Shown here: positions 1-64,000 of the stretch, one piece after another | Layout of the letters: each line of letters opens with the position of its first letter | Position numbering within the stretch: the first letter of the stretch is position 1 | Source of the DNA: Desulfosudaceae bacterium | GTDB taxonomy: Bacteria; Desulfobacterota; Desulfobacteria; Desulfobacterales; Desulfosudaceae | Length of the DNA stretch: 64,000 bases | Reading direction: 5' to 3' | Assembly: GCA_963674745.2 (NCBI GenBank) | Contig: CAXXDV010000001.1 | Span: 2,496,001-2,560,000 of the forward strand | The notes under the pieces: generated by a model | Told to the model about the DNA's origin: nothing | Seen by the model: the letters and a program-made list of their open reading frames with translations, nothing else | Database searches by the model: none | Translations under genes and position numbers: made by a program

Positions 1-1134
1 AAGACCGCTGACGGCACCGATGTCCAGAAGGCCCTGGCCGAACTGATCAAGGACGTTTCAGCACACGATAAAATCAGTGTTTACATGAATGCCGAACTTG
101 TCTCGGTTGAAGGTTTTGTCGGTAATTTTAAATCAATCATTTCCAGCAGCGATCAGGAGACAAACCTGGAACACGGCGTGGCCGTGGTGGCCACCGGCGC
201 TTCGCCCTATCAGCCGGATGAATATGCCTACGGCCAGGACCCCAGAATTATTACCAGCCTGGACATGGATAAAAAATTCATGGCCGATGATCCCGCCCTG
301 ACGCAGATCGATTCGGCGGTTTTTATCCAGTGTGTCGGCTCCCGGGAACCGGAACGGCCCTATTGCAGCCGGGTCTGTTGTACCCATTCAATTGACAATG
401 CCCTGGAACTGAAAAAACGCAATCCGGACATGAACGTGTACATCCTGTACCGGGATATCCGCACTTACGGTGAGCGTGAGTACCTGTTCCGTGAGGCGAG
501 GGAAGCCGGGGTGATTTTCATCCGTTACAAGCTGGATGACAAACCAATCGTGTCTGTTGACGGTGACAGCCTGACGGTTACGGTGAACGATCATGTGCTG
601 GGACGCAAGTTGGCGATCAATACGGACCTGCTGACACTGGCCACGGCCATTGTGCCCAATGAGACAGAGAAACTTGCCGGATTCTTTAAAATATCGGTAA
701 ATGATGACGGCATGTTCGCCGAAAAACATGCCAAGCTTGGTCCGTCCGAGTTTGCCACCGACGGGGTTTACCTTTGCGGGATGGCCCATTATCCCAAACC
801 TGTTGACGAAGCCGTGGCCCAGGGCAAGGCGGCGGCATCGCGGGCGGTGACCCTGCTTTCCCGGGAAATTGTTCATGCCAGCGGCAATGTGGCCCGGGTG
901 AACCCGGCTAAATGCAGCGCCTGCGGCGTATGTTTGTCCATCTGCCCCTATTCGGCACCGTCCTTTATCGAGGCAGATGCCCGATTCTTTCCCGGCAAGG
1001 CCCAGATCAACCCGGTGCTTTGTAAAGGCTGCGGTCTGTGTGTCGCTTCCTGCCGGTCAGGCGCCATCATGCTCAAGGGCTTTGACAACAACCAGATATT
1101 TGCCCAGATTTTTGCGTTAAAGGAAACAGGCTGA
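1..1134 (+). CDS. hdrA: Heterodisulfide reductase subunit A-like flavoprotein, C-terminal part (5' end lies outside the window)
   Basis: The frame is open from base 1 (KTADGTDVQKALAEL...). It carries HdrA motifs VVATGA, FIQCVGSR..YCSRVCC and GVYLCGMAHYPK, and two C-terminal ferredoxin motifs (CSACGVCLSICP, CKGCGLCVASC). Confidence 0.9.
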   Translation, partial: KTADGTDVQKALAELIKDVSAHDKISVYMNAELVSVEGFVGNFKSIISSSDQETNLEHGVAVVATGASPYQPDEYAYGQDPRIITSLDMDKKFMADDPALTQIDSAVFIQCVGSREPERPYCSRVCCTHSIDNALELKKRNPDMNVYILYRDIRTYGEREYLFREAREAGVIFIRYKLDDKPIVSVDGDSLTVTVNDHVLGRKLAINTDLLTLATAIVPNETEKLAGFFKISVNDDGMFAEKHAKLGPSEFATDGVYLCGMAHYPKPVDEAVAQGKAAASRAVTLLSREIVHASGNVARVNPAKCSACGVCLSICPYSAPSFIEADARFFPGKAQINPVLCKGCGLCVASCRSGAIMLKGFDNNQIFAQIFALKETG

Positions 1135-1185
1135 ACAATTACGGATTGATAGAAAATTGATGAACTCGTGAATATTTAAAATTGA

Positions 1186-1309
1186 GATGGCAAAGTAAAA
1201 AGTTCAAGATCAAGGCGCGCAAGCCCTGAGGAATGCAGCGTACATAGGAGTACGTGAAATTCCGAAGGGAGCAGCGCAACGCAGATGTTGGGCTTTTTAT
1301 GAAGCCATC
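1186..1309 (+). repeat. ~124-bp palindromic intergenic element (MITE/REP-like), copy 1
   Basis: Starts GATGGCAAAGTAAAAA and ends TTTTTATGAAGCCATC (imperfect terminal inverted repeats). Near-identical to the reverse complement of 1761-1884 and similar to 18120-18245. Confidence 0.9.
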
Positions 1310-1330
1310 AAAATCGTATGGAGAAAAATA

Positions 1331-1762
1331 ATGTCCGAATGGGAACCAAAAATAATGGCGTTTCTCTGCAACTGGTGCAGTTACGGCGCGGCCGATCTGG
1401 CCGGCGTCAGCCGGATGCAGTATCCCCCCAATATCCGGGTCGTCCGGCTGCCCTGCACCGGTCGCATGAGCCCCAAATTTGCCCTGGCGGCCCTGCGTGA
1501 AGGCGCGGATGCCATCTGGGTGTCCGGGTGACATCCGGGTGAATGCCATTACCTGGAAGGTAATTATCACGCCAGAAGAAAATTTTCGTTGTTTAAGAAC
1601 CTCATGGAATACATGGGGGTGGAACCGGAACGAATCCATTTTTCCTGGATCTCTTCGGCGGAATCCACCAAGTTCGTGGACGTGGTCAACGCGGTCACCG
1701 ATGACGTAAAGAAAGTCGGACCCAACAAACGGTTTGTCAAAAAAATCGACAAGGAAACTTGA
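1331..1762 (+). CDS. flxD: MvhD/FlxD [2Fe-2S] subunit, selenoprotein (in-frame TGA at 1529-1531)
   Basis: The translation [25 protein letters not shown]...LPCTGR...[23 protein letters not shown]...[16 protein letters not shown] is continuous MvhD across the TGA. The TGA occupies the Cys position of the GCHxGxCHY motif. The true stop is at 1760-1762. Confidence 0.92.
1548..1564 (+). promoter_or_regulatory. Putative bacterial SECIS hairpin
   Basis: ATTACCT-GGA-AGGTAAT forms a perfect stem with a G-containing loop. It starts 17 nt after the in-frame TGA. Confidence 0.7.
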
Positions 1763-1884
1763 TGGCTTCGTAAAAAATTCAATATCGGCGTTGCGCTTCG
1801 CCCTTCGGAATTTCACGTACTTCTATGTGCGCTGCATTCCTCAGGGCTTGCGCGCCTTGATCTTGAATTTTTTACTTTGCCATC
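1761..1884 (-). repeat. ~124-bp palindromic intergenic element, copy 2 (inverted relative to copy 1)
   Basis: The reverse complement aligns without gaps to 1186-1309, with about 11 mismatches counted by eye. It overlaps the flxD stop codon. Confidence 0.9.
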
Positions 1885-1920
1885 CGAATATTAACTTTTT
1901 ACGAAGGCATTAAGCTTGAT

Positions 1921-2868
1921 ATGCGGGCATATTCAGAGAAAATACGTCAGATTGCGAAATCGCTTCTTGAGGCCGGCCGTGTCGATATGGTGATCGGTTT
2001 TACCGACGGTACACTGCCGATGAAATCCGCACCGCTTTGCGCCGGAACCGTTGAAGCGGCCGATCAGCTGATGATTGACGCCTTTTGCGGCATTAACCTG
2101 GCCAACTACCTGACCGGTCGCAAGGAAAAGATCGGTGTTGTGGCCAGGGGGTGTGACTCCCGGAGTATTGTCAATCATATCGTGGAGAACAAAATCAAGC
2201 GGGAGCAGCTGGTGATTATCGGTGTTCCCTGCACGGGCATGGCGGACCCGAAAAAAGTAGCCCGGGCCTATGACGGTGATATCAGTGCGGTAGTGGACGA
2301 AGGTGACATGCTGGCCGTCAGCGGCAGCGGGGGTGAAAGCCGGATCGAAAAAGCGGCCGTGATGGATGATTGCTGCGCGGTTTGTGTTCATCGTAATCCG
2401 GTCATTTCCGACGAGATGGTCGCAGACCCCGTGCCGGAACAGGACGGGGCCGGTCGGTATGAAATGGTGGAGACGGTTGAAAACATGTCAACCGACGAAA
2501 AATGGGATTATTTTGAATCCATGTTTTCTTCCTGTATCCGCTGTTATGCCTGTCGCAATGCCTGTCCGTTATGCTATTGTCCCACCTGTTTTGTGGATGA
2601 AACAGCACCCCAGTGGGTCGGTAAAGGCCAGGACGATGTCGACGTTCGGACGTTTCATTTTCTAAGGGCCTATCATTGCGCCGGCCGGTGTGTTGACTGC
2701 GGTGCCTGCGTCAGGGCCTGCCCCATGGATATCAACGTCCGGTTGCTGACCAAGAAGCTGGAAAAAGACTGCCTTGAGCTCTATGACTGGGAAGCCGGCA
2801 TGACCTTAGAAAAACGCCCCGTTCTGGATGTTTTTTCACCCAATGATCCGGATGGATTTATTAAATAG
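1921..2868 (+). CDS. flxC: FlxC-like iron-sulfur protein (FrhB/FdhB-like N-terminus plus two 4Fe-4S motifs)
   Basis: Motifs CIRCYACRNACPLCYCPTC and HCAGRCVDCGACVRACP; lies directly after mvhD/flxD in an hdrA cluster. Confidence 0.8.
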   Translation: MRAYSEKIRQIAKSLLEAGRVDMVIGFTDGTLPMKSAPLCAGTVEAADQLMIDAFCGINLANYLTGRKEKIGVVARGCDSRSIVNHIVENKIKREQLVIIGVPCTGMADPKKVARAYDGDISAVVDEGDMLAVSGSGGESRIEKAAVMDDCCAVCVHRNPVISDEMVADPVPEQDGAGRYEMVETVENMSTDEKWDYFESMFSSCIRCYACRNACPLCYCPTCFVDETAPQWVGKGQDDVDVRTFHFLRAYHCAGRCVDCGACVRACPMDINVRLLTKKLEKDCLELYDWEAGMTLEKRPVLDVFSPNDPDGFIK

Positions 2869-2882
2869 TGATAGAGGAGTAA

Positions 2883-3929
2883 ATGGCCAAAATAATCAAA
2901 ATCGACAAACAGAAATGGCAGGATAATTTCAGCCGACTGCTGGGGACGTATCGCGTTATTGCGCCTCGGGTTGAGGACGGCGTCTGTGAGTTCCGTCAGT
3001 TGACGGAAGGGCAGGTGCCGGACCTGGCCTTTGCCAACACGCGCCGGTCCCCGAAAGCGGTTGTGTTTCCCCAGACCGAAGTTATGATGGCATATTCTCT
3101 GGATGAGAATGACCCGGAGAAAAATATCATGAAACCGGCTGTTGACAACTTTCCGCTGACGGCGGTGGTGGGTATCCGGCCCTGTGATGCCAGAGCGCTT
3201 ACCCTGGTCAGGTTGAATTTTGACACGCCGGAATATCAGGATCCGTATTGGCTCGGGCATTATGAAAACACGGTTTTCGTCGGCCTGGCCTGTGACGCTC
3301 CGGATGCGGTCTGTTTCTGTTCTTCCACCGGCGGCGGTCCCTATGATGAAACCGGGCTTGATGTGCTTTTGTCCGACAGAGGCGATTTTTTCCTGGCCAA
3401 AGCGTTTACCGATAAGGGAGAAAAGATTTTAGAAACAGCCGGTTGGCAGGATCCGTCGGGCGATGACAATGCATTTGACGCTTTGCAGAAAGCAGCTGAG
3501 GAGAAGATCGTTTCGGCCGTCTCAACCGACCATCTGGCCGAAAAAAGCCTGCTGGATCTGCATTCAGCTCCCTTCTGGGACAATATCGCCTTTGCCTGTA
3601 TCAATTGCGGCACCTGCACCTATCTTTGTCCGACCTGCTGGTGTTTTGACATTCAGGATGAGGCTCAAGGAAAAAAAGGTGTGCGCATGCGCAACTGGGA
3701 CAGTTGCATGTTCCCTTTGTTTACGATGCACACCACCGGGCATAATCCAAGAGAAGAGAAAACGCAACGGGTACGTCAGCGCTTTATGCATAAGCTGAAA
3801 TATTTCGTGGATAAATACGACCAGGGGATCATGTGCACCGGCTGTGGCCGTTGTGTCCGTTCCTGCCCGGTCAATATTGATATCCGAACGGTTTGTAATC
3901 GGATGAACGATTATGCGGCCGAAGCGTAA
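2883..3929 (+). CDS. flxB: FlxB / AsrA-like 4Fe-4S protein
   Basis: Motifs GIRPCD, CINCGTCTYLCPTCWCF, RNWDSC, RVRQRFMHK and CTGCGRCVRSCP. Confidence 0.85.
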   Translation: MAKIIKIDKQKWQDNFSRLLGTYRVIAPRVEDGVCEFRQLTEGQVPDLAFANTRRSPKAVVFPQTEVMMAYSLDENDPEKNIMKPAVDNFPLTAVVGIRPCDARALTLVRLNFDTPEYQDPYWLGHYENTVFVGLACDAPDAVCFCSSTGGGPYDETGLDVLLSDRGDFFLAKAFTDKGEKILETAGWQDPSGDDNAFDALQKAAEEKIVSAVSTDHLAEKSLLDLHSAPFWDNIAFACINCGTCTYLCPTCWCFDIQDEAQGKKGVRMRNWDSCMFPLFTMHTTGHNPREEKTQRVRQRFMHKLKYFVDKYDQGIMCTGCGRCVRSCPVNIDIRTVCNRMNDYAAEA

Positions 3930-3955
3930 AGGCGTATAACCCGGGAGAAAAGTTA

Positions 3956-4801
3956 ATGATGAATCCATATTTGCCCTATCCGGTCCGCATTGATGATATC
4001 AAAAACGAAACCGAAGACCGGAGCTTAAAAACATTCAAGTTTGTGTTTATCAATCCTGATGATGAAGAACGGTTTGCCTACCGGGCCGGCCAGTTCGCCG
4101 AGTTGTCCATTGCCGGGCAGGGAGAGATCCCCATTGGCATTGCCTCTTCACCGGTGGAAAAGGGGTTTGTGAAGTTTACGGTCAACCGCGCCGGTGTGGT
4201 GACCACCTGTCTGCACAACATGCAGGTCGGTGACGTGATGGGTATACGGGGGCCGCTGGGTAACAGCTATCCCTGGGACACCCTGCAGGGGAAAAACATT
4301 CTCATCGTGGGCGGCGGCTTTGCCTTTACCACCCTGCGCTCGTCGATTATTTATATGCTTCATCCGGATAACCGTGATAAATACGGTAACATTGACGTGG
4401 TTTACGGTGCCCGGACGCCGGGTATGCTGCTTTACCTAGATGAGCTGGCCGAATGGGAAAAACGGGACGATATCAATATGCATATCACCGTGGACGGGAC
4501 CGATGATCCGGATTGGAAATATCATGTCGGTTTTGTGCCGCCGGTGGTTGAAGACAACGCGCCCGAGGGCGGGCCGGACAGTTACGCCATCATTTGCGGA
4601 CCGCCGGTGATGATCAAGTTTACCCTGCCAGTGCTTGAAAAGCTCGGTTACGCCCATGATAACATCATCATGTCCCTGGAAAACCGGATGAAATGCGGCA
4701 TCGGCATGTGCGGGCGATGTAATATCGGTAAAGAGCTGGTTTGCAAGGACGGACCGGTGTTTACGCTTTCAGAATTGAATCAGACACCGAAAGAATATTA
4801 A
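3956..4801 (+). CDS. flxA: FlxA / AsrB-like FAD/NAD(P)-binding oxidoreductase with [2Fe-2S]
   Basis: Motifs GQF, RGPLGN, VGGG, YGART, ICGPPVM and MKCGIGMCGRC...CKDGPVF. Confidence 0.88.
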   Translation: MMNPYLPYPVRIDDIKNETEDRSLKTFKFVFINPDDEERFAYRAGQFAELSIAGQGEIPIGIASSPVEKGFVKFTVNRAGVVTTCLHNMQVGDVMGIRGPLGNSYPWDTLQGKNILIVGGGFAFTTLRSSIIYMLHPDNRDKYGNIDVVYGARTPGMLLYLDELAEWEKRDDINMHITVDGTDDPDWKYHVGFVPPVVEDNAPEGGPDSYAIICGPPVMIKFTLPVLEKLGYAHDNIIMSLENRMKCGIGMCGRCNIGKELVCKDGPVFTLSELNQTPKEY

Positions 4802-4837
4802 GGATTTCAGTAATATGTTTTTGTGGTGACAAATCAC

Positions 4838-4866
4838 TTGACAATAAGAAAAACGAGCGTTAATGT
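4838..4866 (+). promoter_or_regulatory. Putative sigma70 promoter for dsrC
   Basis: TTGACA-N17-TAATGT in an AT-rich intergenic region. A strong RBS (AAAGGAGG) precedes dsrC. Confidence 0.55.
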
Positions 4867-4963
4867 AAAAAATTTAGAATTAACTAAGCGGTAAAATAAA
4901 GAATAATAAGGGCTAAACAGGATCGAAACGGGAATATAAGCAACCATAAAGGAGGTTAACTCA

Positions 4964-5281
4964 ATGGCAACAGTTGAATTTCAAGGCAAATCATTTACGG
5001 TGGATGAGGACGGTTTTATTGAATCCTACAGCGATTTCGCAGAAGAGTGGGTCCAGTGGGTCAAGAAAGAAGAAGGGATTGAAGAACTGAACGAAGAACA
5101 TCGCAAGGTTATCCAGGTTCTCCAGGACTACTACGAGAAAAACGGGATTGCCCCGATGGTTCGCATTCTTTCCAAACTCACCGGCTTTAAACTGAAACAC
5201 ATTTACGAACTTTTCCCTTCAGGACCGGGAAAAGGAGCCTGTAAAATGGCTGGTCTGCCCAAACCGACAGGCTGCGTCTAA
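4964..5281 (+). CDS. dsrC: Dissimilatory sulfite reductase partner protein DsrC
   Basis: N-terminal DEDGF, central APMVR, and C-terminal LFPSGPGKGACKMAGLPKPTGCV with both conserved cysteines (Cx10C). Confidence 0.96.
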   Translation: MATVEFQGKSFTVDEDGFIESYSDFAEEWVQWVKKEEGIEELNEEHRKVIQVLQDYYEKNGIAPMVRILSKLTGFKLKHIYELFPSGPGKGACKMAGLPKPTGCV

Positions 5282-5304
5282 TCTTCAGTTACATTTCGTT
5301 CATT

Positions 5305-5336
5305 AAAAAAAGCCCTGATTTGTTCAGGGCTTTTTT
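5305..5336. terminator. Intrinsic terminator after dsrC (possibly bidirectional)
   Basis: AAAAAAAGCCCTGA-TTTGT-TCAGGGCTTTTTT: a stem with flanking A and T tracts. Confidence 0.85.
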
Positions 5337-5352
5337 GTTTTATGGGGGAAAA

Positions 5353-5805
5353 ATGGGTATTGACGCTGTTGACAGGCGGATTTTAAATTCGATACAGTCA
5401 AATTTTCCTATAGATCCGAATCCTTACGAGAAGGTTGCGGAAAGCCTGGGCCTGACGGAAGCAGATGTTTTAGACCGTGTCAGCGCTTTAAAAGCGGCCG
5501 GTATTATCCGGCGTATCGGCGGGAATTTCGTTCCGGATAAACTCGGATACGTCAGCACGCTTTGTGCGGCCAGGGTGCCGGCGGAAAAGCTGGACCTGTT
5601 CGCCGGCGTGGTGAATGACTATTCCGGTGTGACCCATAATTATGTGAGGGACAACGATTTTAACGTCTGGTTCACCTTTATCGCGCCTTCCATGAAAAAG
5701 ATCGAACAGAGCCTTGATGAAATCAGGCGCCGGACCGGTGTGGCTGAAGTGCTGAGTTTGCCGGCGACGAAAGTGTTTAAAATAAAAGCGGAGTTTATCT
5801 TATGA
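5353..5805 (+). CDS. ahbA: Siroheme decarboxylase alpha subunit (Lrp/AsnC-like fold)
   Basis: DRRILNSIQSNFP..PY, GIIRRIGGNF...LGYVSTLCAA, GVTHNYVR..FNVWFT and LPATKVFKI are AhbA/NirD-type motifs. Confidence 0.82.
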   Translation: MGIDAVDRRILNSIQSNFPIDPNPYEKVAESLGLTEADVLDRVSALKAAGIIRRIGGNFVPDKLGYVSTLCAARVPAEKLDLFAGVVNDYSGVTHNYVRDNDFNVWFTFIAPSMKKIEQSLDEIRRRTGVAEVLSLPATKVFKIKAEFIL

Positions 5806-6617
5806 AAAATATCCGCATTGCCTTAATCACCTGCTGCTGTCCGGCCGGTGATGTGCGCCGGAATCTCGACACCACGATTCACTGGACCGGCCAGGCCAAA
5901 GCGGCCGGGGCGGCGCTTGTCTGTTTTCCGGAAATGAACATCTCCGGTTACGGCCTTGATTTTGAAGGCTATGAAAAAACCGCCGATCTGTTTGAAGATG
6001 TTGTCAACGCGCTTTCTGCCCTGGCGGCGCGTCAGGACATCACGGTTCTGGCCGGGACGGTTAAAAAATCACCGGAGGACAACTCCTTTCTGCCCTGTCA
6101 TGTGGTCGCCCATCCCGATGGTGAGGTGGGAACCTATGTCAAGCTCCATATTGCCCCGCCTGAAGCGGCCATTTTCATTCCCGGAGATACGGTGCCACTG
6201 TTTAACGGCCCGGGTCTCCGGTTCGGTATTCAGCTCTGTTATGACGCCCATTTTCCGGAACTGTCCACCCGCATGGCCCTTGACGGAGCCGATCTGATTT
6301 TTTTCCCCCATGCGTCTCCCCGGGGCGATACCGCTCAGGAAAAATACGATTCCTGGATGCGCCATTTGCCGGCCAGGGCCTTTGATAACGGTCTGTTTGT
6401 GGCCGCCTGCAACCAGTCCGGCCACAACGGTGCCCGGCTGGAATTCCCTGGTTTGGCCGTGGTTATCGGTCCGGATGGAAAGGTGATTGATAAAGTCCTG
6501 GCCGGGGACCGGATGCTGGTGGTTGACCTGTCGGCTGATGATCTGGCTGCGGTCCGTGATCATCGTATGCGCTATTTTCTTCCCAACCGGCGACCGGACG
6601 TTTACGGTACTGATTGA
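5802..6617 (+). CDS. Carbon-nitrogen hydrolase (nitrilase superfamily)
   Basis: Glu-Lys-Cys triad motifs FPE, YVKLH and LCYD; RAFDN motif; ATGA overlap with ahbA. Confidence 0.9.
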   Translation: MKNIRIALITCCCPAGDVRRNLDTTIHWTGQAKAAGAALVCFPEMNISGYGLDFEGYEKTADLFEDVVNALSALAARQDITVLAGTVKKSPEDNSFLPCHVVAHPDGEVGTYVKLHIAPPEAAIFIPGDTVPLFNGPGLRFGIQLCYDAHFPELSTRMALDGADLIFFPHASPRGDTAQEKYDSWMRHLPARAFDNGLFVAACNQSGHNGARLEFPGLAVVIGPDGKVIDKVLAGDRMLVVDLSADDLAAVRDHRMRYFLPNRRPDVYGTD

Positions 6618-6673
6618 TTCGTTGTTTAAAAGTTCATCTTATACTGATGGCTTTTCATCAATTCTACTGGCAA

Positions 6674-6760
6674 AAGGGTTCAAGGATTCAAGGGGTCAAG
6701 GTTTCCAGGGGACATGGTAGTTCACTTGAACCCTTGAATCCTCGAACCCTTGGACCCCTT
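6674..6760. repeat. Inverted arrays of degenerate 8-bp units between convergent genes
   Basis: AAGGGTTC AAGGATTC AAGGGGTC AAGGTTTC, then CTTGAACC CTTGAATC CTCGAACC CTTGGACC (the reverse-complement array). Confidence 0.8.
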
Positions 6761-7500
6761 CAATATTCGACACTTATCAGAAACAAGCCCTGGGGTGGTG
6801 CGGTAGCGCCGGCCCTGGAGCGGTCTTTTGCTTCCAGAATCTGCCCCATGTCTTCAGGTTCGCGTTTGCCCAGGCCGATCTCAACCAGGGTGCCCACAAT
6901 ATTCCTGACCATGTGTTTTAAGAAGCCGCTGGCCGTAATGTCGAAGAAAATGCGGGCATCCGGTGTCTCATGAATTTCAACCTGCAAGACATGCCGTACG
7001 GAACTGTTCTGCGGGCTGCCAGTGCCTTCAAACGAGGAAAAATCATGCTCGCCGATGATGTATGACAGGGCCCGGCGCATGGCCGTGATATCCAGCGGCC
7101 GGCGGATGTGCCAGGCATATTGGCGGCCGATGGCAACGGGCAGTTCGCGGTTGAGGATCCGGTACTGGTAGGTCTTTTGCCGGGCGTTATACCGGGCGTG
7201 AAAATCATCGGCCGCCTGGCGGCAGTCGCAGATGATCACGTCAACATCCAGCAGGCTGTTTAATCCTTTTTTAAATACATCGGCTGTAAGATGGGTATCA
7301 CACCTGAAACTGGCCACCTGGGCCAGGGCGTGGACCCCGGCGTCGGTGCGTCCGGAACCGATCACCGTAACCTTTTGGCCGGTCATGGTGAACAGCGCGG
7401 CCTCGATCTCGCCCTGGATGGAACGGTCGGTTTTCTGACGCTGCCAGCCGTGATAGTTGGTGCCGTCGTATTCGATGATCAGTTTAAAGGTTTGCGTCAT
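6760..7500 (-). CDS. truA: tRNA pseudouridine(38-40) synthase
   Basis: Motifs YDGTNYHGWQRQ, GSGRTDAGVHA, FHARY, GFLKHMVRNIVG and TAPPQGL. Confidence 0.96.
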   Translation of the reverse strand: MTQTFKLIIEYDGTNYHGWQRQKTDRSIQGEIEAALFTMTGQKVTVIGSGRTDAGVHALAQVASFRCDTHLTADVFKKGLNSLLDVDVIICDCRQAADDFHARYNARQKTYQYRILNRELPVAIGRQYAWHIRRPLDITAMRRALSYIIGEHDFSSFEGTGSPQNSSVRHVLQVEIHETPDARIFFDITASGFLKHMVRNIVGTLVEIGLGKREPEDMGQILEAKDRSRAGATAPPQGLFLISVEY

Positions 7501-7699
7501 ATGAAAGTCCATAATAATCGTTTGTCATTAACGAAAAAAAAGACAAAATGCAAGTCGGGTGTATGCAGTTATCGATGGCCTCCTTTTTTCTCTTGATTAT
7601 CTCGGGTGGTTAAAAAATAAACCCTTTTTGAATAAACTCCATGACTTGCGATCGGTCGCTGGTTCGCACAATCTTTCGTCAGGGCAATGTTTAATTTGC

Positions 7700-7727
7700 T
7701 TTACGGTTTTGTAAAAGCTGCTATAAT
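7700..7727 (+). promoter_or_regulatory. Putative extended -10 promoter for the fibre-like cassette
   Basis: TGcTATAAT at 7719-7727, with TTTACG 16 nt upstream of the TATAAT. Confidence 0.5.
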
Positions 7728-7802
7728 AATGAAAATTTGAAAACGGTTTATCGGATTATCACGTTTTTCCCTTACCAAAGTTTCAGTTCAGGAGAACGGT
7801 CA

Positions 7803-9311
7803 ATGAAAAAAAGCTTTTTAATCGTGGCACAACTGGTTGTTGTCGCCATGGCCTCATTCGTTTGGGCGGCTCCGGTGCCGTCAACCATAAACTATCAGGG
7901 CTACCTGACCGACGACGCCGGCAACCCCCTGCCTGACGGGAGTTATGATATGACGTTTCGTATCTATGACGTGGCGGCCGGCGGCGCCACCCTGTGGACC
8001 GAAAGCAGGACCGGCCCCAACCAGGTGCCGCTGGTCAACAGTCGCTTCAGTGTCGACCTGGGATCGGTGACCACTTTTGCCAGTGCCGGTCTTGATTTTA
8101 ATCAAGCCTATTTTCTGGAGGTGCAGCTCGGCGCCGATCCGCCTTTTGCCCCGCGATTCGCCTTTACCACGGTACCCTATGCCATGCATGCCGAAAATGT
8201 TGCCGGTACGCCACTTCCGGCCGGGGCAGTGGTGGGGACGACCGATGTGCAGACACTGACCAACAAGACCCTGACCAATTCGGTGATTTCCAGTAGTACC
8301 ATCGACAACGCCACCATCGGCGGGACCACACCGGCCGCCGGGACGTTTACGGACTTATCGGTAAGCGGCGATTTGACGGTGGCCGGGAGTATTATCGCCA
8401 ACATGACCATCACCGGAACCGAGAAAACCGCCGATTATACCCTGACCGCTGATGACGAGATCATTCTGGTGAATACCGCTTCCGGACCGGTGACCGTGAC
8501 CCTTCCCGCAGCCGCCGGCAATGCCGGGCGCACTTATGTTGTGGTTTTGAAAACCGCCGGCAATCCCCTGACCATATCCCCCGACGGGGCGGAAACCATT
8601 AATGGCGGTTCCGCCCTGGTCCTGGACCGATCCCATCAGGCCATCCGGCTGGTCAGTGACGGTACCGGCTGGCGGGCCGTAGGGGAAGTGGGAAATGTCG
8701 CCCTGGTCCGGCAGAACACCGATCTGGACAGCGGCGCCGGCCCGGATACCCTGTCCGACCTGGTGGTGTTGGCGGATATGATCATCAATGGCAGCCAATG
8801 CGTGGGATATGACTGCGCCGTCGGAGAGGTGTTTGATTTTGACACCCTGATCCTCAAGGAAAATAATCTTAGAATACATTTTTACGATACCAGTAACTCA
8901 GGTACTTTTCCCTCCAACGATTGGCGTATTACCGTCAATGACGCCACCAGCGGGGGGCGGAATTATTTTGCCATCGATGACGTCACCGCCGGCAAAAGGG
9001 CCCTGGAAATCGCGACCGGCGGCAATGTCGGCATCGGTACGGTTGACGCCCCTCAGGGAAGACTGGAGGTGAAAAACACCGCCCTGGAGACCGTTCTGAT
9101 GGTGACCGATGACGGCAAGGTCGGGATCGGCACGGCCACGCCCGGTGAAAAATTCGTCATCGAATTCGCCCCCGGGGTGGATATCGAGATCGGACAGGGA
9201 ACGGCTGATCCGGATGTGACCTTCATCGCCCTGAGAAGCCCTGACGGCACAAGATATTACATTACGGTGGATGATGCGGGGAACCTGGTGGCCTCTACCA
9301 TCCATCCCTGA
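7803..9311 (+). CDS. Secreted phage-fibre-like protein, paralog 1
   Basis: Signal peptide (MKKSFLIVAQ...VWA) and N-domain VPSTINYQGYLTD. Contains a TQTLTNKTL segment, GNVGIGT/GKVGIGT beta-repeats and a C-terminal LRSPDGTRYYITVDDAGNL. Colinear with 10807-12897. Confidence 0.7.
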   Translation: MKKSFLIVAQLVVVAMASFVWAAPVPSTINYQGYLTDDAGNPLPDGSYDMTFRIYDVAAGGATLWTESRTGPNQVPLVNSRFSVDLGSVTTFASAGLDFNQAYFLEVQLGADPPFAPRFAFTTVPYAMHAENVAGTPLPAGAVVGTTDVQTLTNKTLTNSVISSSTIDNATIGGTTPAAGTFTDLSVSGDLTVAGSIIANMTITGTEKTADYTLTADDEIILVNTASGPVTVTLPAAAGNAGRTYVVVLKTAGNPLTISPDGAETINGGSALVLDRSHQAIRLVSDGTGWRAVGEVGNVALVRQNTDLDSGAGPDTLSDLVVLADMIINGSQCVGYDCAVGEVFDFDTLILKENNLRIHFYDTSNSGTFPSNDWRITVNDATSGGRNYFAIDDVTAGKRALEIATGGNVGIGTVDAPQGRLEVKNTALETVLMVTDDGKVGIGTATPGEKFVIEFAPGVDIEIGQGTADPDVTFIALRSPDGTRYYITVDDAGNLVASTIHP

Positions 9312-9340
9312 TGCTAATCTGAAATACAATTTTCACATGA

Positions 9341-10759
9341 GTGACAGCAAGTATGAATATGAATCTTAATAAAGATGGTTGGAAAAGAACCCCTCTGATT
9401 GTTGCCGGATTCCTTCTGGTGCTGCTCCTTTTGGCCGGCGGCTTGTCCAGCGCCCGGGCGGCAAAGCAGGTCGACCAGCTCATGTCTTCGGGCAGTGAAT
9501 GGTTTCTGGGCGCTCAAATCGCTCAATACGGCATTGTCGGTCAATCTTCGCCCCTGGGGGTTGCCGTCAGCCCCGGTACGGCCCGGCTGGTATCCGGTCC
9601 GCTGCTGATGTACAACGGCATCGCGGCTTATTCGGAAGCGGACAGTGACGGCGACGGCACGCCCGATGCCATGGACGCCTTTCCGGCAGATCCTGCCGAG
9701 GATACGGACACGGACGGCGACGGTATCGGCAATGTGGCCGATCCGGACGATGACAATGACGGCGTAAATGATAATGCCGATGCCTTTCCCCTGGATCCCA
9801 ATGAGTGGGCGGATTCGGATGGTGACGGGGTCGGTGACAATGCCGATGCCTTTCCCACCGACCCCACTGAATATGTGGACACGGACGGCGACGGGGTTGG
9901 CGACAATGCCGATGCCTTTCCCGACGATCCGGGTGAATGGCAGGATTCGGACGGCGACGGTATCGGTGATAACAGTGATGATACACCCTTCGGCCCCGAT
10001 GACGTCAAAGATACGGATGGGGACGGCGTAGATGATAACAACGATGCCTTTCCCCTGGATCCCGATGAGTGGGTGGATTCTGATGGTGACGGGGTCGGCG
10101 ACAATGCCGATGCCTTCCCCGACGATCCCACCGAATACGCAGACACGGACGGTGACGGGATCGGCGACGCAGAGGAGAACAACGGGCCCAATAACGGTGA
10201 TGGAAATAACGATGGGATACCCGACAGCCGGCAGGGCAATGTGGCCTCTTTTATTCCCTTTAACGGCCAGGGATATGTCACCCTGGAATCCCCGGCCGGT
10301 ACTTTTCTGAGCGAATGCGGGGCCGCAGACAACCCTTCCGCCGGAGAGGGACCGGATGGGATCGGTTTTCCCTATGACTTTTTGGAATTCACCATCAACC
10401 GGATCGGTGCCGGCGGGGCCACTATTTTGAAAATATATTTTTCGGATCAAGTGGCCGTTAATACCTATTATCAGTATGGACCGACACCGCAAAACCCGGC
10501 AGCCCACTGGTACGAATTTCTGTTTGATGAACTTACGGGCGCGGTCATTGATACCGCCAATCGCGTCGTTACCCTCTATTTTGAAGACGGTGCCAGGGGC
10601 GATGACGAACCGGTGCCGGATGGCCAGATTGCCTGCCTGGGCGGACCGGGTGCCGGTCAGGACGATTCACCTTCTGACGATGACGGGGATGATACGGGCG
10701 CTACGAGTGGCGGATCCGGCGGTTCCGGTGGGTGTTTTATCGAGCAGTTGCGAAAATGA
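9341..10759 (+). CDS. Secreted protein with thrombospondin type-3-like Ca-binding repeats, a choice-of-anchor-U-like domain and a C-terminal GGCFI motif
   Basis: Signal peptide; about nine DxDGDGxGDNADAFPxDPxE units; domain GYVTLESPAGT...FPYDFLEFTI...YYQYGPTPQNPAAHWYEF...DGARGDD; ends in GGSGGSGGCFIEQLRK. The start codon is uncertain (9341, 9353 or 9359). Confidence 0.78.
   Translation: MTASMNMNLNKDGWKRTPLIVAGFLLVLLLLAGGLSSARAAKQVDQLMSSGSEWFLGAQIAQYGIVGQSSPLGVAVSPGTARLVSGPLLMYNGIAAYSEADSDGDGTPDAMDAFPADPAEDTDTDGDGIGNVADPDDDNDGVNDNADAFPLDPNEWADSDGDGVGDNADAFPTDPTEYVDTDGDGVGDNADAFPDDPGEWQDSDGDGIGDNSDDTPFGPDDVKDTDGDGVDDNNDAFPLDPDEWVDSDGDGVGDNADAFPDDPTEYADTDGDGIGDAEENNGPNNGDGNNDGIPDSRQGNVASFIPFNGQGYVTLESPAGTFLSECGAADNPSAGEGPDGIGFPYDFLEFTINRIGAGGATILKIYFSDQVAVNTYYQYGPTPQNPAAHWYEFLFDELTGAVIDTANRVVTLYFEDGARGDDEPVPDGQIACLGGPGAGQDDSPSDDDGDDTGATSGGSGGSGGCFIEQLRK
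9641..10230 (+). repeat. Intragenic tandem repeats (mostly 66-bp period) encoding TSP3-like units
   Basis: GACGGCGACGG..GGCGACAATGCCGATGCCTT recurs in frame. Confidence 0.85.
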
Positions 10760-10806
10760 AAAACGTAGGCCCGATGAGGCGTGAAGACCGGGCCGGGAGA
10801 CAGAAT

Positions 10807-12897
10807 ATGCGGAAAACCTTTTTGATTTTCATCATGATCATTGCCGGCCTTGTGCCGGCAATTGTCGGCCGGGCCGCGCCCGTCCCTTCGGTCATCAATT
10901 ATCAGGGATATTTAAGCAACCTCAACGGCAACCCTCTGCCCGATGGCAATTATGACATGACCTTCACCTTTTTCGACAGCCTGACCGGCGGCAGCCCCCT
11001 GTGGACCGAGGTGTGGGACGGGGGCAACCCGGTCCCGGTGGTAAACGGCCGGTTTAACGTCAGCCTGGGCGCTATTTCCCCGTTTGCCGGCACTCCGCTT
11101 CTGTTTGACCGGAACTATTACCTGGAAGTGACCGTCGATACTTATGGCCCCATGGCCCCGCGCCTGGAACTGACGGCGGTGCCCTATACCAATCAGGCCA
11201 GGAACGTCGCTGCCATGGCCGCTCTGTCCGGGGCCGTGGCAGGCACTTCCGATACGCAGACCCTGACGGCCAAAGCCATCGTTGATGGGGCCATCAACGG
11301 CAATACCATCAATGACACCCAGATTACCGCCTCCACGGGGACCTTCACCTCGGTTTCGACCACCGGCGGCCTGACCGCCAGCGGACAAATCCTGAGCCGG
11401 GTCATAATTGATGGGGCGCCGAAAACGGCTAATTACGCGGTGACACCCGCGGACGATCATATCCTGGTGGATGCCTCGGCCGGGACCGTGACGGTGACCC
11501 TCCCTCCGGCCGCCGGCAACGGCGGCGATGCCTGTACCATTACCTTGACGACCGGGGACCCCAACCCGGTCACCCCGGACCTGATCATCAATCCGTCCGG
11601 AGCCGAAACCATCAGCGGCCGGCCGGAACTGCGGTTTTTCCGGCCGGGCCAATCCCTGCGGCTGATCAGTGACGGCGCCAACTGGCAGGCCGTCGACGAT
11701 GTCGGCAATGTCATCGGCCAGTATCTGTTCAGCAACCCCACCAACGGCGGCCTGCTGGTCGGCGGCAGCAACTGCGTCGGCACGGATTGCGCGAGCGGGG
11801 AAAATTTCGATGCCGACACCCTGCGCTTCAAGGAGAACAATCTTCGCGTTCTTTTTAACGATACCAGCGTAATCCCGGATTTTCCCGCCAATGACTGGCG
11901 GCTGACCGCCAACGATTCGACCAACGGCGGCCGCAACTATTTTTCCATCGATGACGTCACCAACGGGGTCTCGGCCCTGATGGTCGCCCCCGGCGGCAAC
12001 GTGCGCCTGGCCGCCGGAAGCGCTCCCCCCTGCGGGCGGCTGGATGTGCAGTCGGCTCTCCGTGATATCGGAACGGTCTCCATCGGGCTGGCGGACGCTA
12101 CCGGGACCATCACCACGGGAGCAGCCTACAACACGTTCATAGATATTATCTCCACTTCAGGCACGACTGTGACCGGTTTGGGTATTACAGGTGGTTTTAC
12201 CGCCACTCTGATCGTCGGTTGTCAAATATCCGCTGTCGGCGAAACCAAAACAGTCGTCGCCATTATTGATAATACGCACCTGGAAGTGGATACCGCCTGG
12301 AGCAGCGACCTGACAAATCAGGGGTTATCCCTGTCTTTAATTCCGGTGACCGGCAGCGGGACCTTGTTTATAGCCGAACTGGCGGCAAGAGGCGAGATTA
12401 CCGCCGGAGGCGATACCCAGGTCATTTACAGCGTTTTCGACAATACCTCTTTAGTAATGTTCGCTCCCTGGATCGCCCTGGCCGGGGCTACCTACCAGGC
12501 GCCCCGGGCCCTGATCGGCAGCGGCACGGCTTTTACGGAGGATATCGGCGTGGGGGATACGGTTTTCGTCGACGGCCAGCCCAGACTGGTGACCGCGGTC
12601 AACAGCGACACGGAAGCCGAATTAGACAAGGCATTTGCGACCATTGCCGCGGGCCTGACCGGCCAGGTGCAAAAACCCGCCTTGCTGGTGGCCGATGACG
12701 GCCGGGTGGGTATTGGCACGATCTCACCGGACAATACCTTTGAAGTGGAACTCGCGCCCACGGTTGATGCCGAAATGGGGCGGGGCACCGCCGATCCGGA
12801 CCTCACCTTCTTCTCTTTGAGAAGCCCGAACGGGTCCCAATTCCATATCCAGGTCGACAACGGCGGCAATCTGTCCGGTTCCCCGATTGTGCCTTGA
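10807..12897 (+). CDS. Secreted phage-fibre-like protein, paralog 2 (with ~200-aa insertion)
   Basis: Signal peptide (MRKTFLIFIMII...GRA) and VPSVINYQGYLSN. Same domain order as 7803-9311 plus three GSGTxF-type modules; C-terminal LRSPNGSQFHIQVDNGGNL. Confidence 0.7.
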   Translation: MRKTFLIFIMIIAGLVPAIVGRAAPVPSVINYQGYLSNLNGNPLPDGNYDMTFTFFDSLTGGSPLWTEVWDGGNPVPVVNGRFNVSLGAISPFAGTPLLFDRNYYLEVTVDTYGPMAPRLELTAVPYTNQARNVAAMAALSGAVAGTSDTQTLTAKAIVDGAINGNTINDTQITASTGTFTSVSTTGGLTASGQILSRVIIDGAPKTANYAVTPADDHILVDASAGTVTVTLPPAAGNGGDACTITLTTGDPNPVTPDLIINPSGAETISGRPELRFFRPGQSLRLISDGANWQAVDDVGNVIGQYLFSNPTNGGLLVGGSNCVGTDCASGENFDADTLRFKENNLRVLFNDTSVIPDFPANDWRLTANDSTNGGRNYFSIDDVTNGVSALMVAPGGNVRLAAGSAPPCGRLDVQSALRDIGTVSIGLADATGTITTGAAYNTFIDIISTSGTTVTGLGITGGFTATLIVGCQISAVGETKTVVAIIDNTHLEVDTAWSSDLTNQGLSLSLIPVTGSGTLFIAELAARGEITAGGDTQVIYSVFDNTSLVMFAPWIALAGATYQAPRALIGSGTAFTEDIGVGDTVFVDGQPRLVTAVNSDTEAELDKAFATIAAGLTGQVQKPALLVADDGRVGIGTISPDNTFEVELAPTVDAEMGRGTADPDLTFFSLRSPNGSQFHIQVDNGGNLSGSPIVP

Positions 12898-13147
12898 TTT
12901 TTTCCAACAGGGCCCGGGCTTTCCCGGTATTCTCCCTAAAATAATCAAATGTTGTTCACAAAAGGTCTTTTCAAGTAGCAGGCTGATCATCTCGTCCTGC
13001 CGGGCGGATACACGCAGACACATCCATCTCGAGCGGGATTCCATAATAATCGTTTTTAATTAACGAAAAAAATGGCAAAATGCAAGATGGGGATAAAAAG
13101 TACAGGCAGCGTAATGACGATAGATTAAAAGGAGTTCGGTGCGATGA

Positions 13148-13390
13148 GACCAGATTGAAATTGACGAGTGCGCCAAATGCGGCGGTATCTGGCTGGATGT
13201 GGAAGAGCTGGAACGAATACGGGAACTCTTTCCCACCCAGAAGGTTCGTGAGCGTGCCGGTGATGAACTTGTTCAACGCTTTTTGCAAAGTGATGAGTTT
13301 AAAAACCATGAGCAAAAATTTAATGCCTCAATGGAAAGCATGGGCCGTGTCGCGCGGTTTTTAGAAAGATTGGCTGGCTTTGTATATTAA
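13148..13390 (+). pseudogene. 3' remnant of a zf-TFIIB-like zinc-ribbon protein
   Basis: In-frame QIEIDECAKCGGIWLDVEELERIR follows a TGA at 13145. The first CxxC of the ribbon and an in-frame start are missing. Confidence 0.6.
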
Positions 13391-13408
13391 GAGGATTTTT
13401 TCTGCACT

Positions 13409-14047
13409 ATGTTCAAAAACACAAAATATCTTTTAATCCTGCTGCTGACGGCTTTTTTTGTCGGGAATGCCAGTCGCGCGCCGGCCAATGAACTGGTAGA
13501 AGCCGCCCGGGACCAGATAGGTAAAACCGTTGCTTATGATCCGGGCTACCAGGTCCTTGATTATCCGGGCGGGGACATCCCGATGGATCGGGGTGTGTGT
13601 ACGGATGTCATCATACGGGCTTTGAGGCAGGCCTATAGGATAGATCTGCAGCAGCTGGTGCATGAAGACATGAAAGACAATTTTCCACAATATCCGAAAA
13701 ATTGGGGCTTAAGCCGGCCGGACAAAAACATTGACCATCGCCGCGTGCCCAATCTGAAGCTGTTTTTTAAACGAAAGAAATGGGCTTTGGATGTTTCAGA
13801 TCAGGCGGCTGATTATAAGGCCGGTGATCTGGTGACCTGTACCGTACCGCCCAATCTGCCGCACATCATGATGGTCAGTGACCGTAAAAACGGAAAAGGA
13901 ACGCCTTTCGTAATCCATAACATCGGTTTGGGGACGCGGGAGGAAGACCGCCTGTTCGAATTTGACATCACCGGGCATTATCGTCTGCCCGAGCTTGAAC
14001 CGGCAGGTAGCACGGCCGGGGTAACCGTTCCCCGGAGTGGCATCTGA
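13409..14047 (+). CDS. DUF1287 (YijF-like) exported protein
   Basis: Signal peptide; motifs YDPGY..LDYPGGD...GVCTDVIIRA, DKNIDHRRVPNL and IHNIG. Confidence 0.85.
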   Translation: MFKNTKYLLILLLTAFFVGNASRAPANELVEAARDQIGKTVAYDPGYQVLDYPGGDIPMDRGVCTDVIIRALRQAYRIDLQQLVHEDMKDNFPQYPKNWGLSRPDKNIDHRRVPNLKLFFKRKKWALDVSDQAADYKAGDLVTCTVPPNLPHIMMVSDRKNGKGTPFVIHNIGLGTREEDRLFEFDITGHYRLPELEPAGSTAGVTVPRSGI

Positions 14048-14079
14048 CGGAATAATCGGGTTTATCATAAGAGAGAGCA

Positions 14080-14343
14080 ATGAAAGAATATTTTGATGTC
14101 AGTTCAATCCTTGTTATCCTGGTAACGTTTATTTTATTTGTGATGGCCCTGTTTACAAAAGGGTTTACACATGATTTGCTGCTGGAAGCGGGTGTTTTCC
14201 TGGTCTCAGTCAAACTGATTCTGATGGCCTATAACAACCGTGTCATATCAAAGAAGATTATAGAAGAACTCGATGAGATAAAAACCGGTTGCGTGCATGA
14301 TGTTCACATGGAGAAAGAGGGAGATGAATATTCAACAGATTAA
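14080..14343 (+). CDS. Small hypothetical membrane protein (2 TM)
   Basis: Purine-rich RBS, two hydrophobic segments, and a fit between co-oriented genes. Confidence 0.6.
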   Translation: MKEYFDVSSILVILVTFILFVMALFTKGFTHDLLLEAGVFLVSVKLILMAYNNRVISKKIIEELDEIKTGCVHDVHMEKEGDEYSTD

Positions 14344-14956
14344 ATTAAGCCGGATGGATACCTTCTGCTACCTGATCGCGGACGAGGTCTCAAAGGCATG
14401 CGCCCTCATCGATCCGGCTTTTGATACCGGCAAGATACTCAAGCGGGCGGGCGGGGCCGGTTATAATGTCGTTTATGTCATCAATACTCACGGGCATGCC
14501 GATCACTGTGCCGGAAATGCCGCTGTTATCAAGGCCACCGGCGCCAAACTGATGATTCATGAAAAAGATGCCCACCGTCTCAAAGGGGTGGTGAGCGGCG
14601 TCTTTTCGGCTGCTCTGGGCGGGCGGCCGTCGCCCAGACCGGATGTCCTGTTAAAACATAAGGACACCATATCCGTCGGCGATATCAAGCTGACCGTTCT
14701 GCACACCCCGGGCCATACGCCGGGCAGCATCTGTCTGTATACCACCGGGCATATCTTTACCGGTGACACCCTGTTTGTCGGCGGGGTCGGGCGTACCGAT
14801 CTGCCCGGCGGATCGGCAAGGACGCTACTTTCATCCATCAGGGGGCAGATATACACACTGCCCCAGGATACGGTGGTCTGGCCCGGTCATGATTACGGTG
14901 AAACGCCTTCCTCGACGGTTGCCAGGGAGAAAAAAACCAATCCCTTTACGCGGTAG
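14324..14956 (+). CDS. MBL-fold metallo-hydrolase (glyoxalase II-like)
   Basis: Motifs THGHADH, HTPGHTPGS, FTGDTLF..GRTDL and VWPGHDY. Confidence 0.92.
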   Translation: MNIQQIKLSRMDTFCYLIADEVSKACALIDPAFDTGKILKRAGGAGYNVVYVINTHGHADHCAGNAAVIKATGAKLMIHEKDAHRLKGVVSGVFSAALGGRPSPRPDVLLKHKDTISVGDIKLTVLHTPGHTPGSICLYTTGHIFTGDTLFVGGVGRTDLPGGSARTLLSSIRGQIYTLPQDTVVWPGHDYGETPSSTVAREKKTNPFTR

Positions 14957-14998
14957 ACGTGGTCGAATGCGTCGGAAGACAAAGAAGGGCTTTTTTTG

Positions 14999-16639
14999 AT
15001 GATCGAGGAAAAACGATTGATGAAATGGCCGGCCGCCGGGCTGATTTTTTTGCTGCTTTTCGGTTTTATCCGTCCTTTTTGGGCTCTTTCTGAAGAGATG
15101 GCCGATCAGACCGATGATGTCGTGCTGGAGATGACCCTGGCCGAAGCCATCTCTTTAGCGTTGCGGACCAACCGTTCCGTCCAGATGGCCTATCTGGACC
15201 GGGCCGTTCAAAAGTTTGACCTCAAGGTTGCCGAAGACAAGTTCCGGCCGGATGTTAATTTGGACGGCAATATCAGCCGCACGGATACGGATTATGAAAC
15301 AACCCGGGGGCAGGACAGAACCAAAACCGACACCCTGACCGATGAAATATCCGGAGCCGTAAGCGTTACGGAAACCGTTCCCACCGGAGGGATGTTTCAG
15401 TTCGTCTGGAACCCCTCGCTGAGCGATTCCGAGACCGATGATTTACAGACTGATTCCGGCCTGAGCCGACTGAACTCAGACGGATATACGTCCTCATGGA
15501 ATGTCAGCTTTACCCAGCCGCTTTTAAAAGGAGGCGGTATTGACGTTAATACCGCTTCAGTGACACAGGCCAGGTTGGTGGAGCAGGCCAATATCCTGTA
15601 TTTAAAGTCCACCCTTATCAGCACAGTGACTTCCGTCATTAATGCCTATCGTGCGTTTCAGCAGGTACGGGGGCAGGTTGAGATCAGCAAGGCCTCGCTG
15701 GAAAGGGCCAGAAAACTGGTAGAAATAAACAAGCTGATGATCGAGTCCGGAAGGATGGCCGAGGTCGAATTGGTCCAGAGCGAAGCCGAGGTGGCCAGCA
15801 GAGAGTTCTCCTATGAAGGGGTGTTGAATAATTTTGACCGGGCCAGACTGGCGCTGATCAAGGTTCTGGATATCCCGAAAAACACCCGGTTTATTCTGGC
15901 CGGAGAAGACGATCTCGGGCGAATCGTTCCCGATACGGATAATTGCACCAAAACGGCTTTTAAAAACAGACCGGATTATCTTCAGTCTCTTTTGAGTCTG
16001 GAAGGCACAAAAATAAACCTGATGCTGGCCAAAAACAACCGGCTCTGGGACTTGAATCTGAACGCATCTTATGGTGAGTCAGATAATCGTTCCGAAGAAA
16101 CCATTGACGGTCTGGATGCCCCCAGGTTTAAAACCGACGGTAATGAATGGCGGGTGGGGCTGGATCTCCAGATCCCGATCTGGGGAGACCTTACCCGTGA
16201 ACAGTCCGTCTTAAGTGCGGAAACCAGCCTGAGAAAGGCTAAAATTAACCTGAAGGAGCTGGCCGATAACGTGGAGACGGAGGTTATAGACGCCATCAGG
16301 GATGTTGTGGCCAAGCTTAAACAGGTGGATCTGGCCAGGCTCAGCAGGGAACTGTCCGAGCAGAAACTCATGATAGAGGAGGCCAAACTTAAAGCCGGAC
16401 GTTCCACCAATTTCCAGCTGGTCAGCTTTCAAAACGATCTGGTGAACGCTCAGAACGCCGAGTTGAACGCCATCACCGATTACAGAAACGCTTTGACCGC
16501 TCTGGACCAGGTCCTGGGCACCACACTGGATACCTGGCAGATTGTCTTTAAAAGTGAACAGACGGTTGATGAAAGTGTCTGGCAGGACGGGAGCATGACG
16601 ATTGACGGGGTCAGGAAAAAGCTGAACCGGTCAAATTGA
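14999..16639 (+). CDS. TolC-family outer-membrane channel
   Basis: Signal peptide; MTLAEAISLAL, FTQPLLKG, NRPDY, LQIPIW and KLKAGRSTNFQL: a two-repeat OEP pattern. Confidence 0.88.
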   Translation: MIEEKRLMKWPAAGLIFLLLFGFIRPFWALSEEMADQTDDVVLEMTLAEAISLALRTNRSVQMAYLDRAVQKFDLKVAEDKFRPDVNLDGNISRTDTDYETTRGQDRTKTDTLTDEISGAVSVTETVPTGGMFQFVWNPSLSDSETDDLQTDSGLSRLNSDGYTSSWNVSFTQPLLKGGGIDVNTASVTQARLVEQANILYLKSTLISTVTSVINAYRAFQQVRGQVEISKASLERARKLVEINKLMIESGRMAEVELVQSEAEVASREFSYEGVLNNFDRARLALIKVLDIPKNTRFILAGEDDLGRIVPDTDNCTKTAFKNRPDYLQSLLSLEGTKINLMLAKNNRLWDLNLNASYGESDNRSEETIDGLDAPRFKTDGNEWRVGLDLQIPIWGDLTREQSVLSAETSLRKAKINLKELADNVETEVIDAIRDVVAKLKQVDLARLSRELSEQKLMIEEAKLKAGRSTNFQLVSFQNDLVNAQNAELNAITDYRNALTALDQVLGTTLDTWQIVFKSEQTVDESVWQDGSMTIDGVRKKLNRSN

Positions 16640-16655
16640 ACTTAAAAGTGAAAAT

Positions 16656-16731
16656 TGGTACGCCCGGCAGGATTCGAACCTGCGATCTTCAGCTCCGGAG
16701 GCTGACGCCCTATCCCCTGGGCTACGGGCGC
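16656..16731 (-). tRNA. tRNA-Arg(CCG)
   Basis: The reverse complement reads GCGCCCGTAGCCCAGGGGATAGGGCG-TCAGC-CTCCGGA-GCTGA-AGATC-GCAGG-TTCGAAT-CCTGC-CGGGCGTACCA: a cloverleaf with anticodon CCG and an encoded CCA. Confidence 0.96.
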
Positions 16732-16784
16732 ACACGGTTATAGTCAACCTGTATTTTTAACCCTTCATGATGATGATGTCAATA

Positions 16785-18092
16785 TCAAATTCCGGGTTGC
16801 CTGACGCCTTTTCCGATCAGGGCATGCCTGGCTTCTCCGGCCACATACAGTGATCCGCTGATGCAAACGACATCTTCGGGAGACGCTTCACCGATCGACT
16901 GATGGACGGCATCCGCCACTGAATCGATGATTTCATACTTGCGGTTCAGCGAGGTGGCAATGCGTCCCAGGATCTTCGGGTCAACCGCGCGTCCGATCCG
17001 GGGCCGGGTCAGAATTACCGAATGGCACAAGGGCACCAGCTTTTTTAAGATGGCCTCATAGGGTTTATCATCCAGAATGCCTATAATTAACCGGATTTTT
17101 TTTGCCTTCACGTCCGGTGAAGCGGCCAGGTATTGTGCCAGGCTGTCAACCGCAGCCAGGTTATGGGCGCCGTCGATAATCACCATGGGTTTGTCCTGCA
17201 CGATCTCGAGTCGGGCCGGCCATTGGACGTTCAACAATCCCTGCCGGATGTGCTTTTCCTTGACAGACAACTCCTGGCGCGCGTTCAGGACTTCGCAGGA
17301 GGCCACGGCCAGGGCGGCGTTGTCAGGCTGATGAATGCCCAGCAGGCGGGTGCTGAGGTTTTTCAGGTTGGCGTTTAGTCCATAATAGGAAAAATCGCCG
17401 GAGGGATGCCGCCTGACCTTAAAATGTTCGCCCAGCCGGAAACAGTCGGCGTTGTTGTCGGCTGCGGTTTGCCGCACGGCGGCCACCGCCGGTTTCTGCC
17501 TTACACCGGTTATCACGGGAACGCGGGGTTTGATGATCCCGGCTTTTTCCCGTGCAATGGCGGCCAGGGTGTTGCCAAGGTAATCTTTATGCTCAAGGGA
17601 GATATTGGTAATAATTGACAACACCGGTTTCAGTACATTGGTGGCGTCAAAACGACCGCCCATGCCCGTTTCGATAACGGCCACATCCACCTGTTGCCGG
17701 GCGAATTCGTAAAACGCCATGGCGGTCGTATATTCAAAAAAAGTCGGTTCCCGTTTTCGGCCGTGCTTGTTCTTGACCGCTTCATAGGCGCTAACGACCC
17801 GGTCATTGCTTATCGGGCGCCCGTTGATTTTGATTCGTTCGTTAAATCTCACCAGGTGGGGGGAGGTATACAGCCCCACCCGATAGCCGGCCCGGTGCAG
17901 GATTGTTGTCAGCATGGCGGCAGTGGAACCCTTGCCGTTGGTGCCGGCGATGTGGATGCTTTTGTATTGTCGCTGGGGTTTGTCCAGCTTGTCCAGAATG
18001 GCACGGAGGGTTGTCAGCTCAAGCTTGATGCCGAAACGTCTGAGTCCGTACATTTCTTCCAGGCAGTGATTATAGGCATTTTTTTTTGTCAT
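16785..18092 (-). CDS. folC: Bifunctional folylpolyglutamate/dihydrofolate synthase
   Basis: Motifs HIAGTNGKGS, YTSPHL..FNERI, ETGMGGRFDATN and IDGAHN. Confidence 0.96.
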   Translation of the reverse strand: MTKKNAYNHCLEEMYGLRRFGIKLELTTLRAILDKLDKPQRQYKSIHIAGTNGKGSTAAMLTTILHRAGYRVGLYTSPHLVRFNERIKINGRPISNDRVVSAYEAVKNKHGRKREPTFFEYTTAMAFYEFARQQVDVAVIETGMGGRFDATNVLKPVLSIITNISLEHKDYLGNTLAAIAREKAGIIKPRVPVITGVRQKPAVAAVRQTAADNNADCFRLGEHFKVRRHPSGDFSYYGLNANLKNLSTRLLGIHQPDNAALAVASCEVLNARQELSVKEKHIRQGLLNVQWPARLEIVQDKPMVIIDGAHNLAAVDSLAQYLAASPDVKAKKIRLIIGILDDKPYEAILKKLVPLCHSVILTRPRIGRAVDPKILGRIATSLNRKYEIIDSVADAVHQSIGEASPEDVVCISGSLYVAGEARHALIGKGVRQPGI

Positions 18093-18119
18093 GGTAAATT
18101 CGAAAAAAGTCAAAGGTTT

Positions 18120-18245
18120 TATGGCAAAGTAAAAAGTTCGAAATCAAGGCGTCGCAAATCTTGAGGGATGAAGCGTACTTAAGTCGTACGTGGAATGACG
18201 AAAGATGCAGCGCAACGAAGATTTCGGGCTTTTTACGAAGCCATC
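18120..18245 (+). repeat. Palindromic intergenic element, copy 3 (more diverged)
   Basis: ATGGCAAAGTAAAAAGTTC...CAGCGCAACG...GGGCTTTTTACGAAGCCATC: same termini and internal blocks as copy 1. Confidence 0.85.
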
Positions 18246-18255
18246 ATGGTTACGA

Positions 18256-18287
18256 AAAAACCCGGCCATATATATGGCCGGGTTTTT
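18256..18287. terminator. Intrinsic terminator downstream of rpsU
   Basis: Perfect palindrome AAAAACCCGGCCATATATATGGCCGGGTTTTT. Confidence 0.8.
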
Positions 18288-18312
18288 ACAAAAAATAACT
18301 GGTGCTCAATAC

Positions 18313-18519
18313 TTAGCGATATCTACGTCGTTTGACTTCGGCGATACGCTGTCTTCTCATTGCTTCGCGCTGTTTGCGTCGCTTTAACTCGCTTGGCTTC
18401 TCAAAGTTTTTTCTGAGTCTCAAGCGCTTGAAAAGGCCGTCGTTCTGAATTTTCTTCTTCAATATTTTCATGGCCTTTTCCAGGTCATTGTCAATGACGC
18501 GAACCTCTATCTCTTTCAC
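18313..18519 (-). CDS. rpsU: 30S ribosomal protein S21
   Basis: 68-aa basic protein, with LEKAMKILKKK and FEKPS..KRRK. Confidence 0.92.
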   Translation of the reverse strand: MKEIEVRVIDNDLEKAMKILKKKIQNDGLFKRLRLRKNFEKPSELKRRKQREAMRRQRIAEVKRRRYR

Positions 18520-18656
18520 ATTGCCTCACCCTTTCTTTGCCTTCAAAACCGGTCGGACCTTGAAGGTTTTTTATATAAACCTTAATAAAGGTTTGTAAAA
18601 CTTAAATATTTCCCTATCAATATTATTTCTGTTTAGCAAGGAAAATATTTGTTTTT

Positions 18657-19331
18657 TTAGAGTTGAGATACCAGTTCGTCGGTTACGGTTTTTACATCCG
18701 GCTCGCCATCCAAAGGGATATATTTCATGTTGTCGTTCTTGGCGGCCAGGTCTTTGAAATAATAGGCGGCTGCCAGGGTGCCGGTGTCGGAATCATAGTA
18801 AATGGCATGCCGTTTGCTGATGGCGCCTTCGTCCTGATCGTCGTCTCTGGTTTTCAGGTCGCCGCCGCAGACCCGACACTTGTCGCCGTCAGGTTTGATG
18901 GCGTCGATGAAAATATTGTTGGGATGGTTGTTGTCGTTGACGCAAAGCCGACGGCCCATGATTCTGTTTTTGGCGATTTCACGATCCAGTACGATTTCCA
19001 CTACGATATCAAGCGTCATCCCTTTTTCCTTCAGGGCTTCATCCAGTTTTTCGGCCTGGACTTTGTTTCTGGGAAAGCCGTCCAGCAACCAGCCTTTTTG
19101 GCAGTCATCCTGCTGCAGGCGGTCAAGGATCATGGGAATGGTAATCTCGTCCGGTACCAGGTCTCCCCGGTCGATATAGCCTTTGGCTTCTTTACCCAAA
19201 TCGGTGCCATTGGAAATGTTGTCCCGGAAGATAGCGCCGGATTCTATGTGAGGCAGGTCGTATTTCTTTTTTAAGATGGCGCCCTGGGTGCCCTTGCCGC
19301 TTCCGTTCGGACCAAAAAATAAAATATTCAT
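18657..19331 (-). CDS. adk: Adenylate kinase, metal-binding LID type of sulfate reducers
   Basis: Motifs GPNGSGKGTQ and LDGFPR; LID motif C-X5-H-X15-C-X2-C. Confidence 0.96.
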   Translation of the reverse strand: MNILFFGPNGSGKGTQGAILKKKYDLPHIESGAIFRDNISNGTDLGKEAKGYIDRGDLVPDEITIPMILDRLQQDDCQKGWLLDGFPRNKVQAEKLDEALKEKGMTLDIVVEIVLDREIAKNRIMGRRLCVNDNNHPNNIFIDAIKPDGDKCRVCGGDLKTRDDDQDEGAISKRHAIYYDSDTGTLAAAYYFKDLAAKNDNMKYIPLDGEPDVKTVTDELVSQL

Positions 19332-19786
19332 GCTGTCTTCTCCTTGTTATGAAATGTTTGACAACTTGGTCAGGCCGTCACTGTTGACGGCAAAAAAGAA
19401 TTTCTATAAAAATTATCCGTGCTTGTCAAGGTATGGATGATTTTTTTGCCAGGCGTCCGGGTCCGGGGGGGGGAGAATAATGGATCGAAATCCGTATGGA
19501 AAATGCGGAAAACACTTGACATGGTTATTTCGTTTTTTTATATCAGAGTTGAGCATGTGATTTACCAGCCTTTTGATGAATACCTAATAACTGCTGATTA
19601 AAGCAGGTTTTCAAAATTTTTTCGCAGGACAATCAAAAGTCAGGTTCTATTCAGGCGGATTGATGTTATCACGTCAAGCGCCCCCCGGCATTTTAATTCG
19701 GACGGGTTCGCCACGAATAACGGGTTGCCGACAAGGCAATACGGATACCGGCATAAAAAATTATAGTAATAAAAGGTGACGAGTGT

Positions 19787-21031
19787 ATGAATTTATCGGA
19801 ATTGAAAAAAAAGAAGATGGACGAGCTCAAAACAATCGCCAACGAGTATAAGATCGATTACGCGGGATTGAAGAAGCAGGAGTTGATTTTTTCCATACTG
19901 CAGCACGAAGCTGAAAACAACGGTTATATCTTTGGCGAAAGCACACTGGAAGTGCTGGCTGACGGTTTCGGCTTTTTACGGTCCCCGGATTACAGTTACC
20001 TGCCGGGACTGGATGATATTTATGTTTCACCGTCCCAGATCCGGCGTTTTAATCTGAGAACCGGAGACATCGTTTCCGGACAGATCCGTCAGCCCAAGGA
20101 GAACGAGCGATACTTTGCCCTGCTGAAGGTCGAAGCCATCAATCATGAAGACCCGGAAGTCGCCCGGGAAAAGACTTTTTTCGATAACCTGACCCCTCTT
20201 TTTCCCAACCAGAAAGTCAACCTGGAAAGGGAGTCAGATAATTATTCCATGCGCATAATGGACCTGCTGACGCCGATCGGATTCGGTCAGCGGGGATTGA
20301 TCGTGTCACCTCCCCGGGCCGGTAAAACCATGCTGCTGCAGAATATCGCCAACAGCATTATCGCCAGCCACAAAAAAGTCGTTCCGTTTATCCTTTTAAT
20401 TGATGAACGTCCTGAAGAAGTAACCGACATGCAGCGCTCGGTTGCTGCCGAAGTCATCAGTTCCACCTTTGACGAACCGGCTGAACGTCATGTCCAGGTG
20501 GCGGAAATGGTGATCGAAAAAGCCAAACGTCAGGTGGAGCACAAAAAAGACGTGGTCATCCTGCTTGACAGTATTACCCGGCTGGCGCGGGCCTATAACT
20601 CTGTTGTCCCCTCCAGCGGCAAGGTCCTTTCCGGTGGTGTGGATTCCAACGCCCTGCATCGCCCCAAACGGTTTTTCGGCGCGGCCCGTAATATTGAAGA
20701 GGGCGGCAGCCTGACCATTATCGCCACGGCCCTGGTTGATACCGGCAGCCGCATGGACGAAGTGATTTTCGAGGAGTTTAAGGGGACCGGCAACATGGAG
20801 CTTCAACTGGACAGAAAACTGGCCGACAGGAGGGTTTATCCGGCCATTGATATCAACCGGTCGGGTACCCGCAAGGAGGAACTGCTGGTTGAAAAAAGTG
20901 TGCTAAACCGGGTCTGGGTGCTGCGAAAATTGCTGGCCTCATTAAATTCTGTTGATGGAATGGAGTTTTTACTTGATAAAATGGGCAGCACGAAGGATAA
21001 TAAAGATTTTTTACAGGCAATGAATTCGTAA
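19787..21031 (+). CDS. rho: Transcription termination factor Rho
   Basis: Motifs [33 protein letters not shown] and FKGTGNME. Confidence 0.98.
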
Positions 21032-21087
21032 TCAGTTAGATACAGATTTATTTGCTGATAAGACGGTCCCGATGAGGAGGAAGCAAA

Positions 21088-21327
21088 ATGAAAAAAGACA
21101 TTCACCCGGAATATTTCCAGGCCAACGCACGGTGCGTTTGCGGCAATGAGTTTACGGTCGGATCGACGAAAGAATCCATCAGTGTCGAAATCTGCTCGCA
21201 GTGTCATCCGTTTTTTACGGGCAAGCAGAAGCTGGTTGATACGGCCGGGCGGATCGAACGGTTCCGCAGGAAATACGCCAAGTTTGAAGAGCAGAAAAAA
21301 CAACAGCCTGCTGCTGATAACGAATAA
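21088..21327 (+). CDS. rpmE: 50S ribosomal protein L31 (zinc-binding form)
   Basis: MKKDIHPEY...CVCG...[13 protein letters not shown]. Confidence 0.97.
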
Positions 21328-21362
21328 TAACGGGTTTTGACATCGGTTAAATAAGACTGCAG

Positions 21363-22442
21363 ATGTTTGACAAACTACAAGAGGTGGAAAGCCGTTATTC
21401 AGAGCTGGAAACCCTTATGTCGGATCCGGATGTTATTAATAACAGGGCGATGTATCTGCGTTACAGCCAGGAGCATTCGGAACTTTCAAAACTTGTTGAA
21501 GTCTTTCGCAAATATAAGAAAACAAGCGAAGAACTGGCGGAAAGCCGTGAACTGTTAAATGATCAGGATGCCGACATCAAGGAACTGGCCCGGCAGGAAG
21601 TAGAATCCCTGACGGCCGAAGAAGAACGCCTGCAGGATGAATTAAAAACCCTTCTTACCCCCAAAGATCCCAATGATTCCAAAAATGTAATCATCGAAAT
21701 CCGGGCCGGTACCGGCGGTGAGGAAGCGGCCCTTTTTGTTTATGATCTTTTCCGGATGTATTCGCGGTTTGTTGAAAACAAGGGCTGGAAAGCGGAGATC
21801 ATGAACAGCCATGAGACCGGCACCGGCGGTTTCAAGGAAGTGGTCTTCATGGTCTATGGTAAGGGGGCTTACAGCTTTTTCAAGTTTGAAAGCGGCACCC
21901 ACCGGGTGCAGCGGGTTCCGGAGACCGAAGCCCAGGGCAGGGTGCACACCTCGGCGGTTACGGTGGCGGTTTTGCCCGAAGCCGAAGAAGTCGAACTCGA
22001 GATTGATCCCTCGGAAATCCGCACGGATGTTTTCAGGTCCAGCGGACCGGGCGGACAATCGGTCAATACCACGGATTCGGCCGTCCGTTTGACCCATCTG
22101 CCGACCGGTCTGGTGGTGACCTGCCAGGATGAAAAATCCCAGTTGAAAAACAAAAACAAGGCGATGAAAGTACTGCGGGCGCGGCTTTTGGATAAAATGA
22201 TCCAGGAACAGAATGATCAGCGGGATGAGGCCCGAAAAGGGCAGGTCGGCAGCGGCGATCGAAGCGGCCGTATCCGGACCTACAATTTTCCCCAGGGCAG
22301 GGTAACCGATCATCGCGCGGGAATTACGCTTTATAAACTGGAGGCCATTCTCCAGGGCGAACTGAATGATCTTTTTGAAGGCCTGACCACTTATTTTAAC
22401 ACCCAGCAGATCCAGACGCTGGACACCGGCAATGCCAACTGA
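21363..22442 (+). CDS. prfA: Peptide chain release factor 1
   Basis: Motifs [21 protein letters not shown] (PxT) and GGQ. Confidence 0.97.
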
Positions 22443-23328
22443 TACTTCCCCCCGAACAATTCTTGATGTTCTCAAGTTAACGACCGGTTTTTTTTGCGAC
22501 CGTTGTATTGAAAGCTCCAGAATTTCAGCCGAGCTTCTGCTGGCCCATGTGCTGAATGTCAATCGCCTTGATCTGTATCTTCGATTTGACCAGCCGCTTT
22601 ATGATGAGGAATTGGACCGCTACCGGGAGTTGATTCGTCGCCGTTTGCGACGTGAGCCCGTGGCCTATATCACGGGCACCAAATCTTTCTGGGACCTGAC
22701 CATCGAAGTCACACCGGATGTTCTGATACCGCGCCCCGATACGGAAACGCTGGTGGAAACCGCCCTGGCCCGGATATCCCGTCTCACCGCCTCGCTTGAC
22801 CGGATGCCGGTAATTTTTGAACCGGCCACCGGTTCCGGTGCCGTGATTTGCTCGTTGGCGGCAAATGCGCCGGGCAGCCGGTTTTTTGCATCTGATGTTT
22901 CTATCCCGGCACTTGGTGTTGCCCGGCGGAACGCCCGGCGGAACGGATTGGATGATAAAATCTGTTTTTTTGCCGCTGACTGGTTTTCAGGCATCAAGTC
23001 CAATATGCCCCGGTTTGACATGATTGTCGTAAACCCTCCCTATGTGCCTTTTGGCGAAATTGCCGGCCTGGAGCCGGAAGTCAGAGACCATGAACCGATA
23101 AAAGCCCTGAATGGGGGTGCTGACGGACTTGATTGTATCCGACAGATAATTGATTCGGCCGGTGGCTTTTTAACGGCCGGGGGGCTTCTGCTGATTGAAA
23201 TCGGCTGGGACCAGCTGCCCCGGGTTCAGGCCCTGGCCGAGAAATCCGCCTGGTGCGACGATTTTATGTCCGTCAAAGACCTGGCCGGTCATGACCGGGT
23301 CGTCAGATTACTGAAAAAGACCGGCTGA
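22432..23328 (+). CDS. prmC: Release-factor N5-glutamine methyltransferase
   Basis: Motifs [14 protein letters not shown] and NPPY; follows prfA. Confidence 0.95.
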
Positions 23329-23590
23329 ATTTTTAACCGGGACCTTGCATGCCCGCCAGTTGAAAAAATTACAGCCTGGTGCCGGTTGTCATCGCCGTGC
23401 CGAAAATTTGGTGTTTCTATCATCTTATTGATTTTATATGATATATTAAAAAATTTGAGCGGCTCAATGTGCCGGCGGGGTGTTGAATGCACCGGAATTT
23501 TATTTTTTATCACACAATCTAAAAAAAATGTTGTTTTGAAGGTGTGATGTTTGATATTATCCGACATTTATAGATTGGATAGGACTTTAA

Positions 23591-23670
23591 AAACACACGT
23601 TTTCCGACCGCTTGCCGGTGTGTCCGCCAAGGCGGGTTCGGCGTCGGGATGAAGAAAACGGAGGCACAAC
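23591..23670 (+). ncRNA. rpsB leader (t44-like S2 autoregulatory element)
   Basis: ACACACG...CGGAGGCACAAC framing, CGTTTTC/GAAAACG pairing and an inner CCGCC-AA-GGCGG hairpin, directly upstream of rpsB. Confidence 0.7.
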
Positions 23671-23693
23671 AACACATTTAAAGGAGATGAAGC

Positions 23694-24620
23694 ATGAGTT
23701 ACGTAACAATGAAGGAACTGCTGGAAGCCGGAGCGCATTTCGGGCATCAGACCCGTCGCTGGAACCCCAAGATGAAACCCTACATTTTTGGCGCCCGTAA
23801 CGGGATCTATATTATTGATCTTCAAAAGACGGTCCGTTTGTTCAAGAACGCTTACGATTTTGTGACCCAGGTCGTCGAAAGCGGCAAACCGGTGCTTTTT
23901 GTCGGAACCAAAAAACAGGCCCGGGAAGCGATTTATGAAGAGGCCAATCGCGCTGAAATGTATTATGTCCATAACCGCTGGCTGGGCGGCATGCTGACAA
24001 ATTTTCAGACCATTAAAAAGAGTATTGATCAGTTGCAGCACCTCAATGAGATTATAAACGATGGTTCCATCGAAATGTATCCCAAGAAGGAACAGTCCAA
24101 GCTGACCAAATCCCGCACCAAGCTGGACAGCGTTCTGGGTGGTATCCAGCATATGGCAAAGTTGCCGGGTGCCCTGTTTGTGGTTGATACCCGCAAAGAG
24201 GCGATTGCCGTAAGGGAAGCCAGGCGCCTGGGCATACCGGTGGTGGCGATTGTCGATACCAATTGCGATCCGGATGAGATCGATTACCTTGTCCCCGGCA
24301 ATGATGACGCCATTCGGGCCATTCGCCTGGTCACGTCAAAAATTGCGGATGCCTGCCTGGAAGGCGCGCAGCGCCGGGCAGAGAAGAAACAGGCGGCTGT
24401 CGACAAAGAAGCGGCGCCGGAAAAAGTGGTTGAAGAAAAACCGGCAGAGGAAACGCTTCAGCCCGGTGAACGGGAAGTCCTTTCAGATGGAAGTGACGGT
24501 CCGATTGTTGAGCGCATCAGAAAATCCGGTTTTTCTTCGATTGCGGATTTTCAGGATGATGAAGAAGACGATCAGTTGGAAAATAATGACGCAGACAACC
24601 AGGAAGCAACAGAGGAGTAA
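23694..24620 (+). CDS. rpsB: 30S ribosomal protein S2 (long acidic C-terminal tail)
   Basis: Motifs [31 protein letters not shown] and [10 protein letters not shown]. Confidence 0.98.
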
Positions 24621-24626
24621 ATAAAA

Positions 24627-25223
24627 ATGGGAACAATCAGTGCCAGCATGGTGAAACAGCTTCGAGAGCAGACCGGTGCGGGAATGATGGATTGCAAGGA
24701 AGCGTTGACCACGTGCGATGGAGATATCGAAAAAGCAGTTGATTTTTTAAGAAAAAAAGGGCTGGCCAAGGCGGCCAAACGCGCCGGCCGGGATACCGCT
24801 GAAGGTGTCGTCGAATCTTACATCCATATGGGCGGCAAGATCGGTGTCATGGTCGAAGTGAACTGTGAATCGGATTTTGTGGCCAAAACAGACGATTTCA
24901 AGGAATTTGCCAGAAATATTGCCATGCATATCGCGGCCACCAATCCGGCCGGAATCGAACAGGAAGACGTCCCCCGGGAATTGATCGAGAGGGAACGGCA
25001 GGTATACCGGGAACAAACCCTGGAAATGGGTAAACCGGAAAACATGGTGGATAAAATTGTTGAGGGAAAGCTCAAAAAATTCTTCAAGGAATCCTGTCTC
25101 ATGGAACAGGCCTATGTCAAGGATCCCAATATTTCGATTCAGGATTACTTAAATGAGACCGTCGCCAAAATCGGCGAAAGTGTTCGGATTAAACGGTTTG
25201 CCCGTTTTCAGCTGGGAGAATAA
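24627..25223 (+). CDS. tsf: Elongation factor Ts (short form)
   Basis: Motifs [16 protein letters not shown] and [10 protein letters not shown]. Confidence 0.97.
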
Positions 25224-25228
25224 TTTTT

Positions 25229-25963
25229 TTGGATACACCCCGCTATAAAAGAGTACTGATTAAGTTGAGCGGCGAAGCGCTGATGGGTGATGAGAGCTTC
25301 GGCATCAGTCCTGAAATGATCAAGTATATGGCGGAAGAGGTGGGGTCGGTCGCCAGAATGGGCGTTCAGGTGGCCGTTGTCGTCGGTGGCGGAAATATTT
25401 TCAGGGGTGTGAAGGCCAGCTCTTTCGGTATGGATCGCACGGCTGCGGACCATATGGGAATGCTGGCCACGGTTATCAACAGCATCGCCCTTCAGGACGC
25501 CATTGAAAAAGCGGGTTTTGAAACCCGCATTCAAACGGCCATTGAAATGCATGCCGTGGCCGAACCGTACATTCTGAGAAGGGCTCTGCGGCACCTGGAT
25601 AAAGGCCGAATCGTCATCTTCGGGGCGGGAACGGGTAACCCCTATTTTACGACCGATACCGCCGCCGTACTCAGGGCGGAAGAGATCCACGCCGAAGTTT
25701 TCCTCAAGGCCACCAGGGTCAACGGACTTTATGATTCAGATCCGGAAAAAACCAGTGATGCCAGTTTTATCAAGCAGACAACCTATATGCATATCCTGGA
25801 AAACCAGCTGGGTGTCATGGACTCCACGGCCATTTCACTGGCCATGGATAACAGCCTGCCGCTGGTGGTGTTTTCTATCAAGGAACCGGGGAACCTGAAG
25901 CGGATTGTCTGCGGAGAGGATCTCGGGACGCTGATCGTCAGCAAACCCGGAGAAAAGCATTAA
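25229..25963 (+). CDS. pyrH: UMP kinase
   Basis: Motifs [15 protein letters not shown] and [10 protein letters not shown]. Confidence 0.97.
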
Positions 25964-25986
25964 TCGATATTTTGAGGTCTCGGGCC

Positions 25987-26544
25987 ATGATTGATCTGGT
26001 TTACGAAGAAATGGAAGAGAAGATGGAAAAGACGCTCTCCACGTTTAAAGGAGAGTTGCGCAAAGTAAGGACCGGCAGGGCGTCACTTTCCATTCTAGAC
26101 GGCATAATTGTGGATTATTACGGTACCCCCACGCCCATAAATCAACTGGCGTCATTATCGGTTCCGGAGAGCCGGTTGATCGTCATCCAACCCTGGGACG
26201 CAAACGCCTTAAAAGATGTGGAAAAAGCCATTCTGCAGTCCAACATCGGGTTAACGCCGAATAATGACGGCAAGATTATTCGCCTGGCCGTGCCGCCGCT
26301 GACCGAAGAACGCCGCAAGGAAATCGCCAAACAGGTTCGCCAGATGGGGGAAGATTATAAAGTGGCCATGCGGAATATCCGGCGGGATGCCAATGAAAAT
26401 TTGAAGCAGATGAAAAAAGACGGTGATATTTCCGAAGACGAGGCCTTTTCCGGAAAAGATAAAGTTCAGGAAGTAACGGATAAATATATCGACCTGATTG
26501 ATGCGGTCTATCAGGAAAAAGAGAAAGAAATCCTTGAACTCTAA
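25987..26544 (+). CDS. frr: Ribosome recycling factor
   Basis: Motifs RTGRAS, DYYGTPTP, PPLTEERR and RNIRRDAN. Confidence 0.97.
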   Translation: MIDLVYEEMEEKMEKTLSTFKGELRKVRTGRASLSILDGIIVDYYGTPTPINQLASLSVPESRLIVIQPWDANALKDVEKAILQSNIGLTPNNDGKIIRLAVPPLTEERRKEIAKQVRQMGEDYKVAMRNIRRDANENLKQMKKDGDISEDEAFSGKDKVQEVTDKYIDLIDAVYQEKEKEILEL

Positions 26545-27277
26545 CGATTCCGCTGTGAATATTTCCGGTCCGGACAGCGGCAGGTTCCCGGCGCATGTCG
26601 CCATTATCATGGATGGCAACGGCCGATGGGCCAAAAGCCGTTCCCTTGAAAGGCTGGAAGGGCATCGTCGGGGCGTGGAGGCGCTTGAGACGATCATCCG
26701 TACCAGTGTGAATATCGGTATCTCCTACCTGACCGTGTTTGCCTTTTCCACCGAGAACTGGAACCGGCCGGAATATGAGGTGACCGGCATCATGATGCTG
26801 TTAAAGGAGTTTCTTCGCAGCCGCCAGGAAGAGCTAAGAGACAACGGTATCCGGTTTAATGTTGTGGGCAATCCCGGCATGCTGTCCGAAGATGTCCTGG
26901 ATGCCCTGGATGAAGCAAAATTACTGACAAAAGACTGCCGGAAAATGGTGCTGACCATCGCCCTGAGTTACGGCGGTCGTGATGAAATCACCCGGGCCGT
27001 AAAACAGCTGGCCCTTGATGCCGTTGCCGGACGGATTGACGTTGACGGCATCGATGAACAGATAATTTCCGGCTACCTTGACACACGGGATCTGCCGGAC
27101 CCGGATATGTTGATCAGGACCAGCGGAGAAGTGCGGATCAGTAATTTCCTGCTGTGGCAGCTGGCCTATACGGAAATTTTTATTACGGACACGTTATGGC
27201 CGGACTTCGGGCCTGACGAACTGGTCAGCCTGATAAAAGAATATCAGTCCCGGGACCGCCGCTTCGGCAAAGTATAG
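26534..27277 (+). CDS. uppS: Undecaprenyl diphosphate synthase
   Basis: Motifs HVAIIMDGNGRWA, FSTENWNRP and RTSGEVRISNFLLWQ. The TTG start at 26534 is inferred. Confidence 0.94.
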   Translation: MNSNDSAVNISGPDSGRFPAHVAIIMDGNGRWAKSRSLERLEGHRRGVEALETIIRTSVNIGISYLTVFAFSTENWNRPEYEVTGIMMLLKEFLRSRQEELRDNGIRFNVVGNPGMLSEDVLDALDEAKLLTKDCRKMVLTIALSYGGRDEITRAVKQLALDAVAGRIDVDGIDEQIISGYLDTRDLPDPDMLIRTSGEVRISNFLLWQLAYTEIFITDTLWPDFGPDELVSLIKEYQSRDRRFGKV

Positions 27278-27324
27278 CAGACGCTTTGTCCGGATCCATT
27301 CTGCAACTTTGGAGGAAATAGCGC

Positions 27325-28182
27325 ATGAAAAAACCGGACGCGTCGCACATCAAACGGTGGTTAACAGGGCTCGTGTTATTTCCGCTGCTGGTTTATCTCG
27401 TTCTGGCCTCGGCCAACTGGTTCTTTGCCCTTTTCATCTGTGCGGTTTCCTGTATCGCCTTTTATGAATATTATCGTATTGTGCTGCATGTTTCCGGTGC
27501 TTCTTTTTTTACCGTTATTCCCATGGCCGGTTTTTTGACAGGTGCCGCCATTGTGCTGGTGGCCATGGCCGGTCGTTTTGATATGATCTGCATGCTGATC
27601 TCGTGTATTTTTATATTTTCCGGCGCCGGTGCGCTATGCCAGTACACAAAACGGCCCGATGCCATCGACCGGGTGGTCATGCAGGTCATGGGCGTGGTTT
27701 ACCTGTCTTTGCCCATGGCCCTGTTGGTCATGATTCACCAGGACCCTCGCGGCAACACCTGGATAATATTGCTTTTTCTTCTGGTGTTTGCCGGCGATAC
27801 CGGTGCCTATTACGCCGGTACGTTTTTCGGCAAGCACAAGCTTCTGCTCGAGGTCAGCCCCGGGAAAACAATTGAAGGCGCCTTCGGCGGCATGATGGGC
27901 ACGGTGGGCATGGGCTGTTTGGTCAACCTGGGGCTGCCGCATCTGCCGTGGGGCATGGAAATGCCCACCCGTTTTCCCTGGGGGTATGCGGTACTGTTTT
28001 TCATTATTGTCAGTATTTGCGCCCAGGCCGGGGATCTGTTTGAATCGCTGCTTAAGCGTGAGGCCGGCATCAAGGACTCGGGCGTTATTTTCCCCGGACA
28101 TGGCGGATTACTGGATCGTATTGACGGCGTTCTTTTTGCCCTTCCCATCGTTTATCTTTTCAAAACATACGTGTTTGCCTGA
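27325..28182 (+). CDS. cdsA: Phosphatidate cytidylyltransferase
   Basis: Motifs DTGAY, SPGKTIEG and GDLFESLLKR..KDSG..PGHGGLLDRID. Confidence 0.96.
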   Translation: MKKPDASHIKRWLTGLVLFPLLVYLVLASANWFFALFICAVSCIAFYEYYRIVLHVSGASFFTVIPMAGFLTGAAIVLVAMAGRFDMICMLISCIFIFSGAGALCQYTKRPDAIDRVVMQVMGVVYLSLPMALLVMIHQDPRGNTWIILLFLLVFAGDTGAYYAGTFFGKHKLLLEVSPGKTIEGAFGGMMGTVGMGCLVNLGLPHLPWGMEMPTRFPWGYAVLFFIIVSICAQAGDLFESLLKREAGIKDSGVIFPGHGGLLDRIDGVLFALPIVYLFKTYVFA

Positions 28183-29330
28183 TGAAATGTTTAACCATTC
28201 TTGGCTGTACCGGTTCCATCGGTACCAATACGCTTGAGATCGTGGCCGCTTTTCCCGAGCGTTTTGACGTCCGGGCACTTTGTGCCGGAAAAAACGTGTC
28301 CCTGCTGACCGACCAGGTGCGTCAGTTCGGACCGGAGCTGGCGGTGGTCCTGGACGAAGCAGGTGCCTGCGAACTGGATGAGCGCCTGGGCCGGGGCCAT
28401 GGGGTCCGGATTCTGTTCGGTGATGAAGGGTATCGCGAAGCGGCAACACTTTCTTCGGTGGATATGGTGGTTTCGGCCATGGTGGGAGCGGCCGGCCTGG
28501 TACCGACGGTGGCCGCCATCGAAGCCGGTAAGGCCATTGCCCTGGCCAACAAGGAGGTGCTGGTCATGGCCGGAGATGTGGTCATGTCGCTGGCGGTTGA
28601 AAAAAATGTGCCTGTTCTGCCGGTTGACAGTGAGCACAGCGCTATTTTTCAGTGTCTCCAGGGACAGGACCGACGGTTTCTGGCCAGGATCCACCTGACG
28701 GCTTCGGGCGGTCCTTTTTTGAACAGCAGCCGCAATGAGATGGAAAAAGCCGGTCCGGCCGAAGCCCTGTCTCATCCCACCTGGAAGATGGGGAAAAAAA
28801 TTTCCATTGACTCGGCCACTTTGATGAACAAGGGGCTGGAGGTGATCGAGGCGGCCTTTTTATTCGCGGTTTCGGCTGCTGATATTGAAGTGGTCGTCCA
28901 CCCGCAGAGCATTATTCATTCCCTGGTGTCCTTTGTCGACGGTTCCCTGCTGGCCCAATTATCCTTACCGGACATGAAGGGGGCCATCGCCTATGCTCTG
29001 TCCTACCCGGAGCGTCTGACTTCGGTAGAACCGACCCTGGATCTGGCCGAGCTGGGTCAAATGACCTTTGAGCGGCCGGATGATGAGCGGTTTCCCTGTC
29101 TGGGGCTGGCCTTTGAGGCGGCCCGGCAGGGCGGTACCCTTCCGGCCGTGCTGAACGCGGCCAACGAAATAGCGGTCCACGCCTTTCTGGACGAACGCAT
29201 GCCGTTTTTCCGGATTCCGGCCCTGATCGAGGATGTCATGGCCAGGCATAAGGTGATGACATCACCGGCACTGTCTGATATTATGGACGCCGACGTCTGG
29301 GCCAGGCAAACGGCCCGGGAAATGATTTGA
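28182..29330 (+). CDS. dxr: 1-deoxy-D-xylulose-5-phosphate reductoisomerase
   Basis: Motifs LGCTGSIG, LANKE, PVDSEH, TASGGPF and NAANE. Confidence 0.97.
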   Translation: MKCLTILGCTGSIGTNTLEIVAAFPERFDVRALCAGKNVSLLTDQVRQFGPELAVVLDEAGACELDERLGRGHGVRILFGDEGYREAATLSSVDMVVSAMVGAAGLVPTVAAIEAGKAIALANKEVLVMAGDVVMSLAVEKNVPVLPVDSEHSAIFQCLQGQDRRFLARIHLTASGGPFLNSSRNEMEKAGPAEALSHPTWKMGKKISIDSATLMNKGLEVIEAAFLFAVSAADIEVVVHPQSIIHSLVSFVDGSLLAQLSLPDMKGAIAYALSYPERLTSVEPTLDLAELGQMTFERPDDERFPCLGLAFEAARQGGTLPAVLNAANEIAVHAFLDERMPFFRIPALIEDVMARHKVMTSPALSDIMDADVWARQTAREMI

Positions 29331-29343
29331 CGGGGAGTCAGTT

Positions 29344-30399
29344 TTGACAACGTTTTGGGCGACAATTATTGTTCTGGGTGTTCTGATTTTTTTTCATGAA
29401 TTCGGCCATTTTCTGATGGCCCGACTGTTCGGCGTGGGTGTGGAGCGGTTTTCCCTGGGGTTCGGCCCCAGGATATTCGGCTTTAAACGGGGCCGTACAG
29501 ACTACCGGCTGTCGGCCATTCCCCTGGGCGGGTATGTCAAGATGGTGGGCGAAGAACCGGATGACGAGATTGATGAAGCGGATATCCCAGAGTCTTTTAC
29601 CCATCAACCGGTACTCAACCGGATGGTGATCGTGGCCGCCGGTCCTTTTTTTAACCTGTTGCTGGCCATTTTGATCTTTTACGTGCTGTTCCAGGTTTAT
29701 GGAAAGCTATGGCTGAAACCGGTCGTCGGTCAGGTCAGTCCGGACATGCCGGCCATAGCGGCCGGTCTCAAATCGGGAGACCGGATCATTGATGTTAACC
29801 GTCAGCCCGTAAAAACATGGGAGGAGATGGCCGCCATGATCGAGGGCAGTGGCGGCCGGGATCTGGATCTGGTGGTAGACCGGGAAGGGGAGACGTTTCC
29901 CGTGACGGTAACGCCGGCCGTGGTGGACGGCAAAACGATTTTCGGGGAACCGCGTAAACGGTACGTGCTGGGAATTGTTGCCTCGGGCGAGGTGGTCCGG
30001 GAGTCCGTCGGCCCGGTGAAGGCCCTGATCATGAGTCTTGAGTCAACCTGGGATATCGTCCGATTGACCGCCATTGGCGTGACCAAGATGATATCCGGCG
30101 CCGTGTCGACTAAAGAACTGGGCGGTCCTATTCTGATCGCTCAGATGGCCGGCAAGCAAATGGAAGAAGGCATCAGCAGTTTCCTGGCCTTTATGGCGTT
30201 TATCAGTATTAATCTGGCCATACTTAATTTTCTACCGATACCCGTGCTTGACGGCGGGCATCTGCTTTTTTATACCATCGAAATCATCAGGCGCAAACCG
30301 GTTGAAATCAAGACCCGGGAGATCGCCCAGCAGTTCGGCATGATCATTTTGTTATCATTGATGGTGCTGGTTATTTATAATGACATTACCCGGCCTTGA
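29344..30399 (+). CDS. rseP: RIP metalloprotease RseP
   Basis: HEFGH, a PDZ segment and NFLPIPVLDGG. Confidence 0.96.
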   Translation: MTTFWATIIVLGVLIFFHEFGHFLMARLFGVGVERFSLGFGPRIFGFKRGRTDYRLSAIPLGGYVKMVGEEPDDEIDEADIPESFTHQPVLNRMVIVAAGPFFNLLLAILIFYVLFQVYGKLWLKPVVGQVSPDMPAIAAGLKSGDRIIDVNRQPVKTWEEMAAMIEGSGGRDLDLVVDREGETFPVTVTPAVVDGKTIFGEPRKRYVLGIVASGEVVRESVGPVKALIMSLESTWDIVRLTAIGVTKMISGAVSTKELGGPILIAQMAGKQMEEGISSFLAFMAFISINLAILNFLPIPVLDGGHLLFYTIEIIRRKPVEIKTREIAQQFGMIILLSLMVLVIYNDITRP

Positions 30400-30448
30400 A
30401 TAACCGGGCGGATATGATAATGGTAAGTATCAGGAGGTGTTAAATCAT

Positions 30449-33445
30449 ATGGCGCATCGCCTGGAAATAGCCCTGCGGTCCGATCTGACCGATCCGGCCG
30501 GGGAAACCGTCAGAACACGGGCGGCCGCATACCTGTCCGTTCATCCGGTATCGGTCAGGGTCGTTCATATTATCACCATTGACGCCGATCTTGACGAACA
30601 GCAGCAGGCCGCAGTCAGTGACATTTTTACCAATCCGGTTACCCAGATTTCTTCTTATTTACCGTTGGATATTCCTTTTGACTGGGTGATCTGGGTGGGT
30701 TACCGGCCGGGCGTCAAGGACAACCCCGGTGATACCGCCCGGGAAGCCATGGTTGACAGCCTGGGGGACGCTTTTCCGTTGGACAGCGGGGTCTACACCT
30801 CCAGGCGTTACTGCCTGCGGGCGCCGGACATGACGGCCGAACAGGTGGACCGCATTGCCCGGGAACTGCTGGCCAATGACACTATCGAGCAGTGGCGGAT
30901 TTTCTCAAAGCAGGAATGGGACGACAGCCAGGGCATCGGCCTGATTATTCCCAGGGTTAAACTCGATCACGAACCCACGGTGACGGTCATTCCGGTAGAT
31001 ACGGATGAGGCCCTGCTGGCGGTCAGCGATCAGCGTAACCTGGCTTTGAACCCCAATGACGTGCCGACCATCCGGGAATATTTTCTGCGGCCGGATGTGC
31101 GGCAACAGCGACAGGCCGTGGGCCTGTCCGATCCCACCGATATTGAACTGGAATACATATCCCAGGCCCGCAGCGACCACTGCAATCACAATACCTTTAA
31201 CGGACTGTTTCACTACCGGGATCTGGCCACCGGGGAGGGCCGGACCATTGACAGCCTGTTTGTCACCTGTATCCGTCAGCCGACCCTGGAGCAGAAACAA
31301 AAGAAACCCTGGGTGGTGTCGGTGTTGTGGGACAATGCCGGTGCCGCGCGTTTTGATGACAGCCATAATTATGTGATCACCGGTGAAACCCATAACTCGC
31401 CCTCCAACATGGAAGCTTACGGCGGGGCCATGACCGGTATCGTCGGTGTTTATCGCGACCCCATGGGTACGGGCAAGGGCGCCCGGCTGGTGATGGGCGG
31501 ATACGGTTTTTGCACCGGCCATCGCGATTATGCCGGTGAGCTTACGCCCCGCCTTCATCCCCGGCGTCTGCTGGATGGTGTTATCGAGGGTGTTCGTGAC
31601 GGGGGCAACAAGAGCGGTATTCCGACCACCTTCGGACAGGTTTATTTTGATGACGGTTACCTGGGTAAGTGCCTGGTGTTTGTGACCGCCATTGGTATCA
31701 TGCCGGCCCGGGTAGACGGCAAGCCTTCCGAAGAAAAGACCACCACGCCCGGAGAGCTGATCATCATGTGCGGCGGCAGGGTGGGTAAAGACGGCATCCA
31801 CGGGGTGACCGCGTCTTCGGAGGTCTTTTCCGAGACCACGCCGGCCGGTCATGTACAGATCGGCGACCCCTATACCCAGAAAAAGATGCACGATTTTCTG
31901 TTAGAAGCCCGTGACCGGGGGATGATCCGTTTTATTACCGACAACGGCGGCGGCGGGCTTTCCTCGTCCGTTGGTGAGTCGGCTGAATTCGCCGGTGGCT
32001 GCGAGGTGTGGCTGGAAAAGGTGCCCTTGAAATACGAGGGGCTGGACCAGTGGGAAATATGGGTGTCCGAATCCCAGGAGCGGATGACCGTGGCCGTGTC
32101 GCCGGACGACCTTGACGCGTTTATGGCGCTGTCTGCCGGACATGCCGTGGAATCCACGGTGATCGGCAAATACACCGATTCGGGCCGGTTGCATATCCTG
32201 TATAACGGTCAGACCTGTGCTTATATCGATCTTGATTTCATGAAGTCGGATTTTCCCCAGTGGGTGTTTGACGCGGAATGGAGCCCACCGGCCATGCGCG
32301 GGCTGTGTGAACCCGTACTGGGCCGGCCTGACGATTTCAATAAACTGCTGAGCGATATGCTGGCAAGGCCCAATATCTGCAGCCGGGAATGGATCGTCCG
32401 CCAGTATGATCATGAAGTCCAGGCCGGGAGTGTCATCAAACCGTTGACGGGCGTCGGCCGGGACATCCCTTCGGACGCATCCGTAACGCGGCCGGTGCTG
32501 TTCTCCGACCGGGCCATTGCTTTTTCACAGGCCCTGCTGCCGGCCTATTCCGCCATCGATACCTGGCAAATGGTGGCCTGCACCATTGATGAAGCCGTGC
32601 GACGGTTGATCGCCGTTGGCGCGCCGCCTGATGAGATCGGCGGGGTGGACAATTTCTGCTGGCCCAATATCCAGTACGATCCGACGACCAACCCGGATGG
32701 AAAATACAAGGCCGCACAGCTGGTCCGCGCCTGCCAGGCGCTCAAGGAAACCTGTGACGCTTTCGGCATACCCTTGCTTTCCGGTAAAGACAGCATGTAC
32801 GTGGACGGGCATCTGCCGGGCTCCTATGGCGAGACGCACAAGGTCTCGGCTCCGCCGACCATGCAGTTTTCAGCCACGGCCGTGATTCCTCATGTATTTC
32901 GTTGCGTGACCATGGATGCCAAGGCCGAGGGTGACCTGGTCTATATCGTCGGTCGCACGGCCGATGAACTGGGTGGATCTGAATATTACGATATGATGGG
33001 ACATACCGGCCTGAATGTGCCGCAACTGTCCGTGGAAACGGTTTTACCGGTTTACCGCAATATGTTCGAGGCGATTAACCGGGAGATGGTCGCTTCTGTT
33101 CACGGCGTTTACCGGGGTGGCCTGGGCGTTCACCTGGCCCTGTCGGCCATGGCCGGTGAACGGGGCATGATTGTCGACCTGTCGCAGGTGCCCCGGGTTG
33201 AACGCCTGAATGACGCCGGTCTTCTTTTTTCCGAAAGCACCGGCCGCTTCGTGGTAACGGTGGCCCCGCGTCACCAGGAAGCGTTTGAGGCCCTGTTCGC
33301 CGGAGAAGCTTGTGCCCGGGTGGGCGTGGTCGGCAGGGATCAGGGCGATCTGGTGATCATCGGTCAGGAGGGCCGTACCATTATTTCCACGGGGATTGAT
33401 ACGTTGAAAAAGGCCTGGAAACAGCCGCTGGGAGGACTGATATGA
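30449..33445 (+). CDS. purL: Phosphoribosylformylglycinamidine synthase, synthetase subunit (with N-terminal PurS-like extension)
   Basis: Motifs SDHCNH, ETHNSPS, GKDGIHG, DNGGGG, SESQERM, QYDHEV and SGKDS; followed by purQ. Confidence 0.92.
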   Translation: MAHRLEIALRSDLTDPAGETVRTRAAAYLSVHPVSVRVVHIITIDADLDEQQQAAVSDIFTNPVTQISSYLPLDIPFDWVIWVGYRPGVKDNPGDTAREAMVDSLGDAFPLDSGVYTSRRYCLRAPDMTAEQVDRIARELLANDTIEQWRIFSKQEWDDSQGIGLIIPRVKLDHEPTVTVIPVDTDEALLAVSDQRNLALNPNDVPTIREYFLRPDVRQQRQAVGLSDPTDIELEYISQARSDHCNHNTFNGLFHYRDLATGEGRTIDSLFVTCIRQPTLEQKQKKPWVVSVLWDNAGAARFDDSHNYVITGETHNSPSNMEAYGGAMTGIVGVYRDPMGTGKGARLVMGGYGFCTGHRDYAGELTPRLHPRRLLDGVIEGVRDGGNKSGIPTTFGQVYFDDGYLGKCLVFVTAIGIMPARVDGKPSEEKTTTPGELIIMCGGRVGKDGIHGVTASSEVFSETTPAGHVQIGDPYTQKKMHDFLLEARDRGMIRFITDNGGGGLSSSVGESAEFAGGCEVWLEKVPLKYEGLDQWEIWVSESQERMTVAVSPDDLDAFMALSAGHAVESTVIGKYTDSGRLHILYNGQTCAYIDLDFMKSDFPQWVFDAEWSPPAMRGLCEPVLGRPDDFNKLLSDMLARPNICSREWIVRQYDHEVQAGSVIKPLTGVGRDIPSDASVTRPVLFSDRAIAFSQALLPAYSAIDTWQMVACTIDEAVRRLIAVGAPPDEIGGVDNFCWPNIQYDPTTNPDGKYKAAQLVRACQALKETCDAFGIPLLSGKDSMYVDGHLPGSYGETHKVSAPPTMQFSATAVIPHVFRCVTMDAKAEGDLVYIVGRTADELGGSEYYDMMGHTGLNVPQLSVETVLPVYRNMFEAINREMVASVHGVYRGGLGVHLALSAMAGERGMIVDLSQVPRVERLNDAGLLFSESTGRFVVTVAPRHQEAFEALFAGEACARVGVVGRDQGDLVIIGQEGRTIISTGIDTLKKAWKQPLGGLI

Positions 33446-34272
33446 GCCGCACTGTCAATGCGCTGGTGCTATGCGGTTACGGCCTGAACTGTGACCGGGA
33501 AACCGCTTATGCTTTGGAGCTGGCCGGCGCCCGGGCGCAGCGGGTACACATTAATTCACTTATATCACGTGACTCGCGATTGTCGGATTTCCAGATCATG
33601 GCCTTTGTGGGCGGTTTCTCCTGGGGGGACGATCACGGCGCCGGTGTTATCCAGGCCCACCGGTTGAAAACCCGGTTGGGCGATGACCTGATCGATTTCG
33701 TTACCGGCGGCGGGCTGGTTATCGGTATCTGCAACGGTTTTCAGACCCTGGTCAACCTCGGGCTTCTGCCCGGCTGTGACAATGATTACCGCACCCGGTC
33801 GGTGGCGCTGATTGCCAATGACTGCGGCAATTTCCGTGATGACTGGGTCCATCTGCGGGCCAACGAAGCGTCGCCCTGTGTTTTTACCGCCGGAATGACA
33901 GCCTTTGATCTGCCCGTCCGGCACGGTGAGGGCAAATTTTTTTGTGAAACGCAAATGCATGCCCGTATGTCAGAGAAAAACCAGATTGTCCTGCGTTATG
34001 CCGATGACAGCGGGCAGCCGGCAGGCGGAAAATTTCCCGACAACCCCAACGGTTCCCTGGACGACATTGCCGGGATATGTGACAGTACCGGCCGGGTTTT
34101 CGGACTGATGCCCCATCCCGAGGCCTTTATCCACCCCACCAACCATCCCGCCTGGACAAGGCAGAAAACACTGGCTGCCCGTGACGGCCGGGCTTCTACC
34201 GATACCGGTAGCACCATTACCGACGGTGTCCGCCTGCTGAAAAACGGCGTGGATTATGCCGCCGGGATGTAG
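33442..34272 (+). CDS. purQ: FGAM synthase glutaminase subunit
   Basis: Motifs GGFSWGD, GICNGFQ, HGEG, NPNGS and MPHPE. Confidence 0.95.
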   Translation: MSRTVNALVLCGYGLNCDRETAYALELAGARAQRVHINSLISRDSRLSDFQIMAFVGGFSWGDDHGAGVIQAHRLKTRLGDDLIDFVTGGGLVIGICNGFQTLVNLGLLPGCDNDYRTRSVALIANDCGNFRDDWVHLRANEASPCVFTAGMTAFDLPVRHGEGKFFCETQMHARMSEKNQIVLRYADDSGQPAGGKFPDNPNGSLDDIAGICDSTGRVFGLMPHPEAFIHPTNHPAWTRQKTLAARDGRASTDTGSTITDGVRLLKNGVDYAAGM

Positions 34273-34325
34273 ACTCCCAGACGCCCTCCCTGAATACCTT
34301 CTGCAAGGCCCAGGACGCAAACTCA

Positions 34326-34386
34326 TGTAGGGGCACCCCCCTGTGGGTGCCCTTTTATCGGGCGGCCACAGGGGGCCGCCCCTACA
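34326..34386. repeat. GTAG-type REP doublet (REPIN-like)
   Basis: TGTAGGGGCACCCCCCTGTGGGTGCCC-N7-GGGCGGCCACAGGGGGCCGCCCCTACA: two inverted units, each with an internal hairpin. Confidence 0.8.
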
Positions 34387-34580
34387 GCGTTTACGAGTGG
34401 CCTGTAACATTTTATCTGCTTTTGTTGGAGAACCGCATGAAATATCCCGGCTAAATGGAAAATCAGCCATTTTTTGAGAATGCTTTGTGATCATTAGCAG
34501 GCGCTGTTTCATCTTGATGTTAATGCCACATTGTGGTATAAAAATACCTTATGATGAAAATTCGCAAAGAGGTGCTGCAA

Positions 34581-35042
34581 ATGAAAAAAATCGTATCTCT
34601 GTCTGTCAGCCTGAAGAAGGGGACGCCGAAAACAACGGTTCGGGAGGTCTTTTTAAAAACCGGGCATGGTATTGAAGGCGATGCCCATGCCGGAGCCTGG
34701 CATCGGCAGGTCAGTTTTCTGGCCGCGGAACAGATCAAGGCGGCCTGGATCAGTGGATTGAATGTGGATTTTGGATCGTTTGCGGAAAATATCGCCACCC
34801 TGGGTGTGGACTGGGTTACGGTTCCCGTTGGTACCCGGTTGCGCCTGGGCCAAACCGCCGAGGTGGAGATCACCCAGATCGGCAAGGAATGTCATAAAAA
34901 GTGCGCCATTTATTACCAGGCCGGGGACTGCATCATGCCCCGCCAGGGCGTTTTCGGCCGTGTTCTCAGAGAAGGTCGGATCTGCCCCGGCGACGGCATA
35001 GAATTTCTTCAGGTACCGGACACCGGGGAATCTTTGCAATAA
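34581..35042 (+). CDS. MOSC-domain protein
   Basis: Motifs GIEGDAHAG.WHRQVS, FAENI and TQIGKECH..CAI...GDCIMP. Confidence 0.9.
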   Translation: MKKIVSLSVSLKKGTPKTTVREVFLKTGHGIEGDAHAGAWHRQVSFLAAEQIKAAWISGLNVDFGSFAENIATLGVDWVTVPVGTRLRLGQTAEVEITQIGKECHKKCAIYYQAGDCIMPRQGVFGRVLREGRICPGDGIEFLQVPDTGESLQ

Positions 35043-35071
35043 AAGGCCTTGTTTGGCTAAAGGAGAAAAAA

Positions 35072-35698
35072 ATGTCTTCCAGATTGAAAAAAACAGCTGT
35101 TTTAGTGGTTGTGCTGAGTTTATTCAGTCCTTTTTCTTTTGCCGGGGAATTCTCTTCCTATATGGACTGGCGAAATGAACATTTTTTATTTGCGGATAAC
35201 AGTACCCCGGGAGTTTATGAAAAGGGTAACTGGCTGTTCGCATCCGGCGAGAAAGCCGCCGGATGCGGTGCCATGAACGCAGGCGCTTTTTGTTGCGACG
35301 CGGGTCCGGGAAAAACGTCTGTTTCAGGTTCATCGGGAAAAAAATCGATCGACCTGGGGAATATCCACAAATACCTGGGGTATACGACAGTGCTTCTGGT
35401 GGGGCTGGCCGCGGCCACGGCCGGGGATAACGGGGCGCATTACGGGGCGGCATACGGCTCGGCCGTGGCAGCAGCCGCTACCGTAACAACGGGGTTTGTA
35501 GAATACGGGGACCGGTTCGATCTTAGCTACGGTCTTTTTTCGGAAGATAACGCCCATATCATCCTGGGCACCATCGGCGCGGTGGCCTGTATCGCGGCCG
35601 TTGCCGTGGCGGATTCAGACGGTGGCGGTGGCCATGCCGGCGCCGGCAGCGGCGGTGGTGTTGCCATGGCCCTGTCGATTATCACCATCCGGTGGTGA
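35072..35698 (+). CDS. Hypothetical exported/membrane protein
   Basis: AAGGAG RBS, a signal peptide, then Gly/Ala-rich hydrophobic helices, each with a His. Confidence 0.65.
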   Translation: MSSRLKKTAVLVVVLSLFSPFSFAGEFSSYMDWRNEHFLFADNSTPGVYEKGNWLFASGEKAAGCGAMNAGAFCCDAGPGKTSVSGSSGKKSIDLGNIHKYLGYTTVLLVGLAAATAGDNGAHYGAAYGSAVAAAATVTTGFVEYGDRFDLSYGLFSEDNAHIILGTIGAVACIAAVAVADSDGGGGHAGAGSGGGVAMALSIITIRW

Positions 35699-35886
35699 TT
35701 TGCTAAAAAAGCGTATTTTTTGAGATGTCCCCACACATCAGGATTCCGTAAGCAAAAAGATGTATCCTTATTTTTGGCCATTGCTCCCGGCAGCAGGAAG
35801 CATGCCCCTGGTCTTTGAAAACGGCTTATCGTTTCCATTTTTTTGTTCTGTTGATCGTGTTTCGAATTTTAACTGGAATGATTGAA

Positions 35887-36615
35887 TTATGGCTTTCTCC
35901 CCCCGAAAAGCGCCAGTTCAAATACCTTGAAGAAAACGTCTACATCAACAAAACCGATTTTTTTCAGCCAGGCGCACTGGTCTTCGACCGGGGCCAGGAT
36001 GTTTTCTTTTTTGTCCGGCCGGTTGTAATATTCAGCGGCGATATCTTCTCTGTCTGCTGTCGCGTCAGTTCTGCTGTGAAAGTTGTGCAGTTGGTCGATA
36101 AAAAAATCATCAAACAGCGCCTGCCCGGCGGCTGTTTTTGAGGCAACATGTTCCAGGTTAAGAAATGTCCCCCCCGGCTTAAGTGCATCAAATATTTCAG
36201 TATAGAGCGTTTGTTTTCTGTAGTCCGGTTGGTGATGGATGGCGAAGCCGGACACCACCATATCGAAAAATCCGTGCGGCCGAAGCGCTTCAAGCCATTG
36301 TGGGGAAGAAAAATCCGCTTTGGTAACGGTGGCATTGGCAAGTGCGGCTGTGTTTTCACGGGCCGCGTCAAGCATGGGTTGGGAAAAATCAAGCAGCAGG
36401 CACTTGGCGGATGGGAACAGTTCGAGCAGGAAACGTCCCAGAATGCCGTTACCGCAACCGAGATCAAGAATGCCTTCCGGGGTCGGGTTCCATTGCCGGG
36501 CGATTTTCCCCATAACGGTCAGTTGCAGATCAGCGCCGGGTATGGCACCGCGCACGCCTTCTAAAAAAGTCCGAGAGAGTTCTTTGCTTTGCCAGCCGCT
36601 CATTTTTTCATCCAT
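35887..36615 (-). CDS. Class I SAM-dependent methyltransferase (CmoA-like)
   Basis: Motifs LDLGCGNG, DFSQPML, FAIHH and LKPGG. Confidence 0.9.
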   Translation of the reverse strand: MDEKMSGWQSKELSRTFLEGVRGAIPGADLQLTVMGKIARQWNPTPEGILDLGCGNGILGRFLLELFPSAKCLLLDFSQPMLDAARENTAALANATVTKADFSSPQWLEALRPHGFFDMVVSGFAIHHQPDYRKQTLYTEIFDALKPGGTFLNLEHVASKTAAGQALFDDFFIDQLHNFHSRTDATADREDIAAEYYNRPDKKENILAPVEDQCAWLKKIGFVDVDVFFKVFELALFGGRKP

Positions 36616-36705
36616 GTTTTTATCGCTTTTTTAAGTGTCCGGCCAAGCCGGCGATGATCATTAGAAATAAAACTTAATAGGTCGTGTTTGATTTATCACG
36701 TTGAT

Positions 36706-36939
36706 TCATACCCCCCCGGAATTGCCGGACTGACAGGAACAACTCAAGCCGGTTTGATGTGCTTTGGCTTCTTTTAAAATGCGGATACCCCCGCGCAGCA
36801 CGATCAGGCGGGAGGATTCGGCCAGCAGGCCCAGGCCAAGCTCTGTTGCAAACATGAAAGCATTGATGCCAAGGATAATCCAAAGGGTTTTTCGTTCCTG
36901 CCTGTTCTTTGCTTCCATTTCACAGCCACAATCTGGCAT
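36706..36939 (-). pseudogene. Internally deleted cation-efflux (CDF-like) transporter remnant
   Basis: The N-terminus MPDCGCE...RKTLWIILGINAFMFATE...LLAES is joined directly to the C-terminal IVLRGGIRILKEA. The central TM helices are absent. Confidence 0.65.
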
Positions 36940-37085
36940 GGTGCCTGCCTCCCGGTATGATCGATAAAAAAACTTCATAGGCGTATTATATCAACCGGAA
37001 AGGGTATGACTATTAAAAAATTAGAGAGACGTGAGGCCGTTAAAATATTATTCGAAAGGATTGCAAATGGTTACAACTAATAGCA

Positions 37086-37114
37086 TTGACATTGAAATAA
37101 TATTATGATACATT
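37086..37114 (+). promoter_or_regulatory. Putative sigma70 promoter for the PKS cluster
   Basis: TTGACA-N17-TACATT with an extended -10 TG at 37106-37107, in an AT-rich region. Confidence 0.6.
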
Positions 37115-37270
37115 CAAAAGGTTTAGATACAATAGCGGGTGTATTTCCGATGCTGTGTTTTGGTTTTTGATAATACCGTTTTTCAATGAATTTTTTTATA
37201 AAAAGGAATGCGGGGAACATTTTAGTTCCTGTGGCCTTGATAACAGATCCCCACGTTTTTATATCGATAG

Positions 37271-40200
37271 GTGAACAAGATGAGTCCATCCGGCAATAAA
37301 CATCAGCCTGAACCATGTGATATCGCAATCATAGGGATGGGATGCCTGTTTCCCAGGGCGGCTGATTTGAGGGCTTATTGGGAAAATATCCTCAATAAAA
37401 TTAACGCAATAGTCGAGGTCCCGGAGGACCGTTGGGATTGGCGGCAATACTACAGTGCGGATCGGCACGAAAAAGATAAAGTTTATTCAAAGTGGGGGGC
37501 TTTTATCGATGACCTTCCTTTTGACCCTTTAAACCACGGCATACCGCCGAATTCCCTCAACTCAATAGAGCCGCTTCAATTGCTCTCACTGGAAGTGGTT
37601 AAAAGTGCCCTGGAAGATGCCGGCTATAAACACCGGGAATTTCCCCGGGACAGAACTTCCGTTATTTTTGGTATCAGCGGCTCTGGAGAACATGGTCAAA
37701 AATACTGTTTTCGCTCATCATTGCCGATGTTTTTCGGGAGTGCTGCCGGGGACATCGCATCCTTTCATAAGGAAAATCTGCCGCAATGGACGGAGGATTC
37801 TTTTCCGGGTATTCTGACCAACGTCACTGCCGGAAGAATCGCCAACCGGTTTGATCTTGGCGGCGTTAACTGTACGATTGATGCCGCATGCGCCTCGTCC
37901 CTGTCCGCACTATACTTGAGCGTCAGGGAACTCGAAGCAGGGACAAGTGATATCGTTATTGCCGGAGGCGCGGATTGCACGCAAAATCCGTTTGCTTATC
38001 TGTGTTTTTCAAGAACGCAGGCCCTTTCGCCGAGAGGCATATCCGCGCCTTTTGATGACAACGCCGATGGAATCGTTTTGGGCGAGGGGCTGGCGGCAAT
38101 CATTCTAAAACGTTTATCCGATGCCGAGCGGGATGGCGATAAAATTTATGCCGTCATCAAAGGCGTCGGCGCCTCGAGTGACGGCCGGGGCAAGAGCCTG
38201 ACGGCGCCGCGTCGCGAAGGGCAGATCCAGGCCTTGAAGCGGGCCTATGAACAGGCCGGCATATCGCCTAAAACGGTCGGTCTTATAGATGCGCACGCAA
38301 CCGGAACCGCTGTCGGTGACCGGGTTGAAATTGAATCAATGAGCGAAGTGTTTTTGGGAGAAGGTGCGGCAGCCCAAACCTGTGCGATCGGGTCTGTAAA
38401 ATCAATGATCGGCCACACGAAATCAACAGCCGGGCTGGCTGGTTTGATCAAGGTCGCCCTGTCGCTTCATCATAAGACGTTGCCGGCAACACTGAATGTG
38501 ACGATGCCGAATAAAGGTTTGACAATACCCGGCAGCCCCTTTTACGTGAACACGGAAACAAAACCATGGCTCAACCATACGGCAGACTATCCTCGTAGAG
38601 CCGGTGTGAGCGCGTTCGGATTCGGCGGTACAAATTATCATATTGTGCTGGAAGAATACACCCGTGACAATTCGCAAAAATCGAAACAAAAAGCGTTTTC
38701 GCAATGGCCTTGTGAGCTGTTTATATGGAAAAACGCCTCTTCCCAAAGACTGCTTGAGGTCTTGGTTCCACTGGAAGGTGCCCTGGCGCAGGGCGCAACG
38801 CCCTCGCTCAAAGACCTGGCCTATACCGTTAATAAAGCCGGAGAAGCGTCCGGATCCGGGAATGACGGCCAAAGCATAAACCTCGCCGTTGTGGCCTGCT
38901 CGGTAAATGACTTAAAGGACAAACTGAATACCGTTATCAAAGCATTACAGGATTCACGGCTGGAGATTGTTGATACCAAGGGGATTTACATGTCTGAAAC
39001 GTCTGCTCTCGGTGACGGGAAGCTGGCGTTCCTTTTTCCCGGGCAGGGATCCCAATATCTGAATATGTTCTGGGATCTGGTGGTTCAGTTCCCGGACATG
39101 CAGGCTTGGTTTGAACGGGCTGAAAGGGTTGTTGCCAATAAACTGGACAGGCCGTTAAGCAGTTATGTTTTTCCCACGAAAGCGCTGAGCAAGGAGGAAC
39201 GGGGTGTTTGTGAAAAAGACCTCGCCCGGCCGCAAATCGTCCAGCCGGCTTTGGGGACAGCCAATGTTGCCATGTATCATCTATTGAAAAGCCTTGGCAT
39301 TACGCCTGATATGGCGGCCGGCCACAGTTATGGCGAATACGTTGCACTGGGTGCCGCGGGTGTTTTCAGCGCGGATGACTTAATCGGGGTAGCCGAAGCC
39401 AGGGGTCGTTTTATCACTGAAACGGCAGGCGCCGACCTCGGTACAATGGCCGCGGCCGGGGAAGACAAGACGGTTGTCGAAGATATTATTAAAGATATTG
39501 ACGGCGTGTGGATAGCGAACATCAATTCACCGAAACAGACGGTGATTTCCGGAAGGAGCACTGCTGTCGACGAGGCCATGGAGAGATTGAAAAGCAAGGG
39601 TGTCGCCACCCGGCGTTTTCCGATCGGGTCGGCCTTTCATTCCCCGGTTGTTGCTCCGGCCAATGAGCTGCTCAAGGACTATCTTTCCAGGGTGAAGATG
39701 AATAGGCCGGCCATTGCAGTTTATTCAAACACGACCGCACAGCGCTACCCGGAGGACACTGATGCCATACGCGCGCTTCTGGTCAATCATCTTGTGAGCA
39801 AAGTGGACTTCGTGAATGAAATCGAGACCATGTATAACGACGGGGCCCGTATTTTTATTGAGGTGGGACCGGGCCGGGTGCTGTCAGGCCTTGTTTCTAA
39901 AATATTAAAAGACCGACCGCATCTGGCGCTGATTTCCAATCAGGCCGGCAAGTCGGGTTTAAGCCAGCTTTTACATTTGCTGGGGCGATTAATTGTCAGC
40001 GGCATTAATGTGAACATGGAAAAAGTGTATGAAGGCCGGGCGTTGAAGATGATCGATCTTGATGCACTGTACAGGCAGAAAGATCAATTCGGGATGACGC
40101 CGACAACCTGGCTTGTGAACGGGGCAAGGTCAATCTCTTTTAAAGAGGCAATGGCAATCAGTCCCAAAAAGGTCGTTAAGCCCATGGATTTAAAACCGGA

Positions 40201-42844
40201 AAGCGCAGCCATCAGGCAGGATGGGGCTGTCAATGACGCATCCGGTTTCGCCGCCCCGGACTTTAAGCCCGCAGATGTTTTGCCCTCCAACAGCAAAGCA
40301 TATGTAATGATACAGCACCAGAAATTGATGCAACGATTGCTTGATATGCATCAGAGCGTAATGATGCGCTATATGAACGGATTGACTCCCGGCAGTAAAG
40401 TGCCGATATCGGATAGCGCCATCACCGTCGGAGGCCATGCGCTAAATGCAAATGATGTGATCACGCCAGCGCCGGACCGTGTGCGCAGCGGGACTTCTCG
40501 GGTCGCTGAAGATGCCTCTGGCGGTTCTTTGATAGAACCCGTTTCAGGCGGCCCAGCCGGTGCCCCTGGAGAGACGGAGACAAAAGCCGTCCTTCTGCAA
40601 ATCGTCAGTGAGCGAACCGGTTACCCCGAGGATATGCTTGATCTCGATCTGAACCTTGAGGCTGACCTGGGCATTGATTCCATCAAGCGGGTCGAGATAT
40701 TGAACAGCCTGACACAGGTCCTGTTCCCGGAGGGGCATGATGAATCTTTTGAAGAGATCGAAGAGATCACCCAGTCTAAAACGCTGCGTGAAATAATTAC
40801 GCACATTGAAAACTTTATAAGCGCGGCCGGGAATCCCGCCTTGAACAAACCCGTTTCAGGCGGCCCAGCCGGTGCCCCTGGAGAGACGGAGACAAAAGCC
40901 GTCCTTCTGCAAATCGTGAGTGAGCGAACCGGTTACCCCGAGGATATGCTTGATCTCGATCTGAACCTTGAGGCTGACCTGGGCATTGATTCCATCAAGC
41001 GGGTCGAGATATTGAACAGCCTGACACAGGCCCTGTTCCCGGAGGGGCATGATGAATCATTCGAAGAGATCGAAGAGATCACCCAGTCTAAAACGCTGCG
41101 TGAAATAATTACGCACATTGAAAACGTGCTAAACGCGACCGGAAGCATCGGCTCAGGCGATGCGGTAAAACAGCCGCAGGAAATAACCCGCGGCAGTGCC
41201 CCTGAAGACACTGAAAACCGGTCGCTTCCCCGATTCACGTTAACGGCGGTTGAGGCGCCGATTGAGGAAAGCGCGATTGATCTGTCCCGGGACCGGGTGA
41301 TTATTATCACGGATGATGAGCGGGGCGTTGCCCGGTCACTTCAAGATAAATTGACGGCAAAGGGATATAAAGCCGTGACGTTGCGGTGGGGAAAAGAACA
41401 GGGGCATACCAAAGAGCCGGTTTATTTTCTGAATAATAATTTTGCCGAAGAAATAGAAACCGTTGTTAAAACAGTCCAAAAACAGCACGGCAACGTCGGC
41501 GGCCTTATTCACCTTTTTCCCCTTAAGGAATGCCCGTCTTTTCCGGGCATTGATCTGTCGGGCTGGACGGCACGTATCGATTACGAGATAAAATCGCTTT
41601 TCAGCCTTTTAAAATGCCTGGCCCCGGACTTGAGTGATGCGGCTGACAATGGCGGTGCCTGTGTTATGTCGGCCGTCCGTATGGGCGGTACCTTTGCCAG
41701 TGGATTGAGCACCAATAATACGGAATTTTTTCCGGGGCATGGCGGGATCAGTGGTTTGCTGAAAACCGCAGCCATCGAGTTGCCCGGGGTCCGGGTCAAG
41801 TCGGTTGATCTGGACAATAAAGCATCCGTATCGGAAATAGCAGAAAACCTATTCAAAGAAATCGGTGTGGCTGACAACTTTATAGAAATAGGCTATTCCG
41901 GAAAGAAAAGAATGAGACTGGGCCTTCTGGGTTCTTCTCTGGAATCAAGACGGGAGAACGGCCTTCAGATTGATTCGTCATGGGTGATTCTGGTTACCGG
42001 CGGCGCGCGTGGCATAACCGCTCAGATCGTTCTGGAACTGGCCCGAAAGTATCAGCCCAAACTTATTCTGGCCGGCCGCTCTTTGCCACCGCCGGTTGAA
42101 GAACCCGCCCAAACCGCGGGCGTTGAGCAACCCGAGGCGTTAAAAAAGACGATCATTGATAATATGCGGCAGCAGGGCAAGGACTTCTCCCTTGTTGATG
42201 TCGAAAAGGCATACAGGCGGTTGCGCAAAGAACGGGAGATGCGTTCAAACATCTCAGCCATGCGAAGCGCCGGGGCCGAGGTCGAGTACTGTCAGGTCGA
42301 TGTGCGCCACGAAAAAGAATTCGGCGACCTCATTGAAGGGGTATATGAAAAACACGGAAAGATTGATGCGGTCATTCATGGGGCAGGCGTGATCGAAGAT
42401 AAATTGATCAAGGATAAAACACTGGTTTCTTTTGACAGGGTATTGGGCACAAAGACGGAAAGTGCATTCATCCTCAGCAAGAAATTAAGACCTGAATCAC
42501 TGAAGTTGCTTGTTCTGTTTTCATCCGTTGCCGGACGATTCGGAAATCAGGGACAGTGTGATTATGCCGCGGCCAATGAAGTCATTAATAAACTGGCCGT
42601 GTATCTTAACAAGAAGTGGCCCGGAAGGGTCGTTTCAATCAACTGGGGACCGTGGGATAAATCAGGCATGGTCTCTGACGGGCTCAGGGAAGAGTTCGCC
42701 AGAAGAGGCGTCAGGCTGATACCGCCTGCCGCAGGGTCACATTTTATGAATATCGAAATCAAAAAGGGTGAAAAGGGCGAGGTGGAACTGGTTGTCGGCG
42801 ATGGGCCGTGGGGAGCGGTTGAAGATACGTCGCAGGTCCAGTAG
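37271..42844 (+). CDS. Iterative type I PKS (PfaA/HglE-like): KS-AT-ACP-ACP-KR
   Basis: KS: IDAACASS, DAHATGT, GHTKS. AT: GHSYGE, AFHS. Two ACPs: LGIDSIKRVEI. KR: VTGGARGI, DYAAAN. Confidence 0.93.
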   Translation: MNKMSPSGNKHQPEPCDIAIIGMGCLFPRAADLRAYWENILNKINAIVEVPEDRWDWRQYYSADRHEKDKVYSKWGAFIDDLPFDPLNHGIPPNSLNSIEPLQLLSLEVVKSALEDAGYKHREFPRDRTSVIFGISGSGEHGQKYCFRSSLPMFFGSAAGDIASFHKENLPQWTEDSFPGILTNVTAGRIANRFDLGGVNCTIDAACASSLSALYLSVRELEAGTSDIVIAGGADCTQNPFAYLCFSRTQALSPRGISAPFDDNADGIVLGEGLAAIILKRLSDAERDGDKIYAVIKGVGASSDGRGKSLTAPRREGQIQALKRAYEQAGISPKTVGLIDAHATGTAVGDRVEIESMSEVFLGEGAAAQTCAIGSVKSMIGHTKSTAGLAGLIKVALSLHHKTLPATLNVTMPNKGLTIPGSPFYVNTETKPWLNHTADYPRRAGVSAFGFGGTNYHIVLEEYTRDNSQKSKQKAFSQWPCELFIWKNASSQRLLEVLVPLEGALAQGATPSLKDLAYTVNKAGEASGSGNDGQSINLAVVACSVNDLKDKLNTVIKALQDSRLEIVDTKGIYMSETSALGDGKLAFLFPGQGSQYLNMFWDLVVQFPDMQAWFERAERVVANKLDRPLSSYVFPTKALSKEERGVCEKDLARPQIVQPALGTANVAMYHLLKSLGITPDMAAGHSYGEYVALGAAGVFSADDLIGVAEARGRFITETAGADLGTMAAAGEDKTVVEDIIKDIDGVWIANINSPKQTVISGRSTAVDEAMERLKSKGVATRRFPIGSAFHSPVVAPANELLKDYLSRVKMNRPAIAVYSNTTAQRYPEDTDAIRALLVNHLVSKVDFVNEIETMYNDGARIFIEVGPGRVLSGLVSKILKDRPHLALISNQAGKSGLSQLLHLLGRLIVSGINVNMEKVYEGRALKMIDLDALYRQKDQFGMTPTTWLVNGARSISFKEAMAISPKKVVKPMDLKPESAAIRQDGAVNDASGFAAPDFKPADVLPSNSKAYVMIQHQKLMQRLLDMHQSVMMRYMNGLTPGSKVPISDSAITVGGHALNANDVITPAPDRVRSGTSRVAEDASGGSLIEPVSGGPAGAPGETETKAVLLQIVSERTGYPEDMLDLDLNLEADLGIDSIKRVEILNSLTQVLFPEGHDESFEEIEEITQSKTLREIITHIENFISAAGNPALNKPVSGGPAGAPGETETKAVLLQIVSERTGYPEDMLDLDLNLEADLGIDSIKRVEILNSLTQALFPEGHDESFEEIEEITQSKTLREIITHIENVLNATGSIGSGDAVKQPQEITRGSAPEDTENRSLPRFTLTAVEAPIEESAIDLSRDRVIIITDDERGVARSLQDKLTAKGYKAVTLRWGKEQGHTKEPVYFLNNNFAEEIETVVKTVQKQHGNVGGLIHLFPLKECPSFPGIDLSGWTARIDYEIKSLFSLLKCLAPDLSDAADNGGACVMSAVRMGGTFASGLSTNNTEFFPGHGGISGLLKTAAIELPGVRVKSVDLDNKASVSEIAENLFKEIGVADNFIEIGYSGKKRMRLGLLGSSLESRRENGLQIDSSWVILVTGGARGITAQIVLELARKYQPKLILAGRSLPPPVEEPAQTAGVEQPEALKKTIIDNMRQQGKDFSLVDVEKAYRRLRKEREMRSNISAMRSAGAEVEYCQVDVRHEKEFGDLIEGVYEKHGKIDAVIHGAGVIEDKLIKDKTLVSFDRVLGTKTESAFILSKKLRPESLKLLVLFSSVAGRFGNQGQCDYAAANEVINKLAVYLNKKWPGRVVSINWGPWDKSGMVSDGLREEFARRGVRLIPPAAGSHFMNIEIKKGEKGEVELVVGDGPWGAVEDTSQVQ
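40536..41125 (+). repeat. Near-identical direct repeat (2 x 278 bp, period 312 bp) encoding tandem ACP domains
   Basis: 40536-40813 versus 40848-41125; four substitutions found by eye. Confidence 0.92.
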
Positions 42845-42881
42845 TTGCTTTATGTCATCATAAGCGTGATAGCAGAGTCTA

Positions 42882-45800
42882 ATGACGGATAACAATAAAA
42901 ACAATACCTCAGCATCAGAAGATATCGCCATTATCGGCATGTCCTGTATTTTTCCGGGTGCTTCAGGGATCGATGAATACTGGCAGAATATTTTATCCTG
43001 TGTCGACTGTATCAGCGACGCCCCTCCTGAAGCGTGGGACCAGGGCGTGCTTTATGACCCCGAAAGTGATGCCAAAGACAGGGTTTATTGTAAACGGGGC
43101 GGGTTCCTTCATGAGAAGGAAAGAATGTTTAATCCGTTGAAGTACGGTATCATGCCCAGCGGTGTAGAAGGCGCGGAGCCGGACCAGTTTCTGGGATTGC
43201 GAGTTGCCCACGAGGCCCTGTCCGACGCAGGGTATCTTGACAACCCTGAAATAAAAGACCGCACCGCGGTCATTCTGGGCAGAGGTTCGTACGTCAATGC
43301 CGGACAGATGAATCTGGTCCAACATGGATGGATTGTTGAACAGACCCTTCAGATATTAAAACGCCTTCATCCCGAGTACGCGGATGACCAGCTGAAAGAA
43401 ATCAAAAATGAGCTCGTATCCGGCCTGCCGCCTTTAATCGCGGAAATCGTACCCGGTCAGGTCCCGAATATTGCGGCCGGTCGTATCGCCAACCGTCTGG
43501 ATTTAAAAGGGCCGAGCTTTACGGTGGATGCCGCGTGCGCGTCTTCACTGATCGCTCTTGATATGGGGCTCAAATCATTGCGCAGCCGTGAATGCGACCT
43601 GGCCATTGTGGGTGGTATGCAGGGCGGCAATACGGTGCTTTCTTATTTAATGTTCTGTCTGATAAAAGCCTTGTCCAGGAGTTCCCGGATCCGGCCGTTT
43701 GATCAAAACGCGGATGGCACGATATTGGGGGAAGGCGTTGGTATGGTGGTTTTGAAACGGTTGGCGGAGGCCGGTAAGGATGGTGACCGCATTTATTCGA
43801 TTGTCAAGGGGATGGGGACAGCCAGCGACGGTCGCGGGATGGGCATATTGGCGCCACGGCTGGAAGGTTCGGCCCTGGCCGTAGAGCGCGCCTATCAGAC
43901 AACCGGCCTTTCCCCTGCCACAATCGGCCTGATGGAAGCCCATGGAACAGCCACAATCGCGGGAGACACAACAGAATTCAGTGCGTTGCATTCGGTCTTC
44001 GGAAACAGGAAGGGGAAATTGCCCCGGTGCGCCATCGGATCGGTCAAGTCGATGATCGGCCATTCGCTGGGCGCGGCCGGTATCGCCGGATTGATCAAGG
44101 CCTCCCTTGCCCTTTATCATAAAGTGCTGCCGCCCACCTTGAACTGTACCGAGCCGAACAGCAAGCTGGGGCTTGACCGGTCCGGTTTTTATATTAATAC
44201 CGAAACCAGGCCCTGGATCCACGGATCTGCGGAAACCCCGAGGCGTGCCGGCGTCAACTGCATGGGGTTCGGCGGCATCAATGCCCACGCGGTGCTTGAG
44301 GAGTATACGGAAAAGAGTGCGGCTCAAACGTCCAGTTGCCATAAACGCTGGGACAGTGAAGTTTTTATTTTTCAGGGAGATTCGCGCCAGACGCTGATCA
44401 GCCGGGCCCGTCAGGTGCTTGATTTCATTTCCGCCTCGCCGGACGTGGATCCAAAAGACCTTGCCTATACATTGAACAGTACGCTTTCGAAAAAGACCTG
44501 CCGTCTTGCCATTGTGGCTTCCGCGATTACGGATTTGGAAAAAAAGCTGGCCAACGCGCTTGAACGTCTGGCCGATCCCGAATGTAAACGCATCATGTCC
44601 CGGGGGGGTGTTTATTTTTTTGCCGAACCATTGAAAAATAATGGTAAACTGGCTTTTCTGTTTCCGGGTGAGGGGTCGCAATACGTTAACATGCTTTCCG
44701 ATCTGTGTATCCATTTTCCTGAAGTAAGAAAACGCTTTGATCGCATTGACGGGATATTCAGCGGGCATTCAAGAGATTTTGTCCCCAGTGATTTTATCTT
44801 TCCGCGTCCGGTATTCAGCGAGACGGATAAAAAGGCCGCCGAAGAAAATTTATTCAAGATGGATGTGGCCGTTGAGGCGGTTTTAACGGCCAACGATGCA
44901 TTGCTTGATATCCTGAACAATCTGGATATCCGTCCGGACGCGGTTCTCGGCCACAGTACGGGGGAATACTCTTCCATGCGGGCCGCCGGAATCCTGAACA
45001 TTACCGACAGTGCGGACAGCGATCAGTACCTCCTTGCCCTGAACAAAAGCTATGAAGAGATAGCCGCAAAGGGCGAAATCCCCCGTGCCGTCCTGGTTGC
45101 CGTGGCCGCGGATTCAGAAAAAGTGGCGTCAATAATTGAGGCAACGGGTGGCCGGTTGTTTATTGCCATGGACAACTGTACCCTTCAGACCGTTATCGCG
45201 GGCGCCCCGGAATATATGGAAGTTGCCGTCAAGGCGTTGAAACGGCAAAGTTTGATGTATCAGACCTTATCTTTTGACAGACCTTATCATACGCCGTTGT
45301 TCAAGGAGTTTGCCGAAGGTCTTTCCCGTTTTTACGACCAGTGGCCTGTCGTCCCCCCCTCGACGCCGATTTATTCCTGTACCACCGGCGACCTGTTCCC
45401 CGATGATGTCACGGCTATTCGCAGGATTGCCGTTGACCACTGGCTCATGCCGGTACGGTTCAGGCAGACAATTGAAAAAATGCACGCCGATAATGTGCGG
45501 CTTTTTGTTGAAGTGGGGCCAAGGGGCAACCTGACGGCATTTGTAAAAGACATTCTCGGCCGCCGGGATCATTTATCGATTGCCCTCAACACGACGCGGC
45601 GTTCCGGGATTACCCAGCTTAATCATGTAGTGGGAATGCTGGTCGCCCACGGTGTGGACGCACGGCTGGATTATCTTTACAGTCGCAGGGATCCCCGAAA
45701 ACTGACATTCGACGGCACCGAAAACGGCCGCACCAAAAGCAATGAATCTAAAGGCATCATGACGTTGTCGCTCCAGTTCCCGCGGATGAAGTTGCGGAAT

Positions 45801-48188
45801 GTCTCCCCGTCTATGAAGCCCCCGGTCGCAGCAGAAGCCGGTATGGAAAAACACTTCAATACATTAACCATGCTGGCACAGACTTTGGGCACAGGCAGTG
45901 AGGACATGAATATCCCTTCCTCTGATGCCGGTTCTCTGGTCATGCAGGAATATGTCAAGACAGTGGAAAAAATCATTGACGTCGAGCAGGCGCTGATGCA
46001 TCAGTTTCTGGATGATACCACGGGAGCAGCATCCCTGCCGCTTCAAGAGCCGGTGGCCAATTCTGGCCAGCCCCAAAAGAGCGTCACCCCGACTGTCGAC
46101 ATGCCTGGCGATGATGATCAGCCGCTTCCTTCTTCCGGCGGGACCGCATTTGAAGATATTAAGTTCAGGCTCCTGGAGCTGGTCGCGGCGTTTACCGGAT
46201 ATCCTTTGGAGATGTTGGACCTTTCGCTGGGCCTGGAGGCCGACCTGGGCATCGATTCGATCAAGAGACTGGAAATACTGGGAAAGTTATGGGACAACAC
46301 GCCGGAGCTGGACTCTGATGATCTTGAGGAAATTGCCGCACTAAAAACGCTTAAAGAGATGATTCAGCGCATCAGTGAAAGTGTTGACGCCAAACGAAGC
46401 CCTCCGGCAGATGCGGAGCCGGGCGTGACGGATAACCCCGGAAACGAGACCGGGGGGATGGCCCGGCCTGATACCGGGCAGCCCCTGATCGACCGGATTG
46501 TTTCATTTGTGCCGAACCAAAAGCTGGAAGCCTTATCGAATTTTGACCTTGATGAGGCGGTTTTTCTTCATCACCATACCATCGGGCGTAAAGTGTCGGC
46601 TACCGATGACAACCTTACTGCTTTACCGGTCATGCCGCTGACCATGAGCATGGAGATACTGGCCGAAGCCGCTTCAATACTTGTGCCCGATAAGGTTCTG
46701 ATCGGGATGAACGATATCAGGGCGTATCGATGGATCGCATTTGAGCAGCCTTCCGTTTCCCTGAAAATCAAAGCCTTTCGAAAGCCCGGAACCAACGAGG
46801 TGAAGGCTGAAATCTGCATTGCTGAAGAAAAGGAACCGGCAACAAAGAACCCGCTTCTGGAAGGCGTGCTGGTTTTTGCCGATAACTACCCGCCGGCACC
46901 GGCCGTTGAGCCTTTTACACTTCAAGGCGAGAGGGCTTCCAGGTGGACGCCGGAAGCGCTTTACGCCAAAGGCATGTTCCACGGTCCGTGCTGGCAAGGT
47001 GTCCAGTCTGTTGATCTCTGGGGTGAGGACGGCACCACGGCGACATTTAAAGTGCTGCCGACGGACGGTTTTTTTCAGTCCAATAAAAGCCCGCAATTTA
47101 TAACAGACCCGGTTGTACTTGATGCTGCCGGGCAAGTCGTCGGCTTCTGGACAATGGAACATCTGGAAGACAACGTTCTTGTATTCCCTTATCGCGCAAA
47201 GCGGCTGCGTATCTTTTGCCCCCGTCCGTCCGTAAACCAGGCGGTCGGTTGCCGGGCCAGGATAAGGCTTATGGATTTTAACCGTGTTTCTTCTGATATT
47301 GACATGATTAATGCGGCGGGAGATCTCTGGATGCGTCTTGAGGAATGGGAGGATAAACGGTTTGACCTGCCGCCGGCCGTGTTGCAATTTCTTCTCTCAC
47401 CCCTTACGGTGATGCCCAGTGAAACCTGGAAAAAGCCTGTTGCCTTATGGGAGAATTCATCTCTATACCATTGCTGCCGTCTTGAACGGCTTTTTACAGG
47501 CGATGATGATTTCTGGAAGATTGTTTTTTCACATCTCATCCTGAATCATAAAGAGAGGCAGGCTTTTTCAAATCTGGGTAAATCAAACACGCGTCAGGTG
47601 CAATGGCTCATGGGAAGGCTGGCAGCCAAAGATGCCGTGCGGAAGATGTTACAACAGGTATATAATATAGTGGCCGGGCCGGCAGATGTCGAAATAGCGC
47701 AGGACGAGTACGGATGCCCGGAGCCGACCGGGAAATGGGAAGACAGGGTTGAAGGCCCTTTGCGGCTTTCTCTTTCTCATACGACAGGCATTGCCGCGGC
47801 GGTTGCGGGCCTTCCGGGTAGCGGAATCGGTATGGGCATAGATGTCGAGTGCCTGGATCTTCGCCGGGAAGGGATTGATAAGATTGCCATGAGCCCGGAA
47901 GATCGCGATCTGTTAAAACCCGTTTCGGCAAATGCTGAAGAAGAATGGGTGCTCCGGATATGGTGCGCCAAGGAGGCTTTAAGCAAGGCCTTAGGGCGTG
48001 GCCTGTTGGGCAAACCAAGGGACCTTATTGTGAAAAAGCTGGATCAGAAAACCGGCGACGTCAGTCTGGAAATATCGGGGGCGTTCGCCAGGGAATTCCC
48101 GGCGCTCAAGGGTATAATACATCAAATTCAAACATTACGTGAAGAAGATATTATAGTCGCCAGTGCAATGATTAACAGAGGAGATTGA
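42882..48188 (+). CDS. Iterative type I PKS: KS-AT-ACP-DH-PPTase
   Basis: KS: VDAACASS, EAHGTAT, GHSLG. AT: GHSTGE, PYHT. ACP: LGIDSIKRLEI. DH: FLHHHTIG...PVMP and LDAAGQ. C-terminal Sfp-like PPTase: GRLAAK, SLSH, GIDVE, WCAKEA. Confidence 0.92.
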   Translation: MTDNNKNNTSASEDIAIIGMSCIFPGASGIDEYWQNILSCVDCISDAPPEAWDQGVLYDPESDAKDRVYCKRGGFLHEKERMFNPLKYGIMPSGVEGAEPDQFLGLRVAHEALSDAGYLDNPEIKDRTAVILGRGSYVNAGQMNLVQHGWIVEQTLQILKRLHPEYADDQLKEIKNELVSGLPPLIAEIVPGQVPNIAAGRIANRLDLKGPSFTVDAACASSLIALDMGLKSLRSRECDLAIVGGMQGGNTVLSYLMFCLIKALSRSSRIRPFDQNADGTILGEGVGMVVLKRLAEAGKDGDRIYSIVKGMGTASDGRGMGILAPRLEGSALAVERAYQTTGLSPATIGLMEAHGTATIAGDTTEFSALHSVFGNRKGKLPRCAIGSVKSMIGHSLGAAGIAGLIKASLALYHKVLPPTLNCTEPNSKLGLDRSGFYINTETRPWIHGSAETPRRAGVNCMGFGGINAHAVLEEYTEKSAAQTSSCHKRWDSEVFIFQGDSRQTLISRARQVLDFISASPDVDPKDLAYTLNSTLSKKTCRLAIVASAITDLEKKLANALERLADPECKRIMSRGGVYFFAEPLKNNGKLAFLFPGEGSQYVNMLSDLCIHFPEVRKRFDRIDGIFSGHSRDFVPSDFIFPRPVFSETDKKAAEENLFKMDVAVEAVLTANDALLDILNNLDIRPDAVLGHSTGEYSSMRAAGILNITDSADSDQYLLALNKSYEEIAAKGEIPRAVLVAVAADSEKVASIIEATGGRLFIAMDNCTLQTVIAGAPEYMEVAVKALKRQSLMYQTLSFDRPYHTPLFKEFAEGLSRFYDQWPVVPPSTPIYSCTTGDLFPDDVTAIRRIAVDHWLMPVRFRQTIEKMHADNVRLFVEVGPRGNLTAFVKDILGRRDHLSIALNTTRRSGITQLNHVVGMLVAHGVDARLDYLYSRRDPRKLTFDGTENGRTKSNESKGIMTLSLQFPRMKLRNVSPSMKPPVAAEAGMEKHFNTLTMLAQTLGTGSEDMNIPSSDAGSLVMQEYVKTVEKIIDVEQALMHQFLDDTTGAASLPLQEPVANSGQPQKSVTPTVDMPGDDDQPLPSSGGTAFEDIKFRLLELVAAFTGYPLEMLDLSLGLEADLGIDSIKRLEILGKLWDNTPELDSDDLEEIAALKTLKEMIQRISESVDAKRSPPADAEPGVTDNPGNETGGMARPDTGQPLIDRIVSFVPNQKLEALSNFDLDEAVFLHHHTIGRKVSATDDNLTALPVMPLTMSMEILAEAASILVPDKVLIGMNDIRAYRWIAFEQPSVSLKIKAFRKPGTNEVKAEICIAEEKEPATKNPLLEGVLVFADNYPPAPAVEPFTLQGERASRWTPEALYAKGMFHGPCWQGVQSVDLWGEDGTTATFKVLPTDGFFQSNKSPQFITDPVVLDAAGQVVGFWTMEHLEDNVLVFPYRAKRLRIFCPRPSVNQAVGCRARIRLMDFNRVSSDIDMINAAGDLWMRLEEWEDKRFDLPPAVLQFLLSPLTVMPSETWKKPVALWENSSLYHCCRLERLFTGDDDFWKIVFSHLILNHKERQAFSNLGKSNTRQVQWLMGRLAAKDAVRKMLQQVYNIVAGPADVEIAQDEYGCPEPTGKWEDRVEGPLRLSLSHTTGIAAAVAGLPGSGIGMGIDVECLDLRREGIDKIAMSPEDRDLLKPVSANAEEEWVLRIWCAKEALSKALGRGLLGKPRDLIVKKLDQKTGDVSLEISGAFAREFPALKGIIHQIQTLREEDIIVASAMINRGD

Positions 48189-48189
48189 T

Positions 48190-48504
48190 GTGAAAACCGG
48201 AACTGAGGGAGATAACACAGCCAAAAAAAATATCATAGATGATGTTTTGCATATCCTGGAGGAAATGACTTGTGACTGGGATCTGGAGCTTGACGGAGCT
48301 TTAGGCCAGGACACCAGACTCATCGCTGATCTTGAATTTGCTTCAATAGACATCGTGCAGTTTCTCGTCGCCATCGAAGAACACTATCAGCGCCGGGAAT
48401 TCCCCTTCGAGGAACTTGTCATGAAAGACGGCAGATATGTCGACGAAATCCTGGTAGATGACGTCATCACTTTTTTAGACAACCATCTGAACAGGTCATC
48501 CTGA
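48190..48504 (+). CDS. Stand-alone acyl carrier protein
   Basis: Acidic 104-aa protein with TRLIADLEFASIDIVQF; the Ser is at the expected phosphopantetheine position. Confidence 0.82.
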   Translation: MKTGTEGDNTAKKNIIDDVLHILEEMTCDWDLELDGALGQDTRLIADLEFASIDIVQFLVAIEEHYQRREFPFEELVMKDGRYVDEILVDDVITFLDNHLNRSS

Positions 48505-48513
48505 GGAGGCATA

Positions 48514-50118
48514 ATGAATCGAACAGTATTAATCGGACTTGATGGCGCCACCTTTACCATTCTTGACCCCCTAATGAACAACGGCGTTATGCCTTTCCTC
48601 AAGAAGTTTGTTGAGCAGGGTGTGCGGGCCGGGCTGATGTCCACCACCAATCCCCTCACGCCGCCGGCCTGGACCACATTGATGACAGGCCGCAGTCCGG
48701 GCAATCATGGTGTGTTTGATTTTATCTGGGCGGAGGAACGGGAGACCAACCATTATTTTACGCTTTACAATTTTCGTGACATCCGTTGTGAAACCATCTG
48801 GTCTATTGTCAGCAGGCAGAACGGGGAAGTGTGCTCGCTCAATTTCCCTTTTATGGCGCCGCCACCGTCTGATGCCGGGTATATCGTTCCGGGGCTGGTC
48901 TCATGGAAACACCTGCGCCTTAATGTGTCCCCTGCAGAGCTGTTTCCGAAATTGAAGGAAATTGAGGGCTTCAATGCCAAAGAACTGGCCTGGGATTTTG
49001 ACATGGAGGATAAGGCGGCCAAGGGCGTTCCAAAAGAGGATTTCGAAAACTGGGTTGATTTTCATATCCGTCGAGAGAAGCAGTGGTTTAACATCGCGCG
49101 TCATATTATGAAGAACGACCCCCGCGATCTGATGGCCATCCTCTTTGACGGACCGGACAAGCTTTTACACATGGGTTGGCGTTTTCTTGACCCGAACTTA
49201 TTCCCCGAAAACCCGTCTGCCTGGGAGCAGAAAATTCGTGATTTATGCCTGGATTACTTTCGCGAACTGGACGGCTTTATTGAAGAAATCGCAGACATTG
49301 CCGGGCCTGATGCAAGAATATTTATCGCCTCCGATCATGGTTTCGGGCCTTCATGGCATGTTTTTCGTGTCAATACATGGCTGCAAAGCCAGGGATATCT
49401 GACCTGGCTGGATCTTGATGCAATGAATGAGAAAGACAGGAAAAGCGCTGAAAAAGTCGCCCAGAAGCATTTTGTCATGCTGGACTGGGACAAGACGACG
49501 GCTTACGCCCGGACGATTACGTCCAACGGTATTTATATACGTGTGGCCAAAGGCCCGAATCAAACAGGGGTGCCGCCTGAAAAATATGAGGCGTTCAGAA
49601 AGGAGCTGATGGAAAAGCTGCTGGCTGTCCGGGACCCTGAAACCGGCAAGCCGGTTGTCAAGCGGATTTTAACCAGGGAGGAAGCATACCCCGGCACCAA
49701 CAATGAACAGGCGCCTGACCTGCTGCTGGCCATGGATGATTGCAGCTTTTTATCTATTTTCAACAAGAGCCCTGTTATTTATAAGCGACCGGAGGTTGAA
49801 GGCACCCATTATCCTGAAGGCGTGTTTATGGCCAGGGGGCCGGGCATCTCTAAAGGCGCTTCACTATCCAGGCTTTCCATCATTGATGTCGCGCCGGCAC
49901 TTCTGCACAGTCTCGGTCTGAAGATACCTTCTGATTTTGAAGGCGGTGTGCCCACCGGGGCCTTTGACGCTTCGTTTTTAAAGTCGCATCCGCCGACTGG
50001 GGGTGAACCGACCAGGCCGGTAGAAACCTTTACCACCCAGGGCGAAAAATCAAAAGCGGATAAAGCAGAGGAAGATCATATCTATAAACAAATGAAAGCC
50101 CTGGGATATATGGAGTAA
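48514..50118 (+). CDS. Alkaline phosphatase superfamily protein (type I phosphodiesterase/nucleotide pyrophosphatase-like)
   Basis: Motifs IGLDGAT, PLTPPAWTTLMTG..HG, DKLLH, SDHGF, GTH..EG and C-terminal KALGY. Confidence 0.88.
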   Translation: MNRTVLIGLDGATFTILDPLMNNGVMPFLKKFVEQGVRAGLMSTTNPLTPPAWTTLMTGRSPGNHGVFDFIWAEERETNHYFTLYNFRDIRCETIWSIVSRQNGEVCSLNFPFMAPPPSDAGYIVPGLVSWKHLRLNVSPAELFPKLKEIEGFNAKELAWDFDMEDKAAKGVPKEDFENWVDFHIRREKQWFNIARHIMKNDPRDLMAILFDGPDKLLHMGWRFLDPNLFPENPSAWEQKIRDLCLDYFRELDGFIEEIADIAGPDARIFIASDHGFGPSWHVFRVNTWLQSQGYLTWLDLDAMNEKDRKSAEKVAQKHFVMLDWDKTTAYARTITSNGIYIRVAKGPNQTGVPPEKYEAFRKELMEKLLAVRDPETGKPVVKRILTREEAYPGTNNEQAPDLLLAMDDCSFLSIFNKSPVIYKRPEVEGTHYPEGVFMARGPGISKGASLSRLSIIDVAPALLHSLGLKIPSDFEGGVPTGAFDASFLKSHPPTGGEPTRPVETFTTQGEKSKADKAEEDHIYKQMKALGYME

Positions 50119-50130
50119 GAGGCTGTCTGT

Positions 50131-51342
50131 ATGGGTTCGGTTAACTGCAAAGGTGTAACGATCAATTACCGGACCGTGGGAAAAGGTGAAGATGTCGTCT
50201 TGATCCACGGACTGGGCGCAAATTGCGCTTTCTGGCACCTTAATGTCCTTCTCTCCCTTAGCAGGAAATACAGGGTCACGGTCTATGACCTTCGGGGGCA
50301 CGGATACAGCTCCATGCCATTATCCGGTTATACCACCGTTGACATGGCGGAAGACCTCCACTGTCTGCTCAATCACCTGGGGATTAAAAAAGCCCATCTG
50401 GTGGGTCACAGCCTGGGGGGGGGCATTGCGTTGCAGTACGCGGTTTTGTTTCCTGACCAGGTTGCCAGCCTGATTGTCGCAGATGCCAGAATACGCTCCA
50501 TTCAGCCGACGCATTTTGCCAGGGATTGGCCGAATTGGAGAACTGTAAAAAAACATCTGGAAAATATCGGGCTTTCCATTCCCGAGGATGAATCCGAAGC
50601 CGGTATATGGCTGTTGGAAAAACTGGCTTCGCCTGAATGGCAGCGGAACAGGCATAAACTGAAAGGGCGAAGCCTTTTTGTCCCATTCAGCAAGTGGGGT
50701 GGGGGCAATAGCACGGCCGAGAAGTTTCTGGCCATGTTATACGGTACATCGGCCAGACAGGAATTGAATTTGCCTGACGGATTGACGCTGGACCGACTGG
50801 CCGGTATCCGGCAACCGGCCCTGCTGATGTATGGGGAAAATTCTCCATCGCTGTCGTCGTTACATGGTTTGAGACAGCACCTGCCGGCCTCTCGAAGTGT
50901 TGTTGTCACCGGCGCAGGGCATTTTTTCCCTCTTTCACGGGCGAAATTTTTTGTGGGTATCGCCGAGCGTTTTTTAGACATGGTGTGTAAAAATGAGCGC
51001 AGGCTGTATGAACGAGTCCCCTGCAGCTTCCTGGTGGGGATCAGGGCAAAAGGGGCGGAACGGTTTCCAGCCGAGGTCCTGAATATATCCAGCCAGGGGC
51101 TTTTATTAAAGAGTTCAAAAAAACTGGAGATAGGCAGTGGCGTTGAAATCATTACCGGCTTGTCCCATGCCTACGACATATCCACTGAAGGCAGAATCGT
51201 AAGAGCCATACATGATAATGATGGCGAAAGACTGTTGGGTATCGAGCTGGATTTGCATGAAGATGCGGGGCTGGTGTGGAATAGTCTTCTAGCGGAACAG
51301 CTGGGGACCAACCTTACGGACATTTTGCCGAATGGCACTTAG
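50131..51342 (+). CDS. Alpha/beta hydrolase with C-terminal PilZ domain
   Basis: Hydrolase motifs IHGLG, DLRGHG, GHSLGG and GHFFP, then RLYER (RxxxR) and NISSQG. Confidence 0.85.
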   Translation: MGSVNCKGVTINYRTVGKGEDVVLIHGLGANCAFWHLNVLLSLSRKYRVTVYDLRGHGYSSMPLSGYTTVDMAEDLHCLLNHLGIKKAHLVGHSLGGGIALQYAVLFPDQVASLIVADARIRSIQPTHFARDWPNWRTVKKHLENIGLSIPEDESEAGIWLLEKLASPEWQRNRHKLKGRSLFVPFSKWGGGNSTAEKFLAMLYGTSARQELNLPDGLTLDRLAGIRQPALLMYGENSPSLSSLHGLRQHLPASRSVVVTGAGHFFPLSRAKFFVGIAERFLDMVCKNERRLYERVPCSFLVGIRAKGAERFPAEVLNISSQGLLLKSSKKLEIGSGVEIITGLSHAYDISTEGRIVRAIHDNDGERLLGIELDLHEDAGLVWNSLLAEQLGTNLTDILPNGT

Positions 51343-51469
51343 GCATCCGGGCATGAAAACCGGTTAAGGTCGAATTCGTCAGCGGCTAACCTGTATCCGA
51401 GGCGTTACAGCCGGCAGCCTTCGAATCCGAGAACGGCGGGAAACCGCATTATATATCCGGGGTGAAAAT

Positions 51470-52504
51470 GTGAAAAAGTGTTTTTTTTTCTGGTTTGCAA
51501 TATCTTTAATCATGCTTTCCAATTATGAGGTAGCGGCTTTGGCCAAAAATGAGCTTATTCAGTTTCGCAAGCCGGTTAAATCGATACGGCACCGCCTGAT
51601 TCCGCCAAAAGCGTTTTCCTATGGTGCCGGTGATTACCGCAGAACCTTAAAAGGGGATTTTGGAAACCGGTTTTATGATATCCATGTGCCTCCCTCATAT
51701 CACAAGGAAAAGCCTGCTCCCCTGGTGATGGTTTTCCACGGCGGCGGCGGTGATCCCGGGAGCGTGAGGTATGAATCCGATATGGACAGTACTTCCGACA
51801 GGAACGGCTTTATTGTCGTCTATCCGGCCGGAACGCCCACCAGAATGCTTTTCAAAGACAGGTTGTTGATTTGGAATGACGGCCGTGCTTTTAAAAACGG
51901 TGAACACAGTGAGGTTGATGATGTCGCCTATGTCGATGCCTTACTCGAAGACCTGTCGCAACTGTTCAATGTGGATAAAAAGCGGATATATGCCTGCGGT
52001 TATTCAAACGGTGCCCAGTTAACCTTCCGGCTGGCAAAAAGACGTTCTGATGCAATCGCGGCGATTGCGGTCGTCGCCGGGCAGAGACCGCCCGAAGACG
52101 CTTATGACCCGGTTCCGTCGAGGCCGATTCCTTTGATGCAGTTCGCCGGCGTAGGGGACACTTTCAGCCCGTATGAGGGGGGAAAACCGCCAAAAGACGC
52201 GGCCTTTAAAGCCGAAATTAAACCTGTACGGCAGACGGTTAAAGCGTGGGCTGATTTTAATAAATGTAAGCCGGAACCGGTTGAAGAAAAACGGATCGGC
52301 AATGCCGTGATGCGGCGCTATGGGTATTGTCAGTCAGGCGCTGAGGTGGTTTTCTGGACGCTTGAAGACGGTGGCCATACATGGCCGGGCGGCAGGGTAA
52401 CGCCGAATGTAGAAGCTTTGGGGTTGGGGAGCCTGGGGAAAGTGAACACGGATATTAATGCCTCGGATTTAATGTGGGCTTTTTTTAAGAAATATTCCCT
52501 TTAA
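51470..52504 (+). CDS. Exported esterase, PHB-depolymerase/LpqC-like
   Basis: Signal peptide; motifs FHGGGG, VYPAG, DDVAY, GYSNG and GGHTWPG. Confidence 0.85.
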   Translation: MKKCFFFWFAISLIMLSNYEVAALAKNELIQFRKPVKSIRHRLIPPKAFSYGAGDYRRTLKGDFGNRFYDIHVPPSYHKEKPAPLVMVFHGGGGDPGSVRYESDMDSTSDRNGFIVVYPAGTPTRMLFKDRLLIWNDGRAFKNGEHSEVDDVAYVDALLEDLSQLFNVDKKRIYACGYSNGAQLTFRLAKRRSDAIAAIAVVAGQRPPEDAYDPVPSRPIPLMQFAGVGDTFSPYEGGKPPKDAAFKAEIKPVRQTVKAWADFNKCKPEPVEEKRIGNAVMRRYGYCQSGAEVVFWTLEDGGHTWPGGRVTPNVEALGLGSLGKVNTDINASDLMWAFFKKYSL

Positions 52505-52584
52505 CAGGCAACAGTGTTTTTCCTTTGCACATCGGCAGGCCTGTGGCCGGAATGTGCCGGACTTATTTTGTGGGTTTTTGAAAA

Positions 52585-53775
52585 ATGAGCCACAGCGCTT
52601 TATCTGGTATCCGGGTGGTTGACTTAACCCATTATACGGCCGGGCCGTATTGCACCAAATTGATGTCGGGATTTGGTGCCGAGGTCGTCAAGGTGGAACG
52701 GCCTTTAACAGGCGATGCCATGCGGTCTTTCGGCCCCTTTTTTCAGGACAGGCAAGACGTTGAGACAAGTATCCCTTTTTTATGGCTGAACACCGGTAAG
52801 AAAAGTGTGACCCTGGATTTTAAAACAGAAAAAGGCCGGGAAGTTTTAAAAGACCTTATCCGGGAGGCCGATGTGGTGGTTGAAAGTTTCTCTCCCGGTG
52901 TCATGCAGCGGCTTGGCCTGGATTATGAAACAGTCAGAAAGCTTAAACCGGGTATTGTTATGACATCGATTTCCAATTTTGGACAATCGGGGCCGTATAA
53001 AGACTTCAAGGCCGATGAAATAACGCTGAATGCCCTAAGCGGCGGCATGTCTGTGACGGGCGAACCGGAAAAAGAACCGCTTGCCGCAGGACCGTCCATT
53101 TATCAGTATACAGCAGGGCAACACGCCTATATCGGAACGCTTATGGCCCTTTTTCAGAAGGGCGTTGACGGAAAAGGGCAATATGTCGATGTGTCCATTC
53201 AGGAGAGCGGATTGGAACATATCGAAATTTTATTGTCATATAACCTGCAAAAGGGAGAAAACAAAAAAAGAGGCGGACATATGTTTGTCCCATGGGCCAC
53301 CTATGATTGTCAGGATGGATATGCCGCCGTTATTGCCATGCCCTATCGCCATTGGCACCGGGCCGCCGAAATTTTTAAAGACCCCGTTCTTTTTGACGAA
53401 AAATATGATCACCTGCTGAACAGAATAAAAGACCGCACTGAATATGAAACGCGGTTAAAGGCCTGTGTAAAAACCATGCCCAAAAAAGACCTTTTTCACG
53501 CCGGCCAGGCCCGTCAACTTGCCTTTGGATATATTGCCGATCTTAAAGACGTGACTGAATCACCCCAGCATGAGGCCCGGCGCTTTTTTAAGGAAATCGA
53601 TCATCCGATGACCGGAAAACATAAATACTGCGACGCGCCCTTTATGATGTCGGAGACGCCCTGGAAATCATTGCGCGCGCCGTTTTTGGGGGAGCATAAC
53701 GACGAGATATTCAAGGGGCTTCTCGGCTATGGTGAGGATGAAATAAAACAGTTGTCGGAACGGGAAATAATATGA
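52585..53775 (+). CDS. Family III (CaiB/BaiF) CoA-transferase subunit, catalytic Asp apparently replaced
   Basis: Motifs LSGIRVVDLT..AGP, GAEVVKVE, NTGKKS, FGQSGPY, GQYVDVS and APFLGEHN. Confidence 0.9.
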   Translation: MSHSALSGIRVVDLTHYTAGPYCTKLMSGFGAEVVKVERPLTGDAMRSFGPFFQDRQDVETSIPFLWLNTGKKSVTLDFKTEKGREVLKDLIREADVVVESFSPGVMQRLGLDYETVRKLKPGIVMTSISNFGQSGPYKDFKADEITLNALSGGMSVTGEPEKEPLAAGPSIYQYTAGQHAYIGTLMALFQKGVDGKGQYVDVSIQESGLEHIEILLSYNLQKGENKKRGGHMFVPWATYDCQDGYAAVIAMPYRHWHRAAEIFKDPVLFDEKYDHLLNRIKDRTEYETRLKACVKTMPKKDLFHAGQARQLAFGYIADLKDVTESPQHEARRFFKEIDHPMTGKHKYCDAPFMMSETPWKSLRAPFLGEHNDEIFKGLLGYGEDEIKQLSEREII

Positions 53776-54986
53776 AAAGAAAACGGCCCTTAACCGGTAT
53801 TCGTGTTCTGGATTTGTCCCACAGCTGGGCGGCCCCGCATTGTGGCAGAATCCTGGCGGACTTCGGCGCCGAGGTGATCAAGGTCGAGTATATCAGAAGG
53901 CTCTGCCTTCTTCGGGGGGCAAAAAAAGACCCGCAGATATATAACAATCACCCCGGCTGGCTGCAGGTGAACAGAAACAAATATGCCATCACGTTAGACT
54001 TGAAAGAAACGGGCGATCGTGAGATATTTATAAATCTCATCAGGATTTCCGATGTGCTGATCACGAATTCAAGGACCGGTGTCATGGAAAAGCTTGGCTT
54101 CGGGTATGCCGATATTATCAAGATTAAAAAAGATTTAATCGTCCTGTCCATGTCTTCTTTCGGAAACACGGGGCCATATGCTTATTATTCGGGATACGGT
54201 GCTGTCTTTGAAGCCGTTGGCGGCATTAACAGCCTTACCGCTTATGATAAGGACAGCCGGCCCTGCCGGATCAAGGAAGTTGATGTCACAAACGGCTCGG
54301 CCGGCGCAAGCGCCGTAATGACGGCACTTATTTATCGTCAAAAAACAGGGCGGGGACAATATATCGACCTGTCACAGCTTGAAGCCGCCACCCATGCAAC
54401 TATAGGTGAACATTTACTGGCATTTGAAATGGACGCGGAACAGACCCTGCCGAACGGTAACCGGCATTGGAAGTATGCGCCCCGGGGATGCTACCGGTGT
54501 AAAGGGGATGATAAATGGGTCGTTATTACTGTCCGGTCAGAGGGTCAATGGGAACGGTTTTGTGACGTTCTGGGACATCCCGAGTGGAAAACGGATGGAC
54601 GGTTTATGTCCGTTTCGCAAAGGATTGTCAACCATGATGAATTGGACAAATTGATTGATACCTGGACCGGTGTGCGTGAAAACATGGAAGTCATGACCCT
54701 GCTTCAGGAAAATAATATTTGTGCCGGTGCGGTACTTGATGTGGAAGACCTCGGCGGAAATCGTCACCTGATTGATAGAGATTACTTTGTTTGTGAAGAA
54801 GAATCCTCTGATATGCGTTTTTTGGGGATGCCTTTTGTTTTGTCCCGGGGCGCCGGGAGGGTCGCATGGCGCGGGCCTGCACTGGGCAGTCATAACGAAC
54901 ATGTCCTGTGTGATTTACTTGGGATGTCAAAAAAAGATGTCAGGCCTTTGACGGCAAATGAGGTCGGCACAGCCTTTGATAAATAG
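53772..54986 (+). CDS. Family III (CaiB/BaiF) CoA-transferase subunit
   Basis: Motifs LTGIRVLDLS..AAP, LADFGAEVIKVE, NRNK, FGNTGPY and GRGQYIDLS; ATGA overlap with the preceding gene. Confidence 0.9.
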   Translation: MKRKRPLTGIRVLDLSHSWAAPHCGRILADFGAEVIKVEYIRRLCLLRGAKKDPQIYNNHPGWLQVNRNKYAITLDLKETGDREIFINLIRISDVLITNSRTGVMEKLGFGYADIIKIKKDLIVLSMSSFGNTGPYAYYSGYGAVFEAVGGINSLTAYDKDSRPCRIKEVDVTNGSAGASAVMTALIYRQKTGRGQYIDLSQLEAATHATIGEHLLAFEMDAEQTLPNGNRHWKYAPRGCYRCKGDDKWVVITVRSEGQWERFCDVLGHPEWKTDGRFMSVSQRIVNHDELDKLIDTWTGVRENMEVMTLLQENNICAGAVLDVEDLGGNRHLIDRDYFVCEEESSDMRFLGMPFVLSRGAGRVAWRGPALGSHNEHVLCDLLGMSKKDVRPLTANEVGTAFDK

Positions 54987-55078
54987 TCGTTCATAACACG
55001 ATTGCTGCTTGTGCGATTACGGGAGACGTTTATTCAATTAATCCTGTGCAACAGGATGTGAACCGGTAACGGAAAATC

Positions 55079-57418
55079 ATGTATAGCAAAACGGTAAGGA
55101 ATAATGCATGCTCCGGGCTTGACCGCTGGAGTTTCCGAAAGGTGGGGCCGAACGGTCTGGGCGACCCTTATAACTGTTATCCGCATTCAATGGCCTGGTT
55201 CCAGGATCACCTTTATGTCGGCACCACCCGTGCCAACCTTGCCAGCAGGGCCAAGCAGATTCAGAGCAATACCCCTGAAAAAATGAGCAAGGTATGGCCT
55301 GTAAAAATACCCGAAAAGGCCCTGGACAGCCCGCTACGAGCCGAAATATGGCGTTATAATCCGGCTGCCGACGAGTGGCGTAACCTGTACACCGCCCCGA
55401 TGGTGATAGGCATTGACGGTTTTGAAGTGCCCATAAGCGTGGGGTTCAGATGTATGGCGGTGTTCCAGGGGCCCCGTGATTCGTCACCGGCGCTTTACGC
55501 GCCCACCTGGGCCAGTCATCAGACCCCGGCAACAATAATGCTGAAAACGACTGACGGCGTTCATTTTGAAGCGGTATCAGAGCCCGGGCTTGGAATAACC
55601 CAGAACACCCCGAGGTCGTTGCGCGGTATTGTCAGTTTTAAGGGTTACCTCTTCACCTCTCCAGTGGTCGGACAGAAAAGACTGGAACCCAATATCGCCG
55701 GAGAGGCGGTTGTCTATTGCAGCGCTGATCCGGATCATGGCGCCTGGCAGTTTGCCTGTGAAACCAGTTTCGGGGACCCGAATAACGTCAGTGTTTTTCA
55801 CATGGCCGCCTCCGACGAGTATTTTTATGCCGGAACACTTAATATTTACGAGGGATTTCAGATATGGAAAACCGATGCGGAAGGGGGGCCGCCGTTTAAA
55901 TGGAAAAAAGTCGTTTCCAATGGCGCCTATCGGGGAAAATTAAACCAGATGGGGATGACACTGGTCTATTTTAAAGGCTGTATTTTTGTGGGCAGTGCCA
56001 TACAGAATTGCAGCTGGGATCATGACTATAAAGTGGGGCCGGCAGCTCCCGAAGTCATCCGTATCAACCCGGATGACTCCTGGGATCTGATTATGGGAGA
56101 GCCGCGCATGACGCCTGAAGGCCTCAAGGTGCCTTTAAGCGGTCTGGGCCCTGGATTCAGCGATCCTTTTGCGGGTTATATCTGGTCCATGTGTGTGCAT
56201 GAAGGCTGGCTGTACGTCGGCAACGCTGTCTGGGCAAATTTTCTGCGCTATTCTGACCGGCTGGACAAACTGCCCAAGATTCTGCGTAACATACAGCACC
56301 CGGAGAATCTTGAAAAACTTCTTCAAGATTTTGGCGGTTGTGATCTGTGGCGGACCCGTGATGGCGTTAACTGGCGGCCGGTAACCATTAATGGCTTCGG
56401 TAATTGCTTTAACATCGGGTTCCGGAATATGGTTTCATCCCCTTATGGCCTTTTTGTCGGCGCAGCCAATCCGTTTGCGCCCGAGGTGGCTGTGAAGCGG
56501 ATTGCGGGCTGGAAGTATGAAGAAAACCCTGTGGGCGGACTTGAGATATGGTTCGGCTCCCATGAACATGGAAACCCGCCCGGGCGCGCGGAGAATGAAC
56601 TTGTACCCGGAAAGATAGATGACGGCCAATACGTTGTTCTTAAAGAAAATGAAAGCGACGAAGACGCGTTTGAAAGGCATATCAATACCTTTTACGGCAA
56701 CAGCAATTTCCGTCATTTCGGCATGTGGAAGATCGGCATAAATGATGCCAGGGTCGCATGCGAAAACCTGATGGGTGAGATACTGGCCTTTATTCCAGAC
56801 GAGGATGGGCGTGTCCTTGATGTCAGCTGTAACATGGGCGCTTCAACGCGTCGTTTGTCGAAAAGCTTTCCGCCTCAAGCGGTAACAGGAATCACTTCAG
56901 ATGAAGAACTGCTGGCGGTGTGTAAAAGAACGGCTCCTGAAGCAAGATTCCTTTGCGGGAAGATTTCGCGGCTGAACCTTGATGACGCTTTTTTTGATTC
57001 GGCCGTTATGATTAAAGGCTTCTACAAACTCGGGGCGAGAGCCAGGCTATTTTCGGAAATTCATCGCGTGCTGCGGCCGGGTGGACGATTTGTGGGTTTT
57101 GACGTGCTTTATGACCCCCCAAACGCAAATACCGGCTGGCGCAAACTTGATAGACGGAAGCGCCATGTTGAAAATATAGATGAATATCGGCACCTTTTGC
57201 ATGAGGCCGGGTTTGATGATATTATGTTCATCGACGTGACGGAGGCCTGTCTCAATGGTTTCCGGATGCACATGGAAAGATATTTTGCATTGAAACATAT
57301 CGGTGGTGATCTCAATGACGATATGCTGCAAAAAATAAAAGATTTTTTTAAGCCCGATAAACCTGCGGTCAGCGGGTGCTTTTTCGTATTATGCCGCAAG
57401 CCGGAAACGGGGTCGTGA
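55079..57418 (+). CDS. Fusion of a putative beta-propeller domain and a C-terminal class I methyltransferase-like domain
   Basis: Repeated G(F/L)GDPxN...M.....LY(V/A)G blades. The C-terminal part has HFGMW, LDVSCNMG and RVLRPGG. Confidence 0.7.
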   Translation: MYSKTVRNNACSGLDRWSFRKVGPNGLGDPYNCYPHSMAWFQDHLYVGTTRANLASRAKQIQSNTPEKMSKVWPVKIPEKALDSPLRAEIWRYNPAADEWRNLYTAPMVIGIDGFEVPISVGFRCMAVFQGPRDSSPALYAPTWASHQTPATIMLKTTDGVHFEAVSEPGLGITQNTPRSLRGIVSFKGYLFTSPVVGQKRLEPNIAGEAVVYCSADPDHGAWQFACETSFGDPNNVSVFHMAASDEYFYAGTLNIYEGFQIWKTDAEGGPPFKWKKVVSNGAYRGKLNQMGMTLVYFKGCIFVGSAIQNCSWDHDYKVGPAAPEVIRINPDDSWDLIMGEPRMTPEGLKVPLSGLGPGFSDPFAGYIWSMCVHEGWLYVGNAVWANFLRYSDRLDKLPKILRNIQHPENLEKLLQDFGGCDLWRTRDGVNWRPVTINGFGNCFNIGFRNMVSSPYGLFVGAANPFAPEVAVKRIAGWKYEENPVGGLEIWFGSHEHGNPPGRAENELVPGKIDDGQYVVLKENESDEDAFERHINTFYGNSNFRHFGMWKIGINDARVACENLMGEILAFIPDEDGRVLDVSCNMGASTRRLSKSFPPQAVTGITSDEELLAVCKRTAPEARFLCGKISRLNLDDAFFDSAVMIKGFYKLGARARLFSEIHRVLRPGGRFVGFDVLYDPPNANTGWRKLDRRKRHVENIDEYRHLLHEAGFDDIMFIDVTEACLNGFRMHMERYFALKHIGGDLNDDMLQKIKDFFKPDKPAVSGCFFVLCRKPETGS

Positions 57419-57517
57419 GCCTGTCGCGTAAAAATATGGCCATTCCGGCGGGCGTGATTTAATATGTGATGAATAATCGATGCATCCATGGACTGATTAT
57501 TCAAGAACTGAACAGGG

Positions 57518-59452
57518 ATGAAAAAGATGAAAAATATTTTACTGGTAAACCCGAAGTATCGACTGGAAATTCGATGGATTTCCAGCAAGAAGGAAATTGA
57601 TGTAAAAGCGGATTATTTTCCGTTGGGTTTGGGCACTGTCGCGGCACTGACGCCTGAAGGCTGTCATGTGGACATATGGGATGAACTCGTCCGCGGGGAG
57701 GTCGAAAAAGCTGACCTTGACAAAAAGTACGATCTGGTCGGTGTCACCAGTCACAGCGCCAACCTCGGGCGGGCCAATGAAATAGGCGCCTATTTTAAAC
57801 AAAAGGGGATTCTTACGGCGATTGGCGGTCCCGGCGTTACATCAAACTCGCACCGATGCCGCAAGGGGTTTGATATCCTTTTTATAGGGGAAGCCGAACT
57901 GACCTGGCCCAGATTTGTAAGAGAGTGGCAGAGCGGCAGCTATAAACCCGAATACCGTCAGATTGACAAACCGGATATTTTGTCAAGTCCCGCGCCTGAC
58001 TGGCGAAGCATCGAATCTGATGTGGATAAATATGCCATGGGAACCGTCCAGACAACCAGGGGGTGCCCTATCGATTGCGAGTTCTGTGACGTCATCTATC
58101 TGCATGGCCGCCGGCAGCGCTATAAATCCATTGACCAGATATTGAAAGAAGTCCGGGCACTCGAGCAGCTGGGGGTAGAAAGCATCTCTTTTAACGATGA
58201 TAATTTTACGATCGCGCACAAAAGGGCTAAAGATGTATTGCGGGCATTAATCACCTTGAACAACTCTTTTTCAAAACCGTTGCGGTTCATGACCCAGTTG
58301 GGCATTGACATCAGCCGGGATGAAGAAATGCTGGAGCTGCTGGCAGACGTCAATATGTATGAAGTGCTGATAGGCATTGAATCCCCGAATAAAGATTCTT
58401 TAAGAGAGGCCGGTAAATTTAACAATTTGAAAGGAGACCTGGTCGCCGAAGTGCGCAAGGTGCTTTCCTATGGCATTGCCGTGCGGGGCGCCATGATTAT
58501 CGGCTTTGATCATGATGACCAGGATATCTTTGAGCAGCAGTATCAATTTATCCAGGAGACCTGCCTGCCTTCTATCTCCATGCACATGCTTAATGCGCCG
58601 GTGGGCACCAGGCTGTGGCGCAGACTCCATGCGGAAGGGCGGGTGATAGACGCTTTTGCCATAGCGGACAAATCCACCCAGCGGCTGTTTAACAACATTA
58701 TCCCAAAGCGCATGAGCAGAGTGGAGCTGATGGAGGGATTTGCGGATTTGTACGAAAAGCTTTTTAGCTGGGAAAGTTTTAAGGAACGCATGTTCGGATT
58801 CGTTTCGCTGGTAAACCGCCCGCCCAAAATCCTGAGGGAAGAAGAGTCATTGCAGGAGCTGCTGGCCCTTGGGCCGGACATGAACCTTGACAAGGAATCC
58901 TGTGGCGCCCTGGCTGAAATTTTCGAGTTCACTGATAAAACGGCGCCATTCTTGCTGGGGCGGGTCAGGGAACTGGCCATCCAGTTTGTCCGGTACCGTC
59001 ACTCCGCGTATGACTTTATTCCGGGCTTGAGGCAGCAGATAGAGCTGGAATCTTCGGGTAAACTGCAGATCAAACTCGACGACAGGCCGATTCCGATACC
59101 GGATGGTTTCAGGCAGGAATTTGATGCCATATTTCCGTCTGTACAGCAGCGGGCGGTCCGGAATCTGATTGATAAAAGTAAGGTTCCCGAAGTGCTGGTC
59201 GATGTTTTTGTGGACTTTCTTATCCATGAAGAGGGCTTCAGTAAACTGGAGGATTATCATATCACTTACCTGAACGAAATCGTCGACAGTGCCTGTACCA
59301 GGGTGAACGGACAGGCGCCGGCAGGCGCCGTACCGGCGGAGACCGCGGATAACGGGGGCGGGGATGAAAACAGTAAGCGCCTGAAGGATGATGTTCTGAT
59401 CGGCGTGGAGCACGAACTTATGAAAATGCAGCTCGCGCAGCAGGCGGTTTGA
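57518..59452 (+). CDS. B12-binding-domain radical SAM protein
   Basis: N-terminal PLGLGTVAALTP...GGP...GEAE; RGCPIDCEFC (CxxxCxxC); motifs DDNF, GIES and IIGFDHD. Confidence 0.9.
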   Translation: MKKMKNILLVNPKYRLEIRWISSKKEIDVKADYFPLGLGTVAALTPEGCHVDIWDELVRGEVEKADLDKKYDLVGVTSHSANLGRANEIGAYFKQKGILTAIGGPGVTSNSHRCRKGFDILFIGEAELTWPRFVREWQSGSYKPEYRQIDKPDILSSPAPDWRSIESDVDKYAMGTVQTTRGCPIDCEFCDVIYLHGRRQRYKSIDQILKEVRALEQLGVESISFNDDNFTIAHKRAKDVLRALITLNNSFSKPLRFMTQLGIDISRDEEMLELLADVNMYEVLIGIESPNKDSLREAGKFNNLKGDLVAEVRKVLSYGIAVRGAMIIGFDHDDQDIFEQQYQFIQETCLPSISMHMLNAPVGTRLWRRLHAEGRVIDAFAIADKSTQRLFNNIIPKRMSRVELMEGFADLYEKLFSWESFKERMFGFVSLVNRPPKILREEESLQELLALGPDMNLDKESCGALAEIFEFTDKTAPFLLGRVRELAIQFVRYRHSAYDFIPGLRQQIELESSGKLQIKLDDRPIPIPDGFRQEFDAIFPSVQQRAVRNLIDKSKVPEVLVDVFVDFLIHEEGFSKLEDYHITYLNEIVDSACTRVNGQAPAGAVPAETADNGGGDENSKRLKDDVLIGVEHELMKMQLAQQAV

Positions 59453-59515
59453 GACGTCGAATAGGCATCCGCTGAAAAAGGGCGAAAGACAAAAATGATT
59501 TCTTGAGAGAATAAA

Positions 59516-60931
59516 ATGGAAGATTTTGTCCCTCAGCTTGAAGGACTGGGCCTTAGCCCGCAGTCACAATTGTTGGTGGCCTATACGCATTTTATGAACG
59601 GGGATGGGGCTCAGGCGATCCAGCGATGTAAAAACGCCCTGAAGATGAACCCTAAATACACCGACGCCCACCTGCTGCTGGCCAAGGTATACGCCGGTCT
59701 TGGAAACAGCGACGAGGCGATGGCGGCGTGCAGGGATGCCCTGGCCGTCGATCCGGATCTGGCCAAAGGTTTCCTGATGCTGGGATCAATTTATCAGGAC
59801 CAGGGTTCGTATCCTGAAGGGATCGCCGCCTGCCGGAAATCGCTGAAAATCGATCCGGATGATCCGACAGGTCATTTTCTGCTTGGCGAGATGTATGCCC
59901 TGCAGGAACAGTTTGAGGATGCCGTGCGTGCCTTCCAAAAGGCCCTGAAATTAAATCCGCAGCTTGAGCTGGCGTATTATAAACTTGCCGCCGCATACCA
60001 GGCGCAGGGGATGACTGCTGAAGCCCTGCAAGAGGTGAGAAAAGCGTTAGAGCTGAATCCCATTGTGGCCCGCACGAGAATCCTTTTAGGTGACATTTAT
60101 TTTGCCCAAAAAGAGTACGAAAAGGCCCTTTCCGAATATCAGGAGGCCCTTACAAACAATCCGCAACTGGCCGAAGCACATCAAAAAGCAGGTGAAGCCT
60201 ATTTCAAGCTGGAGAAGACCCACCAGGCTATTTTGGAGTATCGGATTTCATTGCTCATTAACGCAAAATCGGTTGAGGCCCATGTCGGGCTTGCCCATAT
60301 TTATTTTACGACCGGCCGGTATGGCGTGGCGGTTTCCGAATATAAGGCGGCCTTGCATTTGAATCCACATTTATTGTCGGCTCGTGCCGGGCTTGCCGAT
60401 GCCCATGTCATGAATGAACAGTATGCGGAGGCGGTCGATCAATATCGCGCCGCCCTTGAACTGGCAGAGGTTAAATGTGAATCCGGCGATCAATGCCTGG
60501 AAAATGAGCAATATAATGAGGCGATTGCTTTATACCGGTCAACACTGGGCCTGGATGAGGCGCTGCATCCCGTTCATGACAAAATCAAGACAAGCAGTTC
60601 ATGGCATCCTCTGGTAAGCAGGAGGAAGCATGAACGGATCCCGATGAGAGTCCCTGCGGAGATCCGGACGAAGGATGGTGTTCCTTACAGTGTCGAGAGC
60701 GTTGATGTTTCTAAGCAGGGTATTTTAATTGAAAGCAGCAAGCCCATACAGGTCGGTTCTGAAGTAGAGGTTTTGCTTTTGCCTGAAGGCGAAAAAGATG
60801 CGATCCCCCTTGTCGGCCGGGTTGTCAGGGTCGCAAACCCGGATCGTCCTGACAAGCAGTTCGGGATTGAGCTGGCACCCGATGCCGATGATGCGTGGGG
60901 TGCTATTTTAGGTGAGGACTGTATCATGTAA
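59516..60931 (+). CDS. TPR-repeat protein with C-terminal PilZ domain
   Basis: About nine 34-aa TPR-like repeats, then RKHER (RxxxR) and DVSKQG. Confidence 0.88.
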   Translation: MEDFVPQLEGLGLSPQSQLLVAYTHFMNGDGAQAIQRCKNALKMNPKYTDAHLLLAKVYAGLGNSDEAMAACRDALAVDPDLAKGFLMLGSIYQDQGSYPEGIAACRKSLKIDPDDPTGHFLLGEMYALQEQFEDAVRAFQKALKLNPQLELAYYKLAAAYQAQGMTAEALQEVRKALELNPIVARTRILLGDIYFAQKEYEKALSEYQEALTNNPQLAEAHQKAGEAYFKLEKTHQAILEYRISLLINAKSVEAHVGLAHIYFTTGRYGVAVSEYKAALHLNPHLLSARAGLADAHVMNEQYAEAVDQYRAALELAEVKCESGDQCLENEQYNEAIALYRSTLGLDEALHPVHDKIKTSSSWHPLVSRRKHERIPMRVPAEIRTKDGVPYSVESVDVSKQGILIESSKPIQVGSEVEVLLLPEGEKDAIPLVGRVVRVANPDRPDKQFGIELAPDADDAWGAILGEDCIM

Positions 60932-61018
60932 GGCCGCAAAGAAAAAACCAGTGCCGCCCAGGCGGCGGGCTGCATTGCGCTGCATTCGTCAGAATCTGCG
61001 CGTCTTGGTGTCGAACTT

Positions 61019-63364
61019 TTGGCTTTGCCGTCGAAAATACAATTTTCTGAAGTAAAGACGGGTTACGGATTGCAAAAAATACTTCCAAAATATTGTGCAG
61101 ATGTGGAAATTGTGCCGAGATTGGGCAAAGAGGGCGTATTCCGTTATCTTGTCGTTGCCCCGGCTTCTGATGAAGTATATGAGATTGGCGAAAAAGAATA
61201 CTTTATCTTCAAGCAGTTCAATGGAGAAACAGCGCTTGAAACGATACCGGAACGGTTTTTTAACCACTTTAATATCCCATTGAATAAGGATTATCTGGAA
61301 TCTTTTGTTATTCATTTAACATCATTGGGATTGCTGGAATCAGATGCGTCCACAATTGAAGAACATGCCGCTCAAGATGATGACATTAACGGCATTAAGA
61401 TATTTGATCCTGACCGGTTGTTGACCTTTTTGTCGCAGATTTGCTGGTGGTGCTTTACACCTTTTTTTCTGATGTTCACCGGTATTACTTTATTTGTGGC
61501 AATGGGCGTTTTATTTAAATACGGCGGTGACTTGATTTTTGAGGTTCAAATTCTCTGGGAACCGGGTTTTTTCTTCTTTTTCCCTTTATTGGGTATTTTT
61601 GTTATCCAGGTGGCATGTGAGATGGTAAAAGGTATGACCTGTAAATATTACGGGGGGCATGTCCATGAATTCGGCGTATGGTTTGTTTTTAAAATAATTC
61701 CCTTTTTCTATTGCGACCTGACCGATGCCCTGTGGATGGAAAATCAATCCAACCGCAAAAAGATTCTGTCCGCCGGGATTGTTTTCCACTTGTTGCTCTG
61801 GTCCATGGGTATCATCGGCTGGTATGACACACACACCGGATCAAAAATAAACTTGTTTTTTATAATCTTTATCTGTGTTTCTACACTTTATTTGTTTTAT
61901 TCCGTTAATCCGTTTTTTCAACGGGACGGTTATACGCTTTTGAGTGTTTGGCTTAAAACGCCGGATTTGAGAAGCCGGGCGATCAATTTCTGGAAGCACT
62001 GGTTTTTTAAAAAACCGCTGCCTGAACCACTGACAAAAAAACAAGTGCGCAGGTTTAAAGTTTATGGGTTGTCATTGTTTGGATTTCATTTTGTCTTCTG
62101 GTCGGCGCTGTTGGGGTTCATTGGATACCTTCTTGTAGACCTTTTAAATGGAATCGGCGCGATCTTATTTTCAATAATCCTGTTTTTCAGGTTTAACAAT
62201 TATTTGAAGAGGATACCCATGGAATTATTCAATTTTAAAAGGGTTTTATTAAATGAGAACGGCATGGCCAGCCTGCCGGTCAGACGGTTTATTAAATTTG
62301 GCATACCAATACTCATTATTCTGGTTATGCTGATACCCTACCCGTTTTCTGTCGGCGGCGATTTCCGTATCGTGCCTGAAAATCAGCTGGGCATTCGTGC
62401 GCAGGTGGCCGGGGAAATCGGGGAAGTCTTTGTCACGGAAGGGGAATTTGTAGAAGAGGGGCAACCTGTTGCCGTTATGGTCGGACGGGAGCAACGGAAA
62501 ACAGTCGATGAAGTCCAGGCCTCTCTGGACGAGGTGCATGCCAGGCTGGAACTTCTCCGGCAAGGCGCCAAAACCGAAGAGATCCAGCGGGCTGAACAGG
62601 AAGTGGCGACCGCGGCAAAAAGTTTAGAGTACAGCAGCCTTCAAGCCGATAGAAGTGAAGGTATGTTTAAAAACAAGGCGATTTCAGAGCAGGATTATGA
62701 GAACGCTTTAAAGCAGCGTGATCTGGATAAAGAAAAGCTTGAACTGGCCAAAAAGAACCTCGAGCTTGTTAAAAGCGGTGCCCGTGATGAAGCGATCAAG
62801 GCCCTTGAAGCAGAAGAAAGACGCCTGCAAGTCCTTTTTGAGAACGCAAATGAAGATTTGAAGCAAACAACAATGCTCAGTCCTGCTGACGGCAGAATCA
62901 TCACCCCTTTTGTCTCCCAGACCGTGGGGCAATACCTGCAGGTTGGTGACCTGCTCGCTGTGGTTGAACAACCGGGTAATATTATAGCCGAAATACAGTT
63001 GTCCGAAGAAGATGTTGGAGAAGTTGATGTGGGCGCAGAGACCAGGTTAAAGACCTGGGCTTTTCCTCATAATGTGTATTCAGGAAAAGTGCTGGCCATT
63101 GCACCGGTCGCGTTTGAAAAAAGTAAGGGCCGAATCGATCGTGCATTATCTGAAAGAGAATGGCGTGTTGAACAAAAAGAACTGATTCGAAAAAAGGGAA
63201 AGGTTGTAAGGATTATTTCAAGTATGGAAGATCCCGATGGCCTCTTAAAAACAGATATGACCGGATACGGCAAAATCAGATGTGGCTGGCGGCCGGTGGG
63301 GATTGCTTTTACGCGATGGCTGAACCGGTTTATCTTTGTAGAGGTATGGTCATGGCTGCCATAA
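61019..63364 (+). CDS. Fusion: PqqD-like N-terminus, degenerate M50/site-2-protease-like membrane domain, HlyD-family adaptor
   Basis: N-terminal YEIGEKEYFIFKQFNG...LTSLGLL; multi-TM region with GGHVHEFG and NPFFQRDGY; lipoyl-like halves (GEIGEVFVTEGEFVEEGQ; SPADGRI) flanking a coiled coil. The TTG start is uncertain. Confidence 0.8.
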   Translation: MALPSKIQFSEVKTGYGLQKILPKYCADVEIVPRLGKEGVFRYLVVAPASDEVYEIGEKEYFIFKQFNGETALETIPERFFNHFNIPLNKDYLESFVIHLTSLGLLESDASTIEEHAAQDDDINGIKIFDPDRLLTFLSQICWWCFTPFFLMFTGITLFVAMGVLFKYGGDLIFEVQILWEPGFFFFFPLLGIFVIQVACEMVKGMTCKYYGGHVHEFGVWFVFKIIPFFYCDLTDALWMENQSNRKKILSAGIVFHLLLWSMGIIGWYDTHTGSKINLFFIIFICVSTLYLFYSVNPFFQRDGYTLLSVWLKTPDLRSRAINFWKHWFFKKPLPEPLTKKQVRRFKVYGLSLFGFHFVFWSALLGFIGYLLVDLLNGIGAILFSIILFFRFNNYLKRIPMELFNFKRVLLNENGMASLPVRRFIKFGIPILIILVMLIPYPFSVGGDFRIVPENQLGIRAQVAGEIGEVFVTEGEFVEEGQPVAVMVGREQRKTVDEVQASLDEVHARLELLRQGAKTEEIQRAEQEVATAAKSLEYSSLQADRSEGMFKNKAISEQDYENALKQRDLDKEKLELAKKNLELVKSGARDEAIKALEAEERRLQVLFENANEDLKQTTMLSPADGRIITPFVSQTVGQYLQVGDLLAVVEQPGNIIAEIQLSEEDVGEVDVGAETRLKTWAFPHNVYSGKVLAIAPVAFEKSKGRIDRALSEREWRVEQKELIRKKGKVVRIISSMEDPDGLLKTDMTGYGKIRCGWRPVGIAFTRWLNRFIFVEVWSWLP

Positions 63365-63373
63365 GGAGGTCTG

Positions 63374-64000
63374 ATGAGAATCGCAAAAACAAATAAAAGA
63401 TATCGCATCATCAGTTTGGTCCAGGCAATTTTAGTGCTCATTATGTTGCCGTCTTTTGCCTTTTCCGGACCGTCTCCGCAACTTGTTACGCTGGACGATG
63501 CCTTTGCTCGTGCCATAACCATTGATGAGCGGATCAAAATAGCCGAAAGAGAAATTACGAAAAGCCATATTCTTTCTGACAAAGCGGCAACTTATTTCTG
63601 GCCGAGCATGTCTGCATATGGCGGGTATTTCGAGGCGAATGAAGAGGTCAGAATCGGATCTTATACCGCAACCTCGGCCACCGGCCTTGGACCTTTTGAT
63701 GTCGCTCCGGTTGACAGAAATGTGATCACGCCCAAGGGCGAATGGCGGGGAAAATTCGAGTTTTTGCAGCCGCTTTACAGAGGGGTGTACTTCCCATTAA
63801 AAGACCAGGCAGAGAGAATTATCGAAAGAAGCACGGAAACGTTCTATCAGACTGTGCAGGATACGCTGCTCGAGGTCGAGCGGGTTTACTTCGAAATTTT
63901 AAAAATCAAGGAACTGGTGCTAAACGCCGAAGAGATTTGCAAACTGGCTCAAGAGGAGCTGGACATTGCAAAAGTTAAATTCGAGGCCGGCCAGGCGACG
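63374..64000 (+). CDS. TolC-family outer-membrane protein, 5' part (runs off the window; absent from the ORF track)
   Basis: AAGGAGG RBS. The frame MRIAKT...signal peptide...VTLDDAFARA...FLQPLYRG...VERVYFEILK...KFEAGQAT stays open to base 64000. Confidence 0.85.
   Translation, partial: MRIAKTNKRYRIISLVQAILVLIMLPSFAFSGPSPQLVTLDDAFARAITIDERIKIAEREITKSHILSDKAATYFWPSMSAYGGYFEANEEVRIGSYTATSATGLGPFDVAPVDRNVITPKGEWRGKFEFLQPLYRGVYFPLKDQAERIIERSTETFYQTVQDTLLEVERVYFEILKIKELVLNAEEICKLAQEELDIAKVKFEAGQAT

Follow-up and report, generated by a model that had tools for sequence, protein, structure and literature searches.

Several described systems lie close to the locus reported here. The PUFA synthases (pfaABCDE), which stand among the secondary lipid synthases of Types A to T, carry the motif LGIDSIKRVE in their carrier domains. 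The enediyne PKSE is a single KS-AT-ACP-KR-DH-PPTase polypeptide that is accompanied by a hot-dog thioesterase, while the heterocyst glycolipid system combines an hgl polyketide synthase (PKS) with the exporter DevBCA-TolC. In off-loading of the CurM type, as in curacin, the chain receives a sulfate on its beta-hydroxyl from a sulfotransferase while bound to the ACP, and hydrolysis by an alpha/beta hydrolase, decarboxylation and loss of sulfate then give a terminal alkene. The secretion complexes of alginate and cellulose, represented by Alg44 and BcsA, are gated by PilZ, and PilZ receptors of c-di-GMP are marked by the motifs RxxxR and [D/N]xSxxG about 25 residues apart. A secondary-lipid synthase of a Desulfobacterium, termed 'Type S', was entered without a product in the catalogue of Shulse & Allen (2011); the passages of the catalogue devoted to it propose a role as main fatty-acid synthase, fabA and fabZ not having been found in Desulfobacterium autotrophicum HRM2 (PMC3098273).

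Here we analyse a window of 64,000 nucleotides (the whole stretch of DNA under consideration) from a Desulfosudaceae bacterium. We favour, with modest confidence, the reading that it holds most of a single 14-gene biosynthesis-and-export operon for a modified, probably sulfated polyketide lipid whose release and export are controlled by c-di-GMP. The gene content, the catalytic motifs, the co-occurrence of the genes and their domain fusions are observed directly. A full-text literature search returned no characterised cluster of this type and only the 2011 catalogue as relevant, and a term search of PMC9902471 and PMC13291983 returned nothing relevant. The initial annotation of this DNA had called the system undescribed. 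No characterised cluster was matched to this one, but the word goes too far for its synthases, which may correspond to Type S (PMC3098273). The synthase class is known, its conserved partners are not, and the set has no assigned product.

As originally reported, 13 co-oriented genes, all on the plus strand, fill positions 37271-64000 to the end of the window (open reading frame list, Pfam and NCBIfam scans). The expectation that the cluster continues past the window proved right, if barely: the operon of 14 genes ends about 1.4 kb beyond it, after the last 780 nt of a TolC-family gene and a sulfotransferase gene, and is closed by a convergent epimerase gene. Intergenic gaps across the operon range from -4 to 127 nt and contain no terminator-like sites, the weak patterns of this kind falling within genes. 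The near-consensus promoter that had been proposed is real as a pattern (37086..37114, plus strand; TTGACA-17-TACATT with an upstream TG, 10/12 matches, 157 nt 5' of the first gene), but it is no proof of a promoter, because the AT-rich spacer in which it lies holds seven such sites against 2.0 +/- 1.4 in shuffles. Tested as an island, the locus is ordinary in composition, with a GC content of 50.4% (genome, 50.5%) and a tetranucleotide distance at the 35th percentile. The genes that flank the operon sit on separate contigs in a genome of the same genus (G002), and no insertion boundary was therefore drawn. The dsrA of the host exceeds its curated cut-off, which identifies the organism as a sulfite or sulfate reducer.

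Two large synthases open the operon. PKS1 (37271..42844, plus strand; 1857 aa, with a likelier start, by its context, at the ATG at 37280 behind AGGTGA) has the Pfam architecture KS-AT-ACP-ACP-KR and is PfaA-like, scoring 1238 bits against the TIGR02813 model of the PfaA subfamily, whose cut-off is 1010; the earlier assignment to the Pfa-like iterative class is thereby confirmed. Its motifs include the active-site Cys, GHSYG, two copies of the LGIDSIKRVE carrier motif and YAAAN. PKS2 (42882..48188, plus strand; 1768 aa) reads KS-AT-ACP-DH-PPTase by Pfam and by its motifs, among them HGTAT, GHSTG, one LGIDSIKRLE and those of the PPTase. Its KS, having kept Cys216, is a true KS and not a chain-length factor, and at least 90% of 22 relatives keep its DH residues His1232 and Asp1414. 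The pair as a whole has intact catalytic residues: in each KS and AT, in the three ACP domains and in the KR, DH and PPTase. PDB sequence searches with both proteins returned only generic modular and trans-AT PKS matches, which do not separate PfaA, PKSE and Hgl. The next gene (48190..48504, plus strand) encodes a discrete acyl carrier protein of 104 aa, which has a weak AsbD-like NCBIfam match and a paralog that matches PP-binding, and which retains Ser in a FASID context. No NMO/PfaD-type match, the sign of an enoyl reductase (ER), was found anywhere in the window, and none of the 11 NMO matches of the genome lies near the operon. The two proteins contain no enoyl reductase, and the long acyl chain that they are predicted to build should stay unsaturated and/or hydroxylated. 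An ER is fused to PKS1 in relatives from Scalindua and from a further contig (L096), and an ER could act in trans here, so that the chain could be saturated.

The synthases are followed by a cytoplasmic NPP-type phosphodiesterase of the alkaline phosphatase superfamily (48514..50118, plus strand; PF01663 at 5.6e-38), in which D10, T49, D274-H275 and H432 do not vary across 11 relatives. Its structural model is of low confidence (pLDDT 67), with ENPP and Xac NPP as the nearest folds. Next comes an alpha/beta hydrolase (50131..51342, plus strand; Pfam) with a GHSLG motif and a C-terminal PilZ domain, which is a candidate chain-release enzyme. Further along, a protein of 779 aa (55079..57418, plus strand) combines a beta-propeller (aa 1-493, from its model) with a SAM methyltransferase of class I (aa 570-720, from Pfam). 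The N-terminal 490 residues are modelled with a pLDDT of 79 and a pTM of 0.84, and their structural matches are all generic propellers, none with a TM above 0.42; the family numbers 951 representatives at E<=1e-30.

PKS1, PKS2, the discrete ACP, the phosphodiesterase, the hydrolase and the propeller constitute a six-gene core that occurs in at least five phyla and on hundreds of metagenome contigs. It is not peculiar to an anaerobic sulfate reducer, as had been supposed, being found in Cyanobacteria, Acidobacteriota, Myxococcota and Planctomycetota as well as on many metagenome contigs. In a metagenome survey anchored on the phosphodiesterase, and so independent of the propeller, the best 80 of 558 relatives had PKS2 upstream in 50/50 testable loci, PKS1 in 22/23 testable, an adjoining ACP in 41/67 testable contigs, a hydrolase relative downstream in 49/56 testable and a propeller in 16/19. 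A genome survey anchored on the propeller, comprising 15 loci, found PKS2 and/or the phosphodiesterase nearby in 10. The other families are scarce in the metagenome loci (n=19), with CoA-transferases in two, radical SAM in one, TPR proteins in three, M50/HlyD fusions in five and TolC in none; they are accessory and not core. Larger sets are nevertheless preserved. A genome from another genus of the Desulfobacterales (G005) has all 14 genes colinear at 68-87% identity. The set is nearly complete in a metagenome-assembled genome of Scalindua (Planctomycetota), which has an operon-type sulfotransferase (49% identity), PKS1 (45%), PKS2 (56%) and phosphodiesterase (70%) together with the ACP, hydrolase, esterase, fused CoA-transferases, propeller-methyltransferase, two radical SAM genes, TPRs and M50/HlyD. 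The co-occurrence of tailoring and export genes with the PKSs, whose absence had been named beforehand as a possible refutation of the proposed cluster, is thus borne out in G005, Scalindua and other genomes.

Putative tailoring functions occupy the middle of the operon. An exported esterase of the PHB-depolymerase type (51470..52504, plus strand; Pfam) has the motif GYSNG, an N-terminus resembling a signal peptide and a score of 144 bits against NF050058, whose cut-off is 150. Two family III CoA-transferases (CoA_transf_3 by Pfam; 52585..54986, plus strand), of 396 and 404 aa, overlap by 4 nt, and the pair forms one fused reading frame in Scalindua, an Acidobacteriota metagenome-assembled genome and Panacagrimonas. 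The radical SAM enzyme with a DUF4070 domain (57518..59452, plus strand; Pfam, NCBIfam) has its CxxxCxxC motif, CPIDCEFC, at residue 183. Its assignment to the B12-binding type is weak: the best NCBIfam matches are the B12-binding families PhpK, HpnJ and HpnR, all below their cut-offs, and the B12-binding model of Pfam gave no match at E<=0.001. With this caveat, every domain call of the initial annotation was reproduced.

The last gene of the operon (window+826 to +1434, plus strand) encodes a sulfotransferase of 202 aa, recognized by its PRSGTS loop and a domain scan; as it lies beyond the window, it was absent from the initial annotation. Head-group transfer, as first envisaged, has no direct support; this gene points instead to sulfation, the best-supported of the predicted modifications. 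APS kinase is present in the genome. Sulfotransferases are also found in a paralog cluster of the same genome, in clusters of Cyanobacteria and of Myxococcota (in Myxococcota beside an APS kinase and a sulfatase-like gene), and twice in Scalindua. Within 8 kb downstream, only 5/19 metagenome loci have one; sulfation may be optional, or the gene may lie beyond the reach of the flanks. The sulfotransferase could also serve to provide an activating group rather than to decorate the product. Sulfate-activated off-loading, as in CurM and the cyanobacterial olefin synthase, would yield a hydrocarbon or a polyene with a terminal alkene and not a sulfated lipid. Like those systems, the operon brings together a KR-bearing PKS, a PAPS-type sulfotransferase and an alpha/beta hydrolase, and in the paralog cluster a 26-nt overlap of the hydrolase and sulfotransferase genes suggests coupling. 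We nevertheless consider such off-loading unlikely. The sulfotransferase and thioesterase of CurM are consecutive C-terminal domains after the last ACP, whereas here sulfotransferase and hydrolase are free-standing and about 13 kb apart. Among longer relatives of the sulfotransferase (the best 120), the commonest fusion partners are not thioesterases but a phosphodiesterase domain like that of the operon (74) and TPRs like those of the TPR-PilZ gene (68), with a hydrolase-type fusion in one. A PDB sequence search with the sulfotransferase gave 25 matches at E<=1, most of them to cytosolic sulfotransferases and none to a CurM entry, and a TolC route and an exported esterase would suit an amphiphile better than a hydrocarbon.

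Three consecutive genes suggest the manner of export. The first encodes a cytoplasmic TPR protein with a C-terminal PilZ domain (59516..60931, plus strand; Pfam) and the second an M50-like domain with seven transmembrane segments fused to a HlyD periplasmic adaptor (61019..63364, plus strand; Pfam and transmembrane scan). The third is a TolC-family outer-membrane channel (63374..64000 and on to window+780, plus strand; OEP in Pfam). Where M50 has its HExxH zinc site the fusion protein reads HEFGV, and HExxH is absent from all 13 rows of the alignment (the operon protein and 12 relatives, with one Scalindua gene contributing two rows as separate parts). Of a tripartite efflux system, the HlyD_3 adaptor and the OEP channel are present, and no inner-membrane ABC, RND or MFS pump is found in the operon; that export proceeds via the M50-like domain is a guess. 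Both PilZ proteins have the receptor motifs, RLYER291 and NISSQG318 in the hydrolase and RKHER370 and DVSKQG397 in the TPR protein. The present genome (G000), G005 and two metagenome contigs retain these motifs in both proteins, while a third, short metagenome contig carries the hydrolase-PilZ gene alone. Other relatives, including the Scalindua cluster, have no PilZ fusions. The link to c-di-GMP that had been proposed accordingly survives as predicted binding by two proteins with intact motifs, but it is confined to one subtype, which these predicted receptors mark, and is missing in the other relatives.

The three genes could instead be an unrelated secretion module, for example for a peptide, that adjoins a PKS and tailoring cluster, in which case control by c-di-GMP would have nothing to do with the polyketide. 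M50-like/HlyD fusions do resemble export parts of RiPP and bacteriocin systems, the present one matching the daptide intramembrane metalloprotease model at 93 bits (cut-off 300) and, weakly, an NHLP secretion protein of NCBIfam. The scarcity of M50/HlyD and TolC near the core in metagenomes speaks for two systems as well, as does a Panacagrimonas locus in which M50/HlyD, propeller and CoA-transferases occur but no PKS lies within 10 kb. Against this, M50/HlyD adjoins the propeller gene in 11/15 genome loci from at least five phyla, with TPR relatives beside it in 8/15, and the order is maintained in G005 and Scalindua. The genomes with TPR-PilZ are, moreover, those in which the core hydrolase bears a second PilZ domain, the paralog cluster likewise ends in TolC, MFP and an RND pump, and no gene resembling one for a precursor peptide was noticed in the general annotation. 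Two separate systems side by side seem quite unlikely. That the PKS pair is the main fatty-acid synthase of the organism, as the passages on Type S propose from the case of HRM2 (PMC3098273), with incidental neighbours, is highly improbable, since the genome has a stand-alone FabZ-type gene (110 bits) and three further Pfa-like loci, the pair has no ER in cis, the linked phosphodiesterase occurs in only 6/301 genomes of the order, and an orthologous PKS2 is found only in G005 among 40 relatives.

Under the favoured reading of one operon for a modified polyketide lipid, we infer the type of chain, the sulfation of the product, the order of steps, the export route and the binding of c-di-GMP as follows. 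The two PfaA-like iterative proteins, each with a KS and an AT, and with three carrier domains, a KR, a DH and a built-in PPTase between them, would cooperate in chain building, accompanied by the discrete ACP, phosphodiesterase, hydrolase and propeller as parts of an old core common to several phyla. The hydrolase would be the likely release enzyme, and the released acid would then be handled by the CoA-transferase pair, an O- or C-methyltransferase, the B12-type radical SAM enzyme and the PAPS-dependent sulfotransferase, the product most likely being a sulfated, methylated polyketide lipid. It would leave through the protease-dead M50-like membrane domain with its HlyD adaptor and TolC, and the exported esterase would work outside the cytoplasm. 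In the PilZ subtype, the PilZ domains of the hydrolase and its TPR partner would place release and export under the control of c-di-GMP. A broader proposal, which we offer tentatively and regard as doubtful, is that the six-gene core represents an unrecognised, phylum-spanning pathway to secreted, sulfated polyketide lipids that would form a new class. These would be anionic amphiphiles for the envelope, the matrix or surface motility, their release and export gated by c-di-GMP in some anaerobes, with a protease-dead M50 domain replacing the pump in a new kind of conduit.

An NPP-type phosphodiesterase, carrier protein, hydrolase and beta-propeller accompany the PKS pair in at least five phyla and on contigs from soil and sediment that number in the hundreds. 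Identification of the molecule would add a class of lipid or polyketide that is possibly common in soils, mats and anoxic sediments, and would supply functions for three large families of uncharacterised proteins, including the abundant phosphodiesterase-TPR-sulfotransferase fusions. The PilZ subtype provides an opening to the second-messenger control of a small-molecule pathway rather than a polysaccharide, and the M50-like/HlyD fusion may be a new kind of export device.

As far as could be tested, the gene set does not correspond to any pfa, hgl or enediyne cluster, in agreement with what was first concluded: it has no PfaD-type ER, FabA-type DH, glycosyltransferase or ABC exporter. With the PUFA synthases it shares, besides a PKS1 that passes the PfaA model, tandem carrier domains, two large iterative proteins that would cooperate, and a synthase-linked PPTase. 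PKS2, however, combines a true KS-AT-ACP with a DH of the PKS type (PS-DH), whereas PfaC has a KS-CLF with pairs of FabA-type DH domains, and the FabA-family matches of the genome lie away from the operon. The operon is also without PfaD and PfaB, and its accessory core of ACP, NPP-type phosphodiesterase, hydrolase and propeller is not known from pfa clusters. The enediyne PKSE has the same set of domains without an ER, a PPTase directly after the DH at the C-terminus and a separate release hydrolase, and a polyene-like chain is plausible because these features are shared. Here, in contrast, the domains are divided between two proteins that each have a KS-AT-ACP, and the release enzyme would be an alpha/beta hydrolase rather than a hot-dog thioesterase; general Pfam and NCBIfam scans of the 14 proteins reported neither that thioesterase nor the enediyne cassette families.

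The heterocyst glycolipid system, whose product is an envelope lipid, resembles the operon in having a Pfa-like PKS, a HlyD-type adaptor and a TolC-type channel. It differs in that none of the 14 genes here encodes a glycosyltransferase or an ABC domain and in that the adaptor is fused to the M50-like membrane domain. With Alg44 and BcsA the parallel is functional only: a PilZ receptor is combined with a TPR protein, a HlyD-like part in the periplasm and a channel in the outer membrane. PilZ resides in the present system on the cytoplasmic TPR protein and the hydrolase instead of on the adaptor or the synthase, and a lipid or polyketide would take the place of the polysaccharide as cargo.

The window (G000:C1:2496001-2560000) lies in a host genome of 5.55 Mb on three contigs, whose dsrA exceeds the curated cut-off and thus confirms the sulfite/sulfate reducer presumed by the initial annotation. 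From 37271 to the end of the window, 13 ORFs run on the + strand with intergenic gaps of -4 to 127 nt, in line with the minimum of 13 co-oriented genes originally counted, and Pfam and NCBIfam reproduced every identity assigned to them, with one reservation, on whether the radical SAM gene is of the B12 type. The cluster had also been predicted to continue past the window. In the downstream sequence (L001), TolC terminates 780 nt beyond the window end, a gene for a 202-aa sulfotransferase begins 45 nt after it and a convergent NAD-epimerase gene closes the unit, so that the putative operon has 14 genes and spans approximately 28.2 kb. No terminator-like pattern was found in any of its intergenic gaps, and its base composition is ordinary for the host genome.

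Upstream of the operon lie a housekeeping block (rpsB, tsf, pyrH, frr, uppS, cdsA, dxr, rseP, purL, purQ) and a divergent methyltransferase gene. The near-consensus promoter proposed at 37086 is present as a pattern (TTGACA-17-TACATT with an upstream TG, 10 of 12 matches), but its weight is reduced by the AT-rich spacer around it, which holds seven such sites against 2.0 +/- 1.4 expected. The same spacer borders a divergent 90-aa ORF with no Pfam match (36706-36978, - strand), near which is a minus-strand promoter-like site, TAGTCA-16-TATAAT with TG, at 37012-36985. Elsewhere in the window, at 7737-12897, three successive + strand ORFs of 524, 472 and 721 aa lack any Pfam match at E<=1e-8 and lie within a stretch of 58-60% GC, against 50.5% for the genome; after them come a DUF1287 gene, a gene of the metallo-beta-lactamase fold and, at 14996-16639, another member of the TolC family. 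On the far side of the operon, at L001 3863-6980 (2.9 to 6.0 kb beyond the window end), an unusual trio of a small SxtJ-like ORF, a 624-aa carbamoyltransferase and a 205-aa SET-domain protein has no obvious link to the operon.

According to Pfam and NCBIfam, PKS1 is arranged as KS-AT-ACP-ACP-KR and PKS2 as KS-AT-ACP-DH-PPTase. At a cut-off of 1010 bits, PKS1 passes the NCBI model of the PfaA subfamily (1238) and PKS2 fails it (733). PKS2 is no chain-length factor, since Cys and His of the active site are retained in both KS domains. GHSxG is present in both AT domains, and all three carrier domains contain LGIDSIKR[VL]E, which we take to be the PUFA-synthase carrier motif. The DH of PKS2 has the conserved His1232 and Asp1414 (in LDAAGQ), each shared by 90% or more of 22 relatives, and PPTase motifs are found in the same protein. 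PKS1 carries the only KR and PKS2 the only DH, so the pair must act jointly. The pair has no enoyl reductase (ER): the ER domain of a Candidatus Scalindua homologue, used as a query, matched nothing within the window, and none of the 11 NMO-family matches in the genome is near the operon; unless an ER acts in trans, this domain set should leave the chain unsaturated and/or hydroxylated. That this pair is the main fatty-acid synthase of the organism is unlikely, because the genome has a stand-alone FabZ-type gene as well as three other Pfa-like loci, two of them with adjoining NMO-type ER genes.

Directly after PKS2 is a carrier protein of 104 aa that keeps its Ser in an ACP-like context and whose paralog matches PP-binding. 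The phosphodiesterase (PF01663) that follows has an NPP-type catalytic set, namely D10, T49 (in PLTPPAW...TG), D274-H275 and H432, which does not vary among 11 relatives; no hydrophobic segment was observed at the N-terminus of the protein, and the nearest folds to its low-confidence predicted model (pLDDT 67) are ENPP and Xac NPP. Pfam and NCBIfam then identify, in order, an alpha/beta hydrolase carrying PilZ, a PHB-depolymerase-type esterase whose start resembles a signal peptide, two family III CoA-transferases, a propeller-methyltransferase, a radical SAM protein with DUF4070, a TPR-PilZ protein, an HlyD adaptor extended by a long N-terminal region, and TolC. The propeller-methyltransferase (779 aa) carries a class I methyltransferase at its C-terminus, while its first 490 residues have no Pfam match and are predicted to fold as a beta-propeller (pLDDT 79, pTM 0.84) for which only generic propellers were matched; at E<=1e-30, a search of 1.84 billion proteins puts the family at 951 cluster representatives. 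The top NCBIfam matches of the radical SAM protein are B12-binding radical SAM families, every one under its cut-off, and no B12-binding Pfam model was reported at E<=0.001. In the HlyD protein, a cytoplasmic N-domain and six to seven transmembrane segments precede the adaptor, and the transmembrane part has a weak likeness to an intramembrane metalloprotease family (93 bits against a cut-off of 300). None of the 13 aligned rows (the operon's own protein, which reads HEFGV, and 12 relatives; two rows are parts of one Scalindua gene) has the HExxH zinc site, and the DGY motif is kept in 10 of the 13, so that, from its motifs, this M50-like domain looks like a protease-dead scaffold or channel.

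Some PKS match occurs in every one of 40 relatives, but an orthologous PKS2 only in G005, a genome from another genus of the same family (its halves are 81% and 70% identical, and the matches ranked after it reach 43-46%). A 27-kb contig of G005 holds the full set of 14 genes in colinear order, with identities of 68-87%. The phosphodiesterase is rare in the host's own order, being found in six of 301 genomes, the host included. When a single genome of each species was scanned with the propeller protein, 15 loci emerged: eight in cyanobacterial MAGs, three in Acidobacteriota-type MAGs, one each in MAGs of Candidatus Scalindua, Myxococcota and Panacagrimonas, and the G005 contig. Near the propeller gene, which in one locus (L024) holds an in-frame stop, are PKS2 and/or the phosphodiesterase (10/15), M50/HlyD (11/15), the CoA-transferase pair (4/15), the esterase (4/15) and radical SAM (2/15).

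The Scalindua contig contains almost the whole gene set: PKS1 (45%) with an N-terminal NMO/PfaD-type ER, PKS2 (56%) with ACP, phosphodiesterase (70%), hydrolase (52%), esterase (53%), propeller-methyltransferase (54%), M50/HlyD (34%), a sulfotransferase like that of the operon (49%) and a second one, two radical SAM genes, two further methyltransferases, TPR proteins, and two CoA-transferases in one fused frame. This last fusion recurs in two further loci, which argues that the two CoA-transferases of the operon work as a pair. On the Scalindua MAG contig (L031 2482-4614; L032 3718-8513), the cluster is followed by a condensation-domain protein, an FkbH-like protein and an enolase, and the N-terminal PfaD-type ER of its PKS1 is also found on metagenome contig L096.

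As an independent anchor, an alignment of the phosphodiesterase matched at least 601 stretches of metagenome contigs, 558 of which encode relatives. The neighbourhoods of the best 80 of these 558 (46-61% identity) were surveyed over 10-kb flanks, which stop short of the PKS1 start, counting only loci with enough flank. Upstream, PKS2 was present in 50/50 loci (flank of at least 1.5 kb), PKS1 in 22/23 (at least 8 kb) and ACP in 41/67 (at least 450 nt, the 70-bit threshold being harsh for so small a protein). Downstream, the hydrolase was found in 49/56 (at least 1 kb) and the propeller in 26/36 (at least 3 kb) or 16/19 (at least 8 kb). Among the same 19 loci with at least 8 kb, the esterase and an SDR each occurred in seven, M50/HlyD in five, any sulfotransferase in five (a linkage that 10-kb flanks understate), TPR in three, CoA-transferase in two, radical SAM in one and TolC in none. 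These counts define a conserved core of PKS1, PKS2, ACP, phosphodiesterase, hydrolase and propeller, to which the remaining genes are variable accessories.

A second core resides on another contig of the host (G000:C3:331000-356000; L014, L015, L033), with a GC content of 55% against 50.5% for the genome. It comprises two synthases (43-48% in KS-AT), an ACP, a phosphodiesterase (43%), a hydrolase (34%) devoid of PilZ and a sulfotransferase (46.5%) whose gene overlaps that of the hydrolase by 26 nt, followed by a 661-aa protein with weak blade-repeat likeness to the propeller (E 3e-5), a free AT, TolC, an HlyD adaptor, an AcrB-type RND pump and a TPR protein. Clusters of this type also occur in G005 and in three other genomes (G006, G009, G012). 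The operon and its paralog thus each end in a TolC-dependent export set. Two more Pfa-like loci on the same contig (C3:591347-596400 and C3:1325870-1343132) each have an NMO/PfaD-type ER nearby, and the latter encodes a 2393-aa protein with four FabA-type dehydratase matches, a canonical pfa-like set.

The operon sulfotransferase has a PRSGTS loop and an RRD...S element, presumably PAPS-binding motifs, and the host genome encodes an APS kinase. Sulfotransferase genes are found in the operon, its paralog, the Scalindua cluster (two) and two cyanobacterial clusters (one with two genes, the other with a single gene). In the Myxococcota cluster the gene is accompanied by genes for a sulfatase-like protein, an APS kinase and a patatin. 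Longer relatives number 2720 at E<=1e-10; local BLAST of the best 120 found that 74 have a domain resembling the operon's phosphodiesterase (25-28% identity) and 68 have TPRs resembling those of its TPR-PilZ protein, and Pfam annotation of the same 120 revealed fusions to APS kinase (six), methyltransferases (approximately 13), aminotransferases (three) and a hydrolase-type domain (one). The separate phosphodiesterase, TPR protein and sulfotransferase of the operon mirror this common three-domain fusion, which is the best evidence that the three work together. Candidate roles for the phosphodiesterase would be PAP/PAPS turnover, phospho- or sulfo-ester hydrolysis on the product, or action on the carrier's prosthetic arm. 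The phosphodiesterase (PF01663)-TPR-small sulfotransferase proteins (850-990 aa; P0151-P0270) form a large family annotated only as 'alkaline phosphatase family protein'.

The proposed link to c-di-GMP is real as a domain architecture, both PilZ domains having RxxxR and [D/N]xSxxG at canonical spacing, but marks one subtype. Both fusions with intact motifs occur in the host, G005 and metagenome contigs L094 and L095, and the hydrolase-PilZ also on the 4.5-kb contig L093; PilZ fusions are absent from Scalindua, the host paralog and all other relatives aligned.

In the scheme that we propose, the PKS pair would use its own carriers, which the built-in PPTase would activate, to assemble a long chain that is unsaturated or hydroxylated, as the domain set suggests. 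The hydrolase would free the chain, the CoA-transferase pair would re-activate the acid, and the methyltransferase and radical SAM enzyme would add methyl groups. Sulfate from PAPS would be added by the sulfotransferase with the phosphodiesterase and TPR protein, an assignment that co-occurrence and fusions point to. The resulting amphiphile would exit via M50-like/HlyD and TolC, the exported esterase acting outside the cytoplasm, and in the PilZ subtype c-di-GMP may act, given the motifs, on the hydrolase and its TPR partner. We lean modestly towards this overall picture of synthesis, release, modification including sulfation, export and c-di-GMP action. Greater confidence attaches to the operon being one functional biosynthesis-export unit, and less to sulfation of the final product and gating by c-di-GMP.

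The mismatch to PUFA, heterocyst glycolipid and enediyne clusters noted initially holds, the operon failing the defining features of pfa, hgl and PKSE systems. It is without the KS-CLF with FabA-type DH and the PfaD of pfa clusters, and without the glycosyltransferase or ABC exporter of hgl clusters; PKSE systems, unlike the operon, use a single polypeptide, and the fused ST-TE of CurM/Ols off-loading has no counterpart here. Our literature search found no characterised member of this cluster type. A 2011 catalogue includes a 'Type S' synthase, represented solely by Desulfobacterium autotrophicum HRM2 and without a product, and speculated that Type S might be the core fatty-acid synthase (PMC3098273). 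The synthase itself belongs to the known Pfa-like 'secondary lipid' class; follow-up of the cluster is warranted by the conserved accessory core and how widely it occurs, by the sulfation module, and by the M50-like and PilZ features.
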